Shown here: positions 1 to 64,000 of the stretch, piece after piece
How the letters are laid out: the number at the start of each line of letters is the position of its first letter
Numbering within the stretch: the first letter of the stretch is position 1
From: a virus
Direction: 5' to 3' (one strand)
Virus record (IMG/VR): IMGVR_UViG_3300002925_000021
Coordinates: 15,884 to 79,883 of that record
DNA length: 64,000 bases
Notes under the pieces: generated by a model
Seen by the model: the letters and a program-made list of their open reading frames with translations, nothing else
Databases searched by the model: none
What the model was told of the DNA's origin: nothing
Made by a program: the position numbers and the translations under genes

Positions 1-1
1 C

Positions 2-466
2 AAGAAAATCCGAATCTACAGTGCCCGGTTTGCCGAGGAAGCCAAGACCTTCATTTGGAACTCTAATGCTTCCGGTGGAAAAGCTCAGGCCATGAAAGGA
101 TACAACGATGACCTGATCATGTCCTTGGCTATTGGGTGCTTTCTTTACGATGCCGAAGATCGTAAGATTGACAATGACGAACTGAATCGCGCCATGCTAG
201 CAGCCTGGGGTAAGAGTGTCACCAAGCTAACCAACAACAACTATTCTGACCCTCAGCCTGAATCTGCTGGGCTAATGGCCTTCCAAAAGGTAAATCATGG
301 CAGCATTTACGTTCACCAGAAGGGGGTAAAGCCTTACTTTGAAAAACCCCCAACCCAGCAGAATATGAGGCCAGGAGTTGCCCTGGAACAAGCCAGAAAG
401 ACAATTGACGTCTACAACAACTACTCTTGGCTTTTTTCTGATGACGACAAGCCAAAGAAGGAATAA
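2..466 (+). CDS. Terminase large subunit, C-terminal nuclease end (partial, runs off window start)
   Basis: Frame open from base 2: KKIRIYSARFAEEAKTFIW...KAQAMKGYNDDLIMSLAI, the typical E-x-x-T-F / G-x-x-D-D-L-x-M terminase tail. Confidence 0.75.
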   Translation, partial: KKIRIYSARFAEEAKTFIWNSNASGGKAQAMKGYNDDLIMSLAIGCFLYDAEDRKIDNDELNRAMLAAWGKSVTKLTNNNYSDPQPESAGLMAFQKVNHGSIYVHQKGVKPYFEKPPTQQNMRPGVALEQARKTIDVYNNYSWLFSDDDKPKKE

Positions 467-489
467 GCTGGGACTCCGAAGGAGAGTCC

Positions 490-897
490 ATGTATAAATT
501 CCTCAAGATGGCCTACGATCACGCCAAAGCTCATCCCTACGATCGATCCTTGGAATTCAATCTTTGTGCCGTTATTGTCAGGGGTGGGAAAGTTCTCTCG
601 GTTGGCTTCAATCGCCGGGGTTGGAATGGCTTGTCACAGTTTTACAAGGCTCAAGATCATGCCTGCACCATTCATGCCGAGATTGATGCTATTGTTTCAA
701 AACGGAAAAAGGTCCGGTTTGAAGGCAGCAAAGTCTACGTGGCTAGGGTGAAGGCAGACGGTACCGTTGGGAATGCTAAGCCCTGTGAAATGTGCCAGCA
801 TGTCCTGTTCAACTACGGAGTCAAGAAGGCCTACTTCACAATTGGACAGTTCCCCTTCGTTAACTCCATGAAACTTGTAAATCCGGCCAGTCTGTGA
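490..897 (+). CDS. Zinc-dependent cytidine/dCMP deaminase-family protein
   Basis: HAE (IHAEIDAI) and PCxxC (KPCEMC) motifs. Confidence 0.85.
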   Translation: MYKFLKMAYDHAKAHPYDRSLEFNLCAVIVRGGKVLSVGFNRRGWNGLSQFYKAQDHACTIHAEIDAIVSKRKKVRFEGSKVYVARVKADGTVGNAKPCEMCQHVLFNYGVKKAYFTIGQFPFVNSMKLVNPASL

Positions 898-909
898 TAT
901 TATAAGGTC

Positions 910-1751
910 ATGAACCTGCCACCAATTGGTACACCTTCTCCGGTTGTTCTCTTCAGAAGCAGTTCTAATCTTATGAGTAAGGAAGAGCGCAATGCTCTTC
1001 AAAGGCACTTTGCGGCCTACAATAGCAGGATGTTCATAAGAAGCGGAGACTTGTGATTGGGAGATACTCGGTTCTACCCTTCTATTTGGAGCTAGAAAAT
1101 GATCTTCGAGTGGCAGGAACCAAACTGATCAACTCCTACCGGCAACATCGATACGTTGCTGATCGTAAGAATTACGTTTATCACCTGAAGGAATTGACCT
1201 TCAAGACTTGGAACTTCCGAGATATACACACTATTCCCGACAACATGCCGGTTGTCCTGAAGGGTGAAACGAACGGTAGGAAGGACAAGTGGAACACCCA
1301 CATGTTTGCCAAAGATAAAAAGGAGGCCCTTCAGGTTTACCTTAGACTCCAGGATGACTTTTCACTTGCTTCTCAGGAAATCTACGTTAGGCAGTATATT
1401 CCGTTGAAGAAGATGGACGAAGGTAACGGCGGCCAACCAATCACCATGGAATTTCGGTTCTTTGTCCTCTATGGTCAGGTGGTCTCCGGCGGGTATTACT
1501 GGTCTAGCAACCTAGGTCAACTGAAAGAAGTTCCTTCACCCACCGTTGTTCCACAGGAATTCCTTCAGAAAGCCATCAACATGGTGAAGAACAACATTCC
1601 TTTCTTTGTCATTGATGTTGTTCAGACTGAATCTGGCGACTGGTTGGTGGTTGATCTGAATGATGGCCAAATGGCCGAACTCTTCGAGAACGATCCGAAT
1701 GTTCTCTACAAGAACATGAAATACCTTACCTGGGACAGATACAGGGAATAA
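910..1751 (+). pseudogene. ATP-grasp (R2K-like) protein, split by a 1-nt frameshift near 1053
   Basis: ORF 910-1056 (...RSGDL*) overlaps ORF 1053-1751 (VIGRYSVLPF...EFRFFV...FFVIDV...VVDLNDG). One extra G would read DLVIGRYS. Confidence 0.6.
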
Positions 1752-1758
1752 GGTTGCC

Positions 1759-1942
1759 CTAACGCAACAAGCACCGCCGTTTAGGACTGGGAAGGATTGC
1801 AGGGACGGCTACGCCTTCCTATAAACTGGGGAGAATGCCGTCTAGAAGGTGCTTAGAAGGCTTGCAAACCGGGGGATGGACATGGCACCGATGCTTGCCC
1901 CGAAAATGGCAAGGAGGAGCTCCTGGAGGCCATGAATGTAAA
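1759..1942 (+). mobile_element. ORF-less IS200/IS605-type mini element (long form, degenerate right end)
   Basis: TTGCC then LE-like hairpin caagcaccgccgtttaggactgggaagg, core ttgcagggacggc, ends tgaatgtaaa like the copy at 11345. Confidence 0.6.
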
Positions 1943-2084
1943 GGCTTTGACCAGCCTAAGGCGGATCCTCACAATTTCTTCTGTCCGATTAGAGGAAACA
2001 GAACAAGTCAACTTATTCTCCCAGCGACAAAGAAGGAAAGCGATTTTTGTTGCGCATTTCCCTTGGGGGACTTATCTCTAAAAA

Positions 2085-2705
2085 ATGAGCTATACGACCC
2101 TTCAAGAGAAATTGGCCAAACTCAAGAGTGGAGTTGAACTCCCCCTTGACATGTTGCGAGAAATCTCCGACAACGCTCCTTTTTCTTTATGGGATTTTTG
2201 CAAAGGAGTAAAGCGGCCCGATTTGCGGGAACAATTGCCCTTTGTTTCGGGGTTTAGATTTAAATTTTTCACTGAACTCCACAAGAAACAGGACGGTTCC
2301 TTTGACTTCGCCAATGCCAAAGCCATAGGAGAACTGGCGCTAAAGGACGGCACCATGTCTACCATTCGCTTTGGGCGATCAGACTTCTATCGACGGAATG
2401 CAACTGTTTTCGGTTATAAGAACAACTACTTCCCCCTCTTGAAAGTTGGGAAATTTGCTTATGTTGCCGAAGAAAGGATTTCGTTGTTGACAGAAGATGA
2501 ATTGATCATGGAGGGGATTAATGATCATCGGCAGAATTACCGTCAGATTCCAGAGGGGACACTTGTTATGGTGTTGAAGACGCTAATGTTCGACTCTATT
2601 CCCCTGGCGAAAGTGTTGCACGGGGAAGAAATTGGGTGGACATACGGAACGCTGTATGACAAGGACGCCTTTGATGCAGTTGACAACGAAAACCATTGGA
2701 TTTGA
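2085..2705 (+). CDS. Hypothetical protein
   Basis: 206 aa ORF co-oriented with its neighbours; no recognised motif. Confidence 0.65.
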   Translation: MSYTTLQEKLAKLKSGVELPLDMLREISDNAPFSLWDFCKGVKRPDLREQLPFVSGFRFKFFTELHKKQDGSFDFANAKAIGELALKDGTMSTIRFGRSDFYRRNATVFGYKNNYFPLLKVGKFAYVAEERISLLTEDELIMEGINDHRQNYRQIPEGTLVMVLKTLMFDSIPLAKVLHGEEIGWTYGTLYDKDAFDAVDNENHWI

Positions 2706-2708
2706 GAT

Positions 2709-3011
2709 ATGAGTAAAAACACCTGCAATCTATCCAATCTAAAGATGGGGAAATGGTACAAGGTTCAAGGTCAGAACTGTATGTTGACTCTATTCAAAGA
2801 ACCAAACTTGCATTCCAAAGTGATAGGGTTCTTGACAGAAAACCAAATATTCATGCTGATCCAGCATATAGAGAAACGCTCACCCGTCCACAACCGGAAC
2901 TGGGTCTTCCTGGGATCGGGAGAACAGTTTGGGTATGTCTGCTTTAGCATGCAGACGCAGTTCAAAGAGGTAGAACCAGGTGAAAACAGGGGGGTGGAAA
3001 GAAACGCTTGA
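2709..3011 (+). CDS. Hypothetical protein (possible SH3-like beta fold)
   Basis: 100 aa ORF starting 3 nt after the previous stop; beta-rich pattern. Confidence 0.6.
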   Translation: MSKNTCNLSNLKMGKWYKVQGQNCMLTLFKEPNLHSKVIGFLTENQIFMLIQHIEKRSPVHNRNWVFLGSGEQFGYVCFSMQTQFKEVEPGENRGVERNA

Positions 3012-3031
3012 GTGGTTGAAAGTAGTCTGAC

Positions 3032-3076
3032 CCTGTGCGCGGCAAGCCCATCCGTTCAGGCCGGGGAGAATGACAA
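3032..3076 (+). mobile_element. 45-nt IS200/IS605-type single-hairpin element
   Basis: CTGAC|cctgtgcgcggcaagcccatccgttcaggccggggagaatgacaa. Confidence 0.65.
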
Positions 3077-3134
3077 CGTTTAAGCCAATTTTGGGAACAC
3101 TCCAAGAAGCCTATCTATCTTGAGGAGTTCTCTC

Positions 3135-3740
3135 ATGACTGTGATCATGGCCCTCAAGCGCAACAATCAGGTTTGGCTTGGTTCGGATACGCGGATTACC
3201 GACGGAGACTATGGGATTGACTATGAGGTAAGGGAGAATTCCGATTGTTCTCTTGAGATGGACTCAAAGCTAGTCTTTCTTGATAATGCCATCATCGGGG
3301 TCTCTGGGGATCTGAAGATGCGAAACTACTTGGAATTGTTCGTCGCCAGGGGCAAAAATAAAAGTCTGCCATTTGATGGGAAACTTCATGTAGTGAAGTT
3401 TTTCATTTCATTCAAGAAGTTCCTCAGGAAAGAGGCTGAACTTGAGGATTCTGGCCACAACGAAGGGATGCAGTGGCTTGTGGCTACGCCAGAGAAAATC
3501 TTTACTGTTGACCAGGATGGAGCTGTCTTAGAATATCCTGTTATGTGCGTTATCGGAAGCGGTACTTATAGTGCAAGAGCTGTTTTGGAGTATATGCTGG
3601 AATATCAACCAAATCTCTCTGCTTCAAAAATGCTGGAAAGAGCCCACGAAGTGACCGTACGGCACAACCTAACTTGCGGCGGACGGCAATTCCAGATAAA
3701 CGTGACCAATTCCCTGAAACCGCTTGGAAATGAGTCCTAG
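3135..3740 (+). CDS. HslV/proteasome beta-subunit-like Ntn protease
   Basis: Starts M-T-V-I-M-A...GSDTRIT (N-terminal Thr nucleophile pattern); later IGSG. Confidence 0.75.
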   Translation: MTVIMALKRNNQVWLGSDTRITDGDYGIDYEVRENSDCSLEMDSKLVFLDNAIIGVSGDLKMRNYLELFVARGKNKSLPFDGKLHVVKFFISFKKFLRKEAELEDSGHNEGMQWLVATPEKIFTVDQDGAVLEYPVMCVIGSGTYSARAVLEYMLEYQPNLSASKMLERAHEVTVRHNLTCGGRQFQINVTNSLKPLGNES

Positions 3741-3940
3741 AAGACACTCATGCAATTGCCAACTTTATTCAATCGCGATGGCTCTGGTATAACACCTTAA
3801 ATTTGCCAACTCCATGTTGACAAGAAAGGATCACGGACCCACCTTGGTTGAAATGAACGCAGAATGTCGTTTTGAAGGACTCTAATAGCCTTCCTGTTGT
3901 CCTAAGAAAGACAAGGTTAGGTGGTTTTGAACAACTGGGA

Positions 3941-4456
3941 ATGATTATGAACATCAATGCGGTTAAGGCTGTCAGCTACGGTTCGATGAAGGAATACCTC
4001 AACGGCGTTCCTACTAGCAGTATTGCGGCTTTGGCCGTAATGTACGACAAAGTATGGATCATTTCCATTACAGGAGTAATTGATAGTTTGATAGCACTTC
4101 CCTTGATCAAGGACGGACCAGATCGGATTTCTCTTCAGTTCGATGATGTGGAAGATGAATACGATGACTTCGGACACGCCAAGCCTAGAGTTGAGTACTA
4201 CATCTACTTTGATGAAAAAATGGCTCGAAATATCTGTGAGTTCGTCAAGAGAACACACGAGAACGATCGAGAGAACAACGACCTTCTTGTGGTCAATTGC
4301 CACATGGGGATCTCTCGGAGTGGTGCTGTTTCTGATTTTGTACGGTCTGTATGTGGGATAGACTACAACCTTTGGAAAAGGATGAACCCTCAGTTGATTC
4401 CAAACCTTTTGGTTAAGAAACTCCTTCATTGTGCCTGGGAAGATCTTTGTTCTTGA
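3941..4456 (+). CDS. Protein-tyrosine/dual-specificity phosphatase-like protein
   Basis: CX5R loop VVNCHMGISRSGAV; upstream acidic FDDV loop. Confidence 0.8.
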   Translation: MIMNINAVKAVSYGSMKEYLNGVPTSSIAALAVMYDKVWIISITGVIDSLIALPLIKDGPDRISLQFDDVEDEYDDFGHAKPRVEYYIYFDEKMARNICEFVKRTHENDRENNDLLVVNCHMGISRSGAVSDFVRSVCGIDYNLWKRMNPQLIPNLLVKKLLHCAWEDLCS

Positions 4457-4471
4457 CATGTCAAAGGGGAA

Positions 4472-5296
4472 ATGGCTAAGTTCCATTGCATGAATGTAAC
4501 TGGAACTTCAGTCGCAGGGCTTGGAACTCGGATCTATCTCCCCGAGATTGATATTACATTTGACATGGGTTCCTGTTCTTCACAGGATGCGATTGGCACA
4601 AGTACCAATATGTTTATCACCCACGGGCACACGGATCACATTGGGCAAGCCGCCTATTTGAGATTTGCCAGAAAAATGATGGGAATGGCGCCACCCCATT
4701 TCTTTCTTCCAGAACACCTGGAAGACAGGTTCCGGGCCTTCATGGCTACTGCGGCTGCCATGGAAGAGAACTTTGACGATTCCCGGTCTTATAGTGTGAC
4801 CCCGGTGAAGCCAGGGCTGAAATACCAAGTGAAGCCTGGACTGTGGATTCAACCTCTTGCCTCGCCCCACTCCATTCCCATGTGTTCCTATGTGGTTTGG
4901 AAGGACCACAAGAAGCTCAAGTCGGAATATCTTGGGTTGTCTGGTTTGGAACTGGGCAATCTTCGAAGGCAAGGTTTCCAGATTGAAGATGTTATTTCTC
5001 AGCCTGTATTTGCTTATACAGGAGACACCACGGCCAAGGTTTATGACGTTCACCCGATTCTTCTTCAGGTTCAAACCCTTGCCATGGAAATTACATCCTT
5101 CCAGGATTACAAGGAAGAGGATACGGCAAGGTTTGGGCACACCCATATCAATGATGTGATTGCCATTACAGATAGGTTCGAGAACCAGGAAATTGTCTTG
5201 GTTCACCATTCTGCCAGGTATGATAGCCGAGACAAGGAAAAGGCTCACAAGTCTCTCCCAGTGGCTTTCCGCAAGAAGAACCACTGGCTGTCCTAG
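4472..5296 (+). CDS. Metallo-beta-lactamase fold hydrolase, RNase Z-like
   Basis: THGHTDH motif, later H, YTGDT, ME-x-T, GHTH and HHSARY motifs; KLKSEYLGLSG arm. Confidence 0.8.
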   Translation: MAKFHCMNVTGTSVAGLGTRIYLPEIDITFDMGSCSSQDAIGTSTNMFITHGHTDHIGQAAYLRFARKMMGMAPPHFFLPEHLEDRFRAFMATAAAMEENFDDSRSYSVTPVKPGLKYQVKPGLWIQPLASPHSIPMCSYVVWKDHKKLKSEYLGLSGLELGNLRRQGFQIEDVISQPVFAYTGDTTAKVYDVHPILLQVQTLAMEITSFQDYKEEDTARFGHTHINDVIAITDRFENQEIVLVHHSARYDSRDKEKAHKSLPVAFRKKNHWLS

Positions 5297-5297
5297 C

Positions 5298-5735
5298 TTA
5301 GGAAACCGGGTTGTTCCCGAAGTTCCCCACAACAATGAAGTGAGCACCCGTACTCTTTAGAATTACCGAAGATCCCACCGAACTAGCAAGTGTAATCTTG
5401 GCACCGGCAACCGAACCAGATACAATCACGACAGAACCAGTAGCTTCCAGGGAACTTGTTACAATGTGAGCCGCAGCCGAACCAACTCGGAACACAAACT
5501 CTGCTCCTGGACAGGATACGGCGGTTGGAAGAACTACCGTCTGTACACCAGAACCAGAGATCACATTCACGCCAGCCGAACCGGCAACAAGAGTGCTACT
5601 TCCAATGATTGGAACACTGTCAACAGGGAATGGCCCAAATCCCCGGTTTTCAGTATTGCGTTCAATAGAAATTCCAGTGCCATTGTTGGTGACCACTGGA
5701 CCTTGTACAGTGTCAATTCGAGTCTTGAGCGACAT
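5298..5735 (-). CDS. Hypothetical beta-rich protein, probably virion-associated
   Basis: G/S/V/T-rich 145 aa ORF with a TATTTA motif 29 nt upstream. Confidence 0.55.
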   Translation of the reverse strand: MSLKTRIDTVQGPVVTNNGTGISIERNTENRGFGPFPVDSVPIIGSSTLVAGSAGVNVISGSGVQTVVLPTAVSCPGAEFVFRVGSAAAHIVTSSLEATGSVVIVSGSVAGAKITLASSVGSSVILKSTGAHFIVVGNFGNNPVS

Positions 5736-6075
5736 GATGTTGATTCCCCCTTTAAGGCATTAATAAATAGAATAATCGGGATCAATCATTCTCCAAAAAT
5801 TCAAAGTATTTCAGGTGCGCTTGGAAGCTGTACAGCGCTTTGCCTTCAGGCGTTTACTTGGTGAACAGCACAAGCAAGGCGTCGACGTCGACGTTCTTTG
5901 CACATTGACGGTAAATGTTTGGTTTGCTTCTACAAAAGGAAACAGGCAGATATTGCGTACTCAGAAATGACAAACTCTATTGGGTTGGTCCGACCGTAAC
6001 CTTTGGGGATGATGGTATAAATGGCATCCTTGCGAACAGCAATGGCCATAGGACATCATTTCCTAATTAAACAAC

Positions 6076-6918
6076 ATGGACGAGAGCAATCTTTTGAAAG
6101 AGTACATCAATGCCATCCTGGATTCCAGGGAAGAGGACTTTCAGCAAATACAGGCGGCCAATGAGAGCTACGATGCCATCTTGAACTACATCAAGAAACT
6201 CAATAGGAATCCCAAGGCTTTCTCCAGTGTCTTCCAGACCAACGAACGAGGGTTCTTCACTGGTTTCGCCCTTGGGGCAAGGATAAGGCGCGAAGAACAC
6301 CTCCGGTTAGCCATATTCTTCATGGATCGGGAACTTGCAGGAGCCAAGAACAAAGTGAATGCACAGGCTATCCGCGTTCGAGTGCGGCCCATGAGCACCA
6401 CAGCAACGGCTATCAAAGGCTACCAAATTTGGATCTACTTTGATGCCCCAGCGGCGGTTAAAGTCAACGCAAAGACTTATAACAAGTGGCTAGCAGAAAA
6501 CCTGGAGACCCTGCTTGACAACGACAACACAAGATCGTCCTATGTCCACGAGTTCACTCACGTCCAGGATTTCAAGCGAATGAATCCACGATTTCTCCTT
6601 CAAAGAGGGTTGAAGAAGAAACAAGAGAAAGAAAAACAACAGCAAACTGGAAAGAAGTCAAGGGACTTTAATGCCTATGCTAATGACCCCTTGGAGTTGA
6701 ATGCATATTTTGCACAAGCCATGTCGGATGTTCAAAATCAGCTAAGAACCGCTAAAACCCCCGAGGAGAAAAAAGCTATTATCGGTTCAACCCCGCAGGA
6801 GTTTGCAGACAAGTTCATGAGTTTCTACCTCAAGAAGCAAGTGCGGAAAAACATTGATCCAGAAAACTGGAAAAGACTTGCCAGGAGAGCAGCTACATCT
6901 TGGGAACTGCTTCGGTAA
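6076..6918 (+). CDS. HExxH zinc metallopeptidase-like protein with N-terminal leader
   Basis: YVHEFTH plus downstream YANDPLELNAY; TAATTA at 6064. Confidence 0.7.
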   Translation: MDESNLLKEYINAILDSREEDFQQIQAANESYDAILNYIKKLNRNPKAFSSVFQTNERGFFTGFALGARIRREEHLRLAIFFMDRELAGAKNKVNAQAIRVRVRPMSTTATAIKGYQIWIYFDAPAAVKVNAKTYNKWLAENLETLLDNDNTRSSYVHEFTHVQDFKRMNPRFLLQRGLKKKQEKEKQQQTGKKSRDFNAYANDPLELNAYFAQAMSDVQNQLRTAKTPEEKKAIIGSTPQEFADKFMSFYLKKQVRKNIDPENWKRLARRAATSWELLR

Positions 6919-6929
6919 GCAGCTTTGAA

Positions 6930-6974
6930 CCGGTGCGCGGCGAGCCCCGTCGTTTAGGGCGGGGAAGAAGTAAA
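6930..6974 (+). mobile_element. 45-nt IS200/IS605-type single-hairpin element
   Basis: TTGAA|ccggtgcgcggcgagccccgtcgtttagggcggggaagaagtaaa. Confidence 0.7.
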
Positions 6975-7042
6975 TTCTCCAAACAATGATCTGGATGTAG
7001 AAACGGTTAATAAGTTATAACTCTAAATAAGATTTAGAAAAC

Positions 7043-7710
7043 ATGAAGAATTCTGATCTTTCTGTTCTAATCCGTGAGGCTGTTCTGGCTGGCATTAAGG
7101 AAGCAAATTACCCCGAGGGGTTCAATGTGGAAGAATTTAAGTCTCTTCCGACGTTTGCAGCCAGAATGAAGTACGTCAAAGCCCGACTCCCCAAGGTTGC
7201 TCAGGGAAGCGCAAGAACCGCCTTTATCGTTGATGATGCTACTGTCCTAAAGGTGGCCATGAACAAAAAAGGATAGCTCAGAACGGCATTGAAGCTGATA
7301 TAGGACGGTATTCAGACCGTTATCCAGTTGCCAAGGTTTTTGATGTGGGAGATGAGGGCGCTTGGATTGAAATGGAGAGGGCCACCAAGGCGACGCCTAA
7401 ACTCTTCAAGCAATTGGCAGGGGTAGACATAAATACTTTTGAATTGGTTATTATTGGGTACTACTACGATTCGAATTTGAGGAGTGGAAAGGGAATTATG
7501 CAAAAGCCGCCTGGCTATGATGACTTGGCATCCGGCGACAATGAGTTCATCAATAGTGTATTAGATCTAATTGTTGATTACGACATGCTTTATGGTGATA
7601 TCAGCCGGATCTCTTCGTGGGGTGTCGTCAATTGAAATGGACAACAGAAGTTGGTATTGATTGACTTTGGTCTTACCAGAACAGTCTGGGATGACTTCTA
7701 TGCCAGGTAA
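7043..7710 (+). pseudogene. Protein-kinase-like fold paralog, disrupted
   Basis: Collinear with 50171-50863 and 54143-54853. A 1-nt deletion at 7271-7272 (KKG|IAQN) and an in-frame TGA at 7633 precede LVLIDFG. Confidence 0.75.
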
Positions 7711-8070
7711 ACTCTTGAAGATAGTGTTCCCAATGATTTCCGATTCCAAGACCGTTGAAAGCTGAATCCCAGAAGCGCTGAGAATTGCTTACTCCTATTA
7801 TCCCACAAAAAGGAAAAGGGCAGTTTTAGGTGATGCCCAGCACCCTTCGAGAAGTCAAGAGTCCCACAGATGGGAGATTGTCCTACTGGAAACACAGGTC
7901 GGAGTTTCTCGGTATGCACACCTAGACTGTTGAGATTTGTAGCCTAAGATTGAGAACAAGATCTGTACCCCGACAGATAATTCCTAATTGCGGGGGTGAT
8001 TACCGCACTCTCAACTTTTCCAAGTCCTTAACAGCCCTGTTTGCATCTATTATAGAGAATGTCTTCTGAA

Positions 8071-8589
8071 TTATTCAAAATAAACAGGGTCCAAGTCTTC
8101 AATCTCAATCTCTGTCTGATTGCCGCGATTGATGGCAGCCCGAAGAGACTCAGCGTAGCCTGTAGCTTTTACAGCCAGTTCTACCGCTTCCTTATGCGAA
8201 ACGGTCCGAACAGACGATATTTCGTCAACAGAACGAGTTCTAGGACCGCGTAGGATGGGAGTGTCCATGGAAGCTTTCCTCCAAAGTGCTTCTATTCGAC
8301 CGGCTCCACCAACACGCTTTACAGCTTCGGTGAGTGTCATTACGCGACCCTGTGGGCCTGAACCAACCTTCACAGTTACGGCAAGGTTATAGCGGGCCTG
8401 CGCTACCTGAAGGCGGGCAATAGCATCTTCTGCCCGGTTCATCTCTGCCACAAGTTCCTGTGGCTTAGACACTTCCTTCTCACGTCCTGGAAAGACATGA
8501 AGAGAACTGTCAAATTGCTTGTGGGCTGATTCCAGCCGCAAGCCCCAACGACGAAGGGCATCACGCAACATAGCACCGGTTACTTTCAT
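8071..8589 (-). CDS. Hypothetical coiled-coil protein (loosely DIP1984-like)
   Basis: 172 aa helical ORF with GAGG RBS; family resemblance from memory only. Confidence 0.6.
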   Translation of the reverse strand: MKVTGAMLRDALRRWGLRLESAHKQFDSSLHVFPGREKEVSKPQELVAEMNRAEDAIARLQVAQARYNLAVTVKVGSGPQGRVMTLTEAVKRVGGAGRIEALWRKASMDTPILRGPRTRSVDEISSVRTVSHKEAVELAVKATGYAESLRAAINRGNQTEIEIEDLDPVYFE

Positions 8590-8815
8590 ATGAACCTCTC
8601 AATGTTCGATTTGATCGGACATTCTGGAAGAAGACCTTTTCATACAAAAGCATCACCTGGAGAGGAGTTACACTATACGGTTCCATCCGTAAACACTCCA
8701 AGCAAGCCATCCATTCTGCAAACTTCAACCAGTGATTCTTTTAGTCTACTGAAATGGCGAAGTCTAAAGCCTTATGTCTAACAGTTTATCCGACATGGAC
8801 TAGACCCCAATACGT

Positions 8816-9007
8816 CTAAGCGTCAATTTTACCAGTTTTTATCTGTTTTAACCATTTCTTGAAGGTAGACTCACTGATCCCAAGGTAGTCCCATAGAGAT
8901 GACCCTTCGCCGTTCTCCAGCCATTCCTTCACAAGTTCTTCCATGTCCCTGTAATAGAACTTATCAGGATCCAAAACGGTAGAACTGGAAAGAGAAGTAA
9001 TTATCAT
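8816..9007 (-). CDS. Small hypothetical protein
   Basis: MIITSLSS...LWDYLGISESTFKKW, the part of the track ORF downstream of the tRNA. Confidence 0.5.
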   Translation of the reverse strand: MIITSLSSSTVLDPDKFYYRDMEELVKEWLENGEGSSLWDYLGISESTFKKWLKQIKTGKIDA

Positions 9008-9043
9008 GTTTAAGGCTGGTGTTGAACCTAAATCGGTGGCTAG

Positions 9044-9132
9044 CGGAAGAGGGGAGACTCGAACTCCCATAGGCTTTCTGGGCCTAACCTCAATTTTCAA
9101 GACTGGTGCAATAACCGTTCTGCCACTCTTCC
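9044..9132 (-). tRNA. tRNA-Ser (anticodon TGA), CCA not encoded
   Basis: Acceptor GGAAGAG/CTCTTCC, G73, D-arm GTGGCAGAACGG, loop CTTGAAA, long variable arm taggc/gccta, T-arm GGGAGTTCGAGTCTCCC; one anticodon-stem mismatch. Confidence 0.9.
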
Positions 9133-9216
9133 GGGGCAAATAATAACTATGTGATTCAAAACAGTTCTTTGCCAAGTTTGGGACGTTCAACCCTGAACCA
9201 GGGCTAGCTTTTTCGG

Positions 9217-10002
9217 TTACGAACTTGAACCTTTTTTCTTTATGGATGGGGTAGAAACTGCTATGCTTGCAGCGACACACCTCTCATTGGCTTTTTCGGC
9301 ATCAGTCTGGTTTCTCTCGGACCCTAGGAACCTTCTGCCAAGCTTCAGAGCGGCGACCCCTGTTGTTCCCCAGCCTACAAAGCAATCAACAACCAAATCC
9401 CCTGGGTTACTGTGAGTATTGATAAGCCGTTCCAAGAGTTCCACTGGCTTTTGGGCATTTCTCTCTGGCCTCATAAGCTCCGGGATATCCGTCCAGACAT
9501 TGCTAACCCGTTTGTATTCGCTTTTTGCCGGGTATTTTGAGTTAAATCCTTCGTACCCTCGCTTGATGTTTGTCAAGGGGATATTGAAGGTTACCTTGGT
9601 CCTCTCTGGAGACATAGAGTACCACGCAATCTCCTCACGGCAGAAGAGATAATCATGGTTCTTTCCGTAGGCTCTCCTCTTGGCCCAGGTGATAAGGTTG
9701 CGATAGTGATAGAGGTTGTTATCCTCAATCTTGTGGAGAAGAGAAAAAAAAGGCCTTTCACCGTGCTTGCCAATTCCCCCAAAGAAGATAATAGAACCAT
9801 TCTCCTTCATCTTAGGCTTTACAGCCTCAAGGAGCCGGTACATCCAGTCAACATATTCCTTGACTGTCTTCCATTGGTTGTCCCAGGAGTCTTCTAGAAT
9901 CCCCATATACGGTGGGTCTGTCAGAAACAAATCAACAGAACCGTCCTGAAGGGAATTGACAAAATCAAAACAGTCTTCTGCAGTTACAAATTTTATGGTC
10001 AT
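9217..10002 (-). CDS. N4-C/N6-A DNA methyltransferase (beta class)
   Basis: DPPY precedes the SAM motif VVDCFVGWGTTG; start placed at MTIKF. Confidence 0.9.
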   Translation of the reverse strand: MTIKFVTAEDCFDFVNSLQDGSVDLFLTDPPYMGILEDSWDNQWKTVKEYVDWMYRLLEAVKPKMKENGSIIFFGGIGKHGERPFFSLLHKIEDNNLYHYRNLITWAKRRAYGKNHDYLFCREEIAWYSMSPERTKVTFNIPLTNIKRGYEGFNSKYPAKSEYKRVSNVWTDIPELMRPERNAQKPVELLERLINTHSNPGDLVVDCFVGWGTTGVAALKLGRRFLGSERNQTDAEKANERCVAASIAVSTPSIKKKGSSS

Positions 10003-10104
10003 TCTGTACTCATTTGTCTGTACCGTTGCTGCTACTACGCCTAGATCCACATTGACAGGCAGACAGTACGATGTATATAGATAATCCAGTCGTACGGAGA
10101 TAAA

Positions 10105-10290
10105 ATGGAGATCAAAATTCAATACTGGGGTCTGATCGAGGTTGTCACGTTGCGCAAAGGCCGCCCCTGCTACCGGTGGGTGCCCGGTTACGTTGTTGTC
10201 GTTAATGGGCGAACCTGGGTACCGCCGCTGCGACGACGGGATGCCTACGCGTTAGTACGTAATCTCCGCGACGAACTCAAGCGTTCTTGA
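10105..10290 (+). CDS. Small hypothetical protein, GC-rich
   Basis: 61 aa ORF with GGAG upstream; visibly higher GC than its flanks. Confidence 0.45.
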   Translation: MEIKIQYWGLIEVVTLRKGRPCYRWVPGYVVVVNGRTWVPPLRRRDAYALVRNLRDELKRS

Positions 10291-10794
10291 CATCCCCAGC
10301 CAAAACTGGAACACCTTCCCCGGTACTCAACCAGTTAATATAAACGAACTCAGAAGAATTATATACAATTCTCGAGTTCTCGATCATTAGAACGTTTAAC
10401 AACAACTGGACAATCAGTTGCCGTTTGCCTCTTGGACTTCCGTAAAACCCTTATAGAGCTTCAAGTCAATAGATACGGCCAGAAGGTCGTCCTGAATCTC
10501 CAAACGCTTTCTGGAGGCTTTTAGAGCGTCCTAGAGGGTGTTCTAGGAAGGTTCTGAAATATTGACTGTAGCCCAGAACGCCACTGGAATCACCGGCCTG
10601 AAGACTTGGGAAGAAGTAAATTTTGTGGTTTCTCATGTACCGCGCGGCAGCGATCCGCTGCGGCACGTCCCAGAGGGCGAACTCAGGCCTCTTTGAACAA
10701 TCGAGGCAGTTGAACGATGCCGGGTTGACTGTCGGAGAACTCCTGGTTAGATGAAAGGTATTTTCAGGAGAAGAAGAAAAGGATAAAGAAACCA

Positions 10795-11325
10795 ATGGAC
10801 ATCAACATAAACACCAACGAGAACATTCGTGATTGGGTTCTGGAACAGACGGATGCCCGGAATGTGCTTCGATCGATCACAAAGCAGTCTCTCCGGCTGG
10901 GGGTGTTTCTTGCTTGCAAGGTGGCGCGAGAGGCCCTTCGGTTCTTGCCCGAGGGCGAGGGAAGACCACTCCAGGCGATCGAGGCCGCAGAACGATGGGT
11001 TCGCGGCGCGGCGACGGATGAGGAGTGCGAACGCACTGCCACCGCCGCCTTCGCCGCAGCCAACGCTGCCTCTACAACCGCATATGCAGCCGCATCCTAC
11101 GCTGCCTTCGCCGCCTCCTACGCTGCCTTCGCCCACACCTACGAAGCCGCCGCCAACTACGCTGCCTTCGCCGCTTCAGACGCTGCTAACGCCGCAGCCA
11201 ACGCCGTAGCCGACGCCAACACCCCCGTTTGGAAGAAGGTTCGCAGTGAAGAACTCCGACGCCTCTGCAGTGTGATCGCAAACGATATGTTCACGGGCCG
11301 GACCGCTGAAGTCCTGAAGGCCTAA
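10795..11325 (+). CDS. Imm5-like helical protein with Ala-rich repeat
   Basis: FLACKVAREAL...RPLQAIEAAERWVRG followed by AAFAA/AAYAA/AANAA repeats. Confidence 0.7.
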   Translation: MDININTNENIRDWVLEQTDARNVLRSITKQSLRLGVFLACKVAREALRFLPEGEGRPLQAIEAAERWVRGAATDEECERTATAAFAAANAASTTAYAAASYAAFAASYAAFAHTYEAAANYAAFAASDAANAAANAVADANTPVWKKVRSEELRRLCSVIANDMFTGRTAEVLKA

Positions 11326-11344
11326 AAGGCTAAGCCGGGTTGCC

Positions 11345-11564
11345 ATGGGGTGCGGCAAGTCCTGCCGTTTAGGACTGGGCAGAATAGCCATGACGGCGCT
11401 GCCTTCCTCGAATACTTCTGCCGCCTCGAACGAGGCGGACCGGAAGTAACGCCAGCGGTGATACGAACAACCATTGGGCACTCGGCCAAGGAAACCGCAG
11501 AAGCGACTCAGGGCAATGTTGAACCGCCCAGGAACGATGGCCTTTGGGCCGGGGTGAATGTAAT
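11345..11564 (+). mobile_element. ORF-less IS200/IS605-type mini element (long form, 220 nt)
   Basis: TTGCC|LE hairpin ggcaagtcctgccgtttaggactgggc; core gaatacttctgccgcct..aggcgg shared with 51599-51762; RE ggcctttgggccggggtgaatgtaat. Confidence 0.75.
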
Positions 11565-11687
11565 TTGCGATGTTCTTCCAAGAGGTATAATGGCAGGGGT
11601 GGTTAGGATTCTAGGGTGGACCAGGGGTCCAAGTGTTTCAGGGTTGAAGTGCAAAAGCACTGAAAATAACTTGGAATGGCCCAATTC

Positions 11688-12038
11688 CTAATGATTCTGG
11701 CCGGTAGTTTCATCATTCTTCTTGGAAGGGTTTCTTCTCTTGGGGGGAGATAGTTCGACAGGTTCTTCAACGACTTCCACTTCGGTTGGTTCTCCAGTGA
11801 ACGGCTGGGAATTTTGAATAGTCTCAAAGTTTACAGTGGGAAGAGCTTCGCCACGTTGAATCAGTTCCGGGTCAAGGAAGAACTCCCCTGCCTTTTCGAT
11901 TCGAGAACGAACAGCCTGGAATTCTTCTTTGAATCTAATGCCCTCTTGTTCGCACCAGCGTTCAAAAGATACTCTTCGGCGGGTTAAAAGGTGCAAAAGG
12001 GAAGTGGGGCCTGTGTTTGCTCTGCCGTCATGGTTCAT
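11688..12038 (-). CDS. Hypothetical protein
   Basis: ORF from MNHDG, overlaps the stop of the previous gene. Confidence 0.6.
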   Translation of the reverse strand: MNHDGRANTGPTSLLHLLTRRRVSFERWCEQEGIRFKEEFQAVRSRIEKAGEFFLDPELIQRGEALPTVNFETIQNSQPFTGEPTEVEVVEEPVELSPPKRRNPSKKNDETTGQNH

Positions 12039-12333
12039 TGCGCTTTTCCTTCTCAATTTCGCTATAAGCTTCAAAGAGCACATCAGAAAGAGCTTCGTGG
12101 ACCTGTTGGTCCTTGAGAATTTTATTAACTTGTTCCTCGTTGATCAAGGCACCTAATTCCTCTGAAACGTTTCTAAATAGACGGCCAAGGGAATTCAGGA
12201 AAACATTGCGCGCGGTAGCATGGTTCATCTGGTAGCCAGCAGCAGACATGATCTTGGCAATTTTTCGGAAGTCTGTGCCTTCTTCGAGTGTTACGTACTT
12301 GTTAGCCCCTTTGTCATCAGGTCTATTAGCCAT
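12028..12333 (-). CDS. HTH protein resembling sigma region 4.2
   Basis: GTDFRKIAKIMSAAGYQMNHATARNVFLNSLGRL; ATG overlaps the sigma gene stop (ATGGCTAA). Confidence 0.6.
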   Translation of the reverse strand: MANRPDDKGANKYVTLEEGTDFRKIAKIMSAAGYQMNHATARNVFLNSLGRLFRNVSEELGALINEEQVNKILKDQQVHEALSDVLFEAYSEIEKEKRNEP

Positions 12334-13141
12334 TGAGTTCTTCTCCAGTTTTGACAGCCGGAACAGTCTGAATAACATCATAACGAAGAAAGATGATATT
12401 TCTTTCCCTTGCTGAGAGTTTCAGCAAAGCTCTCTTCACAACCTCCACCAAGGTGCGATAATCTGACAGGGTATCACTACCGTCTGATTCGTCTACAAGC
12501 AATTCCTTAATGGTTAGGCCGGTAGAATTGCCTTTGTTTTGTTGTGCTGGGACCACTGTCTCCATAGAAGAAATCCACCTGGACTTGAGAGAGTGGTTGA
12601 TGCTATTTAGCATTTTCTCAGAAACCCCAAACTTAGAAGCATTACCTTCGGACAAATCCTCGAAACTGAGTTTCTTCTCCTTCATGGTCTTCAGAAGCTT
12701 GTTCTGGGCTGTTCGAATGTGAGACGGTACATGAAGTTGTGGATCCACGGAAAGCAAGTAACTGTTAATTGCGTGACGGATCCACCAAGTGGCGTAGGTG
12801 CTGAACTTAAAACCTCGATGAGGATCGAACTTCTCAACAGCCGACAACAGACCGAAAGATCCCTCTTGGAGAAGATCTTCTCGTATCTGTTGATGTTCCT
12901 TCTTCTTCGAATAGAACTTGTTCACCACAAAGGTCACCAATTTACAGTTTCTATTGGCAAGAATATTTCGTAACTCTTTGTCCTGTTTCACCAGTTTCCC
13001 CTTTTCATCCATTTCTTTTGTATGGAAATACTGGTAGAAGAGCTTCATATCCTCATCACGATCATCAAGGTTCTTTGACAAAGCACTAGCTTCCGCTGGT
13101 GTTATCGCTAGTGTCACTGCTTGATGTTGTTGTTTTCCCAT
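12326..13141 (-). CDS. Sigma70-family RNA polymerase sigma factor lacking region 4.2
   Basis: Region 2: EDLLQEG..GLL.AVEKFDPHRGFKFSTYATWWIRHAI; ends shortly after the region 4.1 start LSARERNIIFLRY. Confidence 0.9.
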   Translation of the reverse strand: MGKQQHQAVTLAITPAEASALSKNLDDRDEDMKLFYQYFHTKEMDEKGKLVKQDKELRNILANRNCKLVTFVVNKFYSKKKEHQQIREDLLQEGSFGLLSAVEKFDPHRGFKFSTYATWWIRHAINSYLLSVDPQLHVPSHIRTAQNKLLKTMKEKKLSFEDLSEGNASKFGVSEKMLNSINHSLKSRWISSMETVVPAQQNKGNSTGLTIKELLVDESDGSDTLSDYRTLVEVVKRALLKLSARERNIIFLRYDVIQTVPAVKTGEELNG

Positions 13142-13598
13142 ACTTACTTTCCCTGCCCTTTCGAGATTTTACCGCCCAGTTCATGTAGGTCGCAAGGCAC
13201 TCTGCCCGGATCTTCTCGAACTTGATCTTGTTTATCCTGAGACCCAGGCTCTTAGCTATCTTCTTCCCCACTTCCCAGGCTTCGATCTCCTCTTGTACCT
13301 TAGCAATCTTGTATGTGACCGTCGCATACCTCAAAGGACTCCGAACCAACTCTGGATACCTGTCTTGATAAGTGACATCACACTCTAACATCCAAGCATG
13401 GCCGATTTCATGCAAAAAGACGTAATAGAGAATTTCAAGCTTTCGTTTTGCGAACAGGGTTACCACCTTATTGTGGTAACGGCTATTCTTCTTGTTTGAA
13501 AACACTACCGTCCAAGAATGCCGAGAACAAAATTCGATCAACCTATCAATGTTCTCCTGAACTTCCTCTCGATCAAGTTCAACATGGAAGAATGACAT
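13086..13598 (-). CDS. HExxH metallopeptidase-like (ImmA/IrrE-like) protein
   Basis: FLHEIGHA and downstream EEIEAW. Confidence 0.7.
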   Translation of the reverse strand: MSFFHVELDREEVQENIDRLIEFCSRHSWTVVFSNKKNSRYHNKVVTLFAKRKLEILYYVFLHEIGHAWMLECDVTYQDRYPELVRSPLRYATVTYKIAKVQEEIEAWEVGKKIAKSLGLRINKIKFEKIRAECLATYMNWAVKSRKGRESKYGKTTTSSSDTSDNTSGS

Positions 13599-13909
13599 GC
13601 GAATGACCTCAAACCCTGCAAACCCTATGACCTAAACGGATAGGAATAACTTACCATACGCAAATTGTCAATTGAACCAAGTTCCACCCCGAAAGCTGTA
13701 CCCTTACCCCTAATATTCCCTTCAAACTTAACACACTTCTCTATCATCCCCTTTTTCAAGTTATTACTACCACACAGGTGAATTCCACTCATTCTCACCC
13801 ACATTCCCGCTAACCAACAATACCATTTCGAAACTTCTATCTTTTTTATTTCTTTCTACCCCCTTTCTTTTCTCTTATATCTTACCTCTTAACTCTTAAA
13901 CTTTAACAT

Positions 13910-13967
13910 TAACCTTATCTCTTAACCTTATCTCTTAACCTTATCTCTTAACCTTAACCTTATCTCT
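13910..13967 (+). repeat. 13-bp tandem repeat (TAACCTTATCTCT x3, partial copy, x1) in a pyrimidine-rich non-coding tract
   Basis: Copies at 13910, 13923, 13936 and 13955 within ~500 nt of non-coding DNA between divergent gene blocks. Confidence 0.9.
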
Positions 13968-14112
13968 CTTTTTCCCTCCCTTTCTTGGTAGTGTTCCACC
14001 ACTGGGGTAGAAACCAGTTCCTCAGTTAAAAAGTTGGGTTTTCTTCTAAAGAAGGTTCCTATACATCATTCCCGCAAAACCCACATAATTCTAATCGAAA
14101 GTAGGTTACATC

Positions 14113-14397
14113 GTGGGTAGAAAACGAACAGAAGAAGAGACAGGTGTTGACAGGATGCCTTCTAGCATCACGGAACTTGAACCAGTGATCAAGGAATTCG
14201 TAGAAAAGCTAAGGACAATTAAGACCGAGCAGGAAATTCTCAAGCAAGACGAGAGGGAATTGATTGAGGAGTACAGCGCGAAGCTCGACATGAAGACTTT
14301 GAAGGCTGCCATGAAGGTGGTAGCGGTCCGAGAAAAGGTGGACCGCAAGGACACCTTTGACACATTGGTGGAAGTCCTGGAGAGGATTGGAGAGTGA
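14113..14397 (+). CDS. Small dsDNA-binding protein (GapR/T4 DsbA-like)
   Basis: Helical pattern IKEFVEKL..IK.E...LK.D..ELIEEY...LD.K.LK. Confidence 0.55.
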   Translation: MGRKRTEEETGVDRMPSSITELEPVIKEFVEKLRTIKTEQEILKQDERELIEEYSAKLDMKTLKAAMKVVAVREKVDRKDTFDTLVEVLERIGE

Positions 14398-14398
14398 A

Positions 14399-14791
14399 AT
14401 GGCCTCTTTGCATGAGAAGTACGAAATTCCAGAGATTCTGTATGATGAACCCATGCCGGGGCAGCAACCCAATCCTTTCCCGTTTATCAACGTGAAGAAG
14501 GAGGGGAAGATGCCGCCCGTGCTTTTCATTGAAGAAAGGAAGAACACGGGGGAAATTGAACCAGGTTCCGATGGACGTCCGCAAGAGATTGTGGACTGTT
14601 TGATGCACAAGTACGTAGACCTGGAGGTATTGAAGGAGAAGCTGCCGCCCCACTTGAATGACATTGTACGAGTTGCGTTAGGGATGAAGCCTCTTAGGGA
14701 AGCGCAAGAATCCGGTCAAGCGATCTTGGACAAAGCACGTAAAAACGTTGAGAAGATACTGGAAACAAAGAAAACAAAAAAGGGCAAGTGA
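14399..14791 (+). CDS. Hypothetical protein
   Basis: ORF from MASLHEK, tightly packed operon. Confidence 0.65.
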   Translation: MASLHEKYEIPEILYDEPMPGQQPNPFPFINVKKEGKMPPVLFIEERKNTGEIEPGSDGRPQEIVDCLMHKYVDLEVLKEKLPPHLNDIVRVALGMKPLREAQESGQAILDKARKNVEKILETKKTKKGK

Positions 14792-14794
14792 CAC

Positions 14795-14998
14795 ATGCGT
14801 TTACACATTTCGGTTGTTAACAAACTTCTTGAATTGGTACAGAATTACGGTGGTCATGAACATGACCACAAGCTTCGGGCAAAATTCACTGAATTGGATC
14901 TAACCCCATACGAACGGCAGAGCACTCAAAACCAAGAAGTAATCTTGGTGCTTACAGAGGATTACGTGAAACAACTCTCCGGTAACGCTGGGAGATGA
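14795..14998 (+). CDS. Hypothetical protein
   Basis: 67 aa ORF filling the operon gap. Confidence 0.55.
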   Translation: MRLHISVVNKLLELVQNYGGHEHDHKLRAKFTELDLTPYERQSTQNQEVILVLTEDYVKQLSGNAGR

Positions 14999-15004
14999 TG
15001 ACAA

Positions 15005-15658
15005 ATGGCAGCACAACAACAGACCCATTTCAATATCGGACAGATTATCTATATTCTGTCCAACAAGTCCCAGTCTGTTGTTCCGGCCATTGTAGCAGAA
15101 GAGGATTTTCGGAAGGTTAGAAAGCTGGATGGAGTTCACGAGGTTGTGAACTATAAGCTTTGCATTGGTCCTAAGGAACGGCAGAAAGTTGTTAGCCTTT
15201 CTCAGATTGATGGGGAGGTATATACGTCTCTCGAAGACATTAGGGTGCATTTGATGCAAAGGCTTACTGCTTTTGTGGATGATTTGGTCAATACCACCAT
15301 TGGTAATACGCAGAAGTGGTATGGTGTGACAGCTAACAACCAAGTCCTGGAGGCTGTCCCAGGCGAAGCTGGTTCGGGGGTCAAATTGGATCCTGGCGAC
15401 ATCATCCATGCAGTGAACAATGACATTCCACTTCCCAACGGACAACAACATCCCCTTCAGCTTAATGGTGGGGCACAGTCCCCGCAACCGCAAGGACTAA
15501 ACCCCCATGCGTCTATGCGTGACAATATCCGAGCTATGGTAACGCCAGAAGAAAAAGAAGATGAAGACCCAATGCAGGGACTTGCCTTGAACCAAGGCAC
15601 ACAACAGCAATACGTGATTTTGCCCGATGGAACGAGGGCAGCTCTACGACAAGGATAA
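15005..15658 (+). CDS. Hypothetical protein
   Basis: 217 aa ORF immediately before groEL. Confidence 0.7.
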   Translation: MAAQQQTHFNIGQIIYILSNKSQSVVPAIVAEEDFRKVRKLDGVHEVVNYKLCIGPKERQKVVSLSQIDGEVYTSLEDIRVHLMQRLTAFVDDLVNTTIGNTQKWYGVTANNQVLEAVPGEAGSGVKLDPGDIIHAVNNDIPLPNGQQHPLQLNGGAQSPQPQGLNPHASMRDNIRAMVTPEEKEDEDPMQGLALNQGTQQQYVILPDGTRAALRQG

Positions 15659-15659
15659 C

Positions 15660-17396
15660 ATGAATAAATTTGCAACTCAAGCCCTGATGGCAGCGTCCCA
15701 GGGGATCAAACAAAAGGTTGTTTTTGAGAATGAGGCTCATGCAGGGCTCCTTGAGGGGGCCTCTATTCTGGCAAAAGCTGTTGGGTCCACTATGGGACCA
15801 TCAGGTCACAATGTGATCATTGACGGGACGGTAGGGGCACCGATTATCACTAAGGACGGTGTAACCGTTGCCAAAGCCATCAACCTTAAGGAACGGTTAC
15901 CTTCAATGGGCGCTGAACTTCTAAAGGAAGTTGCCAGCAAGACTAATGAACTTGCTGGTGATGGAACGACCACAGCTACTGTATTGGCTCATGCGATGCT
16001 CAAAGAGGGGATCAAGATGGTGTCCTCTGGGCGAAATGCTATCTATGTCAAGAAGGGGATGGATTTGGCAACCGAAAAGGTTATTGCCAAGCTGAAAGAG
16101 GATTGCATTCCTGTTCGAAATTCGCAAGACATTGTGAATGTTGGAACAATTTCGGCAAATGGTGATGTTCAGATTGGAGAGCTTCTATCGGAGGCTATCA
16201 AGCGTGTTGGACAGGACGGAATCATCACCATTGAACCAGGTAAGTCCACCCAGACGGTCTTGGAGGTTGTTGAAGGGATGCAGTTTGATGGTGGATACCT
16301 TTCTCCCTATTTCGTGACCAACTCCGAAAAGAACACCGTAGAACTGGAGAGGCCTTTCATTCTTCTTACTTCTCGGAAGATTTCTTCTTTGGCTGATTTC
16401 ATTCCAATTTTGGAAAAGGTGGCCAATACGAATAGCCCACTCCTGGTGGTTGCGGATGAAGTTGAAGGGGAAGCACTTCACACTCTGATTGTCAATAAAC
16501 TCAAGGGAACACTGGCTTGTTGTGCGGTGAAGGCACCTTCTTATGGTGAGAACCGAACAGACATCCTGAATGACATCGCTTGTGTCGTTGGGGGAATCGT
16601 TCTCGACTCTTCCAGCGGATCAGCTTTGAAGAGCCTGGAACTGGAAGATCTTGGGGTGGCAAAGAAGGTTATTGTCACTCGAACGAACACGACCATTGTT
16701 GGAGAACCAAATGACGAACGAAAGCAACTCATCGAGGAGAGAGTCCAGGGGCTCAAAACTGTACTGTCTTCTGACAGTTCTTTGGATGAGCTGCACATTG
16801 ACCGTTACCGGAAGCGTTTGGCAAAGCTTGCCGGGGGCGTTGCTGTGGTCAAAGTTGGCGGTTCTACAGAAGTTGAAATCCTTGAGAAGAAGGACCGAGT
16901 AGAAGACGCTCTGAATGCTACCATAGCGGCTGCCCAAGAGGGGATTGTTCCTGGTGGTGGGTGCGCCCTGTTCTATGCCCAGAAAGCCGTAGAAGAGGAA
17001 CTAAACGGCCAAGAATTGAGTCTTTCAGAAGATGAGTGGGCAGGAGTCCAGGTAATTCTAAATGCCTGTAAGGCCCCTCTTCAGACTATTGTTCGTAATA
17101 CTGGTAAATCACCTGAAGTGGTTATGGACAAGTTGTCCTTGGCATTTGATGACAAAAAGCAAAAAGTTTCAACCGACTGCCAAAAGGAAGTTATCCCAGA
17201 ACTTCGTTATGGCTATGACGCTGCCAAGGGAACTTACGGTGATTTGGTGGAAAAAGGAATCATTGATCCTGTGAAGGTTACCCGTTTTGCTTTGGAACAT
17301 GCATCTTCTGTGGTTGGACTCATGCTTACCTGCAACAGCGTGGTGTTGAACGAGAATATGTCTTCACTTCAACAGACTGCCGCCAACGAGGAATAA
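15660..17396 (+). CDS. groEL: Chaperonin GroEL (phage-encoded)
   Basis: TMGPSG, ITKDGVTVA, AGDGTTTATVLA, EGMQFD.GY, GIVPGGG, GIIDP.KV.R.AL; no GGM tail. Confidence 0.97.
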   Translation: MNKFATQALMAASQGIKQKVVFENEAHAGLLEGASILAKAVGSTMGPSGHNVIIDGTVGAPIITKDGVTVAKAINLKERLPSMGAELLKEVASKTNELAGDGTTTATVLAHAMLKEGIKMVSSGRNAIYVKKGMDLATEKVIAKLKEDCIPVRNSQDIVNVGTISANGDVQIGELLSEAIKRVGQDGIITIEPGKSTQTVLEVVEGMQFDGGYLSPYFVTNSEKNTVELERPFILLTSRKISSLADFIPILEKVANTNSPLLVVADEVEGEALHTLIVNKLKGTLACCAVKAPSYGENRTDILNDIACVVGGIVLDSSSGSALKSLELEDLGVAKKVIVTRTNTTIVGEPNDERKQLIEERVQGLKTVLSSDSSLDELHIDRYRKRLAKLAGGVAVVKVGGSTEVEILEKKDRVEDALNATIAAAQEGIVPGGGCALFYAQKAVEEELNGQELSLSEDEWAGVQVILNACKAPLQTIVRNTGKSPEVVMDKLSLAFDDKKQKVSTDCQKEVIPELRYGYDAAKGTYGDLVEKGIIDPVKVTRFALEHASSVVGLMLTCNSVVLNENMSSLQQTAANEE

Positions 17397-17409
17397 AAGG
17401 CAAACACAA

Positions 17410-17628
17410 ATGAACGAACAGGAACTTTTACAACAGATAGCAGAACTCATTGAAGAGAACACTAAGATGGTATTGGATACCGACACTATCAAGGTTCTTC
17501 TGCTTGAGGTTCAACGGGAACAACTTAAGGGATTGGTTTATAAAGCCTTCATTACTGTTTCACAAAGACACGAACAAGCTCAGGCGGTTGTGGAACACCC
17601 TTCAGAGTCAGACAAGACTGGAGAATAA
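17410..17628 (+). CDS. Hypothetical protein
   Basis: 72 aa helical ORF after groEL. Confidence 0.55.
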   Translation: MNEQELLQQIAELIEENTKMVLDTDTIKVLLLEVQREQLKGLVYKAFITVSQRHEQAQAVVEHPSESDKTGE

Positions 17629-17632
17629 GAAC

Positions 17633-17974
17633 ATGGCGGTTGGCGACAGAATTGTGGTTGGAGACGGTTCTACCTGGGACAACACAGTCATCGTTTCTGT
17701 ATATGAACCACTGTTGGATTCAAACGGTGAACTTCGCCTGGATCACTTCCAGGCTGCAATGATTCGCCGTCTTGGCGGGGTGAAAGGCGGATCCACCGGA
17801 AACATTGCAGGCCCTTCTATCCTGGTTCACCGTACCCAGCTCTTCGGTGAAGAGAATATCCCAACGTTAGGGGGACTGGATCTTGTCCATCTCTTCCCAA
17901 TCCAGTTGGACCAGTACATGAGATTGGGTTGGCTTCCGGCCAATCACATACGGGTGGTCGGCGGTGAAGTTTGA
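17633..17974 (+). CDS. Hypothetical protein
   Basis: ORF from MAVGDRIVV; no recognisable GroES motif beyond a superficial start. Confidence 0.55.
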   Translation: MAVGDRIVVGDGSTWDNTVIVSVYEPLLDSNGELRLDHFQAAMIRRLGGVKGGSTGNIAGPSILVHRTQLFGEENIPTLGGLDLVHLFPIQLDQYMRLGWLPANHIRVVGGEV

Positions 17975-17975
17975 T

Positions 17976-18020
17976 TCGGTCTCCGGCAAACAGCACCGTT
18001 CAGGCCTGGGAGGATGCCTA
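17976..18020 (+). mobile_element. 45-nt IS200/IS605-type single-hairpin element
   Basis: TTGAT|tcggtctccggcaaacagcaccgttcaggcctgggaggatgccta; the TGA of the upstream gene lies inside the TTGAT. Confidence 0.65.
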
Positions 18021-18044
18021 AATCTTATTCTAGAGTAATTTGGG

Positions 18045-18073
18045 TTGGCAACCAGCGTTGAGTGTTATATAGT
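18045..18073 (+). promoter_or_regulatory. Sigma70-type promoter
   Basis: TTGGCA-N17-TATAGT; predicted start ~18080 coincides with the first base of a long stem. Confidence 0.6.
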
Positions 18074-18079
18074 ATATCT

Positions 18080-18330
18080 GCCGAGGCCATGAGTGGACTT
18101 CCTTCTAATCAAGGCGTTTCTAGTCCACTTGTTCACCTCGGTTTGTAACGTGAAGCAAACTACCTAGAAAAGGTACAGAGTGCCTTGCCGGTTACGTCTA
18201 ATCGGACGAAGGGAACAATAGACGGTCACTGCTTCACGTTTCTTTTCATTCACACTTTCTTAACGACAGGGGAACATGGTCTAATTCATCCTATCTGAGT
18301 AGGAACGGGGTTGCGAGACCACGGGTTCCA
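18080..18330 (+). ncRNA. Candidate structured non-coding RNA, three helical domains
   Basis: Stems ccgagg/cctcgg, agtggact/agtccact, aacgtgaagca/tgcttcacgtt, ggaac/gttcc, tggtc/gacca, cctat/gtagg; no ORF longer than 19 codons noticed. Confidence 0.6.
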
Positions 18331-18352
18331 GAAATAGAATCAACCTGACTGT

Positions 18353-18901
18353 TTAGGCCATTGCTAATCGTTGTTGGAGAAGATAGACATGGTTTTCATG
18401 CCTATCAAGAATATCTCCAATCAGATTGGCAACTCCAACCGTTAGAAGTTCCTCTTTTTCCAATCTCTTCTGAATCATCTCGCCAACCGCAATAAGCACA
18501 ATTTCGGCTTGCAGTGAGACTACCATCGGTGGTTTGCTGCTATCCGAGATGGCATCCATGAAGGCTTTCATGTGCTTTATTTGCAAGAAATAGTTGGTAA
18601 GAGCAGGAGAGTCCAAACCAACAATCTTCTCTGCTAGGGAATCTACCTCATTTCCAACAGCTTCATAGAGACGCTGGAAGAGCAAATGATCCCCGTAGAA
18701 GGAAACGCCAAGAGTCTGCCAGTGATGAGATTGATGGATAACACCCAGAGCTCTCAGGAAGCCAAGCCAGACAGCAAGGTCGGCATACCTGAACCCCTGG
18801 CTGTCATAGATTGCAATCTCCTTTGGGAACACTTCTTGGGCCACCTTATGACCGCGCTTCTGTTCAATAACAGAGATCGATTCAGTTAGACGATGTTTCA
18901 T
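18353..18901 (-). CDS. Dps/ferritin-like protein
   Basis: HHWQTLG..FYGDHLLFQRLYE......DSLAE and late HE..H pattern. Confidence 0.8.
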   Translation of the reverse strand: MKHRLTESISVIEQKRGHKVAQEVFPKEIAIYDSQGFRYADLAVWLGFLRALGVIHQSHHWQTLGVSFYGDHLLFQRLYEAVGNEVDSLAEKIVGLDSPALTNYFLQIKHMKAFMDAISDSSKPPMVVSLQAEIVLIAVGEMIQKRLEKEELLTVGVANLIGDILDRHENHVYLLQQRLAMA

Positions 18902-18914
18902 GGATCACCAAGGC

Positions 18915-18948
18915 TAAATAGATGGCAACGGATGTGACCCTCTATTTA
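18915..18948. promoter_or_regulatory. Divergent pair of candidate late promoter motifs (TATTTA)
   Basis: TATTTA on minus at 18915-18920 and on plus at 18943-18948, each just upstream of a divergent gene. Confidence 0.5.
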
Positions 18949-18970
18949 CACAATAGCGATAGGAAACACC

Positions 18971-19399
18971 ATGGCTTTTCAATATCCAGGATCGGGTCAA
19001 AGCAACGTAGCGGAGTTCATGATGTCTCCACTGCCATTTGTAACCCAATCCAGTGCAGGAACATCTACCCCAACCAGGATTGACTTCCCTTACGTCTCAA
19101 GGCATTTCACTGTTCGAAATACCAGTGCCAATGCTTTGGAAATTGGGTTTACCATCAATGGTGTCTTGGGGACGAACAGGTTCACTGTTCCAGCCAATTC
19201 TACCTTTGGCCCCGTGGATATGAGAGTCAGAACAATGTATTTTGTTGGTGTTGGGGGTGTAGCCACCTTTGATCTTTTGGCCGGAATGACCTTGATTAAC
19301 ACCAAGACTTTCCCCGTTCTTACCGGTTCTTCTCCAATTGCTCTCAATATCACCAGCAGTCTGTATGAGAACTACTTAAGCTACCATGGTTTGGGCTAA
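18971..19399 (+). CDS. Hypothetical beta-rich protein, probably structural
   Basis: 142 aa S/T/G-rich ORF, AGGA RBS, TATTTA upstream. Confidence 0.65.
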   Translation: MAFQYPGSGQSNVAEFMMSPLPFVTQSSAGTSTPTRIDFPYVSRHFTVRNTSANALEIGFTINGVLGTNRFTVPANSTFGPVDMRVRTMYFVGVGGVATFDLLAGMTLINTKTFPVLTGSSPIALNITSSLYENYLSYHGLG

Positions 19400-19420
19400 A
19401 AGCCCAAACTAGTCGTTTTT

Positions 19421-19804
19421 TCAACCGTCCGGTCCTTTTACAAAGAAAGTTCCAAAGGTTGATAACATATCTCGGAACTTCATCAAGAAGCGGACGAGCT
19501 TCTTGTTTTTGTATTGCCCTTTGTTGACGTGAACCAGTTCCCAGTAGGTGTCATTCCACCTGGAATAGTTTCTTACCAGTTCATGGAGCGATACCTTTAC
19601 CTTTTCCAAGGCAGCAAATTCAGCAAAAGGCCGGAAATCCAAGTGAAGAACATTATCCCCTTCGACCGGAGGCGTAGGGTTTTTAATTTCTGCTACCAAG
19701 GTTTGATCGGCCACCTTGAGCGTTTCAGTCATTTCGTTGATTTGAGCTTTCAGCAAGTCAATTTCCTGTTGGGAGTATTCGACAGTATTTACAAGCAGCA
19801 TCAC
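19421..19804 (-). CDS. Hypothetical protein
   Basis: 127 aa ORF with N-terminal coiled coil. Confidence 0.6.
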   Translation of the reverse strand: MMLLVNTVEYSQQEIDLLKAQINEMTETLKVADQTLVAEIKNPTPPVEGDNVLHLDFRPFAEFAALEKVKVSLHELVRNYSRWNDTYWELVHVNKGQYKNKKLVRFLMKFRDMLSTFGTFFVKGPDG

Positions 19805-20054
19805 TGGTTTATAGGGTGAGAGGAAAGAAAATTGTATGCTTCAATTTCCACTTCTCGGACAGTAGATTTTGAAGCTGCAAAGAGGTTGTTGTTACCGCAC
19901 TCGGCCTTACGAACCGAATTGCTTAGTCCGTTGGAGAAGAAAAAGTCTCTACCACGGGAACAAGACCAGGCTGTGATGTTGTATTGCCCCATGCTTGCAC
20001 AGGACAAAGCAGCTTAGCGTTCACTTCCTATTCAAACTGTGTGCTAAGTACCTT

Positions 20055-20196
20055 TTGGCATCAACCTTGGCTTGAAAGCCATGATTTCTACGGTGTGTCC
20101 TGCCTTTGGTTTCGGCAACAGAAGTATTCTAGACGGTTACGCCGTCCGCGCAACCCTTCCCCGTCATGAACAGTGCTGTTTGCCACCACGCACCGA
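20055..20196 (-). mobile_element. ORF-less IS200/IS605-type mini element (long form, 142 nt)
   Basis: CTGAC|tcggtgcgtggtggcaaacagcactgttcatgacggggaagggttgcgcggacggc...gacacaccgtagaaatcatggctttcaagccaaggttgatgccaa. Confidence 0.75.
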
Positions 20197-20206
20197 GTCA
20201 GAAACT

Positions 20207-20986
20207 TCAAAACTGATCTTCATTCTTGAACCTTGGCAACCGCTTTTTAGCATATGTTATCCAGGCGAACAACAATTTTTCAGTGAATTCTTGCGCTTCC
20301 TCAGAAGTAATCAGCTTATTCCTTTGTAAATCCGTGGTAAGTTCATCTTTCTTCTTCTGCAGAACTTGTAATAAAGGAACCTTCTTAGACTTGGCCTCCT
20401 TGTACATTCCCATAACCCACGCTTCTATTTCGTGAGGCGAGAAAAAATAACTGTAAGCGGCTTCGAGTGTAGAGAAGGGACGCGTTCCAGGTACATATCC
20501 TAGATGATTGGCCAGTCCTGGTTCCTTGTAATGAATTCCTCGTTTGGGTTCTTCGTATCCACTTCTCTGATACTGACGGTGGTGTTCCAGTTCATGGCGA
20601 ATTGTATTTTTCAGAACTGGAATGGTTCTTCGTATCCACTTCTCTGATACTGACGGTGGTGTTCCAGTTCATGGCGAATTGTATTTTTCAGAACTGGAAT
20701 GAAATCAGAAAGTTCGCGGTCATTGAACTCAAACGGGACGATAATGTCAACCTTGATCGTACGATAGACGTCATTGTACCCACCACCAGCTAACCGGAGA
20801 CGCCCGTTGTCCCTGCTGTATTTCACATAGACATCAAGATCTTTCAATTCCACACACAAAATGGGAAGTTTCTTTTGATCCCGATTTCTCTTAAGATGAA
20901 TGATGATAATCCTAGAAAGCTGAGTGGTTAGATTGTTCATACGGGATAACCCCTCGGATTAGCGCTTCCAATTCACGTTTCTTCAT
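20207..20986 (-). pseudogene. HExxH metallopeptidase-like gene, disrupted
   Basis: MKKRELEALIRGVI leader is out of frame by +1 at 20943-20945; HELEH is followed by a 77-bp duplication, then YFFSPHEIEAW in another frame. Confidence 0.75.
20547..20700. repeat. Exact 77-bp tandem duplication
   Basis: 20547-20623 is identical to 20624-20700. Confidence 0.95.
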
Positions 20987-21068
20987 GCGGGTAATTATTA
21001 ACAATAACCGGGCAACAATTGCCAGTCTGTTCCTAACTGAAACCCTTTGGAAGAGTTACGACCTTCTA

Positions 21069-21218
21069 TTGACATCCTTCTCGCCTGAAGGTCTGAGATT
21101 TCTAGGGTGTGTCATGCCGTAGGCAGCCTTGGGTTTCGGCGGCGAACTCATTATAGGGCGGCGATGCCGTACGCGCAACCCTTCCCTGTTATGAACGGCG
21201 TGGCTTGCCACATACTGG
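21069..21218 (-). mobile_element. ORF-less IS200/IS605-type mini element (long form, 150 nt)
   Basis: TTGAA|ccagtatgtggcaagccacgccgttcataacagggaagggttgcgcg...gacacaccctagaaatctcagaccttcaggcgagaaggatgtcaa; RE ends like IS608/IS605 (GATGTCAA). Confidence 0.8.
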
Positions 21219-21316
21219 TTCAACAAGAACACCAACACGCTGACCAAGTTGTTCAAAGGTGGGTTCGGTAGGATTGGTCATGACGCTATCATAACACTAT
21301 CAAAAGTGTATTTGTG

Positions 21317-21502
21317 CTAAATTGATTGACTTACAGTTTCCGGCGGTAGTTCAGGTAGGACTTCCTGATCATCCAGTTCCCAGTCATCTTCAAACTTTGG
21401 GAAGAACACGTCACCCTCATGTTCCCCCTTCACCAGCGTAAGGTAAAGACGTGTGGCTGCCGGAAGCGCTTGTTCATAAATCTGAGCACCTCCAATGACC
21501 AT
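21317..21502 (-). pseudogene. folA: Dihydrofolate reductase C-terminal fragment
   Basis: [16 protein letters not shown]...LYLT.V.....GDVFFP; in-frame stop ~15 codons upstream and no N-terminal half found nearby. Confidence 0.8.
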
Positions 21503-21568
21503 GATTTCTTCTCCTAAATCAAGCGTTCTTCCTGGCCTCTTGGTTTATCCCAGTATAGCCCAACGCTT

Positions 21569-22354
21569 CTAATCGGTTCTCTTGCGGTTCTTGGGGGCTG
21601 GGGTTCCTCTCGCCTCAGGCGGAATGGGTTCGAAGTGCTCAGGGAACTGATTCTTGATTACCAGTGAAGCCTTCGGAACCGGCGGTACTGCGTTCCTAGG
21701 TGCCGGGGCGGTATTGGGAAACAATCGCTTGTACCGGGTCAGCAATGCCTCAAACTCGTCCATCGGCATGTCCTTAATTTGCTTGGACATGTTCGTAAAA
21801 GAAGAAGTGGGAACCTTGTAGCTCGAATTGCTGTACCAGATGTTCTGGTGCCACTCGCCCAGGTGTTCGTTCAAGATCCAGGTTCGGCCCTTTCCATCCA
21901 TGAACACCACCTTGCTGTATCCAATATAGGCTTCCAGCATTTCCCGGTGAAATTGTTTCTTCACGGCCAACAGCGGATCGGTGTAGTTCTCTGCCAAGGT
22001 TTTGGCGAATACGGCTGTGTCGGAAATCTTATCCGTCGTCTTGTGAACCAGGGGTCGGATCACACCATTGTGAACCAATGCCAGCTTGTTCTCGACCACC
22101 CAGAAAGGGTGGGTCATCTCCGGGGAGATGGGTCCGTGAGTCCTGATCCGAAAGTGCAAGGCCATCTTTCGGAGCGGTCCCGCTTGTTCCATGGCATTCT
22201 CCAGGGCGTCAAGGGTCATAAGCCCCTTGACCACATGGACCTTGCCACCATTGGCGTACATGAACCCGGCACCATGCGGATTTGTATCCCACATGACTCG
22301 AAGCTGGTCACGAGTCAAAATCACTTTCTCCGGCTTGAGAACGATGATGCACAT
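21569..22354 (-). CDS. Class II glutamine amidotransferase (Ntn hydrolase)
   Basis: N-terminal MC, NPHGAG, HFRI.THG, HPF, HNG, SDT motifs. Confidence 0.9.
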   Translation of the reverse strand: MCIIVLKPEKVILTRDQLRVMWDTNPHGAGFMYANGGKVHVVKGLMTLDALENAMEQAGPLRKMALHFRIRTHGPISPEMTHPFWVVENKLALVHNGVIRPLVHKTTDKISDTAVFAKTLAENYTDPLLAVKKQFHREMLEAYIGYSKVVFMDGKGRTWILNEHLGEWHQNIWYSNSSYKVPTSSFTNMSKQIKDMPMDEFEALLTRYKRLFPNTAPAPRNAVPPVPKASLVIKNQFPEHFEPIPPEARGTPAPKNRKRTD

Positions 22355-22381
22355 GTTGTTCCCGTTTCCTTTCGCCCTATC

Positions 22382-22409
22382 AACCTAACCAAACCGGGTA
22401 GTGTGTCAA
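22382..22409 (-). promoter_or_regulatory. Sigma70-type promoter for the amidotransferase gene
   Basis: TTGACA-N16-TAGGTT, then AAAGGA before the ATG. Confidence 0.45.
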
Positions 22410-22476
22410 GGGCTAAGTGATAGGAAACATTAGAAGTCACTCTCTCTCAAAGCGAACCCTGTGTCCAGAAAATGTC

Positions 22477-23373
22477 CTATACGGCCACTGGCGCCTTGAT
22501 GACTGGATGAGAGTTGTAGTTGAACAACTTGACATGTTCTGGCTTGAAGCCGTCAATTTCCTTCACGGAAGGATCAAGCCAAAGCTGAGGCAACGGCAGT
22601 GGTTCACGCTGCAACTGTTCTTTGACTTGTTCAAGATGCGTTTGATAGACATGCAAATCACCAAAGGTATGAATAAACTCGCCGACCTCCAAACCTGTTA
22701 CCTGAGCCACCATATGAGTTAGGAGGGCATAGGAGGCAATGTTGAAGGGGACTCCCAAGAATGCATCTGCCGAACGCTGGTAGAGCTGGCAATTCAATCT
22801 TGTGTTTCCATGAGACACCCGAAACTGGAACAAGGTATGACAGGGCGGAAGAGCTACCTTGTCACAGTTGGCGGGATCCCAACCAGTGACAATTAACCGA
22901 CGACAAGACGGGTTGGTTTTGATCCGATCAATCACACGCTGAATTTGGTCGATGGTTTGGAGTTGAAAACCTTCCTTGTCTCCACCAAATTCGCCTGTGA
23001 CATCTTCGGGCCAAACGTGCTTGGTCTTGTCCGGAGCTTCCCAGCTTCTCCAAAGCTTCCCATATACAGGCCCCAGGTCGCCTTCCTTGCGACCGAACTT
23101 GGCCGTTTGTTCTGCCGTTGCCCACTCATCCCAAATGTGAACGTTGTTGTCCTGAAGGTATTTGATATTGGTGTCCCCTGAGAGAAACCAAATCAGTTCC
23201 ACGACAACCCCTCGAAAGAAGAGCTTCTTGGTGGTTACGGCTGGGAAGCCATCTCGGAGGTTGTATCTTGTCTGGTAACCAAAGACACTGTAGTAGCCTT
23301 CTTTGGTCCTCCCGTTGGGGATGTATTCTCCATTCTCCAAGGTATACCGGAGCAATTCATGATACTGACGCAT
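22477..23373 (-). CDS. thyA: Thymidylate synthase
   Basis: [29 protein letters not shown]. Confidence 0.97.
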
Positions 23374-23377
23374 GCAG

Positions 23378-23671
23378 TTATCGCCTCTTTATACCCAAAG
23401 GGGGGACAATGACCAGGATGCCTTTCTCACACATCAGTTTGAGTCTTCTGATAGCTTGTTCTGGCGTAATCTTGTCCGTTGCAGAAAGGATTTGAACAAC
23501 AGCTTTCAAGTCCATGACCGATAGAAAACTTGGAGCCTTCTTCTTCTTCTTCTTGGCCGGAACCATTTGGATGACGGTTATATTTGTCGAAAGAGACTCG
23601 GCCGGTTCAATAGCCTGGACCGGAAGGGTACCGTTATTTGCTTTTTCGTTCATACTTCCTATGATAGCCAA
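23378..23671 (-). CDS. Hypothetical protein
   Basis: 97 aa ORF between co-oriented genes; poly-Lys patch. Confidence 0.55.
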
Positions 23672-23683
23672 TTTGAGTAGAAG

Positions 23684-24964
23684 TTACTTCTTTTTAGGGC
23701 GAACAGAACGATCTTGAAGTGAAGGAAGGCTGATAGAGATCCCCATAGAAGACGGATCATCTAGACTGTAGGGGTTCTTGTTCAAGTTTTTGTTTACCTT
23801 GCGGACAATAGCAACCTGTTTGTCCCTCCCTGATTCGTCTTCATTCCTTCCAGAAGAGAAGCCTACATAGGTATCACCGTAAGGCTGTTTGCGATGGGCA
23901 CCACCCACATGTTTTTGGCCCATGGCATCAAGGATATTCTCTTGAGTTATCTTGGGTTCCAAGTGTTCTGAAGAGAGAAGGCTATATCCTGCCTTTATCT
24001 TGTGTTTCTTGCCCTCATTCTTGGGGTGGTCCGAACCTGGCTTATCGCCCGACCATAGTTTCTTTTTGCCAGGGGCAGTGTTCATGCCAAGAGGCCCTGT
24101 ATAGCCAACAATGGCCCCGCTGCCAATTACGTTGGCCTCTGGAAGGTCTTGGCTTTGGGTCTGTTTCACAAAGGCATTATCATTTGCAGGGATTTTACCA
24201 GTGAACTTGCTAACATCGTACTTGCCCCTTGGCACTTCAACAGGGGATGTTTTCCCGGTGTACTTCCAGATATACCACGTTGTAGCCTGAACAGCCTGTA
24301 CTGGGACGCCAAGTTCTTCAGCAGCTTTCTGGTAATCAGCCACCATTTGAACCCGTTCTTTAGCACTTGGGTTCCGAAGTCCCTTTAGAGGGGTCTTTTC
24401 TCCTCTCCAGATATTGATGGCATGGCCATCAAGGACCATATCCTTCTCAACACTAGCAGGGTCCATCAAGGACTTATAGAAAACTGTGACCTTTGGACCT
24501 GTTACCAACCTAGTATCGCCTTTTTTCAAGATATCAAGTGCTCTGGTAACCTGCGAAGGGTAAGCATTGATCTTGGTATCCCCCTTTAGCAATCTTTCTG
24601 CTGCTAGGAGGTTTCCGTTCCACTTATTTCCAGGTGAGAGAACAGCGACAATAGCGGCCATAACTGGGAATGGAAGATTGAACTGTCTAGCAAGTTCTTC
24701 AACATCTGCTTTGGCATTGTGATACCAACGGCCCCAATACTCTTTTTCGGCGGGAGTCGCTTGGTTGTACACTGCTTTGATGTTTTCCACCCCTCCATTT
24801 GGTTTTAGACCAAGCTTATCCATTGGTAGGGCGTTTGGCCTCTTTGGTTCCAGGATCCTCGATGCCTCATCCATCTCTTGTTCAACCAGAACGGAGATGA
24901 ACTCAACAAGGGCGTTCTGGTTCTTGTTCCCGTAGTCGGTGAAACTTTCAATGGTTGTCTTCAT
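23684..24964 (-). CDS. Conserved phage protein, possible HhH glycosylase-like core, with leader
   Basis: WY...A...A.LSP...W..N, GPKV..FY, VLDGHA, QA.TW pattern; TAATTA 7 nt upstream. Confidence 0.6.
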   Translation of the reverse strand: MKTTIESFTDYGNKNQNALVEFISVLVEQEMDEASRILEPKRPNALPMDKLGLKPNGGVENIKAVYNQATPAEKEYWGRWYHNAKADVEELARQFNLPFPVMAAIVAVLSPGNKWNGNLLAAERLLKGDTKINAYPSQVTRALDILKKGDTRLVTGPKVTVFYKSLMDPASVEKDMVLDGHAINIWRGEKTPLKGLRNPSAKERVQMVADYQKAAEELGVPVQAVQATTWYIWKYTGKTSPVEVPRGKYDVSKFTGKIPANDNAFVKQTQSQDLPEANVIGSGAIVGYTGPLGMNTAPGKKKLWSGDKPGSDHPKNEGKKHKIKAGYSLLSSEHLEPKITQENILDAMGQKHVGGAHRKQPYGDTYVGFSSGRNEDESGRDKQVAIVRKVNKNLNKNPYSLDDPSSMGISISLPSLQDRSVRPKKK

Positions 24965-25710
24965 ATTCTCTAATTAGACATTTTGGTATGTTACTACCCC
25001 ATTCCCTCGAAGACGGCTGTTCCACTGTAATGGATTGTTCATACCAAAAGAAAACATTAAACAGAATCTTTGAGGGAAGGCCAATTCCATTCGCAAACTT
25101 TCCTTACCACCTCCACTGTCAAGTGTGACATTGACTTGAAGAGTTATCGAAGTCGAACACCTGGGGTCAATTTCCAAGGCGGTAATGTATGGGAAGAAAA
25201 ATATTTGGTTCCAAGTTCCCTTGATAGTCTTGAGGAACTCATGCCGGATCCTTTCGGGAACACACCGGCAAGACTATTCCCTTTCTGAATGACTTTCCAA
25301 GTTCCGGCAACCAAAAACTCTTCCTTTGAGTTTTCATGATCTGTTCTTTGTGGGTGTCATAGAACAGAACATTAATGGTGTAGGCGCCACAAAGCACATC
25401 CTGTTCAATGGATGTGAATTCCACAGAGCCCCTACATCAGACCGGAAGGTAGTTAGATCGTACTCCCATGAGTGGGAAGACTTATTAGGATGACGCGAAG
25501 GCTTTTCCAAACAACTGGATCAGGAAAACCTTGCGGTTCTGAACCCGGAACATGGCAATCCTTTGAATGATAGCCGTGGAAAGCATCTCGGACAGCACCC
25601 CAACGGTTCCTACCCGGCTTCTTGGAAGCCAGAAGCAATTCGGCGAAGATCTAGGGGAAGTTGCGGATGGATTTTGTCCGTTTAGATGTAAGGAGGGTTT
25701 GGAAAGAATT

Positions 25711-28209
25711 TTATCCGCACTTGCCGAAACCACAGTCCAGGCAAGTTACACAGCCTGACTGGTAACTGAGGTTGCTGGAACCGCAGTGGGGGCACTTCTT
25801 TAGGGACGTCTTCGAACCATCCTTGATATAATTCTTCAACACCCTGGAGATGACCTTGGAGAAGGAGAACAGGTCCGACTCCTTTTCGGCTCCCTTAAGG
25901 AGTTGTTCACAAACATACTGGACAGGGGTTCCATGTCGCAAGGACAAAGAGATGGTCCGCGTGAAAGCTGAATTGATGGGGTTTTCAAAGACATTTCCAA
26001 TGTCCTTGATGATTACCTCATCATCAGACCCCTTCTCGTAATCGTAGTGAAAATCATAACGGGCATGGTTGCTCCCCCCATTATTCTTCACAATCTTACC
26101 AGCCCGGACCCTTTTGGGCAAGGTTACGAACTTTGCAAGACCGCCCATAATCTCATAGGGTCTGTCGTTGAACTTTCCAACGAAGATGGTCCATTTCTCT
26201 CCTTGGATGGTAGAGTGATAAACATCACACTCCAGTTCTTGAGGCCGCTTTGGAGCGTGGTGGTCCTCAAACACAGGGGTCTTTGCCTTCTTGATAGCCT
26301 TCTCGTCCAGGATCACGCCTGCACGAGAGTTCTTCCGGTAGATAGTCACTCCCTTGCAGCCCTTCTCCCACCCACGCATGTAGACTTCCTTCACGGTGTC
26401 TACAGTGATATCTTCTGGGAGGTTAGTGGTGTTAGAAATGGAATGATCAATCCATTTCTGGGCCGCACCTTGCATGTCTACCTTGGCAACCCAATCTACG
26501 TCGTCCGCTGTCGAGTTCCAATATGGGGACTCCTGGATGTCTGCATCGGTCTTGCCGTTGATTTCCTTCCAGGCTTCAAACCCGGTGTGATAAATGAAGA
26601 ATTCTTGCCACTTGTCGCCAAGGTCATCGACAAAATCAACACGAGCATCCTTGTCCGTTGGGTTGATTTTTTTCCGGCGGATAGATCGAATGTAAAGAAC
26701 GTTCTCAATGCCAGAGGTGGTCCCGAAGCCCTTAACAGACTTCGCCAGCATAGAAGTAGAACCGGCAGGCGGTGTTGTTAGATTTGCAATGTTACGACGG
26801 CCGTACAACATGTACTTCTTATGCAACTCAGGTTCGGCGTCCCAAATTCGCTGCAAAAATGGGTGGTCCTTCTCAAGTTCATGAGAAAAAACAGGGAAAG
26901 GGCCTCGCTCTTGGGCCAGGTCAATGGAAGAAGTATAACTGTTCAAAGCCAAAGTCCGATAGATGTGTTCAACCACCCGAATGCTATCTTCTGAACCATA
27001 ACGGGTTCCCAAGGCGGCCAAGGTGTCGCCTACGGCAGTCAAACCAAGACCTGTCCTCCGACCATTCAAACAGGCTTCACGGATTTTGTTCCACAAAGCC
27101 AATTCAACACTCTTGATGTGGTCAGGTTCCGGATCAGACTTGATCTTTGCCAGGATGCCATCAATAGCTTCAAGTTCCAAGTCTACGATATCATCCATGA
27201 GCCGCTGAGCAATACGAACAATTCTAGCAAACTCTTTCCAGTTCATCTGAGCCTGCTTGGTGAATGGCTTTTCTACAAAAGAAAGCACATTCACAAGCAG
27301 AAGACGGCAGGAGTCATAAGCAGAAAGTGTAATTTCACCGCATGGATTGGTTGAAATGGTTCTGAACTTCGGGTAACAGTTCGCTGGGCAATACTTCATA
27401 ATTTCATCCCAGAACAGAAGACCCGGTTCGGCACTTTTATGGGCCGCTGTGATAATTTCGGTCCAGAGTTCATTGGCATCCACCTTTTCAGTGATGACTG
27501 GCATTGGAGAATCCACCGGGAACCGGAGTTCGACTTTCTCTTTATTCCTGACCGCATTCATGAATTCGTCAGAAAGGCGAATGGAGATATTCGCTCCAGT
27601 CACCTTCTTCAGGTCTTCCTTGACGTGAATAAACGTCCGAATCTCAGGGTGATGCACCGAAATGGTAAGCATCAAAGCCCCTCTACGGCCATTCTGAGCG
27701 GTTCTACGGCAGGCATCAGAGAAGTCCTCCATGAAGACTTCAATGCCATCTGTGGTGCCTGCAGCGTTGCTGGTGGCCATCCCTTTGGGCCGGATGGTAG
27801 AGATGTCGAAACCAACACCCCCACGCCGCTTCATGATTTCCTTCTCCTCAATGATAGTATGCCCAATTCCAGACATACTGTCGTATGGTGATTCAATCAC
27901 AAAGCAGTTCGAAAGACTCATCTTCTGGAACTTGTTGCCGATTCCAGCCATTGGAGAACCTTGTGGGATGATATAGCGGAATTGATCCAGGTAACCAAAT
28001 ATTTCCTCCTCGGAAAGAGGATTGGGGTACTTGGCCTCAACTCGGGCAAATTCCCTGGCAAGACGTCGATGCATCTTATCCGGAGTTTCTTCCAGGATTT
28101 CGCCTTCTTTGTTCTTTAAGGCATACTTGTCGACAAACACCTTCGCTGCCACCTTGCTGCCTTGGAAGTATTCAGTGGACTTTTCTAGTGCTTCTGCGTA
28201 CGTAACCAT
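25711..28209 (-). CDS. nrdJ: Class II (B12-dependent) ribonucleotide reductase
   Basis: SNCFV, TNPCGEI, RRTGLG, PAGSTS; C-terminal CxxC...CxxC zinc ribbon. Confidence 0.92.
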   Translation of the reverse strand: MVTYAEALEKSTEYFQGSKVAAKVFVDKYALKNKEGEILEETPDKMHRRLAREFARVEAKYPNPLSEEEIFGYLDQFRYIIPQGSPMAGIGNKFQKMSLSNCFVIESPYDSMSGIGHTIIEEKEIMKRRGGVGFDISTIRPKGMATSNAAGTTDGIEVFMEDFSDACRRTAQNGRRGALMLTISVHHPEIRTFIHVKEDLKKVTGANISIRLSDEFMNAVRNKEKVELRFPVDSPMPVITEKVDANELWTEIITAAHKSAEPGLLFWDEIMKYCPANCYPKFRTISTNPCGEITLSAYDSCRLLLVNVLSFVEKPFTKQAQMNWKEFARIVRIAQRLMDDIVDLELEAIDGILAKIKSDPEPDHIKSVELALWNKIREACLNGRRTGLGLTAVGDTLAALGTRYGSEDSIRVVEHIYRTLALNSYTSSIDLAQERGPFPVFSHELEKDHPFLQRIWDAEPELHKKYMLYGRRNIANLTTPPAGSTSMLAKSVKGFGTTSGIENVLYIRSIRRKKINPTDKDARVDFVDDLGDKWQEFFIYHTGFEAWKEINGKTDADIQESPYWNSTADDVDWVAKVDMQGAAQKWIDHSISNTTNLPEDITVDTVKEVYMRGWEKGCKGVTIYRKNSRAGVILDEKAIKKAKTPVFEDHHAPKRPQELECDVYHSTIQGEKWTIFVGKFNDRPYEIMGGLAKFVTLPKRVRAGKIVKNNGGSNHARYDFHYDYEKGSDDEVIIKDIGNVFENPINSAFTRTISLSLRHGTPVQYVCEQLLKGAEKESDLFSFSKVISRVLKNYIKDGSKTSLKKCPHCGSSNLSYQSGCVTCLDCGFGKCG

Positions 28210-28236
28210 CTATTTTCTCTCCTTATTATACTATTC

Positions 28237-29715
28237 TTAGACTGACCGAGATGGACGGAACTCTACTTCAGAGTCTCCTATAGCCTTCTTGTTTTTTAAC
28301 TCACGCCACGTTCTAGCAGCAATGTTCTTGCCTTCCTCCTCCACTCTCATCTGTTCCGCTGTCACATTCTTGACTTCTTCTTCGGAAAGCATAGAAATCC
28401 TAGACCGGGCTGTATCAATCTTTACCTTGAAGTTTATGCCATCGATGCCATTTCGGTTCTTGGCAATGAATAAAGTCCCATACCCTGTGGATTTTTGATT
28501 CTCTGGACGACCTAGACCAACTACAAAGTCGCAAATATGCGCTTGGGCATAACTTTCTGCCATGTTCGACAAGGTAATAATATCCGAGTCAGCACCTTCC
28601 TTGTTGGACTGAGAAGCAGTCCATATTGGAAGATCCAGTTCGGATGCCAAGGAACGAAGCTCCTCAAAAATCTTCTTCAACTCCAACCGAGGAAGTTCGT
28701 ACTTCTCGGTTGAACGCATAATCTGTGCATAATCCACAACCAAAAGGTCGGGGCGAAAATTATCCAATGCAAGTTTATCGATGAACTGCCGGACAGTGTT
28801 CACCGTTGCTGTCCCGGTTGGGAAATACTTGATCCGAAGCTTTCCAAGCCGTCCAGCGTTTGCAGTATAGAATTCCTTGATTTGTTCCTTGCGGTCTATG
28901 CACTCCAGGGAGTCAATGCCCAGGAGATGAGAATCATATCGGACCCCAACAGCCCTTTCATGAAGTTCAAAGGTGAAGTGAAGAACATTCTTACCTTGAA
29001 GGAGAGCCTGGGCTCCAACATGGACCAAGAAATGGCTCTTCCCTACGCCTGTTGGGGCGATCACTGCACTGAGTTCGCCGGATCCGACTCCACCATTCAG
29101 GATTTTCCGGGAATCCAAAGAGTTTCCATCAGTGATGTTCCAGTGTTCATCACGGACGCAAATGTTTGTGTGGATGGTGTTCCGGTAGGTCTCAGAGTAC
29201 CTTGCATCAATATCATCCAGAGAAAGCCCTGGAGACTGGGCTTGACCCGCTGAGATTGCCTTCTTGATGATTTCTACGGCACGGTCGTACTGATCCTCGG
29301 ATTGTGCAATCTCCACACAATCCATAATCGCTTTCTTAAAGCCTTGTTGACGACAGAAAGACAAAGCTTGGTTCTTGACATGAACCAAGTCTCCCAAGTC
29401 CTTTCTCAGTTTGGTGTTCTTCAGAACTTCAACCATCTGATCAAACAAGGCTTTATCGAGCGTGTTGGCTTCCTTGCCTTCACGCACATAGCTGATCATC
29501 AGGTCGACCGACGGAAATTCCTTGTATTGACGGTAATACCCCATGTACTTGTCCGTCATTTGGCGAAGATAGGCATACTCAAAGTAGTTCACATCCATCA
29601 CTTCAGCCATCTGAGCTGCCCATTGCCGGTCGGTCAATAGAGCCTGGACAATCTTCTCTTGGAAGATACGGTCAAAGGTAAATGACTTCTTACCGCCTTC
29701 ACTCGTCGTGGACAT
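28237..29715 (-). CDS. DnaB-like replicative helicase
   Basis: APTGVGKS Walker A, VVDYA, WTASQ, KNRNG. Confidence 0.92.
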   Translation of the reverse strand: MSTTSEGGKKSFTFDRIFQEKIVQALLTDRQWAAQMAEVMDVNYFEYAYLRQMTDKYMGYYRQYKEFPSVDLMISYVREGKEANTLDKALFDQMVEVLKNTKLRKDLGDLVHVKNQALSFCRQQGFKKAIMDCVEIAQSEDQYDRAVEIIKKAISAGQAQSPGLSLDDIDARYSETYRNTIHTNICVRDEHWNITDGNSLDSRKILNGGVGSGELSAVIAPTGVGKSHFLVHVGAQALLQGKNVLHFTFELHERAVGVRYDSHLLGIDSLECIDRKEQIKEFYTANAGRLGKLRIKYFPTGTATVNTVRQFIDKLALDNFRPDLLVVDYAQIMRSTEKYELPRLELKKIFEELRSLASELDLPIWTASQSNKEGADSDIITLSNMAESYAQAHICDFVVGLGRPENQKSTGYGTLFIAKNRNGIDGINFKVKIDTARSRISMLSEEEVKNVTAEQMRVEEEGKNIAARTWRELKNKKAIGDSEVEFRPSRSV

Positions 29716-29915
29716 TCATCAATCTCCGTGGGTGTGTCCTTCCGTCTCTCGCAAGGGGAAGGTCAGATATACAACGGCTTCAGTATCTTTCTTACCTTTT
29801 TCGGCGACTCTCCGATAAGCGAGCATCAAGGAAAAGCGGCTTCATCATCTAGACCAAGGTAAGTTTTAAGTAAGCCATACCAGTTCGTTCTTCTTTTCAG
29901 CCAATTCGTTTTCGT

Positions 29916-30950
29916 TCAGGGCCGAAGTAGGCAAAGTTGCATCTGGTAAGCAATAGCATCAAAATCCAAAGAACTTACGATCCCAGATCCCAGAAGCGAC
30001 TTAATCAGTCCAAGCTTGTCAAGCTTCGGTTGGAAGTTATCCACAGCACCCTCAATCTTGGTGATTTGGTTGTAAGCCAAAGTTGAAGTGCTCAGATACA
30101 TAAGCTGCCAGTTTCTTCGAATGATCCCTTCACACTGGGAAACAGCGGAATAGACTTTCAAAGGTTTCTTGTCGGTCTTCAAGTGTTCATTAGCGACCTC
30201 CAACAGCTTATCAATGGTATGATCCTCCCCCGGTTCCAGAAGGCTCGGAAAGAGCTTTAGAACGGTTTTGAAGCCTAGTCCTGGAACACCTGGGATGTTG
30301 TCTGAATCGTCTCCGGTAAGCGTCCTCACCAAAGCATAATTTCGAGCAGGGATTTCTACATATTCATCCTTGCCGACCCTGACCTTGACGATAGGTCCAT
30401 CATGGAAGGCCTTATCCGCTGGATTGTACAGTTTCACATTGGGTTCATCAAGCAGTTGATAGAAGTCCCTATCCGAAGAGACAATGATCTTCATGGCATT
30501 ATTGCCTTTGAACTTGTCTCGGATGAGAAAGTTGATTACATCATCGCATTCGGTTTCAGCTACATAAAGCTGACATACTGGGAGATGCTTCAAGGCTTCA
30601 ACAAGCGTCTTGGTCTGGAGAAGTCGGTTCTCTGTATCTTCTTTAAGCCACTTCTTGGTCGGCTTAGCTCCAGGAGGGAGATGCATAGCCTTGAAGTCAG
30701 ACTTCACCTTGGCTCGATTGGCTTTGTACTCAGGGAATAGCTTTCTTCGACGAGGACAGCCCCCACCTTGTTCCCAGACCACGTATATCTTAGCAGGAGC
30801 AAACTGACAGGTCAGCCCGTAGAGCGCTTTGATAAAGCCCACAACGCCACCACAAGGTTCCCCTGTAGTGGTCACCGATTCGTTGACGGCAAAGTGCCTG
30901 ATGAACAAATTCATTGAATCAATGATCAGAATTGGCCTTTCGTTCATCAA
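29916..30950 (-). CDS. 5'-3' exonuclease / T4 RNase H-like (FEN family)
   Basis: IIDSMN, EYKANR, ECDDVI, SSDRDFYQL, GDDSDNIPGVPG.G.KT. Confidence 0.92.
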   Translation of the reverse strand: MMNERPILIIDSMNLFIRHFAVNESVTTTGEPCGGVVGFIKALYGLTCQFAPAKIYVVWEQGGGCPRRRKLFPEYKANRAKVKSDFKAMHLPPGAKPTKKWLKEDTENRLLQTKTLVEALKHLPVCQLYVAETECDDVINFLIRDKFKGNNAMKIIVSSDRDFYQLLDEPNVKLYNPADKAFHDGPIVKVRVGKDEYVEIPARNYALVRTLTGDDSDNIPGVPGLGFKTVLKLFPSLLEPGEDHTIDKLLEVANEHLKTDKKPLKVYSAVSQCEGIIRRNWQLMYLSTSTLAYNQITKIEGAVDNFQPKLDKLGLIKSLLGSGIVSSLDFDAIAYQMQLCLLRP

Positions 30951-31040
30951 TTTGCCCTCTTCGCAAGTGTAACACCTTTGCGATGATAAGCATCACATAG
31001 TGTTCTGCCGTTCGCCAGTCCTTATAGATCAATGCATTTC
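30947..31040 (-). pseudogene. Possible HNH endonuclease remnant
   Basis: KCIDL*GLANGRTLCDAYHRK resembles the N-G-x-T-L-C-x-x-C-H end of HNH domains. Confidence 0.35.
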
Positions 31041-31177
31041 AGAGATTGTTCCTAATTCACCTTGTCTTATTTGAATATTGGGGCAATATCCTTGGCCATC
31101 CAAGCTCTTCTTCTGAGAAGAATGACCTTGGCAATAACTATGATCGGATAGGCACGGTTTACCCTAACTGATACTGA

Positions 31178-31669
31178 TCAGTGCCCAGTAGAACCAAAAC
31201 CGCTAATTCCCCTGACGGTTTCGGTTACTTCCTCCGACTCAACCATGTTCACATCTGTGGCAATCAGACGTACCAAGAGTTGAGCGATCCGGTCACCAAC
31301 CTTGAATTTTACCGGTTCAATGTTGTTCATAGATCCCTGTGGATTCAATTCCACAGGATGCCAAGGGTTTCCATTGTGCAAAATCACTTTAATCTCGCCA
31401 CGGTAGGTAGCATCAATAATACCTCCGAGGGGGAAAATGCCCTTGCTTGCTAGCCCAGAGCGTCCTTCTATTTGAAGAAAGACACCAGGACCGTTCTTGC
31501 CCATGGTGGTAGGCATATCAGCCAATTGAAGCCCAGTGCTGACCAGCCTTGTCTCGCCCGGGCGAAGGTCAAAGTCTTCCGCACTGTAAATGTCAAAAGC
31601 TGCATCTCCAGGCTTGCCTCGAACAGGGAGCTTGGCTTCAGGGATCAGTTTCTTGAACTTGATTTGCAT
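31178..31669 (-). CDS. dut: dUTPase
   Basis: AAFDI, GRSGLA, GIIDATYRGEI, GDRIAQL, RG.SGFGSTG. Confidence 0.96.
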   Translation of the reverse strand: MQIKFKKLIPEAKLPVRGKPGDAAFDIYSAEDFDLRPGETRLVSTGLQLADMPTTMGKNGPGVFLQIEGRSGLASKGIFPLGGIIDATYRGEIKVILHNGNPWHPVELNPQGSMNNIEPVKFKVGDRIAQLLVRLIATDVNMVESEEVTETVRGISGFGSTGH

Positions 31670-32907
31670 TAGCCGGAATTCTCCTGTTTCCGCATTTCTT
31701 CCAAGGAACTAGCATCGGCACCCTTGTAGGAAGCATGGTCGGTATCGTCATTCCCCATGATCATGGCCTCATCCAGAAGGTCTGCAATGTAGCCCTGGTA
31801 CTGTGGAACGGAAAGAACCTTAGCACGGAAGTCCGACTTGTTAAACTTCACTTCGTGAAGTACCTCTCCCGTGGCATCATCAGTTACAGAGAAGGTCTTC
31901 CAAGCGCCAGTGCCTTCGATCACGAGACGCTTTCCGCCTACTATTACAGGCCCTTTGGTGTCACAGTAAGCCCGGAGAACATCAAAGGTTTGCTCGTCAT
32001 CCACAACACCCTTCCCGAAGATGATAGACAGTTCGGCAGAACGGAAAGGCTTGGCGACCTTGTTTTTGATGCACTTGACTTCCACGTTAATTCCCACAAC
32101 TCGATCCTTCTCGGCCTTGATAGGCTGACCGGTCATCACACGAAGACGGACAGAGGAGGCATAGGGAATGGCAGCTCCACCCGGGGTTGTGGTTGGATCC
32201 CCATACATTACCCCAATCTTCATCCGCTGCTGATTAATCAGCAACAGGATAACTTTTTCATTGGCGATAATGTTGCTGATTTTTCTCATGCCCTTCGAGA
32301 GAACACGAGCCTGGAGACCGATTGAGTTGTCTTCATAGTTCCCTTCAAGTTCTGCCTTTGGCGAGCAGGCAGCAACGGAGTCCCAGATAATTACCATAGG
32401 CACGTCTTTGCCCTGGGCATTGTTCATGGCACGACACTTCAAAATGGCCGTCTCAGCCCACTTGAAGACTTCCTCGGTGCAGTTGGTCTGAATGAACACG
32501 AAATTCTTCTTGACATCCAAACCAAGATTTTTGAGGTTCTCAGGGGAGGTTGCGTTCTCAGTGTCAATGTACACAGCAACGCCACCCATCGCCTGAACAG
32601 ACTTGGCTGCTTCAAAGGCAAGGTGAGACTTCCCGCAGGAAGGAGGGCCCTGAATTTCAATGATTCTCCCTTCAGGGAAGCCACCTCCCCTGCGGTTGCT
32701 AATCACGTAATCCAAAAGCTTGGACCCGGTGGATACCCATCGTTTAACGGTTGTAGGAGCATCATCATCCCCCAGATTGAACGCTACTTTCTCGCCAGCC
32801 TCTCGATTGAGTTGCTTGATGAGCTCAGCGGCGTAATCCTCGGCATTGTCAGTAGCAGAGGGAATTGAAGCATCAGACTGCTTTACGTTTTGTTTCTTTG
32901 GCGGCAT
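31669..32907 (-). CDS. recA: RecA/UvsX recombinase
   Basis: GPPSCGKS, YIDTE, IWDSVAA, LQARVLSKGMR, INQQR, TPGG.A. Confidence 0.93.
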   Translation of the reverse strand: MPPKKQNVKQSDASIPSATDNAEDYAAELIKQLNREAGEKVAFNLGDDDAPTTVKRWVSTGSKLLDYVISNRRGGGFPEGRIIEIQGPPSCGKSHLAFEAAKSVQAMGGVAVYIDTENATSPENLKNLGLDVKKNFVFIQTNCTEEVFKWAETAILKCRAMNNAQGKDVPMVIIWDSVAACSPKAELEGNYEDNSIGLQARVLSKGMRKISNIIANEKVILLLINQQRMKIGVMYGDPTTTPGGAAIPYASSVRLRVMTGQPIKAEKDRVVGINVEVKCIKNKVAKPFRSAELSIIFGKGVVDDEQTFDVLRAYCDTKGPVIVGGKRLVIEGTGAWKTFSVTDDATGEVLHEVKFNKSDFRAKVLSVPQYQGYIADLLDEAMIMGNDDTDHASYKGADASSLEEMRKQENSG

Positions 32908-32947
32908 GGGCTTCCTTTTTGGCTATCCCCTGGAAGGGGAGTTTCCC

Positions 32948-33415
32948 TCAGACAGGGTTAAATGAATTATCGTTCTGTGGTTCGTCATCGTCATCAAGTT
33001 CTTTGATAAGACAGACTCCAATGGTAGAACCACATTTCTGAAATCTCCATAATCCACTAATGACACCCTTATGGAAGTAAGAATTCTTAAAGACCCTCTC
33101 AAATTCCTTGGGGAGCATAATGTAGTGTTCGCCTGTTTCTAGGGACTTGAACTCAAAATTCACTGCCGAACGACCAAGGTAGAGTCCAGTAAACTTCAAG
33201 GAGGCTTTAAAAATATAATCCGATGGATTAATGTTCTCAAATTCGTCAGCCTTCACTTTTGGTAGGACTTTCACATGCTTATTGGCGATTGGATCCCACC
33301 GCATCTCGGGTTCTAAATGGCCCTCCAAGTAGAAGGTAATCCAACCTTCTTTCTTATGTCTCCAAATGCTCCAAGAAGGCCTCTTTGGTCGCTTAGGAGT
33401 AAACGAATTGTTCAT
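32948..33415 (-). CDS. Hypothetical protein
   Basis: 155 aa ORF in the replication block. Confidence 0.65.
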   Translation of the reverse strand: MNNSFTPKRPKRPSWSIWRHKKEGWITFYLEGHLEPEMRWDPIANKHVKVLPKVKADEFENINPSDYIFKASLKFTGLYLGRSAVNFEFKSLETGEHYIMLPKEFERVFKNSYFHKGVISGLWRFQKCGSTIGVCLIKELDDDDEPQNDNSFNPV

Positions 33416-33546
33416 TATCCAACCGCGCGCTTTCTTCTCTTTATTTCGCAGAGAAGTTCGATTAAAGTGGATTCCCCCCCATCCTCCTCTTTGGGCCTTT
33501 TTCTAAGCCAAGGGATAACTTCTACTTGGCTTTAGAAGGAATCAGA

Positions 33547-34380
33547 TCACAGTCCTTCAAATTGTTCTTCCACGGACTTGATTGCAGCGGGATCACTGAC
33601 ACCGTGGGACAAACCAATTTCGTCACCGTCGGAATCCTTCTTGGCACCGGCCGAAAGGTAGGACTCCAAAATGCCCTCTAGTTCGTCACGGCTTTTCACC
33701 TGTTTGGTGAAGAACTCCTGAAGATTCGGGATGCTGTCAATCAACTTCTGAACCTCTTCAGGCGAAGCAGCCAGTTTAGACGGCTTGGTCCGAGCAATGA
33801 TTTTCACATCATTAACCGGGAAAGTCTTGCCCGTCTCTGGCTGGGTAAACGTCTTGCCAGATGGACTGACAGTAACCTGAAAGTCATATCCCTTCTCTGG
33901 GCTGGTGACATCCTCATCGTGGTAGTCAGGACTCACCAAGATGCTGTAGATCTCCTTGCAGATCGTAGGAGAAATTTCCCAAATCTGCACACCCTTTGAT
34001 GCCTCCTCGCGGACCAACACCGGAGCAAAGTAGCGCGGCTTGGACAAAAGCCCTCTGATAACGGGCCAGGTGTTCTTGTCAGACCGCTGCTTCCGCAGTT
34101 CTGTCACGAGATCCGCAATCGGATCGGGCAGACCAAACTGTGCTGGTGCCACCAGCCGGAACGGCGAAAGAGACCTGTTGTCATAGTAAGCAACCTCTTG
34201 AAAGGGCTGTCCGTTCTGATCTTGATACGGTAGGAAACGTACGTTGTAAGTACGGGGACGACCATCTTCGGTCAGTGTAGGCTTCCACTGAGAGAACGGA
34301 GGCCCCTTTTTTGTCAAAGCCCTCTTTTCGCCACTCATGACTGCAAAACGATCCTGGACACTCTTGATGTTGTATGCCAT
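33547..34380 (-). CDS. Single-stranded DNA-binding protein (T4 gp32-like)
   Basis: W.P......VRFLP, DPI, RYFAPVLVR, G.D..V, acidic C-tail. Confidence 0.8.
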   Translation of the reverse strand: MAYNIKSVQDRFAVMSGEKRALTKKGPPFSQWKPTLTEDGRPRTYNVRFLPYQDQNGQPFQEVAYYDNRSLSPFRLVAPAQFGLPDPIADLVTELRKQRSDKNTWPVIRGLLSKPRYFAPVLVREEASKGVQIWEISPTICKEIYSILVSPDYHDEDVTSPEKGYDFQVTVSPSGKTFTQPETGKTFPVNDVKIIARTKPSKLAASPEEVQKLIDSIPNLQEFFTKQVKSRDELEGILESYLSAGAKKDSDGDEIGLSHGVSDPAAIKSVEEQFEGL

Positions 34381-34582
34381 TTTATTTTCCTTTGGGTTTC
34401 TTTTGGGTTTTCTTGGGGTTAAGCTTCTTGGTTTGACTTTGGGACAGCACTATCGCTGTCTCAGTAAGTATAGACCTAGAAGCGATTGTGATTCTAAGGA
34501 AATTGCATCTAATATCCTAATACTTTCGCGCACTTAGAAAGTGCTGAAATGGTGTGGAACGTGTGCATGCGCTTGCAAGTTC

Positions 34583-35206
34583 CTACCCCAGCAGGGAAGT
34601 TTTCCCACGGTTCCGTAGAACGGTTGTACGAACGGCTTGCTGAAGTACCACGGCAAGCATGGGTTCGTTGTTGACTGGAATGGCTTCCTCACCGGGTCGC
34701 AAACGATCTCGGATGCTAGAGATAGCATAGTGTTCGTTCTCTGTCAACTGGACTCCGAAGCTTTGGAGCAGGAAAAGAGAACGCAGGGAAACCGGGATGC
34801 TTACGAGGTTTGGATTGATCTCGTACATGATTCCCTGTTTGTTATGCCACTCTGAGTTCTTGGGCAGATAGTAGTCCTGCCTGCCGTTCCCGACCTTGCC
34901 GATATCATGGAAAAGACCAGTGATAACAAGCTCTTCAGACTGAAGATTTGCTTCATAGGCTTTGTTGAGCACAACCATGGTCTTGAGAACTCCAAGAGAG
35001 TGTTCTACCAGCCCTCCAGGGTACGCTCCCTGGTATTCGGTACGGGTAGAAGCGGGGGCCAAAACGAGTGATTCTTCCACTTTGTCTACGAGAACAAGAA
35101 GTTGCTTGGCACGATTGCTAGGGCCAGTCACTTTGTCTCGGATCAACCGTTTGAAGGTCTCGACGTTATCAATGGCCTTCTGAAGTTCGGGGCTAATCTT
35201 TGCCAT
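34583..35206 (-). CDS. HD-domain phosphohydrolase
   Basis: APAS...GGLVEHS and FHDIGK motifs. Confidence 0.8.
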   Translation of the reverse strand: MAKISPELQKAIDNVETFKRLIRDKVTGPSNRAKQLLVLVDKVEESLVLAPASTRTEYQGAYPGGLVEHSLGVLKTMVVLNKAYEANLQSEELVITGLFHDIGKVGNGRQDYYLPKNSEWHNKQGIMYEINPNLVSIPVSLRSLFLLQSFGVQLTENEHYAISSIRDRLRPGEEAIPVNNEPMLAVVLQQAVRTTVLRNRGKTSLLG

Positions 35207-35256
35207 GTATGTACTCTACAACACGGATGGAGAGGGTTGAACGTAATTGCAACTGT

Positions 35257-36573
35257 TCAAAAGCGCGAAGCCCTTAGAGGGAAACGTGTTTCCGAAGAGA
35301 AAAGAGGTATGTCTTTAGAACCAATGTTGCACAGCGTATCCAACATCGGCAAAAGATCCTTGTGGATATCCAAGATCAAGGCATCGTGAAGGATAAACAA
35401 AGGTACTACCCCATCATTCCCTTGGATATGTTGAAGGATATTCCAGAAACCATACATGACCACATCCACAGCCGTGCTCTGAATGTAGTAGTTCAAAAGC
35501 ATGTAGGTGTTAACTCCTTGGGTGTCAACTTTTCTGCCATAATAACTGTATATAAACCTTCGATTGTTTGCCTCGTATTCTTCCAAAATACGACCACGAA
35601 GAAGAGGCAAGGAAAAGAATTCAGAAATCGCTTCCACAAGGTCCATGGCATTTGGAACCCCTTCTAGCTTGGTCATCAAAGTTTCATAGCTGGCCCCGTA
35701 AAGCTGACTCAACAGCACCTCTTTCACCAATTCCCTCGAAATCCCCCTCATCCCCATTTCACGGATCACAACAGAATACAAATCCTTTTCCTTTGCAATG
35801 CCCTCCAAGGGTGGAGGATAACCAAGAAGAGGGGGGGGGGAAGGAAAATAAGAAATAGAAGAAGAAATAGAAGTAGTAGTAATAGTTCTAGTTAAATTAG
35901 AAAGTAATAGAACTAGCCTTGGTTCCAAAGAGGAATAATCCAGGGACATTACTTGCCCTTCAAATCCAAATCTAGAACCAAGAATATTCCTTTGTTCCTT
36001 CGGCAACAAGAGAATGTTTGGTCCTTCTAGGGTCTTAAGCCTTCCCGTCCTTGTATCGCATCTGGAATATACCACCTTCCCTGCATATCCTTCATCATCT
36101 GGCTTAAAAGTTGCAAGCACATGAGGATTTGTTAATTCCTTGTTGGAAGAGTGAACCATCCAGGCTCTTGGGTCAATCTTGGCTCGCTGGAGACAAGGGA
36201 AAACCATATTCCCACGTTTGTAATGGGTAAGGTAATAAGTCAGGTCCAGGTTCCCAAAATGTTCCACAAGTTCCTTCCCAAGTGCCTTCAGGGCTTCCGT
36301 AAAAGCCTTTGGGGGCATCGCAAGGCTCCAAGGCACCTGAGATACGTCCAGGCTTCCCAAAGCCGTTTGAAGGGCCTTTACGTGGCTTGGCGGTGGGAAA
36401 GAGGGAAGGGGTAAGGAATAGAGCTTTGAGATCTCCTGGAAGGATGGGGAACCGTAGACGAGTGTGGCATTATCTGGGAGGACTTCGCCGACTTTTCGGA
36501 GTTCACCTGAAGGGAGGCAGAGAAGGTGCTGTTTGAAGCCAAGGAAATGCTTATGGATGTAGATGTCCACCAT
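35257..36573 (-). CDS. Minimal family A DNA polymerase (no exonuclease domain)
   Basis: TGRL, motif A DYSSLEPR, motif B R...K...LYG, NYYIQS, motif C LHDAL. Confidence 0.85.
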   Translation of the reverse strand: MVDIYIHKHFLGFKQHLLCLPSGELRKVGEVLPDNATLVYGSPSFQEISKLYSLPLPSFPPPSHVKALQTALGSLDVSQVPWSLAMPPKAFTEALKALGKELVEHFGNLDLTYYLTHYKRGNMVFPCLQRAKIDPRAWMVHSSNKELTNPHVLATFKPDDEGYAGKVVYSRCDTRTGRLKTLEGPNILLLPKEQRNILGSRFGFEGQVMSLDYSSLEPRLVLLLSNLTRTITTTSISSSISYFPSPPPLLGYPPPLEGIAKEKDLYSVVIREMGMRGISRELVKEVLLSQLYGASYETLMTKLEGVPNAMDLVEAISEFFSLPLLRGRILEEYEANNRRFIYSYYGRKVDTQGVNTYMLLNYYIQSTAVDVVMYGFWNILQHIQGNDGVVPLFILHDALILDIHKDLLPMLDTLCNIGSKDIPLFSSETRFPLRASRF

Positions 36574-36674
36574 GCTGTGATGGTGAACATTATGGGTGGG
36601 GTTGTCAATCTTTCAAGGTTGAAGTATTGGGGTTTCTAGGGTAGGGGAAGAGTGGTTGCATGTGCCGTTTTGGG

Positions 36675-39600
36675 CTATTGAGTATTTCTTTGTCTCTGTC
36701 GTTCAAATTCATTCAACATAACCTGGGCATCTCGGATGGTGTTGATAAGGGATCTATAGCGTCCCCAGCCGTCATATGGGGAAAACTTGATATCGGTTGT
36801 AAACGAACCCATTTCAAGCTTATGGGATAGGCCGGTGACGAAGTAATAGTTGTCAATTGTTGTACCGGTACCAAAGTCCACGAAGAATTTGCTGCCATAC
36901 TCCAGGAGGGGGCAGCCAAGGCAAGCAACATTTAGGTCGCATGGGATGACCTGAAGAGGCAGGCCACCAGGAGACTCTCCATTGGGTTCTAGGGGATCTT
37001 CGTGGAAGGAGCGCAAGAGGTTGACGGTGGAAAGCTGGGCGTCTTGTTGAGTAGAGAGGGCTGCTGTTTTTACCATTGTTCCTTGGGAACCTACAATGAT
37101 ATAGGGGCTTGTCTTCATCATGAATTCTCGTAACCGTTGAGGACCGCCATTGATTCGGTACAATGGCGGGTTTGAGTCTTGGATCTGTTCAATCAACTGA
37201 GCGTTTCGAGCAGCTTGGATAATGGAAGACGCGACCTCTGCTTGGGATTGGACAACACCTTGATTTCCACCCTCAATGGGTGGAACAGGCTGAATGGTTC
37301 GGAGTTCTTCATCCCGATTTGCTTCTAAGAGAGCGGCTTGGGAGTCATAAGAGGTAGTGTTTCGGTCAAAAATGTGAATTCGAAGAATTGATATAACAGA
37401 TGCTCCATCCGCATTCTCTCCTTCAGGGACGGCGGATTTGCTTCTTGGAATACACTCAATGTAGTAATCAAGTTGCGGTAACCGAAATGTTCCATCGGGT
37501 GTAACTGTCCGCAGGAGATTCTCTATTCTTGTTTGAAGCGCCAAAGAGTCTTGGGCTGTAGACTCTGCTGTGCCAACTCCAAGCTGGTTGTCAGTAGGGG
37601 TTCTCCACCAACTTCTTCCATTTCCACCTTGACTTCGGAGTCCATAGGCAGCGGCAGCAGGGTCTTCGACTATGGTGTGGGCCAGGAAGTTGAGGAAATC
37701 CTGGAGGGACATATCTGCTGCTCTTGCAGAGCTTTCCATACGGTACCGAGTGTATTCCCGGAGGAAGAAGCGGGTATCAACAGGGAAATTAGCAATGTTC
37801 AGGCTTCTGGCAAATCCAGCATAAACATTAAATGGATAGAAGATGAGCTGGATGTCATCGAATTTGTGGGTCATGGCAAGAGGTTGGCCTACGAAAGCCA
37901 TAAGGATAGAACCCAGGGTAATGGATGGCCTAACTTGAAGTCGCGATAGAATTTGGTCCGCTTCATTGATTTCTCTTTGAACGGATCCGTTGTAAGTGAT
38001 GTACCTTCTACCAGCCGCCCTACCTTCTGGAGTGTTTGCTGTTGGGGAAGCAGCAAAAGGGTCCACTCCACCCTGGGAAAGTCTTTGTAGCTTTCTGGCG
38101 ATGTTGTTCTGAATAGTGGACCGAAGGTCGTTAACCCGACCCCGACTACCATTTGAACCGTAAAGGTCGTTCAGGGCTGTTAAAAGGCCCTGAACGCTTG
38201 GATTGTGAGAACTGCGAAGAGCAGATCGAAAATTCCTCAATTCTGTCTTCATCTCATTGGTCAACAAAAGCTGACCATTGGAATCCCCCGCTGCATCCAA
38301 AACCTGAATACCGCGAACTTCCCGAGTCCCAAGAGCATTGTTCTGAAAGAGTCTTCTTCTGAGCTCCCCAATCTGCGTTGAAATGTCTCGTACAGTTCGT
38401 ACAATGTCGCTAACGCCTGTTTCGTCAGAAGAGATGGTTTCAGTTCGGAAGTCATTAGCCCCTTTCATCGCCAGTGAAAGAGAAATGTTCACTTGCCCAG
38501 ATTCATCAAAATTCATGGAAACATTGATAATTCCATACTTCTCTCGGCATCTCATCCCATTCAGAAGGTCTGCATAGGCATTCCCAGCGGAAGGAGGGTC
38601 GGGATGACTCCAACCATACTCAATTAGGATTTCAGTATTGCTGTAGAGGTCGGGGCGGATAAAGTCTGCAACCTCTGCAATCCTGGTACGGTCATGGAGG
38701 ACAAAGTCCATCTTGGCTGTCTTAAAACACATGAATCCAGTTGTCGGAACAACGTCAATGTTCAGACTCTTGAATGTCATGAAAGGCCGAAACTTGTCGA
38801 GAACCGGAGAAGTCCTCCTAGAATTTCCTTGACCACCAGCCATAGCATTAGCACTTTGTTGCCTATCTTCATTGGCATTGACTAAGGTCTGCGGTGACGT
38901 GAAAATTTCCATTCCAGTCAAGGTGAACTCTTGCTGATCACCATTGAAAGTAGACCCTGAAAGGTGGTTGGCATCCAGCATCAACCTTCTAGTGCCGTCC
39001 GCAGCGATCTCGGCACCATCCAAAAACTGGATGAGCCCTGGGGCCTGGATTCTGTTGGCTTGGTTGGTTGGTGGACGACTAAACTGGAATAGAACTTCCA
39101 GGTATGGGACGCATCGTGAAATCTCGATGGACGGAAGGCTATTCATGAAGATGGTCACGGCATTGATGTTCTTGTGAATGGGGAGAACCCTCACCGAATT
39201 CATCATGATCCCAGACAATGATGGTGCCGTGTCTCTGTTTGGGTTAGCAAGGTTCGCATTGATGGTGGTGACGCCAAGAATGTGCTGGATGGAATCCTGG
39301 GAACGGTTCGTTGAACCCTTTATTACTCCAGAGTTCCGAGAGGGGTTGCTGTTGCCATTATCATCCCCAGGACCATAGACAATCTTCACAATCCGGTTAA
39401 CAGCCGCAACAAGGTCCGTATCTCCTGTCAGAGAACTGTTGGTATCACTCAGAATTTGGTTGATGCCGTTTACAATGTCATTGGACGTATAGCCGCCAGT
39501 GGAAGTGTCAATCAGCAATTCGATGAGCTTAGTCTCATGAGCAGGAACAGCAGGTAGATCAAAGGAAGAACTGGAATCCTGACCTTGGATTTGAGACAAA

Positions 39601-39713
39601 GCAATGCGGCTGGCAAGATCCCTGACCGTGTAAAGGCCGAAATACTTGGATAGCTTTTTGATTGAGTCCTGAAGAGGAATTGTCGTCTGTTGCTGATTAG
39701 CACCGGCTGGCAT
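36675..39713 (-). CDS. Large baseplate hub / tail protein
   Basis: 1012 aa in the tail operon; C-terminal hub-like G.P.L..G..FFVDF...NYY.VTGL.H. Confidence 0.6.
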   Translation of the reverse strand: MPAGANQQQTTIPLQDSIKKLSKYFGLYTVRDLASRIALSQIQGQDSSSSFDLPAVPAHETKLIELLIDTSTGGYTSNDIVNGINQILSDTNSSLTGDTDLVAAVNRIVKIVYGPGDDNGNSNPSRNSGVIKGSTNRSQDSIQHILGVTTINANLANPNRDTAPSLSGIMMNSVRVLPIHKNINAVTIFMNSLPSIEISRCVPYLEVLFQFSRPPTNQANRIQAPGLIQFLDGAEIAADGTRRLMLDANHLSGSTFNGDQQEFTLTGMEIFTSPQTLVNANEDRQQSANAMAGGQGNSRRTSPVLDKFRPFMTFKSLNIDVVPTTGFMCFKTAKMDFVLHDRTRIAEVADFIRPDLYSNTEILIEYGWSHPDPPSAGNAYADLLNGMRCREKYGIINVSMNFDESGQVNISLSLAMKGANDFRTETISSDETGVSDIVRTVRDISTQIGELRRRLFQNNALGTREVRGIQVLDAAGDSNGQLLLTNEMKTELRNFRSALRSSHNPSVQGLLTALNDLYGSNGSRGRVNDLRSTIQNNIARKLQRLSQGGVDPFAASPTANTPEGRAAGRRYITYNGSVQREINEADQILSRLQVRPSITLGSILMAFVGQPLAMTHKFDDIQLIFYPFNVYAGFARSLNIANFPVDTRFFLREYTRYRMESSARAADMSLQDFLNFLAHTIVEDPAAAAYGLRSQGGNGRSWWRTPTDNQLGVGTAESTAQDSLALQTRIENLLRTVTPDGTFRLPQLDYYIECIPRSKSAVPEGENADGASVISILRIHIFDRNTTSYDSQAALLEANRDEELRTIQPVPPIEGGNQGVVQSQAEVASSIIQAARNAQLIEQIQDSNPPLYRINGGPQRLREFMMKTSPYIIVGSQGTMVKTAALSTQQDAQLSTVNLLRSFHEDPLEPNGESPGGLPLQVIPCDLNVACLGCPLLEYGSKFFVDFGTGTTIDNYYFVTGLSHKLEMGSFTTDIKFSPYDGWGRYRSLINTIRDAQVMLNEFERQRQRNTQ

Positions 39714-39758
39714 ATTGCTTTACCCCCTTTTGAGTCAGAGGACTTTTTTGGCCAACAA

Positions 39759-40046
39759 TTATCCAACGTACTTAGAACAATCCTTCAAGTCTGGCACCTT
39801 GATGATTGTACCTACTGGAACCTGTAATCCCCAACCAATGTCACTAGCAGCTGCTATCAGCCACCAAAGTCTCCCATCTCCGTAGAACTGCCCAGCTAGA
39901 ATATCCAAACGGTTGGATTCTTGAAGGACAATTTCCTGGAACCGAATGTTGCCGTCCCTGATGTTTTGGCGGATTGCAGGGACGGCAAAAGAAGTGCCAT
40001 ATCTGTAACCTAAGCCAATAACCGGTGTTCTACCGTATCTCTTCAT
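39759..40046 (-). CDS. LysM-like baseplate/tail X protein
   Basis: RLDILAGQFYGDGRLWWLIA.....G..IKVP. Confidence 0.8.
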   Translation of the reverse strand: MKRYGRTPVIGLGYRYGTSFAVPAIRQNIRDGNIRFQEIVLQESNRLDILAGQFYGDGRLWWLIAAASDIGWGLQVPVGTIIKVPDLKDCSKYVG

Positions 40047-40048
40047 GG

Positions 40049-43000
40049 CTATCTCCTACTTACTCCACCGGCACTGGTGGTGCCTCCACCATTTCCGACT
40101 CCATTGCTTGAACGCGGTTGTGCTGCTGCGAGAGCACTTCTCATAAGCATTTCTTCTCGTTCTGCCTTTGCTCGATCCTCTGGCATTCCGAGTGCCCAGG
40201 CCTTCATGGTGCCACCGATATTGTAAACAGGAGCTGTCATGAAGCCTTCCGAATCCAAACCAGGGTTGATATCGTGAATTGGGGCAAACTCCATTGAGAT
40301 TTTGCAGGACATTGGCGCTCTGGCATTGTGTCTGCCGGTTTCCCAGCGAGCATCGGTCCAATCAAAGCGAAGAGCCTTGATAAATCCAGCAAGCCCCTTG
40401 CCCTTGGTAGATTCAAAGGCTTTCACAATCGGGTTCCCATTATCCCCGGCAGAATTGAAGAAAGAGGCTACAGGATCTTGCGTGTTATTGTTCGTGGTCT
40501 GATTGCCGCTTTCTTGAGGTGAGGATTGTCTATAAGCAACCCTTGTTACCTCGGCCGGATCAGGACGTAGGTCATATTGAGTACAAGCATAAACGCCTTC
40601 TTGCCCAACAGCCTCCCCTGGGACAACAAAATGGTAAACTTTCAGATCCGGGTGGTCATTTGAGACTGTTACGCTAGTAATTCTAACTCTCAAATTTTGA
40701 GATATTGTCAATGGTTCCCCTGCAGGAGATTCTGTCGGGATAATCGACCTTCCACCGGCTGCATCTGTTCCAGTAAGGGAGATAAAACCTCCTTCGCTTG
40801 CTCCACGGGTTCCACCTCTTCCATTTCTTTGTGTTTGATTTGGCTGGGAGGGTGAACTTGCAAGATTTGACACTCTTGGATACCCAACCAACCTGCGACC
40901 TGATCCTCTTCCAGGCTGAAATGGCAATGGTGTAAGAAGAGCATGTTCTCCGACATTATACTCTCCGTCACGTCCCATCCTTTGAGTGACTTGTTCTAGG
41001 TTCCGCCTCATGGAAGCATTGTATCGGATGTTCCCTTGTTGGCCCTGAAGAGCAAAATTGGAAGAACCGAGTCCAAAAAGCCTTGCTAAAGCAAAACGGC
41101 TATAGTTGCTCTTCCAAACATCTCCTAGTCGCAATCGTACCAGCGGGGAAGCGCTTGGAACCTGTGAGAAAGGTTGAATGAATTTCTCGGTGGAGGTTCC
41201 AACCTGTCTTCCTTCAGTGTATTGCGGGTAAACCAAAGTAATGAGCTTGTTGATCTTGAACCACATATGGTCAAAATCCATCTCATTAGTTGCTACCACC
41301 CGGAACTCCAGGGAAATAGACCTTTGGGTGTTCTTGTAGATGAGTGCCTTGCCAATCCTTCCATACCCGTCTACCTCGGTGTACTCTGGATCAAACGAAT
41401 CTGACATGTTCTCCATGAAGGCATGAAAAGAGATGATTTCATTGGTCCGAATGTCATGGAAGTAAAAAGGCATATACTCTGCTTCCAGGTGTTCTTCCAT
41501 TGCCTTGACTTCATCCGCTGGAATGCGATTTCCATCAAGGCCATCTGGCCCCTTAACCTTGTGCAGGTTATTCGTCCGAAGGTTGTTTGACAGGTTCTCC
41601 GTGGGGTTATTGGATTGGTCCTGAGCGTTTAAAAACGTAGCTTCAGCACGGAAAATGCTGTTTGGAATCAAATACATTGACTTGGTTGTGTTTGAACCCC
41701 AAGCCAAAGCATCTCGGTAGTTTCTGCCCAACCGATCAATGGAGTGAATTACCGCTGGGTTTAGACTGGTTTCACGGTTCGGCCCCACTCCAGCCTCAGC
41801 AATAATTCTGTCTACATCTGAAATGTGTTCATTTACCTCGCCGTTCTGGTCAATCAAAAACCCTGCATCGGCATGGTTCAAAGCCACATCTCCGATCGTG
41901 GCAAGAATGTTGCAAAATTTTAGAAGCGGTGAACTGTTCAGCTTTTGAATTAGCTCAATGGGACCAAGTGGATTGCCGAGAAGAGTCACATCGTTGACAT
42001 TCCTTGGCCGATCCCCTTCAGTGTTTATAACCCCACCCACGGCCATTAGCACGAAGTCAGTGGTAGAACGAATGATACTTCTGAGAATGGTATTGTAATA
42101 ACCATGGTTCTGTGCGATTTTAACAGCTGTAACACCCGGTGCTGCAACGCCAAAGAAAATGTCTACCCCCTTCGAAACAGCTTGAAAGTAGTCGTGAGTG
42201 GTCTGAACAGTTTGAATGCTAAAATCAGTATTCCGAAATGCCGATACTTCATCGGCTTTCCCAAGGTAAGATCCAAGCCGTCTCCTTCTTTCAGACTTTG
42301 GTATATTCCCTGGACGAATAGGATTGGATGGCTTTCTAGCAGCAATAATAACCCCAGCAGTGCCCTTGATGAGTCCGCCAATGGTTAGGGCCAGGAGAGC
42401 AGCCGAAGCCACAGAAGCGGTGCTGGAGAGCCCTGCAAAGGGCGCCATCCAGTTGTTCACATTACCATAGGAGAGCACCGGTTCCCTCTTGATGTTATCA
42501 TCCAGGGTTGGTTTGGTGAAATCAGGGTTGATGTCCTTCATAATCTTGATAGGACTTACACGAGTCATATCAATCTTCTGACCGATACGAGCCAAACCTG
42601 GAGCGAGAGCAGCACCACGAACTGCAACCTGCTGGATAACATCATTTGGATCTTGGGGGATGTAGTACTCCCCAGAAGCTTGGAGCATGGTCAAAAGACC
42701 AATCTTCTTCAGGTCTTTTATTTTCACCAAAACAGCATTGTCGACTTCGGATGTCGGGAACTTCCTTGGGACATGTTTTCCAAAGCTGACCTGGGCAAAT
42801 CCAACCCCAATGTTGCTTTCGTCCTCTGTAACCGACGCTGTTCCGCTAGAACCTGGTGTCTGAACAGGAATGCCGTCTGCCAGTTCAAGACCGGGACGAG
42901 GAATATAGGTTTTACCAATGGTAAAACGATTGTTCTCAAATTGAACCTGTCGAACTCTCTTTACGAAAGCAGACTGTTCGCCAAGTTCATTGACTTCCTT

Positions 43001-43465
43001 GTAGATATCAACTCCCGTTGGAGCTGTTACAGAGGTCTTCCCCTTCTTGATAACAAACTTCCCCCCTTTGGTACTGTCAACATCCAAAAGACCAGAATTG
43101 GATGTATTGTTCAGTTCCACCTGAGCCGACCTGCCATCTGGAGAAGGGGGTTGGAATTTCTCCGAGAAGTAGGGTTGCCCGTTCTCCCCGGGATCTTGGA
43201 GCCCGGAAGGGTTGCCAGAACTATCAGAAAGACCAAATCTGCCCTGAATGGTTGACAGCGGGAATTCGTTTTGCGTTTCGATGGTTACGGCTGTAGCATA
43301 CCTAACCATCTTTGAGAGGACTTCCGGCTTGAAGTCATCCTTATCAATTTGAACGGTATTCCCGGGGCCTGTATTTTCCAGTACTGGGACAATACGGTCA
43401 CCATCCAAGTTTCGGATAAGGTCGGCTAGACGGCGGGAAGTGGTTGACATGCCTGTAACTATCAC
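40049..43465 (-). CDS. Baseplate / tail-tube initiator-like protein
   Basis: MPFYFHDIRTNE...FHAF...SDS...GR....IY..T.RSISLEF segment; lies between tape measure and LysM genes. Confidence 0.6.
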   Translation of the reverse strand: MIVTGMSTTSRRLADLIRNLDGDRIVPVLENTGPGNTVQIDKDDFKPEVLSKMVRYATAVTIETQNEFPLSTIQGRFGLSDSSGNPSGLQDPGENGQPYFSEKFQPPSPDGRSAQVELNNTSNSGLLDVDSTKGGKFVIKKGKTSVTAPTGVDIYKEVNELGEQSAFVKRVRQVQFENNRFTIGKTYIPRPGLELADGIPVQTPGSSGTASVTEDESNIGVGFAQVSFGKHVPRKFPTSEVDNAVLVKIKDLKKIGLLTMLQASGEYYIPQDPNDVIQQVAVRGAALAPGLARIGQKIDMTRVSPIKIMKDINPDFTKPTLDDNIKREPVLSYGNVNNWMAPFAGLSSTASVASAALLALTIGGLIKGTAGVIIAARKPSNPIRPGNIPKSERRRRLGSYLGKADEVSAFRNTDFSIQTVQTTHDYFQAVSKGVDIFFGVAAPGVTAVKIAQNHGYYNTILRSIIRSTTDFVLMAVGGVINTEGDRPRNVNDVTLLGNPLGPIELIQKLNSSPLLKFCNILATIGDVALNHADAGFLIDQNGEVNEHISDVDRIIAEAGVGPNRETSLNPAVIHSIDRLGRNYRDALAWGSNTTKSMYLIPNSIFRAEATFLNAQDQSNNPTENLSNNLRTNNLHKVKGPDGLDGNRIPADEVKAMEEHLEAEYMPFYFHDIRTNEIISFHAFMENMSDSFDPEYTEVDGYGRIGKALIYKNTQRSISLEFRVVATNEMDFDHMWFKINKLITLVYPQYTEGRQVGTSTEKFIQPFSQVPSASPLVRLRLGDVWKSNYSRFALARLFGLGSSNFALQGQQGNIRYNASMRRNLEQVTQRMGRDGEYNVGEHALLTPLPFQPGRGSGRRLVGYPRVSNLASSPSQPNQTQRNGRGGTRGASEGGFISLTGTDAAGGRSIIPTESPAGEPLTISQNLRVRITSVTVSNDHPDLKVYHFVVPGEAVGQEGVYACTQYDLRPDPAEVTRVAYRQSSPQESGNQTTNNNTQDPVASFFNSAGDNGNPIVKAFESTKGKGLAGFIKALRFDWTDARWETGRHNARAPMSCKISMEFAPIHDINPGLDSEGFMTAPVYNIGGTMKAWALGMPEDRAKAEREEMLMRSALAAAQPRSSNGVGNGGGTTSAGGVSRR

Positions 43466-43522
43466 TTTCTTGCAAAGTAAAACAGGCTAACGAACTAACC
43501 GGCCAACCAATAACAAGCCACA

Positions 43523-43681
43523 TTACTTCAGGAGGAATTGTTCCAGTGGAAGAAGAACCTTTTCTTCAAAATCCTTGGCCATCTTCTTGATGGCTTCTTC
43601 TACAGCAGCCCTTTCTTCTTCTGGAATCTCTTTGAGCAAAGCTTGGTATTTTTCAGTTTTGATGATGTCTTCGTACTTCAC
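43523..43681 (-). CDS. Small hypothetical protein (52 aa; below track cut-off)
   Basis: GTG start with GAGGT RBS; VKYEDIIKTEKYQALLKEIPEEERAAVEEAIK... Confidence 0.55.
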   Translation of the reverse strand: MKYEDIIKTEKYQALLKEIPEEERAAVEEAIKKMAKDFEEKVLLPLEQFLLK

Positions 43682-43687
43682 GACCTA

Positions 43688-46600
43688 TTACCTCTCAAGC
43701 GGATTATGCTTGATTCTGGTTGTGTGAGGACCAATTCGACGGAGCATTGCGAGTTCCAAAGCGTCCAATCCATTGTTGTCAAGACGAATAGCAACAGTCA
43801 GATTAATGTTGAAGTTCCGGTTTTGAATGGTGTAGTTGCCCTCTGATCCAAGTCCAAGGGTATCGCCAAGTCTCTGGAGAGACTGTTCAATTTCAATTGG
43901 CCGAATCCCACGGATTGTAGTTGAGAGTTGGTTCAATTCAGATACCATTCCTGTTACAACCCTGGAGACCCTATCAAACTGAACACCTTCGATTTCAGCT
44001 GTAAGCTTCGCCACCATCGGTCGGATGGCTACGACATTACTCATGAAGGTTCCAGGTTCACTATTGAACTGCTTTTTTAAAGCATCCAGCGAACTGTTGA
44101 TGTTGGTCATAGCCTCTGCGATCCCAACAGAACTGTTTGGTAGACGATTACCAGTGAGAGACTGCAAACTGTTCCCAACCTCAACGATTGAGTTTACCAA
44201 GTTTATAAGCATGCTCTTTTGATCACTGGAGATTCCAGTAACACCCTGGAGCATGGCTTGCAGTCGTCCTCCTACCAGCGGGTTTAGTCCCGAAGATGTC
44301 CTTGGGCTTGCCAAGCTCTCAATGATGTTGTTCAGGCTTTGAAGAGGAACATCCAGAACCATCGGCGGAATAATTCGACCTTGACCCCCGGCAATCTCCC
44401 CAATGCTACGAATCATCCCAGGGACACCGCTAAGAACTTCAAAGATAGCTTTGACGGCTGTTACCTTTTGACTAAATTCTGCCGGGTTCCCGATACTATT
44501 GGTAATATCAACCAATTGAGGAGTTATCTTGCGCAAAATTGGAACAAATCCATTATCTGAACCGGTTCCCCGTAAGGCCAGAAAGAACATGTCGAGAGTG
44601 TATTGAAGGTCTCTCAGCGTAACCATATCCCCTTTCAATTCTTGCCCAGCGGTCATTCCTTTCATTGAACGAAGCATCTGTGGAACATGGCTTATAACCT
44701 CAAAGAACTTCTGAATTCCCTCCATCCCTTTCGCCATGGCAGTCGCTTCTCCTTCGCTAATGCCTGCGAAAACTTCTCTCATGCCTGCAACCAGTTGAGG
44801 CAGATCCCCTCGTACTCTAGTAAAGAAGGTATTGACAAGCTGCATCATGTTATAGATGGCTCCAGCATCGGCTTGAGTGCCTCTTGCGGCTGGACCAGTA
44901 TCACCACCACCACGTCCACTTGCCGTTACAGCGATCATTGAACCCAAACTGGCTACTGTGGAGAATAGCGGTCCAATCACAGGACCGATTGCTTGAAGTG
45001 TTCTAGCTTGTCCTGGATCAAGGCTGGTAATGCTTCCTGTAACTGTTGTAATAAGCGTCCCAAGTCGAGTAAATAGATCTGAAGATGTAATAGTCCTCAT
45101 AGTCTCTCGGATGAAGTTGCTCAAGTGTTGAACAACGCCATGGAACTGAGCCCCACGGTTCATCTCTTTCAGCAAAGCAGCACTTGGTCTAAGACTCTGA
45201 GCCAAATCCCCCACTCCTGCAAGGATTGCCGGAATAACTTGGGCGGCCTTGACTTGGGATTCAGTGAAACCAGTGCCTATGTCTTCGGTAAGCATCCTGA
45301 CAACCGAGCGCATGAACATGTTGAGCTTATTGCCAACTTCATTCACGTACTCAGTCACAAGGCTAATTCGACGCCCCACAGTATCTCCATTGAGCTGGGC
45401 CATGAAATCTGGTTCTTGTAGAGCTTCTGAAGGAGGTTTCAGAGCATTTCCAAGGTTGGCAATTCCACCGAGAAGATCACCAATGATTTGAGCAGATTTC
45501 AACTCTCTCTCGCTACCCGAGAGTTGCTGCACGTTGTTTCGGATAGAATCCAGTATTCTTGTGATTTGGTTTCCAAGAACCGTAATGGTGTTCTCAACTT
45601 GACGGAGGGTTTTTCTTTGTTCATCTGCACCAGCACCACTAAGGAAATCAAGAATACCTGGCTGTGTAGCTGCAACCATCTGGGCTACAGAACTTGTGAA
45701 TTCACCAATTCCCCTCATTACATCAATGAAAATACGAGCCTTTTGGATGAATCCAGGCCCTGGACGGAACTGGTTAATCGCTTGCATAACTCTCAACCCT
45801 TGTTGAACCATCACTTCAACGGTTGCTGCAATAGCTGCTAGTCCAGCAGCAATAGTAAGAGCCCCCAAGCCGCTTCCAGCAAGAGCAATACTTCCGATCA
45901 GAGCCGCAATAGCTACAACGCCAGCAGCCGCAAGGAAAAAGGTTCCAGTGGCAGCCATTACGGCAACTGTTTTCTTAATCTTTGGCATTTCTATGCGGCC
46001 GAATTTCTTGACGAGTTCATAAGCAGCCTCAGCCATGACGGCGGCTGTAACAAGGACAATACCCAAGCCTACTCCAATTCGCGCAACCATCCCCATGTTA
46101 ATGTTGATGGCACTAAGCATCTTGACAGCTCCAGCAATGGCCAGCATCGCCCCTGCTGTAGCAACCATAGCCAAAGCTGCCCCGGTTATTGATTTGGTTG
46201 TCAGTTTGTTATCTTGTATCGCCTTGGCAAAACGGAACAGCGCATACATGACCCCAGCCATGCCGACCACAACAAACACGGCAATAGCCGTCATCTGAAC
46301 AAGAGCTCGTCCCCAGTTTACACGAGACTCACTAGCAGCCTTAGCAGCCTGTTCGGCACCTTGAACGGCGCCTGTTACAGCACTTCCAGCTTTGTTTGTT
46401 CCCGGGACTGCTTGGACCTTTGAAACGGCTTCAGTCACCTGAGAGACTTGTTTGCTAAACAGGTTCTTCGCCGAGTTGAATGCCTTACTAATCCCCCCAC
46501 CGCCGACAAAGCTAAGAAGACCCTGAGAGAAAGTTGTGGCAATGGATGTGGCAATAATTCTCCCAGTCATTCCAATCAAAGCGGGACCAGCCAAAACTGA

Positions 46601-48712
46601 CATAACCTCAAACAAATTTTTCCGAATCCAAGGTTTGGCCTTGGTCCAAATGACCGAAAACATTTCCTTCACGGCTTCCCAGAGGCCAGGACCAGCCGTT
46701 TTAATAGCATCAATAATCGGATTCAGGAGTTGTCCCATGAATCCTTGAGCGCCAGAAGCCTGGTCTTCAATCCCAATTTTCTTTCTACCGGATATGACCT
46801 CTGTAATAAACTTGATACTGTTCTTCAAGCCCTCCATGGCAACCTTGAGGAGCCCACCAGCAATGTTGCTTAAGGCGAGGAAGAACTTCTTGAAACCATC
46901 AAGAATTCGCTGCCCATTCTGGGAATTTCCCTGGAACCAAGAGAAGAAGTCCCTCTTCAGACGTTCCAACAGTTTCGGCAAGGCCATCCGAGGGTTGTCG
47001 GTCATATCCTTGAAGAAGTCCTTGAAGGCATTCGTGACATTGTTGAACATGGCACGGAACTTTTTAGGTTCAAATATGTCAGCAATGCCATTGAACACGT
47101 CCTTCACGCCTGGAAACAAGGCAACAAAGGCCCGCCCAACTTTGATGCCTTCAAAATAGGCTATTCTAAGATCTATCCGAAGTTCTCTCATTATTCGTCT
47201 GAATTCTGCGGTTCGTTGAATTCCGACGGTGAACCCCTGGATGAATCGGTCAATGAACCCCCCAGAACCAAAAGAAGACATGGGTGGCACCAAACGTTCA
47301 ATTGAGTCAGCCAAAGCCTTCATGGCTTGGACTTGTGTCATTTGGGTCTTCTTGGCAGCGTCAGCCTTCTTGGTCACTTGGTCATAGGTCATCCCCTGGT
47401 TCTTCATTGAGAACACAAGGTCGAGTGCGCTATCTTCCAAGCCTGTTTGCTGTGCAAGCAAAGCTCTTTCCTGCCGTGTCATGTTTTCAACAGAACGACC
47501 GGCCTGGAAGAAGCTCTTCCTCAGCATTTCAACTCTCTGTGCTGGATTCTGTGCTTTCATCATTTCCAAGGCATCAACATTCAAACCAAATGCCTGAGAA
47601 AGATGTGCCGCGCCATTCGCAGCATCCTCGAAGTTATCGTATTTTTCAATAACCCCCATAACCTTGGAAACTTCAACGCCCAACCGACGGAAGTATACAA
47701 CAGCCTGACCAATCTCCTTTATGGCAATACCACCGAAATGGCGGAAATCAGCCATAAGAGTGCCCATATCCCTTGAGATTTCCTTTGCGGAGCCTGCGGT
47801 TCCATTAAAGGCTTTACTCAACTGGTGGGAATAGTTGGTCATTTCTCTTAGGTTATCTGTTACTTGTTGCCCAAGAGCGAATGAACGGGCCGCAACAGCT
47901 TTCTGACCCTCTTCGGTAAGGCCAAGCCCTTTGTAATAAGCTCCAATGGCCTCGGCATTCCTCATGAACTGAATAGCAAGTGTAGCAAATAGCGGACCAA
48001 GGTTATGAGCATATTCCTGTATATACCTCAGTCTCTCAGCAAGGGGGCCAAAAATTCGAGTTACTCGAAGACCCGTCTGTGCCAGTTCCCCCCTCATAGA
48101 TCGAGCCATGTAAACAATAGCTCCACCAGAAGTCTCTTTTAGGGTGCCAAACTCTTTGCGGACGTTCTCCAGTGCTTGCAACAGTTCTGTGTTGGTCCCC
48201 CCTTGGTCAGACATGTGAATGAGACCAGAGAGCATCTTGAACGGGATAGCAATGATTGAAGCAGCTAGGTGCCCTAGAGAACCTACAAGCCCCGTAACGG
48301 CCCCGCCCACTGTATGGAGCATGTTGCTAGTGAACCGAAGTCCTTGAACCAATCCATCAAGGGCTGAGAGGGCGACGACAAACCTCTTTGCCTTCTTAGT
48401 GATCTTGTCGAGGCCATCACCAGTTTCTTTTTCTTTTTCTACCGCCTCCTTTAAGCTATTATTCATCTGTTCAAAAACATCCTGGTTGGTCGCTCCCAGG
48501 GTTTTTGACTTTTCAGTAGAGTCCGAAATGGCTTTGTTTACTTCCTCAATATCTCTGACTACTTCTTTGTAGTCCATCTTCTGCATGGCAGCAACAAGCT
48601 GGGTGGTCAGGGCTACCTGATCTTTTGCCAGTTTGGCACTAACTTCCAGAAGCTTGTTCTGTTCGGCCAAAAGCTGGTTTAGCTGTTGCTGTAGGTCAAG
48701 GTTGGTAGCCAT
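43688..48712 (-). CDS. Tape measure protein
   Basis: ~1670 aa helical, A/G/I-rich with hydrophobic stretches; start at MATNLDL. Confidence 0.85.
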   Translation of the reverse strand: MATNLDLQQQLNQLLAEQNKLLEVSAKLAKDQVALTTQLVAAMQKMDYKEVVRDIEEVNKAISDSTEKSKTLGATNQDVFEQMNNSLKEAVEKEKETGDGLDKITKKAKRFVVALSALDGLVQGLRFTSNMLHTVGGAVTGLVGSLGHLAASIIAIPFKMLSGLIHMSDQGGTNTELLQALENVRKEFGTLKETSGGAIVYMARSMRGELAQTGLRVTRIFGPLAERLRYIQEYAHNLGPLFATLAIQFMRNAEAIGAYYKGLGLTEEGQKAVAARSFALGQQVTDNLREMTNYSHQLSKAFNGTAGSAKEISRDMGTLMADFRHFGGIAIKEIGQAVVYFRRLGVEVSKVMGVIEKYDNFEDAANGAAHLSQAFGLNVDALEMMKAQNPAQRVEMLRKSFFQAGRSVENMTRQERALLAQQTGLEDSALDLVFSMKNQGMTYDQVTKKADAAKKTQMTQVQAMKALADSIERLVPPMSSFGSGGFIDRFIQGFTVGIQRTAEFRRIMRELRIDLRIAYFEGIKVGRAFVALFPGVKDVFNGIADIFEPKKFRAMFNNVTNAFKDFFKDMTDNPRMALPKLLERLKRDFFSWFQGNSQNGQRILDGFKKFFLALSNIAGGLLKVAMEGLKNSIKFITEVISGRKKIGIEDQASGAQGFMGQLLNPIIDAIKTAGPGLWEAVKEMFSVIWTKAKPWIRKNLFEVMSVLAGPALIGMTGRIIATSIATTFSQGLLSFVGGGGISKAFNSAKNLFSKQVSQVTEAVSKVQAVPGTNKAGSAVTGAVQGAEQAAKAASESRVNWGRALVQMTAIAVFVVVGMAGVMYALFRFAKAIQDNKLTTKSITGAALAMVATAGAMLAIAGAVKMLSAININMGMVARIGVGLGIVLVTAAVMAEAAYELVKKFGRIEMPKIKKTVAVMAATGTFFLAAAGVVAIAALIGSIALAGSGLGALTIAAGLAAIAATVEVMVQQGLRVMQAINQFRPGPGFIQKARIFIDVMRGIGEFTSSVAQMVAATQPGILDFLSGAGADEQRKTLRQVENTITVLGNQITRILDSIRNNVQQLSGSERELKSAQIIGDLLGGIANLGNALKPPSEALQEPDFMAQLNGDTVGRRISLVTEYVNEVGNKLNMFMRSVVRMLTEDIGTGFTESQVKAAQVIPAILAGVGDLAQSLRPSAALLKEMNRGAQFHGVVQHLSNFIRETMRTITSSDLFTRLGTLITTVTGSITSLDPGQARTLQAIGPVIGPLFSTVASLGSMIAVTASGRGGGDTGPAARGTQADAGAIYNMMQLVNTFFTRVRGDLPQLVAGMREVFAGISEGEATAMAKGMEGIQKFFEVISHVPQMLRSMKGMTAGQELKGDMVTLRDLQYTLDMFFLALRGTGSDNGFVPILRKITPQLVDITNSIGNPAEFSQKVTAVKAIFEVLSGVPGMIRSIGEIAGGQGRIIPPMVLDVPLQSLNNIIESLASPRTSSGLNPLVGGRLQAMLQGVTGISSDQKSMLINLVNSIVEVGNSLQSLTGNRLPNSSVGIAEAMTNINSSLDALKKQFNSEPGTFMSNVVAIRPMVAKLTAEIEGVQFDRVSRVVTGMVSELNQLSTTIRGIRPIEIEQSLQRLGDTLGLGSEGNYTIQNRNFNINLTVAIRLDNNGLDALELAMLRRIGPHTTRIKHNPLER

Positions 48713-48721
48713 CTGCAATTT

Positions 48722-48740
48722 CAAGTCATAATTAGACTTG
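48722..48740. promoter_or_regulatory. Palindrome carrying a TAATTA candidate late promoter
   Basis: caagtc-ATAATTA-gacttg between the divergent tape measure gene and the 48808 ORF. Confidence 0.5.
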
Positions 48741-48807
48741 TGTTCAAAACGGCTTAGTCGTTTCCACACCGTGACCAGAAGTTGAAAATAAGCAAAGGCA
48801 AGACAAG

Positions 48808-49074
48808 ATGAGCAATTACAAACTTTCGGCAACCGGGAAGCTCTTCTTTGCTTCTTTGGCCGCCTATCTGGCAGGAGCGAAAAGCATTATCAAACTGAAG
48901 GGCACCCCAGAACAGATTAGGGCTTTGACCAATGCCATAATGGCCTCGAAGGAATTCCAGGACGAAATCAGCAGAGAAGGGGCAACCGTTGAGTCGGTAA
49001 TTGAGAAAATGCGGTTCAAAAACATGACTGCTGCTGATTTCAAACGGATTACAGGCAAGCCATTTCCTTTTTGA
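48808..49074 (+). CDS. Hypothetical protein
   Basis: 88 aa ORF divergent from the tape measure gene. Confidence 0.6.
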   Translation: MSNYKLSATGKLFFASLAAYLAGAKSIIKLKGTPEQIRALTNAIMASKEFQDEISREGATVESVIEKMRFKNMTAADFKRITGKPFPF

Positions 49075-49219
49075 TAAATCCCTAAATCCCAAGTTAGAAA
49101 TGGCTAGTCAACAAAGACCAAACCTATTTAAGACTGGAAACTATAAGATAACCAGGTCATAGCGCTTAGGCTTAAAGCTTTTGAAAGACGACTTACAACG
49201 TTGCAAGAAGTAAGAAACT

Positions 49220-49492
49220 ATGAACAAGGCTCAGTTGAAGAAATTCATCCAGGAAAGTGTAGCGAATGCTCTTCGGGAATGGGATCGAGGAGACACTGAA
49301 CTTTATCAATCTTCCAACGCTGACAAGTTGCTGCAACAAACAGACCAACACTTGGATAGCCTAAAAGCTTTGGCGCGGGTTCTTTACAAGAAACAGGATG
49401 CTGGAAGCCTCCAGATACTCAAAGCCATGAATGACTCTCTAAGTGGATTTGTTGACAAGGTAACCAAAGCTGTTCGTTCTGGAAGGATATAA
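49220..49492 (+). CDS. Hypothetical protein with N-terminal leader
   Basis: MNKAQLKKFIQESV; TATTTA at 49125. Confidence 0.65.
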   Translation: MNKAQLKKFIQESVANALREWDRGDTELYQSSNADKLLQQTDQHLDSLKALARVLYKKQDAGSLQILKAMNDSLSGFVDKVTKAVRSGRI

Positions 49493-49493
49493 T

Positions 49494-50033
49494 ATGCCTT
49501 TCATCAAACTTGCTCAGAAGGTTTTCAAACTCATTAACCCCTCTGGATACCACAAACGGATTGCTGTCAAACTGTTTGAACTTCCAAACGGGTTGAAGGA
49601 AACATTCTTTGTTGACCAGGACAGTGATTCAGTGCAAGTTCTGTGCATCACGAAGGATGCACAGCCAGACGTAATTCTGGTCCAGCAATTTCGAACAGGG
49701 CCAGAACAGGTGCAGTTGGAACTACCAGGGGGCGCTATTAATCCTGGAGAGGAGCCATTGCATGCAGGCATAAGGGAGTTGAGGGAGGAGACAGGATACG
49801 TTGGAGATGCAACCTATATGGGTAGCCTCCCTTATTCCCCTTACTCCAACGGAAGAAGGCATTGTGTTCTGGTGATCAACGCGGAACAGGTTGATACCCA
49901 ACGCCTGGACCCAAATGAGTTCGTGACGCTTCTGAAGATGCCTTTAAGGGACTTCCGTCTAAAGATAAAGAACGGTAGTATCCGTGGGTTTGACTTCGGA
50001 TATATGTCCCTAGATTACCTAGGCAAACTATAG
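49494..50033 (+). CDS. Nudix hydrolase (ADP-ribose pyrophosphatase-like)
   Basis: QFR...ELPGG.....E.....G.RELREETG Nudix box. Confidence 0.92.
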   Translation: MPFIKLAQKVFKLINPSGYHKRIAVKLFELPNGLKETFFVDQDSDSVQVLCITKDAQPDVILVQQFRTGPEQVQLELPGGAINPGEEPLHAGIRELREETGYVGDATYMGSLPYSPYSNGRRHCVLVINAEQVDTQRLDPNEFVTLLKMPLRDFRLKIKNGSIRGFDFGYMSLDYLGKL

Positions 50034-50170
50034 CCTAACCACCAGTCGCAACCGACTCTGTAATGCTTGGGAACTCTGCAACTGCAATCTTCTCCTCTGA
50101 CGGCGAGGGGTGAGTTGCCGAACTGGGAATTCATGGTTCAGACTTGATGGTTACGGCCATATCGGAAGTT

Positions 50171-50863
50171 CTAACTGTAGTAGTGCTTCATGTAGATGCT
50201 TTTGCTTAGCCCATAATCGATCAGAACAAGCCTTCCGTCCTTTGTGATGCCCCACGATGAAACCTTGGCAAAATCACCTGGAAGCATGTCGCATTCTTTC
50301 ATTATTTGAATCAACATTTTGACAAATGGGTTCTGGAGCATCTGTTCGTAACCTGGTGGTTCAAACTGCCGATGTCTTGCACTTTGCATGTTTTCGGCAT
50401 ACCAATAGGTTAGAACAGCTCGTAGCTTCCCGACATCTAGACCTGTCTGTTGTTTGAAGGCGGTATCCGAAGCAAGGAGTTTAGCCCGTTCCATCACAAT
50501 CCAATCGTAATTCGGACTTGCTTTGAATATCTTGGCAAATACCCCCTTGATGCTGGTGCAGTCTTTAACCCTTGCTTCCATCTCGTTCTGTTCTCTACCG
50601 GCTTCATTAACAGCCAGTTTCAAGACCATGGTACTGTTAAGCAGAAAGACCGTCCTAGCCGTACCTTCTCCCAGAAGCTTCAAGCCCTGAGCATGACAAT
50701 ATGCCAGACGTTCTTCGTACGTTGGTAGGCTGGAAAGTATTCCCAAAGAGAAGGTTGGTGTCTTTGCCGTGGAATTCCTTGCCACTGTCTTTCGAAGACT
50801 CCTAGTGTCTTCCCGAACCATGGAACGTATGAACAAAGGTAGTCGATTCTTATAGATGGACAT
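50171..50863 (-). CDS. Protein-kinase-like fold protein
   Basis: GEGTARTV, VLK, QN..E, VMERA, GD....SWG, LIDYG. Confidence 0.7.
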   Translation of the reverse strand: MSIYKNRLPLFIRSMVREDTRSLRKTVARNSTAKTPTFSLGILSSLPTYEERLAYCHAQGLKLLGEGTARTVFLLNSTMVLKLAVNEAGREQNEMEARVKDCTSIKGVFAKIFKASPNYDWIVMERAKLLASDTAFKQQTGLDVGKLRAVLTYWYAENMQSARHRQFEPPGYEQMLQNPFVKMLIQIMKECDMLPGDFAKVSSWGITKDGRLVLIDYGLSKSIYMKHYYS

Positions 50864-50876
50864 GTTATTCCAAGCT

Positions 50877-51551
50877 TTACTTCGGAATAGCCTGAAGTCC
50901 TTCGTTGAGCATTTCGATGTTCTTTTTCAGAACATCTTCGGCCAACTTTTCAATAAACGACTGAGCAGGGTAGCTATAACCCTCAAAAGTGAAATGGCGT
51001 TCTGCCCTTGGCAGAGCACCATTCTTTAGAGCTTTGTTTTGCTTGGAACGGAATTCTGAATAGGCTTGCGCAATGGTCATAGGGTTGAATTCCCCAAGGT
51101 CCAACGTTTCTCCGTTCTTGAAGAACAACTTAACCGTCCCGCCAGTTTCAGGTCCGGCATATACCACAGCATCTTGGTCAAATCTTTTACCTAAGTCCGT
51201 AGCTGTCTTCTGGTTAATCTTGAAGACCATCAAAGACGGTTCAATGCTGTCCTTCAACTGTTCTGGTGGACACTTATCGTAATCCACATTCGGGTCTTGA
51301 CACTCCTGCCAATGGCCACGAAGCTGGATGTAACCAAGACCATTCGATCGCACAAAATTTTTGAGAGCTGAAAAGTTCGTCAGATTCGTATTTTTATCGT
51401 TCGCTTGACGCCAAGAAGTCAGAATGGCAAATCCCTCATCCTTGGCCTTTTGAACGTGCGACATGATACGACTCAAAGAACTTTCAAAAAGCTTTGCCTT
51501 TTCTCTCTTTAACTGTGCTTCAAGGATTTCTCTAAGATTGTCAATGGTCAT
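50877..51551 (-). CDS. Conserved phage protein with leader (DUF3293-like)
   Basis: SSLSR..., FAILTSWR, G.G.I...G.W.E, E.S..V, F.QDAV. Confidence 0.6.
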   Translation of the reverse strand: MTIDNLREILEAQLKREKAKLFESSLSRIMSHVQKAKDEGFAILTSWRQANDKNTNLTNFSALKNFVRSNGLGYIQLRGHWQECQDPNVDYDKCPPEQLKDSIEPSLMVFKINQKTATDLGKRFDQDAVVYAGPETGGTVKLFFKNGETLDLGEFNPMTIAQAYSEFRSKQNKALKNGALPRAERHFTFEGYSYPAQSFIEKLAEDVLKKNIEMLNEGLQAIPK

Positions 51552-51598
51552 ATCTTTAAATACTCCGTGTTCAAACGATAATTGCAGGGAATCTAATT

Positions 51599-51762
51599 TT
51601 GATATCCTCCCCGGCCTGAAGACCGTAGGTTCCTACGGAACTAAGGCAGCCTGTCCGACCATAGGCCGCCTCAGATTCTAGGCGGCTGAAGTATTCTAGG
51701 ACGTCTACGCCTTCCGCGCAACCCCCTCCTTTCAATAAACGGCGAGGATTTCCCAGCACCGG
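51599..51762 (-). mobile_element. ORF-less IS200/IS605-type mini element (long form, 164 nt)
   Basis: TTGAC|ccggtgctgggaaatcctcgccgttta...ttgcgcggaaggcg...gaatacttcagccgcct...ggaacctacggtcttcaggccggggaggatatcaa. Confidence 0.8.
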
Positions 51763-51817
51763 GTCAATTGCCAAGGAACGATTGAGTTGGACGTACACCT
51801 ATCGTAGACTTTTGCAT

Positions 51818-52372
51818 CTAACCTTCCCAGCAAATCTGACAACGTGGTTCGTAGGCCTCTGTACCTCCGATGAAGTTAACTTCCTTGTTTTCTACCTTCC
51901 GGTAGGTTCGGTTGGCATCCGAACGGCAAATCACGCAAATTGCCTTGAGCTTGGTGACATCATCAGCTTTAGCCAAGACCATTGGTAGGGCACCAAATGG
52001 CTTCCCAAAGCTATCAAGGTCAAGTCCCGCACATATAACGCGGACACCAGCACCAATTAACCGGTCAATCTCTTTTTCTAACCACTCCGTATTGAAGAAC
52101 TGGACTTCATCAAAACCAACAAGGTCCAAGGCATCCAGATCCAGCCTCAGAGGTTCTTCCTGAGTAAAGACCGGTTCTGGTTTGATGCCCGTCGCTACTT
52201 CAAGGTCTGTCTTGGCATGGGACATGATCCTCCCCACCCCATACCTGTAATCCATTCCAGGCTTGAATACCCTGATATTCTGTTCGGCAAGGGCGGCTCT
52301 CTTGACTCGACGTATAAGTTCTTCCGTCTTCCCAGCAAACATCGGACCGCATATTACTTCAAGTTTCGCCAT
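51818..52372 (-). CDS. tdk: Thymidine kinase
   Basis: GPMFAGKTEEL, DEVQF, GLD.D..G.PF, CxxC...CxxC. Confidence 0.95.
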   Translation of the reverse strand: MAKLEVICGPMFAGKTEELIRRVKRAALAEQNIRVFKPGMDYRYGVGRIMSHAKTDLEVATGIKPEPVFTQEEPLRLDLDALDLVGFDEVQFFNTEWLEKEIDRLIGAGVRVICAGLDLDSFGKPFGALPMVLAKADDVTKLKAICVICRSDANRTYRKVENKEVNFIGGTEAYEPRCQICWEG

Positions 52373-52479
52373 GGTTCTCAGTATAGTACATAGACCTGGC
52401 TTGCTTGAAGGCCTTATGATGCTTTCTGCCGATTCTTATAAGATGTGTTCCCCCTTCTTGGCAACACGTTTTGTTGGTC

Positions 52480-52752
52480 CTATGTGAACCTCTGAAGTTT
52501 TGCTGGAACCTGCGAACGTGCTTTGCTGGTGAGACTCCGAATGTCTGGGGTATTGTTGTGGTAGCCCCTGCTGGTTTGCCCATTCTGGGCTTCAGCTGCC
52601 TTCTGGATTTCCTCGTTGATCCTTTTTATCAACCATCTCTTGTAGGCTACAGGGAACTTGTAGTAGTCCCCCCAGTGAGACATGCCAAAATAGTAGCCCA
52701 GAAGGAAGAATGGTTCAAGGATAAGAGCAACTCTATCCTGCGGTGTTAGGCC
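52480..52752 (-). CDS. Tail assembly chaperone C-terminal extension (probably reached by frameshift)
   Basis: Frame open from the T7 tract: GLTPQDRVALILEPFFLLGYYFGM...YKFPVAYKRWLIKRI. Confidence 0.6.
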   Translation of the reverse strand, partial: GLTPQDRVALILEPFFLLGYYFGMSHWGDYYKFPVAYKRWLIKRINEEIQKAAEAQNGQTSRGYHNNTPDIRSLTSKARSQVPAKLQRFT

Positions 52753-53611
52753 AAAAAAAGGCTGCCGTCATCGGCAGTGCTACAACCTCCGAATGGCCGC
52801 AATTCTTGCACTCGAACGGGTGGCGCATGTCAATTCCCGGTTCGTGCTTGTCAATGTACTGCCTCAAAGCCAGCGAATCCCGAGCTTGCATGAAAGTGAT
52901 AAGTTTACTGATCTTTGACCTATCGGTCTCTCCATCAATAGAAAGAATCGAGTAGAACAACCTCGTCGTCACCACGTTGCTGTTCTGAAGCCCCTTTTTC
53001 TTCTTGTTCTCCATCAAAGCAAGGATCTCTTCCTCTTCCTTCCCCGTCAGGAACCGGAAAATTACCGTCCTGCCAGAGACAGGCAGCTTGAAGGCAAACT
53101 CATTTTGACCTGGAACCACTGGTTCAATATCCAAGGTCTTAACCTCCAGGTCGGAGAGGTTTACAGCAAACTCCTGTCGGGTCTCGCAAGAAGGGCACTG
53201 AATCATTGGATTATATTCAGCCCCATATCCCGTAATACGAATGGCCACCATCAGGGCATTTCGGTCACCAGAGAGGAGGTCATTCACTGAAATGTTTGGA
53301 TCAAGAAGACAGGAGCGAATCAACTCCGTGATGACTGTCCCCTTCTTGATGAGAGCCGGGGAAGTCAAAATATCCTCCTCCTGGGTGGTCATGCCCTTGA
53401 TGTCCACACTGTCTTTCCCATGCAGAGGAGACTCGGTAGGATACACCAAGCCTCTACTGGGCAAAGGAACACTGGCACTTGGAATATCAATCCCAAGTTC
53501 CTTCTTGGCTACCTCCACCCTGGACACCACCCCTGGTTCCCGAGCACCTTCAACGCTTGCTCTGGCAGTGAAAATTGAGTTCTTTACTTCTCTTGCCTCT
53601 TCTGGCGTCAT
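52733..53611 (-). CDS. Baseplate hub assembly / tail assembly chaperone
   Basis: LPSRG..Y, MTT.EEDIL, GDR.A....IRITGYG.EY, CPSC, C.NCG, ends FFWP. Confidence 0.75.
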   Translation of the reverse strand: MTPEEAREVKNSIFTARASVEGAREPGVVSRVEVAKKELGIDIPSASVPLPSRGLVYPTESPLHGKDSVDIKGMTTQEEDILTSPALIKKGTVITELIRSCLLDPNISVNDLLSGDRNALMVAIRITGYGAEYNPMIQCPSCETRQEFAVNLSDLEVKTLDIEPVVPGQNEFAFKLPVSGRTVIFRFLTGKEEEEILALMENKKKKGLQNSNVVTTRLFYSILSIDGETDRSKISKLITFMQARDSLALRQYIDKHEPGIDMRHPFECKNCGHSEVVALPMTAAFFWPNTAG

Positions 53612-53705
53612 TGTTTTCTCCGATTTGCTTTAGCTTGCACGATGGCACAACTTTTGTGTGCTATTTGGTTCTAGCTATTAGCTGAAGAAAAAAATGGAAG
53701 GGAAA

Positions 53706-54137
53706 TCAACGCTTTTGGTTTTCAGTTGCAAGAAGTATAAGCAAGTTCATGAGCTTCCTAGGCTGCTTAAACGGGAAATGAGGCAACTCTATCATGCTTT
53801 CGGAAAGCATCATTGTTTCACTCTTCCCCACCGGAATACCTTGGAGAATCTTTACAGCCACAGGATTGGAGGGAAAGGATTGAAGAGTTCTATTCAGGAA
53901 GTCTTTCACTGAATCAGGGATTTCATATGAAGCTTCAGGGGAGAAAGTTGTACTTGGTTTGAACTGGAAAGGGTTGTAATAAGGATATTGCTGCCCCTTG
54001 TTTCTTCGCTGTTCGATTTCAGCTGGATGAAACCTGGAAATACGATATTTCTGAATATGAAGCTTTTTCCTGTAGTACTCGTGAAGAGCCTCCTGAATCA
54101 GGACGGTAAGCATAGCTGTGAGTTCCCTTTTTTTCAT
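53706..54137 (-). CDS. Hypothetical protein with N-terminal leader
   Basis: MKKRELTAMLTVLIQEAL. Confidence 0.6.
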   Translation of the reverse strand: MKKRELTAMLTVLIQEALHEYYRKKLHIQKYRISRFHPAEIEQRRNKGQQYPYYNPFQFKPSTTFSPEASYEIPDSVKDFLNRTLQSFPSNPVAVKILQGIPVGKSETMMLSESMIELPHFPFKQPRKLMNLLILLATENQKR

Positions 54138-54142
54138 TGGCG

Positions 54143-54853
54143 TTACTTTTTGTAGTATGCTAGATTCACGGCTTCAGTAAAGCCTGAATCCAGAATAACC
54201 GGTCTGTCTCCAATGACCCCCCAGGAATCCAGTTTGGCAATGTCCCCGGGTTCATACTTGCATTCTTGGATAATCCTAACAATACGACTAAAAAAAGGAT
54301 TCCGAGAGGCTTGAATGAAATTCTGCTTATCAAACTCGGATACGTTCCGAGCTTTACTATGAAACGCCCCCTTGAGACCTGATTGGAATGTACGCCATGG
54401 TAAACCTGTAAGCTTTTCAAACGCTTCAGGGGTCATAGGAGAAGCCTCCTCAGTAACCAACCAGAAGTTATTTGGGGACACTTCAAAAACTTTCGGGAAT
54501 AGGTTGGTAACAACCGAGGCGCTAGAACAGACATGAGATTCAGCCTCGTTCTGGCCTATTCCGCCAGGGTTTTTGGCCATTTTCAAAACCTTGCCACCAC
54601 CAAGTTTATAAACTACTCTCCCTTGACCCTCGCCAATTTTATCACTTTCCAAAGTGGAATTAACATACCAAAGAGCTTGGTCAAGGTCGTTGATCTTGCG
54701 AAGCTGATCCAGATTAAATCCTTGTTCCCAATCCACTGCTTTTGCTGAAGGCTTTACTTTGGTGATTTTGCGAGTAGCATCATCAAATTCTTCATGCATA
54801 TACGCTTCTAGGACGGCTTCAACGTATTCAATCAACGTAATAGATTTTTTCAT
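54143..54853 (-). CDS. Protein-kinase-like fold protein
   Basis: GEGQGRVVY, VLK, QN..E, VTEEA, GD....SWG, ILDSG. Confidence 0.7.
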   Translation of the reverse strand: MKKSITLIEYVEAVLEAYMHEEFDDATRKITKVKPSAKAVDWEQGFNLDQLRKINDLDQALWYVNSTLESDKIGEGQGRVVYKLGGGKVLKMAKNPGGIGQNEAESHVCSSASVVTNLFPKVFEVSPNNFWLVTEEASPMTPEAFEKLTGLPWRTFQSGLKGAFHSKARNVSEFDKQNFIQASRNPFFSRIVRIIQECKYEPGDIAKLDSWGVIGDRPVILDSGFTEAVNLAYYKK

Positions 54854-54990
54854 TTTTTTGTTCCAGTCTGCCAGGCACTATTTGGCAATAAAGTGTCGGG
54901 GGAGAACGAGACCAGACCATCTTAGGTTCGCTCACACCTTTAGGTAAATAGGTGGAAAATGCGCTTGGGCATGGGCATACTTCAAATGTC

Positions 54991-55965
54991 ATGAACACTA
55001 CTGCTTCGAATCCACAGTCAAAGCCTTTCCTTAGCTTGATGAATGAATTGAAGGGAAAGACTGGAATTGATCTCCGTGAAGAACTATGTCGGATCTTTGA
55101 TTCTCAAAAACCAACAGGGATTCCCTGTCCAGTCCCAGGTTGCACCCACACAAAGTCATTTGTAAGCTGGGGTGAATTGTACGACCATTTTCTTGATGGC
55201 GGGCACAAACGAGACTTCTTTAACCTCTACCGGGAGAGGTATCACCGACCTTATAGCCCTGCCAGCGGACTGGAGTTCAAGTACGGTGTTATGGCTTTGA
55301 TGCTGGCTCAGATCATGCAACCAACTAGCGTTGATGACGCTTCCAAGGTTATCCGAACCCGCAAACCAAAGCCGAAGAAAACAACTGCGGAACTCATTGA
55401 GGGCATTCCTCAGCGTCCGAAGAGGGTAAAGCGTACAGAGGTTCAAGTGTCACTCCCTGGCCTCCAAGAGGCTTCAGAGGGGACCGTTGGAGAGAAGGCG
55501 GAACATGGTCCAGCCGAGATCCCTGTGGTTGTAGAATCCACTTCTGCATCTGTTGCTGTTCTTCCTCATAGAAACACAGGTGCATTTCATAAGGTGGCCG
55601 AGTTCATCCGGAATTCGGATGAAATCAACCTTGTTTGGAGAGGGAAGGTGCTGGAAATGTACATTGAGATGTTCCACGGCATCCCACCCTGTTTTCACTG
55701 CCGTTCAGCAGAAGGAAAACAGATTCACCACCAAAACCCTTTGTTCCATGAGATTGTCCTGCTTATGTTAAGCAAGCTTGGGACTACAGCAGAAAAGGTC
55801 TGGGAAGCAAAGGAACAAGGTAATGAAATCCCTCTTCAAACCGTCTTGAAGGAAGTAACGGCATACCATATGAAGGAAGGTAGAGTCCTTGCAGTGCCCT
55901 ACTGTTCAGACTGCAATCAAGATGCAGAACTGAAGAGAAGAACAAGAAAGAAAAAGGGTTGTTAA
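54991..55965 (+). CDS. Zinc-finger plus HNH-like protein
   Basis: N-terminal CxxxxC...H..H finger; C-terminal CxxC...IHH.NP...CxxCN. Confidence 0.55.
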   Translation: MNTTASNPQSKPFLSLMNELKGKTGIDLREELCRIFDSQKPTGIPCPVPGCTHTKSFVSWGELYDHFLDGGHKRDFFNLYRERYHRPYSPASGLEFKYGVMALMLAQIMQPTSVDDASKVIRTRKPKPKKTTAELIEGIPQRPKRVKRTEVQVSLPGLQEASEGTVGEKAEHGPAEIPVVVESTSASVAVLPHRNTGAFHKVAEFIRNSDEINLVWRGKVLEMYIEMFHGIPPCFHCRSAEGKQIHHQNPLFHEIVLLMLSKLGTTAEKVWEAKEQGNEIPLQTVLKEVTAYHMKEGRVLAVPYCSDCNQDAELKRRTRKKKGC

Positions 55966-55972
55966 CCTATTC

Positions 55973-56461
55973 TCAGAACTGTAGAACAGCGTTGTCGTAA
56001 CGGATAGTCAGAGAAATTTCTGTCTGATCCGATCCTTCGTAGCTAACATCGTTGAAGTTCGCTTCCGTAATCCAAGCCCCCTTGATGTCCCAAAGCTGGA
56101 CAACAGTTCCAACAGGATCCAGCATTTTAAGCTGGATATCCCGTTTGTAAAAATCCGCGTATCCAGACCGGCCGGATACGGACTCGTAGCATAGTCGCAG
56201 CCACTCCATGACTTGCTGAGCACCACTTGGGCCAATGGCATCGTGAAGTGTCACGGTCATGGTGTTGAAAGTGGTCTTACCAGCAATGTAGCGAGTGGTA
56301 TTGATCCAGTTGATTGCCACTTCTTCCGTAGTGAACGTCGGACGAGATGCCGTCTTCACAAGAAATGCATCCACACCCTCAATTGCCAAAAGGAATTGCC
56401 TCTTAGCCAAGGGCTGGAACTTTGTGGCCAGCATGTCTTCTACGCCGAGTGTGGTTGCCAT
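55973..56461 (-). CDS. Tail tube protein (T4 gp19-like)
   Basis: F.L.I.G, K.A.RP, AGK..F..MTVT..D, WL, YKRDI.L..LDP.G..V..W.I.GAW. Confidence 0.9.
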   Translation of the reverse strand: MATTLGVEDMLATKFQPLAKRQFLLAIEGVDAFLVKTASRPTFTTEEVAINWINTTRYIAGKTTFNTMTVTLHDAIGPSGAQQVMEWLRLCYESVSGRSGYADFYKRDIQLKMLDPVGTVVQLWDIKGAWITEANFNDVSYEGSDQTEISLTIRYDNAVLQF

Positions 56462-56495
56462 CGTATTTTCCCCTTTTCAATCCGGATTTAATTCG

Positions 56496-56501
56496 TAAGT
56501 A
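56496..56501 (-). promoter_or_regulatory. Candidate late promoter TACTTA (tail tube)
   Basis: 35 nt upstream of the tube start; same TATACTTAC context as at 60881 and 34465. Confidence 0.5.
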
Positions 56502-56507
56502 TACGAG

Positions 56508-56813
56508 TTACTTCCTTTTCCGCCGACCACGCTTCGCTTCCGATATCCCGGAAATATCCGCGTTATCCGGCTTCAGACCCGCCTTCGCTAGAACACCATC
56601 GGCTTGCTCAATATGGTGAATAGCCGCATCAATCACTGAAGAAGGCACATTCGTTCCATGTGCCGCCATGATTCTGCCAGTAACCATCATAAGAAGCTGT
56701 GTCGCGTCATCCAGTTGATCGTCAGAAGCCGGAATATCCTCCATAGCTTCCTTGATGGCCGAACGAACAGCCTCCCGGATAACAGTCCCAAGTCCCCTCA
56801 TGATTACACCCAT
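56508..56813 (-). CDS. Hypothetical protein with leader
   Basis: LGTVIREAVRSAIKEA. Confidence 0.6.
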   Translation of the reverse strand: MGVIMRGLGTVIREAVRSAIKEAMEDIPASDDQLDDATQLLMMVTGRIMAAHGTNVPSSVIDAAIHHIEQADGVLAKAGLKPDNADISGISEAKRGRRKRK

Positions 56814-57841
56814 TCCCAGCCAAGAACATCCAGGATGGAACTCGCCAGTTCCTCTGCCTTTTCATCCTCGGACGACATGAGAGCACGCAAAACACGAGCC
56901 ATACCTTCTCCAGTCTTCATAAGGTTCATAGCCTTCATCTGGCCCATGCCAGCAGCCTCCACAGCATCCACAAAAGTCTCCAAGTCAGAACCTCGAAGTT
57001 CCATATCCCAACCGCCCAGGTCATCAATGGCTTGCTGAAGTTCCTCTGAAGACGGAATCTGGCCAAACGTTGATGAACTCCTCTTTGACGCACTTTCAGT
57101 GCGATAAGCCTTTTTTAGCGTTCTCGACTTGGAAACCCTTCTATTTTCCGTCAGACCAGCAACCTGACCAAGGGTGTGAATTCCGCGAGAATTGCCAGCA
57201 AGCTCGGCATAATCTTTGTCGTGAACGTCACAGACCATATCTTCCCAACCTTCTTCAGCAGCAAAGATCGGGTTAAGGCCCATACGTTCAGCTTCAGAAC
57301 GGCTCATATGGTCAACGCAATAAACACTACCATCACTGTCGGTATAACCGACAATTTCACTGGCATGCATCTCCCTCAGAACCTTCTTGACTGTCCTTCG
57401 GATGCTTTCAGCGAGGTGACCTGAAGAAATTCTGGTCACCTTTCGAACTGCATGTCGTTCTAGACGTGCTTTAGCCATTCCCTTGTGAACAGCCTCGGCG
57501 ATAAGCTTTTCAAGACTACCCTTTGTTGTTTTTCTCTTATCCATTATATCCTCCTCTTCCATCAACCCCAAATCATCTGCCTTATCCAAGGCATTTTGAA
57601 TTTCCGCCCTACTCCATCCCTGAAATTCCGGAGATGAAGCGATAAAATCGACGAAAGCATCATCCCGACGGGCATCTGGCGCAAAAACAATAGCGTCTAC
57701 AGCCGCTTCCCGATTTTGGGGGATTTCTAACCATCCAACCATGGCCTTGATGTCTCCAGGTTCAATAAAGTGTGTCTTAAAAGACCGAGAGAACATTTCG
57801 GCATCACGCACAGGATTGAACTTGCTATTTCTGTTTCTCAT
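56804..57841 (-). CDS. Hypothetical multi-segment protein with internal leader-like repeats
   Basis: LEKLIAEAV and LAESIRRTVKKVLRE segments; CxxH...CxxH motif. Confidence 0.6.
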   Translation of the reverse strand: MRNRNSKFNPVRDAEMFSRSFKTHFIEPGDIKAMVGWLEIPQNREAAVDAIVFAPDARRDDAFVDFIASSPEFQGWSRAEIQNALDKADDLGLMEEEDIMDKRKTTKGSLEKLIAEAVHKGMAKARLERHAVRKVTRISSGHLAESIRRTVKKVLREMHASEIVGYTDSDGSVYCVDHMSRSEAERMGLNPIFAAEEGWEDMVCDVHDKDYAELAGNSRGIHTLGQVAGLTENRRVSKSRTLKKAYRTESASKRSSSTFGQIPSSEELQQAIDDLGGWDMELRGSDLETFVDAVEAAGMGQMKAMNLMKTGEGMARVLRALMSSEDEKAEELASSILDVLGWEWV

Positions 57842-57847
57842 TTTGTA

Positions 57848-60800
57848 TTATCCCTGAATGAAGTTGCCACGATTGGTGAGCACAAAGTCAATCGAAAGGA
57901 ATTCCAGTGTCTTCGTAGGCACCAGGAAAATCTTGCCACGAATGGTTTTATTTTCCACGTCAGCCTGTGTGGTCGTGGTGGTGTCAATTACCACTTTATA
58001 ATTATCCACGCCTTGTTGATCTTGAACCCGCTTGAAGATTGGGTTCACAAGCTGAGAGAAACGGGCAAGTGTGGCTTCCTTGTTCTGTTCGAATAGGATT
58101 CTGTTGGCGACTCTACGCACTTCTCTACGAAGTGAAATGAGCAACCTACGGACATTCACACGGTCCAAAGAACTCTGCCGAGCCAGCACCGTCTTCTGTC
58201 CCCAAACGACCGGTCCCGTGCTTCCAGGGAAGGAAACGATAGGGTTAATGTTGACCGAGTACAACGCATCCATGTTTGCCTTGGACAACCGGACAACTGG
58301 TTCATTTGTTGTGTCTAGAGCACCTCTAGCAAACCCTGCCGGGGCGAACCATGGGAAAGCTACTGCATCGTTCTTGCTGAAAGCTCCCAAGACGGCAACG
58401 CTTGGTGGAACTCGAACGACCTCACGGTTGAATGTGTCTCTCAGCGTCACATCAGGGAAGTAGGCAGCAGCAAAGGAACTATTCAGACCACGACCTGAGA
58501 AATCTGTTGTGGTAAAGTTCACACTGATTCTCTGGGAATCAGAGGTTACCAGTGTATCGTTCACATCTCTTTCTTCGATATCAAAGATAAGCATCGCATC
58601 AAACCGGTCTTCCGTGGCACGGATAGCCGTGTCCGTTACAAACCGATGACGAATTCCTGGAATTGCCAACAGTTGTATGTCAACTTCCGAGGTGTCCTTA
58701 AGAAGTTCAATTGCCTTGGTGTAAGCCGAGACAGTAGATCCAGCCGAGAACCCACGAGAGACAAAAGTCATTTCTTCAACAATGGCCTTGTTGGTCATTT
58801 GGGCCGTATCAGAGTTGAAGATACGAACACCATCAAACCCACCCTGGAATGGTACTGTGAACTTGGCTATTGCACGAACACTTGGTTCTGACAGATCGTT
58901 TACAGTCAAAGCCCTTGTTTTAGCAGCAAAATTTGTGGTAATGCTTCCTGCTCGAACGTAAGACCACTGATCAAGTTTGGTAGAGTCAGCAAGATTGGAA
59001 GCTGAATTATAAACGACCTTGATGTTCTCAAGGCTGAAAGCGTTATTGTTGAAACGATCAGCATCCAATATACCATTTGCGGTCGTATCAGGCGCTCCTT
59101 CGTTAGAACCCGTAAGAGGATTCATCCAATCAATGTGGAAGTTGGGGAAATACTTTGCAAAAGATGAAATAGTTGGATTTGGAACGTAGCTGGAATTCGG
59201 ATCTGAAACCGATTCCATCCGTTCAAACTGGACCCCCCAGTAGAGGGCCTTATCGGTTGTCTGCGTTGGCGCCAATCCACGAGTCAGCTTGAGTCTGAAC
59301 GGAACAGGAGGCTGCACAAGTTTGTGGAAGGGGTTAGTGGACGTGAACCCAGCCGTGTCCGTGTGGGCAGGCATAGGAGCAGTCCCAGAGGTCACCAAGT
59401 GAGGTAGACCACGGAACCCCATGGGGAGAGCCGTCTCTGGCATTTCCCCATTTACCACGTCGTCAGCGATCTCTACGCGGATGTACCGACTACGAACAGG
59501 ATAAACCCCCTCGGTCGTCAACTTCTGCTTTCCCTGGGAAGCATCAAAATTATAGAATACACGGGTGTTACCGATGATGTTACCGATGAAACGTGGATTG
59601 CTTGGGTCAAGTGACAGTCCCCTCCACTGTTCCAGGACAACCCGATTGTTGTCATTGTCGCCAAAATCGCGAACCAGAAGGTCAAAGGTTCCAAAATTTG
59701 TGGTGTCTGTGGTACTTGGCTGAATATTCTCAATGCTGATCTTCAGCTTCGAGTTTGGTTCTTCACCATCTCCCAAAGCCCAAATCCTGAACAGGTTAAC
59801 GGGATTACCACCGAACTTTTGAGAGGTAATCCACGGAGTTGCAGCCGTACGGAACCGGTCCTCAAAATTCTCAAAATTCGGAACCGTCAGTGTTCCAGTG
59901 TTCCAGGCCTGAGAACCTGTCAAAAGAAAGGCTACTCGTTCACGGTTGTTGTTGCCTGGAACAGTAGCACCAGAAGCAGCCGGGATGATTCCTGAACCTG
60001 TAACCACAGCAAAGGCTGGATGGATGTCATATTGAGAATAAAGGACGTATCCTGCATTTTCAAGCTTCTGCGGATCCTTGTTGAAGATCCTGCCAAAGTA
60101 ATTCGGAGCGGACACATCAAAGGATGCAGTAATGACGTTACTATAAGCCGTCTCACTAGCCTTGTGCCCGTTCAAGAACATTACGAATTCTTGTTTCCCT
60201 GATCCAAGGTTCACAGCTCCAGTGATAGCTCCTCGAATGTTTGCAGGCGTAGCAGGCAGTGTCTTGTCAGGAACCGTCGAGTTGGTGTTGAAAGAACTGG
60301 AAAGCGTCAGGACAACGCCCGAAGCAGCCATCACTATGCCACGAATAATCGGTACTCCCTCAGCAGCCTGACCAGCATCCGTAAAAATGGTAGAACCGTT
60401 TGACTGAGACATAAACGTCCCCAGGAAATAGGTTCTGCCTAATGGCCCGCCGCTGTTTGCATAAATGTTTGCACCTAGGTTGCCAGAAAGAGTGGACTGA
60501 GGCTGTCGGTCTCCAACGACAAAACCGGCATTGTTGACTTTGCCTTTGTTGTTTCCAGAGAGAACTCGCTGTTTAGCATCTCCAACACCCAAAACACGAA
60601 GAAAGGTTACTGCTTGTGCATTCCGAAGCCACTCGTTGACTGCAAGAGGGGCATTCCGGTACAACGGTGTAGGAGCACCAAACTTTACCACGAAGTCATT
60701 CATCGTAGGCAAAGTGATAGGCACAAAGGCTGGACCTTTGAGAGAAGTGCCAATAACACCAGCAGGTACCCCAACCGGTTCAATCGAAGTAGGACCAGTT

Positions 60801-60850
60801 AGGTTAATTTCCCTTGTGGTGACACCAGCGCTTTGAAATCCTTGAGCCAT
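57848..60850 (-). CDS. Tail sheath protein (paralog 1)
   Basis: S.GV..REI.L, GPAF.P, LAIPGI, AAAYFPDV, PWFAPAG..RG, INPI..FP, WGQKT, R.NVRRL. Confidence 0.93.
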   Translation of the reverse strand: MAQGFQSAGVTTREINLTGPTSIEPVGVPAGVIGTSLKGPAFVPITLPTMNDFVVKFGAPTPLYRNAPLAVNEWLRNAQAVTFLRVLGVGDAKQRVLSGNNKGKVNNAGFVVGDRQPQSTLSGNLGANIYANSGGPLGRTYFLGTFMSQSNGSTIFTDAGQAAEGVPIIRGIVMAASGVVLTLSSSFNTNSTVPDKTLPATPANIRGAITGAVNLGSGKQEFVMFLNGHKASETAYSNVITASFDVSAPNYFGRIFNKDPQKLENAGYVLYSQYDIHPAFAVVTGSGIIPAASGATVPGNNNRERVAFLLTGSQAWNTGTLTVPNFENFEDRFRTAATPWITSQKFGGNPVNLFRIWALGDGEEPNSKLKISIENIQPSTTDTTNFGTFDLLVRDFGDNDNNRVVLEQWRGLSLDPSNPRFIGNIIGNTRVFYNFDASQGKQKLTTEGVYPVRSRYIRVEIADDVVNGEMPETALPMGFRGLPHLVTSGTAPMPAHTDTAGFTSTNPFHKLVQPPVPFRLKLTRGLAPTQTTDKALYWGVQFERMESVSDPNSSYVPNPTISSFAKYFPNFHIDWMNPLTGSNEGAPDTTANGILDADRFNNNAFSLENIKVVYNSASNLADSTKLDQWSYVRAGSITTNFAAKTRALTVNDLSEPSVRAIAKFTVPFQGGFDGVRIFNSDTAQMTNKAIVEEMTFVSRGFSAGSTVSAYTKAIELLKDTSEVDIQLLAIPGIRHRFVTDTAIRATEDRFDAMLIFDIEERDVNDTLVTSDSQRISVNFTTTDFSGRGLNSSFAAAYFPDVTLRDTFNREVVRVPPSVAVLGAFSKNDAVAFPWFAPAGFARGALDTTNEPVVRLSKANMDALYSVNINPIVSFPGSTGPVVWGQKTVLARQSSLDRVNVRRLLISLRREVRRVANRILFEQNKEATLARFSQLVNPIFKRVQDQQGVDNYKVVIDTTTTTQADVENKTIRGKIFLVPTKTLEFLSIDFVLTNRGNFIQG

Positions 60851-60880
60851 TGCTTAAACCTTCCTGACACAGCTATGCCG

Positions 60881-60886
60881 TAAGTA
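60881..60886 (-). promoter_or_regulatory. Candidate late promoter TACTTA (sheath 1)
   Basis: 31 nt upstream of the sheath start. Confidence 0.5.
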
Positions 60887-61099
60887 TAGGCTTTCAGTAC
60901 ATTTGTAATTATCTTCAACGAAGAAAGGGCAATCCAAGAATGCTTTGACATTTCATATGGATCAATTTTCCTAGTTTCTCCCTGTTCTGAAGCCTCAACC
61001 ATTGTTCTTGGGTAAATCACTCATCAGCAATCTATTTGGTATTTCCCAGCTAAAAACCTTCAAGACTCAATCCACAGTCTGAGGAACCTTTTGACTAGC

Positions 61100-64000
61100 T
61101 TATAGGAACTGAACACCGCTCTGGGTCACAATGAAGTCAATTGCGATAATCTCGACCGATCTTGTTGGAACCATTCTGATTTGAACATTCATCCGGTTCG
61201 CATTGATGTCGGCCTCAGTGTTGTTTGTGTCATCGCAAATAACCTTGAACATCTCAATGCCAGCCCTTGTTTGCACTCCACCAAGGACAGCAGTGAACCT
61301 CTTTACCAGTTCTGTCCTGGTTTGCGTGGAAATTTGATCAAAGATGAACCGGTTGGCAATGTCAACAATTGTCTTCTTGACATCTAGAACCATTCTCTTG
61401 ACGTTGATTGAGGACAAAGCGCTCTTCGCTTGCTGCAAGGTGTTCTGTGACATAATCACATGGCCCTCACGCGGAAACTTCACGATTGGGTTGATCTTGA
61501 CTTCGGTAAGACGATCCCTCTCAGGCTGATTGATACGCACCTGGGTAAGCGTCACAAAATCCAGAGCAGCCCGGTTGAAGCCTGCTGGTGCAAACCATGG
61601 GAAAGCAACCCTATCGTTGTATCCAAGGGCTGCCAAAGCCCCCACAGACGCCGGAACAATAACCTTACGGTTGTTCGTCGTGTCATCAATCACGATGTTT
61701 GGGAAGTAAGCGGCAGCGTGGTTGTTATCTACCACCCTAGATTCAAAGTTGTCTGCCGTTGCCAAGACATCAATGTGCTTCCCAATATCCCCATCAAAAA
61801 CACGGTTCCCGTTGAAGTCGTAATAGGGGATATCCATGATGTACATGGACAATGTGTGTTCTTTAGTCTTAGTTCCTGCATCATCAGCCACGAAAGAGTC
61901 ACGGATCCCTGGAATCACCAGCAGATTGTGCTGGGATATGAATGGATCTGTGATGATCTTTACTGCGGTCTGGTAGGAAAAGATTGAAGCATTATTTTTT
62001 CCAATGCCGTTCTGGTTATAGTTAAACCCTGGAGAGATAAATGCGCCGTTGGCTCCTCCACCGGCTTCGGAAGACGTCGCTTTGTCATTCAGCTTTGAAG
62101 CATTCTTGTCCAGGATATTCACGCCATCAAACCCACCATACATGACCGTGGTGTACTTGGTGAAGTCTGAGAAACGGTTGAAGTCAGAAACCTGCGTGCT
62201 CTTCATTAGAAGAGTGGCCAGAGTTACACGAGCTCCATTTGTGTCCACGATAGTGTAATCAGAGGGATCCACTACACCGTTGCGGATGTAAGCCGTCTCC
62301 TTCATGTGAACATCAACTGTGCCTGTCACATCCGAGATAGAGGTGTTACTCAGAGCCACCCGGGCAAGTGTAAACTTGTTGTTGTTGAAATCATCAACGC
62401 GAGAACCAGTCACTAGCACATCCAGCTTGGAAATGCCATGAAACTTGGTCAAAGCAGCTACAAGAGCGTTAGGTTCGTTAGAAACGTTCGGGTTAAGAAC
62501 ATTTACGTTCCTTTCTGTCTTTACGCCCCAATAGTAACGTGAATCAACCACTTCATTTGGCCCTGGATACCCTTCAAATACAGCAGAGGCCGAAACCGCC
62601 CCTCGGGTCACCTTGAAACGGAAAGGCAGTGGTGGTACTACTGCGGCCAAAAGACGGCCATCCACGTTACCAGAGAGCCCAAAAGACCCAGAGGCACCAA
62701 GACGGATCAACGAACCAGAAACACCACCAACTGGAAGGCCATCCGTCATGGTGGTGTTAGTGTTAAGGAATTGGAATCCACGGAACCCAAATGGTAGAGC
62801 CAATCCTGGGACCATCTTCCGTGTCACAGCCTCATTCATCACCACTCGGATGATTTTAGACTTGTTTGGATTGCTTCCATCCTTCACCAGACGACGGTCT
62901 TCAGGGTCAACCACGTCAAAGGAAAAGGTAACCTTTGTGTCACCAATCACCTTCGCAATGTAGTTGTCCGAATCTGGATCCAGAGTAAGGTCATTGAATT
63001 GTTCAATGACCTTTGGTTCCACATCCGTATCATTAAAATCACGAACTATCAAAGAGAATGTTCCGTACTCGTTCCTTGGGTCTGCTGAAGCCTTAAGGGC
63101 GGCAATTGAAATCTTGAATTTGTCATTTGAGAAAGCACCATCATCCAGTGCTTCCACGTAAAACAGGTCGTACTCTGTCTGGCCAAATGGCTGGGAGATA
63201 AACCAAGGAGTCCTTGGAGTAGTGTAGCGAGTATCAAACCGGCCAAAAGCATCCCTGAACCGAAGAGTCGTATCTCCAGACGTTGTGGAAGTGTTACCTG
63301 AACCAGAAACCACTCCAATAGCATTGGAACCGGTTGAAACACTTGCAATCTCATCGTCAACTGCAAAGTCGCAGTACAAGAGATGCTTCTCTGTCTCGAA
63401 CTTGTCAGGATCCGTGTTAAGAATCTTTCCAATGTAGTTCTCATTGGTTGGATTCAGAGATGCCGTGAGAATTTTGAGGCCTGCAAATCCATCGGTTGTC
63501 CCAAAGCTGGTACCTGCCGAACTGGAGATAACCAGCTTGAACGCCTTGTAGGTTGGACTTGATGCACCTAGGTCCAGAGTGGCAAAGTCATCCATCTGCC
63601 CCGAAAAGGTGTCTGAAGAAGACATCACCATGATCCTGGTGTCGTAAGCAGTAAACAAGACGCCACGCACAAGGTACACGTCCGTAGACGATCCTGTCGT
63701 GAAGAAAGTGGCATTGTCCGAAAACATCGGAAATCCATAGACTTCCGTCCCTGTAACCACATGCTTCGCTACGATAAACTGAGTTGCACCCTTGAATCGA
63801 AGGTCGGTTCCGCTAACAGCAGAACCGGTAAGCTTGAATCCAGCATTGGTCACCGTGCCCTTCGATAGGGTGGTTTCAATATCAGTCTGAGTGCTGTTTG
63901 CTCCAGCACCAAGAACACGAATGAAAGTACAGGCAAAGCGGTTATCCAACCACTTTTGCACGGCATATAGAGCAGGATACTTTGGATTCAGATTCCCAAA
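61100..64000 (-). CDS. Tail sheath protein (paralog 2; partial, begins beyond window end)
   Basis: Frame open to base 64000 (FGNLNPKYPALYAVQKW); AAAYFPN, PWFAPAG..R, INPI..FP, INV.R. Confidence 0.92.
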   Translation of the reverse strand, partial: FGNLNPKYPALYAVQKWLDNRFACTFIRVLGAGANSTQTDIETTLSKGTVTNAGFKLTGSAVSGTDLRFKGATQFIVAKHVVTGTEVYGFPMFSDNATFFTTGSSTDVYLVRGVLFTAYDTRIMVMSSSDTFSGQMDDFATLDLGASSPTYKAFKLVISSSAGTSFGTTDGFAGLKILTASLNPTNENYIGKILNTDPDKFETEKHLLYCDFAVDDEIASVSTGSNAIGVVSGSGNTSTTSGDTTLRFRDAFGRFDTRYTTPRTPWFISQPFGQTEYDLFYVEALDDGAFSNDKFKISIAALKASADPRNEYGTFSLIVRDFNDTDVEPKVIEQFNDLTLDPDSDNYIAKVIGDTKVTFSFDVVDPEDRRLVKDGSNPNKSKIIRVVMNEAVTRKMVPGLALPFGFRGFQFLNTNTTMTDGLPVGGVSGSLIRLGASGSFGLSGNVDGRLLAAVVPPLPFRFKVTRGAVSASAVFEGYPGPNEVVDSRYYWGVKTERNVNVLNPNVSNEPNALVAALTKFHGISKLDVLVTGSRVDDFNNNKFTLARVALSNTSISDVTGTVDVHMKETAYIRNGVVDPSDYTIVDTNGARVTLATLLMKSTQVSDFNRFSDFTKYTTVMYGGFDGVNILDKNASKLNDKATSSEAGGGANGAFISPGFNYNQNGIGKNNASIFSYQTAVKIITDPFISQHNLLVIPGIRDSFVADDAGTKTKEHTLSMYIMDIPYYDFNGNRVFDGDIGKHIDVLATADNFESRVVDNNHAAAYFPNIVIDDTTNNRKVIVPASVGALAALGYNDRVAFPWFAPAGFNRAALDFVTLTQVRINQPERDRLTEVKINPIVKFPREGHVIMSQNTLQQAKSALSSINVKRMVLDVKKTIVDIANRFIFDQISTQTRTELVKRFTAVLGGVQTRAGIEMFKVICDDTNNTEADINANRMNVQIRMVPTRSVEIIAIDFIVTQSGVQFL

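Follow-up and report, generated by a model that had tools for sequence, protein, structure and literature searches.

Probable PATEs in a large phage contig: gene-less IS605-group repeats, now mostly inert relics

A 103-kb viral contig (G000), about 28% of the estimated phage genome, carries 11 copies of a dispersed repeat, seven of them long or truncated and four of them mini forms of 45-46 nt. We conclude, with a probability of roughly 80%, that these repeats belong to the palindrome-associated transposable elements (PATEs), being derived from an IS605-group IS200/IS605 element but devoid of its genes and now mostly inert relics, because they are homologous to the ends of full-length elements that insert after YTGAC and terminate in GGAGGATGTCAA. 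The window analysed here is a 64,000-nt stretch of this contig, in which a sequence-only reading had described five such elements as stand-alone omega-RNA units. All five proved real, in position and strand (Table 1).

The five elements are mutually related: an nhmmer profile built from them also recovers a sixth long copy outside the window (E 6e-19). Profile E-values among copies within the contig run from 1e-19 to 1e-38, and the same five-copy profile finds relatives in other viral contigs at 1e-9 to 1e-15. The shared blocks and GGATGTCAA-type right ends described earlier are present, and the preceding pentamers are as claimed (TTGCC, TTGCC, CTGAC, TTGAA and TTGAC). Every member of the proposed five-member family stands, but the family is larger: the window holds three extra mini forms, and three more copies lie outside it. 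Pairwise identity between copies is 65-82%. Their G+C content is 53-67%, compared with 47% in the contig and 64% in intact PATEs, which places it between the source family and the phage. There is no coding gene inside the copies (45-219 nt), and their sole ORFs are chance or fusion frames. In c11345, the left end (LE) is followed by a second LE hairpin, a TCGAAT box, a small 5' hairpin, a partial omega-RNA region and a right end (RE) that finishes in GAATGTAA, the architecture of PATE L054 and of copy g100869.

Table 1 Copies of the repeat family and associated features. Positions are those of the window unless given for the contig.
Feature	Position	Strand	Remarks
PATE copy c1759	1759..1941	+	183 nt, most diverged long copy; nhmmer 104.6 bits; preceded by TTGCC (1754-1758), ends GAATGTAA
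-10-like box TATAAA of c1759	1820..1825	+	TTGCAG 17 nt upstream
Mini form	3032..3076	+	45 nt; after CTGAC; LE arm runs straight into RE tail
Mini form	6930..6974	+	45 nt; after TTGAA
PATE copy c11345	11345..11563	+	219 nt, class B; nhmmer 127.6 bits
Mini form	17976..18021	+	46 nt; after TTGAT
PATE copy c20055	20055..20196	-	142 nt, class A (lacks central scaffold); after CTGAC; nhmmer 109.8 bits
-10-like box TAGAAT of c20055	20126..20131		TTGCGC 16 nt upstream
PATE copy c21069	21069..21218	-	150 nt, class A; after TTGAA, inside gene; nhmmer 128.5 bits
TATAAT box of c21069	21150..21155		TTGCGC 17 nt upstream
Truncated DUF1599-like gene	21219..21281	-	first 21 codons; cut by c21069
PATE copy c51599	51599..51762	-	164 nt, class A; after TTGAC, ends GGAGGATATCAA; nhmmer 125.2 bits
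TAGAAT box of c51599	51693..51698		TTGCGC 17 nt upstream
Copies outside the window	G000:C1 13003-13047, 86610-86681, 100874-101089		profile search of contig

Both ends of the copies trace to full-length elements, which encode a Y1 transposase (tnpA) and a TnpB of ~400-430 aa. In the copy profile, positions 1-70 correspond to the LE of L126 (LE, reverse tnpA and tnpB), L135 (LE and tnpB) and the majority of 80 full-length genomic loci, whose tnpB 3' end and RE are matched by positions ~91-164; the right ~45-75 nt of the copies match this part of full-length elements, and the RE motif lies directly 3' of tnpB genes in nine other viral contigs. The target pentamers of 52 full-length relatives are TTGAC (26), CTGAC (17), ATGAC (4), TTGAT (2), GTGAC (2) and TTAAC (1). 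The 11 phage copies follow TTGAC, CTGAC, TTGAT, TTGAA and TTGCC (two each) and GTGAC (one); insertion is directly 3' of a 4-5-nt motif, and inverted terminal repeats are absent. ORF-less forms of the same architecture occur in other viral contigs (L106 and L054/L101), and a mini form is intact in Ralstonia phage Eline. The IS200/IS605 descent proposed earlier is thus borne out by the left 70 nt, by the homology to the tnpB 3' end and RE, and by a fitting insertion motif. Two blocks that had been assigned to the guide-RNA scaffold, TTGCGCGGACGGC and GAATACTTC, belong instead to the left end, as parts of the second LE hairpin and a -10-like box.

The LE-to-RE direction, which is that of the omega-RNA strand, agrees with the strand of the upstream gene for every copy that has such a gene, including all five window copies for which this had been noted; g86618 lies between divergent genes and agrees in orientation with the downstream one. 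Copy c1759 starts 8 nt past the stop of gene 1053-1751, and the TGA in the TTGAT target of the mini form at 17976 is the stop codon of gene 17450-17974. Every copy had been placed just past a stop codon, but c21069 lies within a DUF1599-like gene, breaking it after codon 21, with the stop codon falling in the sequence of the element. This gene is intact (130 aa) in L145 (6605-6997) and also present in G001; G000 retains residues 1-21 only, at 81% identity (tblastn), and the remainder is absent from the contig. Homology to G001 and G002 ends exactly at the LE of c21069, and the uninterrupted gene of L145 reads GTTGAC at this site. Because the split gene is deleted beyond the element, the right flank of c21069 is not the original target.

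The two nearest relatives, G001 and G002, hold none of the copies, and L137 has both genes that flank c51599, without the element. Copy c1759 lies at the end of a synteny block common to G001. In the flanking proteins that were compared, identity to the nearest relatives is only ~66-76%, and their intergenic regions gave no alignment, so the comparison provides no base-level empty sites. One metagenome scan yielded no relative closer than G001 and G002, and the GGGTTGCGCGG LE variant of the phage copies was found nowhere in IMG/VR outside this contig.

The copies fall into three deletion classes. Class B comprises the LE, a tnpB promoter-like box, the omega-RNA region and the RE; class A, to which three of the five window copies belong, is the same minus the central scaffold; and in the mini forms the LE arm is joined to the RE tail around one hairpin. 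When folded as single-stranded DNA, the hairpins of reference L126 reach -11.2 (LE) and -8.5 kcal/mol (RE), and the RE hairpin covaries in the full-length family. The hairpins of the phage copies, by contrast, fold no better than shuffles and have lost the canonical register, with TnpA-type subterminal LE and RE hairpins eroded in nearly every copy. The left hairpin described earlier persists as a sequence remnant, but the canonical LE hairpin that full-length relatives form with 7 bp does not appear in any of the five window copies folded as single-stranded DNA; the mini form at 6930 is the only copy that still folds a canonical hairpin (6 bp). RE hairpins are likewise eroded in the window copies, and the terminal TCAA is mutated to GTAA in two copies. 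We read the hairpin loss as decay after insertion and not as evidence against descent. The copies have decayed since insertion, as seen in their eroded hairpins, the mutated TCAA of some, identities of 65-82% and intermediate G+C, and most are therefore inert relics; the fallback of the sequence-only reading, inert transposon scars, fits most of them.

The lack of TnpA and TnpB that had been noted for the window extends to the entire 103-kb contig (PF01797, PF07282, PF01385 and the family TnpB protein), and a PF07282 search of five viral records that are related or carry PATEs, one of them a complete 274-kb genome, recovered no TnpB. Because neither tnpA nor tnpB was found in the ~28% of the estimated genome that this contig represents, we infer the mobilising enzyme. 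TnpA acting in trans, from the host or from the unsequenced part of the phage, would have placed the copies at TGAC-like sites in phage DNA that was single-stranded, and the insertions that survive would be only those at gene ends or in dispensable genes.

The main competing proposal, which we consider unlikely, is that the cassettes are working omega-RNA units, in which read-through or own-promoter transcripts would consist of the scaffold and ~16-20 nt of right-flank guide, and a TnpB or TldR supplied in trans would cleave element-free alleles in co-infecting phages or regulate genes. By homology with full-length elements the omega-RNA region is on the tnpB strand, overlaps the RE and would take the DNA past the RE as its guide. 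The agreement of this strand with upstream genes, the -10-like box upstream of the RNA region in all long copies and the acceptance of the concept for Geobacillus PATEs (PMC10055086) speak for the proposal. The family fold itself, modelled from 50 full-length tnpB 3' ends with their REs (covariance model R1), covaries strongly: 95% of cells are paired and 17 pairs show double changes, values reached by none of 500 shuffles. With R1, intact PATEs in other phages score 81-88 bits, and the full model aligns to g100869, a copy outside the window, at 63 bits.

Scores for the window copies are far lower, and they do not retain the conserved family fold. Copy c51599 reaches 29.7 bits (E 2.6e-6) but aligns confidently only in its final ~50 nt; c11345 scores 18.2 bits (11453-11564, E 0.004), keeping the conserved GGAAaCCgCaGAAGCG and having lost stem 2; c20055 scores 16.2 bits over its RE-proximal part only and c21069 13.2 bits; R1 gives no match to c1759. 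With four copies at 13-30 bits and a fifth at none, the claim of working stand-alone units is not supported for these copies, and neither is the claim that they keep their scaffold, as the central part with the conserved GGAACCCACCGAAGCG motif and stem 2 is deleted in three of the five and damaged in c11345. The eroded REs, the missing TnpB and the replaced right flank of c21069 count against such units as well. Several right-flank guides had been proposed; no guide has a TAM-adjacent match in G000, G001 or G002. Rfam at its gathering score finds only a tRNA in the window and, around c11345, nothing at E<=1; sub-threshold HgcC matches, at 21-23 bits against a gathering score of 50, fall on the omega-RNA region of L106 and L135 only. 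At most, g100869 and perhaps c11345 could still yield an omega-RNA-like transcript.

It is more doubtful still that the relics were co-opted as phage regulatory modules, in which TTGCGC-N16-17-TAKAAT would act as a promoter, or the hairpins would stabilise RNA ends, for whichever gene follows on the same strand. None of the seven long or truncated copies has lost its TATAAT-like box, which in c1759 is a candidate promoter, although their TnpA hairpins have decayed. For six of these seven, a co-oriented ORF begins 19-143 nt further downstream. A homologous box lies 30-45 nt before the tnpB ATG in the tnpA-less full-length relatives L160 and L202. However, a simple sigma-70 scan does not call the boxes, because the -35 matches at only three of six positions; mini forms, which have no box, are similarly placed; the nearest relatives do without copies altogether; and seven short boxes are too few to show selection. 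Two points weigh against the main reading as relics: retention of the box, and that of the single-stranded omega-RNA motifs and stem 2 in g100869, could each reflect some selection for transcription or RNA function. We give very little credence to the further idea that g100869, and perhaps c11345, are still promoter-plus-omega-RNA cassettes borrowing a host TnpB, which would cut co-infecting relatives that lack the insertion (TTGAC beside the right flank), so that the element and neighbouring phage genes would be copied into those genomes or outcompete them; if true, this would amount to a phage-borne, gene-less homing drive. Chance similarity, or a phage-specific repeat with no transposon kinship, is favoured by nothing but the low pairwise identity of some copies and is refuted by the profile matches within the contig, in viral contigs and to the LEs of elements carrying tnpA and tnpB (E 1e-9 to 1e-16), and by core motif counts that exceed those of every one of 100 shuffles.

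Read as decayed PATEs, the copies point to a large environmental phage lineage repeatedly invaded by IS605-type mini-transposons that lack genes: the 103-kb contig holds 11 copies, the two nearest relatives none. They also bear on the plasticity of phage genomes: one copy marks the exact point of a gene truncation, and another lies within 30 nt of a synteny breakpoint. In annotation, intergenic blocks of this G+C-rich type are not to be labelled as novel RNAs, terminators or guide arrays.

PATEs were described as ORF-less IS200/IS605 derivatives in Haloquadratum walsbyi (PMC3119063) and Geobacillus stearothermophilus (Meers et al. 2023, PMC10055086). PATEs that encode omega RNAs used in trans by TnpB have already been published (PMC10055086), and our copies add no new mechanism. 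Like published PATEs, they have no ORF, keep the LE and RE of a full-length element and follow a fixed short insertion motif. Many published PATEs retain the omega-RNA region, and they rely on TnpA and TnpB in trans; the present copies, in contrast, reside in a large phage contig, are strongly eroded, include a 45-nt single-hairpin form among their deletion classes and come with no cognate tnpA or tnpB on the contig. Full-length IS605-group elements that have these ends were found chiefly in Beta- and Gammaproteobacteria, with others in Verrucomicrobia, Nitrospira and Chloroflexota (L126, L135, L151-L230). They share with the phage copies an LE with a second hairpin, a YTGAC target, GTAGGAATC, a hairpin, GGAGGATGTCAA and the strand logic, whereas neither tnpA nor tnpB is present in the phage copies, whose hairpins have decayed.

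ISDra2 and IS608 are the reference IS200/IS605 elements, and TnpB of ISDra2 uses a TTGAT TAM and an omega RNA that overlaps the RE. The copies resemble them, as judged from this established knowledge, in their TTGAT-type pentamer, an RE ending in TCAA and a guide RNA that would consist of scaffold plus right flank; their own LE and RE define their family. REP elements and REPtrons are single hairpins mobilised by a RAYT Y1 transposase, and the 45-46-nt mini forms, as single-hairpin units at gene ends, are REP-like. Unlike REPs, mini forms keep the IS605-type 5' arm and a tail ending in GATGTCAA and follow TGAC-like motifs, the search for RAYT having covered PF01797 only. Our verdict is that the elements are of a known kind and, here, mostly inert relics.

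The repeats described in the sequence-only reading are real, with four corrections needed. All five elements were found, each preceded by the pentamer that had been reported, and counts of the core motifs exceeded those in every one of 100 shuffles. The set is larger than five: an nhmmer profile of the window copies also recovered a sixth long copy (g100869; E = 6e-19), a 5'-truncated copy and four mini forms, in which an arm of the left end (LE) is fused to the tail of the right end (RE). All copies are intergenic or at a gene end and share the orientation of the genes beside them. The insertion target contains TGA, and the targets of the mini forms at 17976 and 13003 include the gene's stop codon; for the other gene-end positions, selection against gene disruption is enough as an explanation. 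Near 34-35 kb of the contig, GC skew flips together with the direction of both genes and elements, so co-orientation with genes is inseparable from replication-strand bias. A 15-mer identical to the core of c1759 (GATTGCAGGGACGGC) also occurs within a coding region; there it and GCCGTCCCTG, 16 nt upstream, make up an inverted repeat. The identity is probably due to chance.

Table. Element copies and other features of the phage contig (G000), and two PATEs of other viral contigs, with scores against the covariance model R1.
Feature	Location	Strand	R1 (bits)	Remarks
c1759	window 1759-1942	+	no hit	after TTGCC
c11345	window 11345-11564	+	18.2	after TTGCC
c20055	window 20055-20196	-	16.2	after CTGAC
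c21069	window 21069-21218	-	13.2	after TTGAA
c51599	window 51599-51762	-	29.7	after TTGAC
g100869	G000:C1 100874-101089		63.3	outside window
5'-truncated copy	G000:C1 86610-86681			
Mini form	window 3032-3076			45-46 nt
Mini form	window 6930-6974			45-46 nt
Mini form	window 17976-18021			45-46 nt
Mini form	G000:C1 13003-13047			45-46 nt; outside window
L106			88.5	PATE, another viral contig
L054			81.3	PATE, another viral contig
DUF1599-like gene remnant	window 21219-21281	-		codons 1-21
DHFR gene remnant	window 21317-21502	-		61-aa ORF
Inverted block	window 14107-19810			relative to G001
Inverted block	window 21389-81605			relative to G001
Regions compared with G001	window 1734-14107 and 19810-21389			a 12-kb stretch is missing from G001
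tRNA-Ser (anticodon tga)	window 9043-9132	-		long variable arm; within the 12-kb stretch
15-mer shared with c1759	window 39951-39986	+		within coding region

A scan of IMG/VR with the RE motif GGGAGGATGTCAA located it immediately downstream of tnpB genes, past their CxxC zinc ribbon and DRDxNAAxNI motif. The LE motif led to a locus in which LE and RE enclose a 429-aa tnpB and an oppositely oriented tnpA (L126), to one with LE, tnpB and RE (L135), and to ORF-less forms in other viral contigs (L106 and L054/L101). Species-representative genomes contain over 400 relatives of the TnpB of L126 and L135; the best 80 come mostly from Beta- and Gammaproteobacteria, with some from Verrucomicrobia, Nitrospira, Chloroflexota and Alicyclobacillus. 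In full-length loci, the first 70 positions of the phage-copy profile correspond to the LE, which is found ~450-520 nt upstream of tnpB in loci with an intervening tnpA and ~100 nt upstream in loci where none intervenes; profile positions ~91-164 correspond to the ~75 nt that lead up to the RE end, overlapping the 3' end of tnpB. Targets of the full-length family were TTGAC (26), CTGAC (17), ATGAC (4), TTGAT (2) and GTGAC (2). The LE match, the match to the tnpB 3' end and RE, and these target motifs together identify the repeats as palindrome-associated transposable elements (PATEs), which are gene-less, non-autonomous and derived by deletion from an IS605-group element; this transposon origin is well supported. 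The phage copies carry the LE variant GGGTTGCGCGG; a scan of viral contigs with the phage-specific variant GGGTTGCGCGKAMGGC returned 30 loci, none of them a family member by profile. An extra nested hairpin of ~25-40 nt is inserted in the RE hairpin loop of several full-length relatives (L154, L160, L211 and L221-L223).

The shared core blocks are not RNA scaffold: their positions in relatives place them in the LE and in the probable -10 element of the tnpB promoter. TTGCGCGGACGGC is the 5' half of the second LE hairpin (relatives read GGACGGCGTAGCCGTCC, with G/C swaps between loci), and GAATACTTC closes a TATAAT/TAGAAT box. In the full-length but tnpA-less loci L160 and L202, this box directly follows the hairpin, and the tnpB start codon comes 30-45 nt later. 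A simple sigma-70 consensus scan did not call the TTGCGC-N17-TATAAT sites, whose candidate -35 sequence TTGCGC matches at 3/6 positions, and the promoter therefore stays a putative one, inferred from the tnpA-less relatives.

As a guide-RNA test, the terminal 128 nt of 50 distinct full-length elements were aligned (A5), and the covariance model R1 was derived from this alignment. TnpB omega RNAs are known to lie in this region; those of this family are putative. Its consensus fold has 26 pairs, 17 of them changed on both sides, and 95.2% of cells are paired compared with 40-57% when the partners are slid; none of 500 shuffles reached the observed values. The fold consists, in order, of stem 1, the conserved single strand CAGGAACCCACCGAAGCG, stem 2, GTAGGAATC, the RE hairpin and GGAGGATGTCAA. 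The copies differ widely in R1 score because they differ in architecture: in a joint alignment, c11345 and g100869 have the full arrangement of L054 (LE, box, small 5' hairpin, scaffold and RE), c20055, c21069 and c51599 are without the central scaffold, and c1759 is too diverged for placement. The window thus holds at best one damaged scaffold, in c11345, and RE-proximal stubs. Pair counts on a model-fitted alignment of the phage copies (A7) were set aside as model-biased, with 38% gap cells and two probable false-hit rows. Rfam HgcC (RF00062) matched below threshold on L106:1134-1251 and L135:1437-1537 only (21-23 bits; gathering score 50), both within the tnpB 3' end and RE region, and the archaeal HgcC family may itself be a TnpB guide RNA.

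The five copies had been proposed as stand-alone TnpB omega-RNA units with the right flank as guide. No TnpA, TnpB RuvC domain, zinc-ribbon domain or family TnpB was detected on the contig, and the 16-nt right flanks, allowing up to 3 mismatches, gave scattered matches in the contig and its two nearest relatives (G001 and G002), none beside a TGAC-type motif. Rfam at gathering score found one tRNA and nothing else in the whole window, and no match around c11345 at E<=1. Because scaffolds are damaged or absent, no TnpB was found on the contig and no guide match adjoins a TGAC-type motif, stand-alone guide-RNA function finds no support in the window copies; it is only conceivable for g100869, outside the window. 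The TnpB-like tail TYGLQAGEDI translated from c51599 is explained by the family tnpB frame, which in about a third of members (L151-L230) runs into the RE hairpin, stopping at TAG in the loop (CTTTAGG) or, with a TTCAGG loop, reading on through ...GLQAGEDV.

As single-stranded DNA, the reference hairpins of L126 fold at -11.2 (LE) and -8.5 kcal/mol (RE). Among the phage copies, only the mini form 6930-6974 still forms a canonical hairpin, of 6 bp, and the folds of the copies are no better than those of shuffled sequences. GTAA replaces the terminal TCAA in two copies, pairwise identity among copies is 65-82%, and their G+C content (53-67%) compares with 64% for intact PATEs and 47% for the contig. 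The eroded hairpins, GTAA ends, low identity and intermediate G+C are what old insertions look like as they decay where they landed.

The contig (102,884 bp; viral in IMG/VR; ~28% complete by CheckV) encodes a chaperonin, ribonucleotide reductase, DnaB-like helicase, RecA and a long tail-sheath protein, and thus comes from a large phage of myovirus type; the window covers its bases 15884-79883. Its nearest isolated phage by tail-sheath protein, Microcystis phage Mel-JY01 (32% identity), is too remote for naming a host, and megablast with 20 kb of sequence gave no matches to isolated phages. The nearest relatives, G001 (82.6 kb; 76% identity) and G002 (55 kb; 66%), each compared over a single protein (a flanking one for G001), have no copy of the element, and tnpB is absent by PF07282 from both and from three other viral records, one a complete 274-kb genome. 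As G001 and G002 are free of copies and of tnpB, the invasion is specific to the lineage of this phage.

Block order is equal in G001, with two blocks inverted and a 12-kb stretch missing. Three block ends have a PATE at or within ~250 nt (c1759, c20055 and c21069), c21069 lying exactly at one. It had been placed after a stop codon; instead, it split a DUF1599-like gene that is intact (130 aa) in G002 (L145) and G001, where codons 19-22 read ...CTTGTTGAC ACC.... Only codons 1-21 remain, followed immediately by the LE, and the remainder was not found anywhere on the contig, so a deletion removed the sequence beyond. Consequently, the right flank of c21069 is not its original target, which undercuts the guide proposed for it. 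The neighbouring dihydrofolate reductase (DHFR) gene, intact in G001 and G002, is cut to a C-terminal part, residues 92-152 of the 163-aa L145 protein. A simple model of block A inversion by recombination between c21069 and g100869 was rejected, as the missing DUF1599-like 3' part lies neither beside g100869 nor elsewhere on the contig. At sites 51599 and 17976, alignments with L137 and G001 showed intergenic DNA too diverged for base-level empty sites; a metagenome scan with a 261-aa neighbour protein returned one short, distant contig and nothing closer.

The repeats belong to a known kind of element. Geobacillus PATE-like elements were described by Meers et al. (PMC10055086), so the guide-RNA proposal is not a new idea. 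An intact example of the 45-46-nt single-hairpin form is found in an isolated phage, Ralstonia phage Eline (L243:1506-1551, NC_054957.1; BLAST reports a second place in this record), where a 46-nt mini element of the same family, with TTGAC, an LE arm, a 7-bp hairpin and GGATGTCAA, lies between ssb and a tRNA-Ser(tga) gene.
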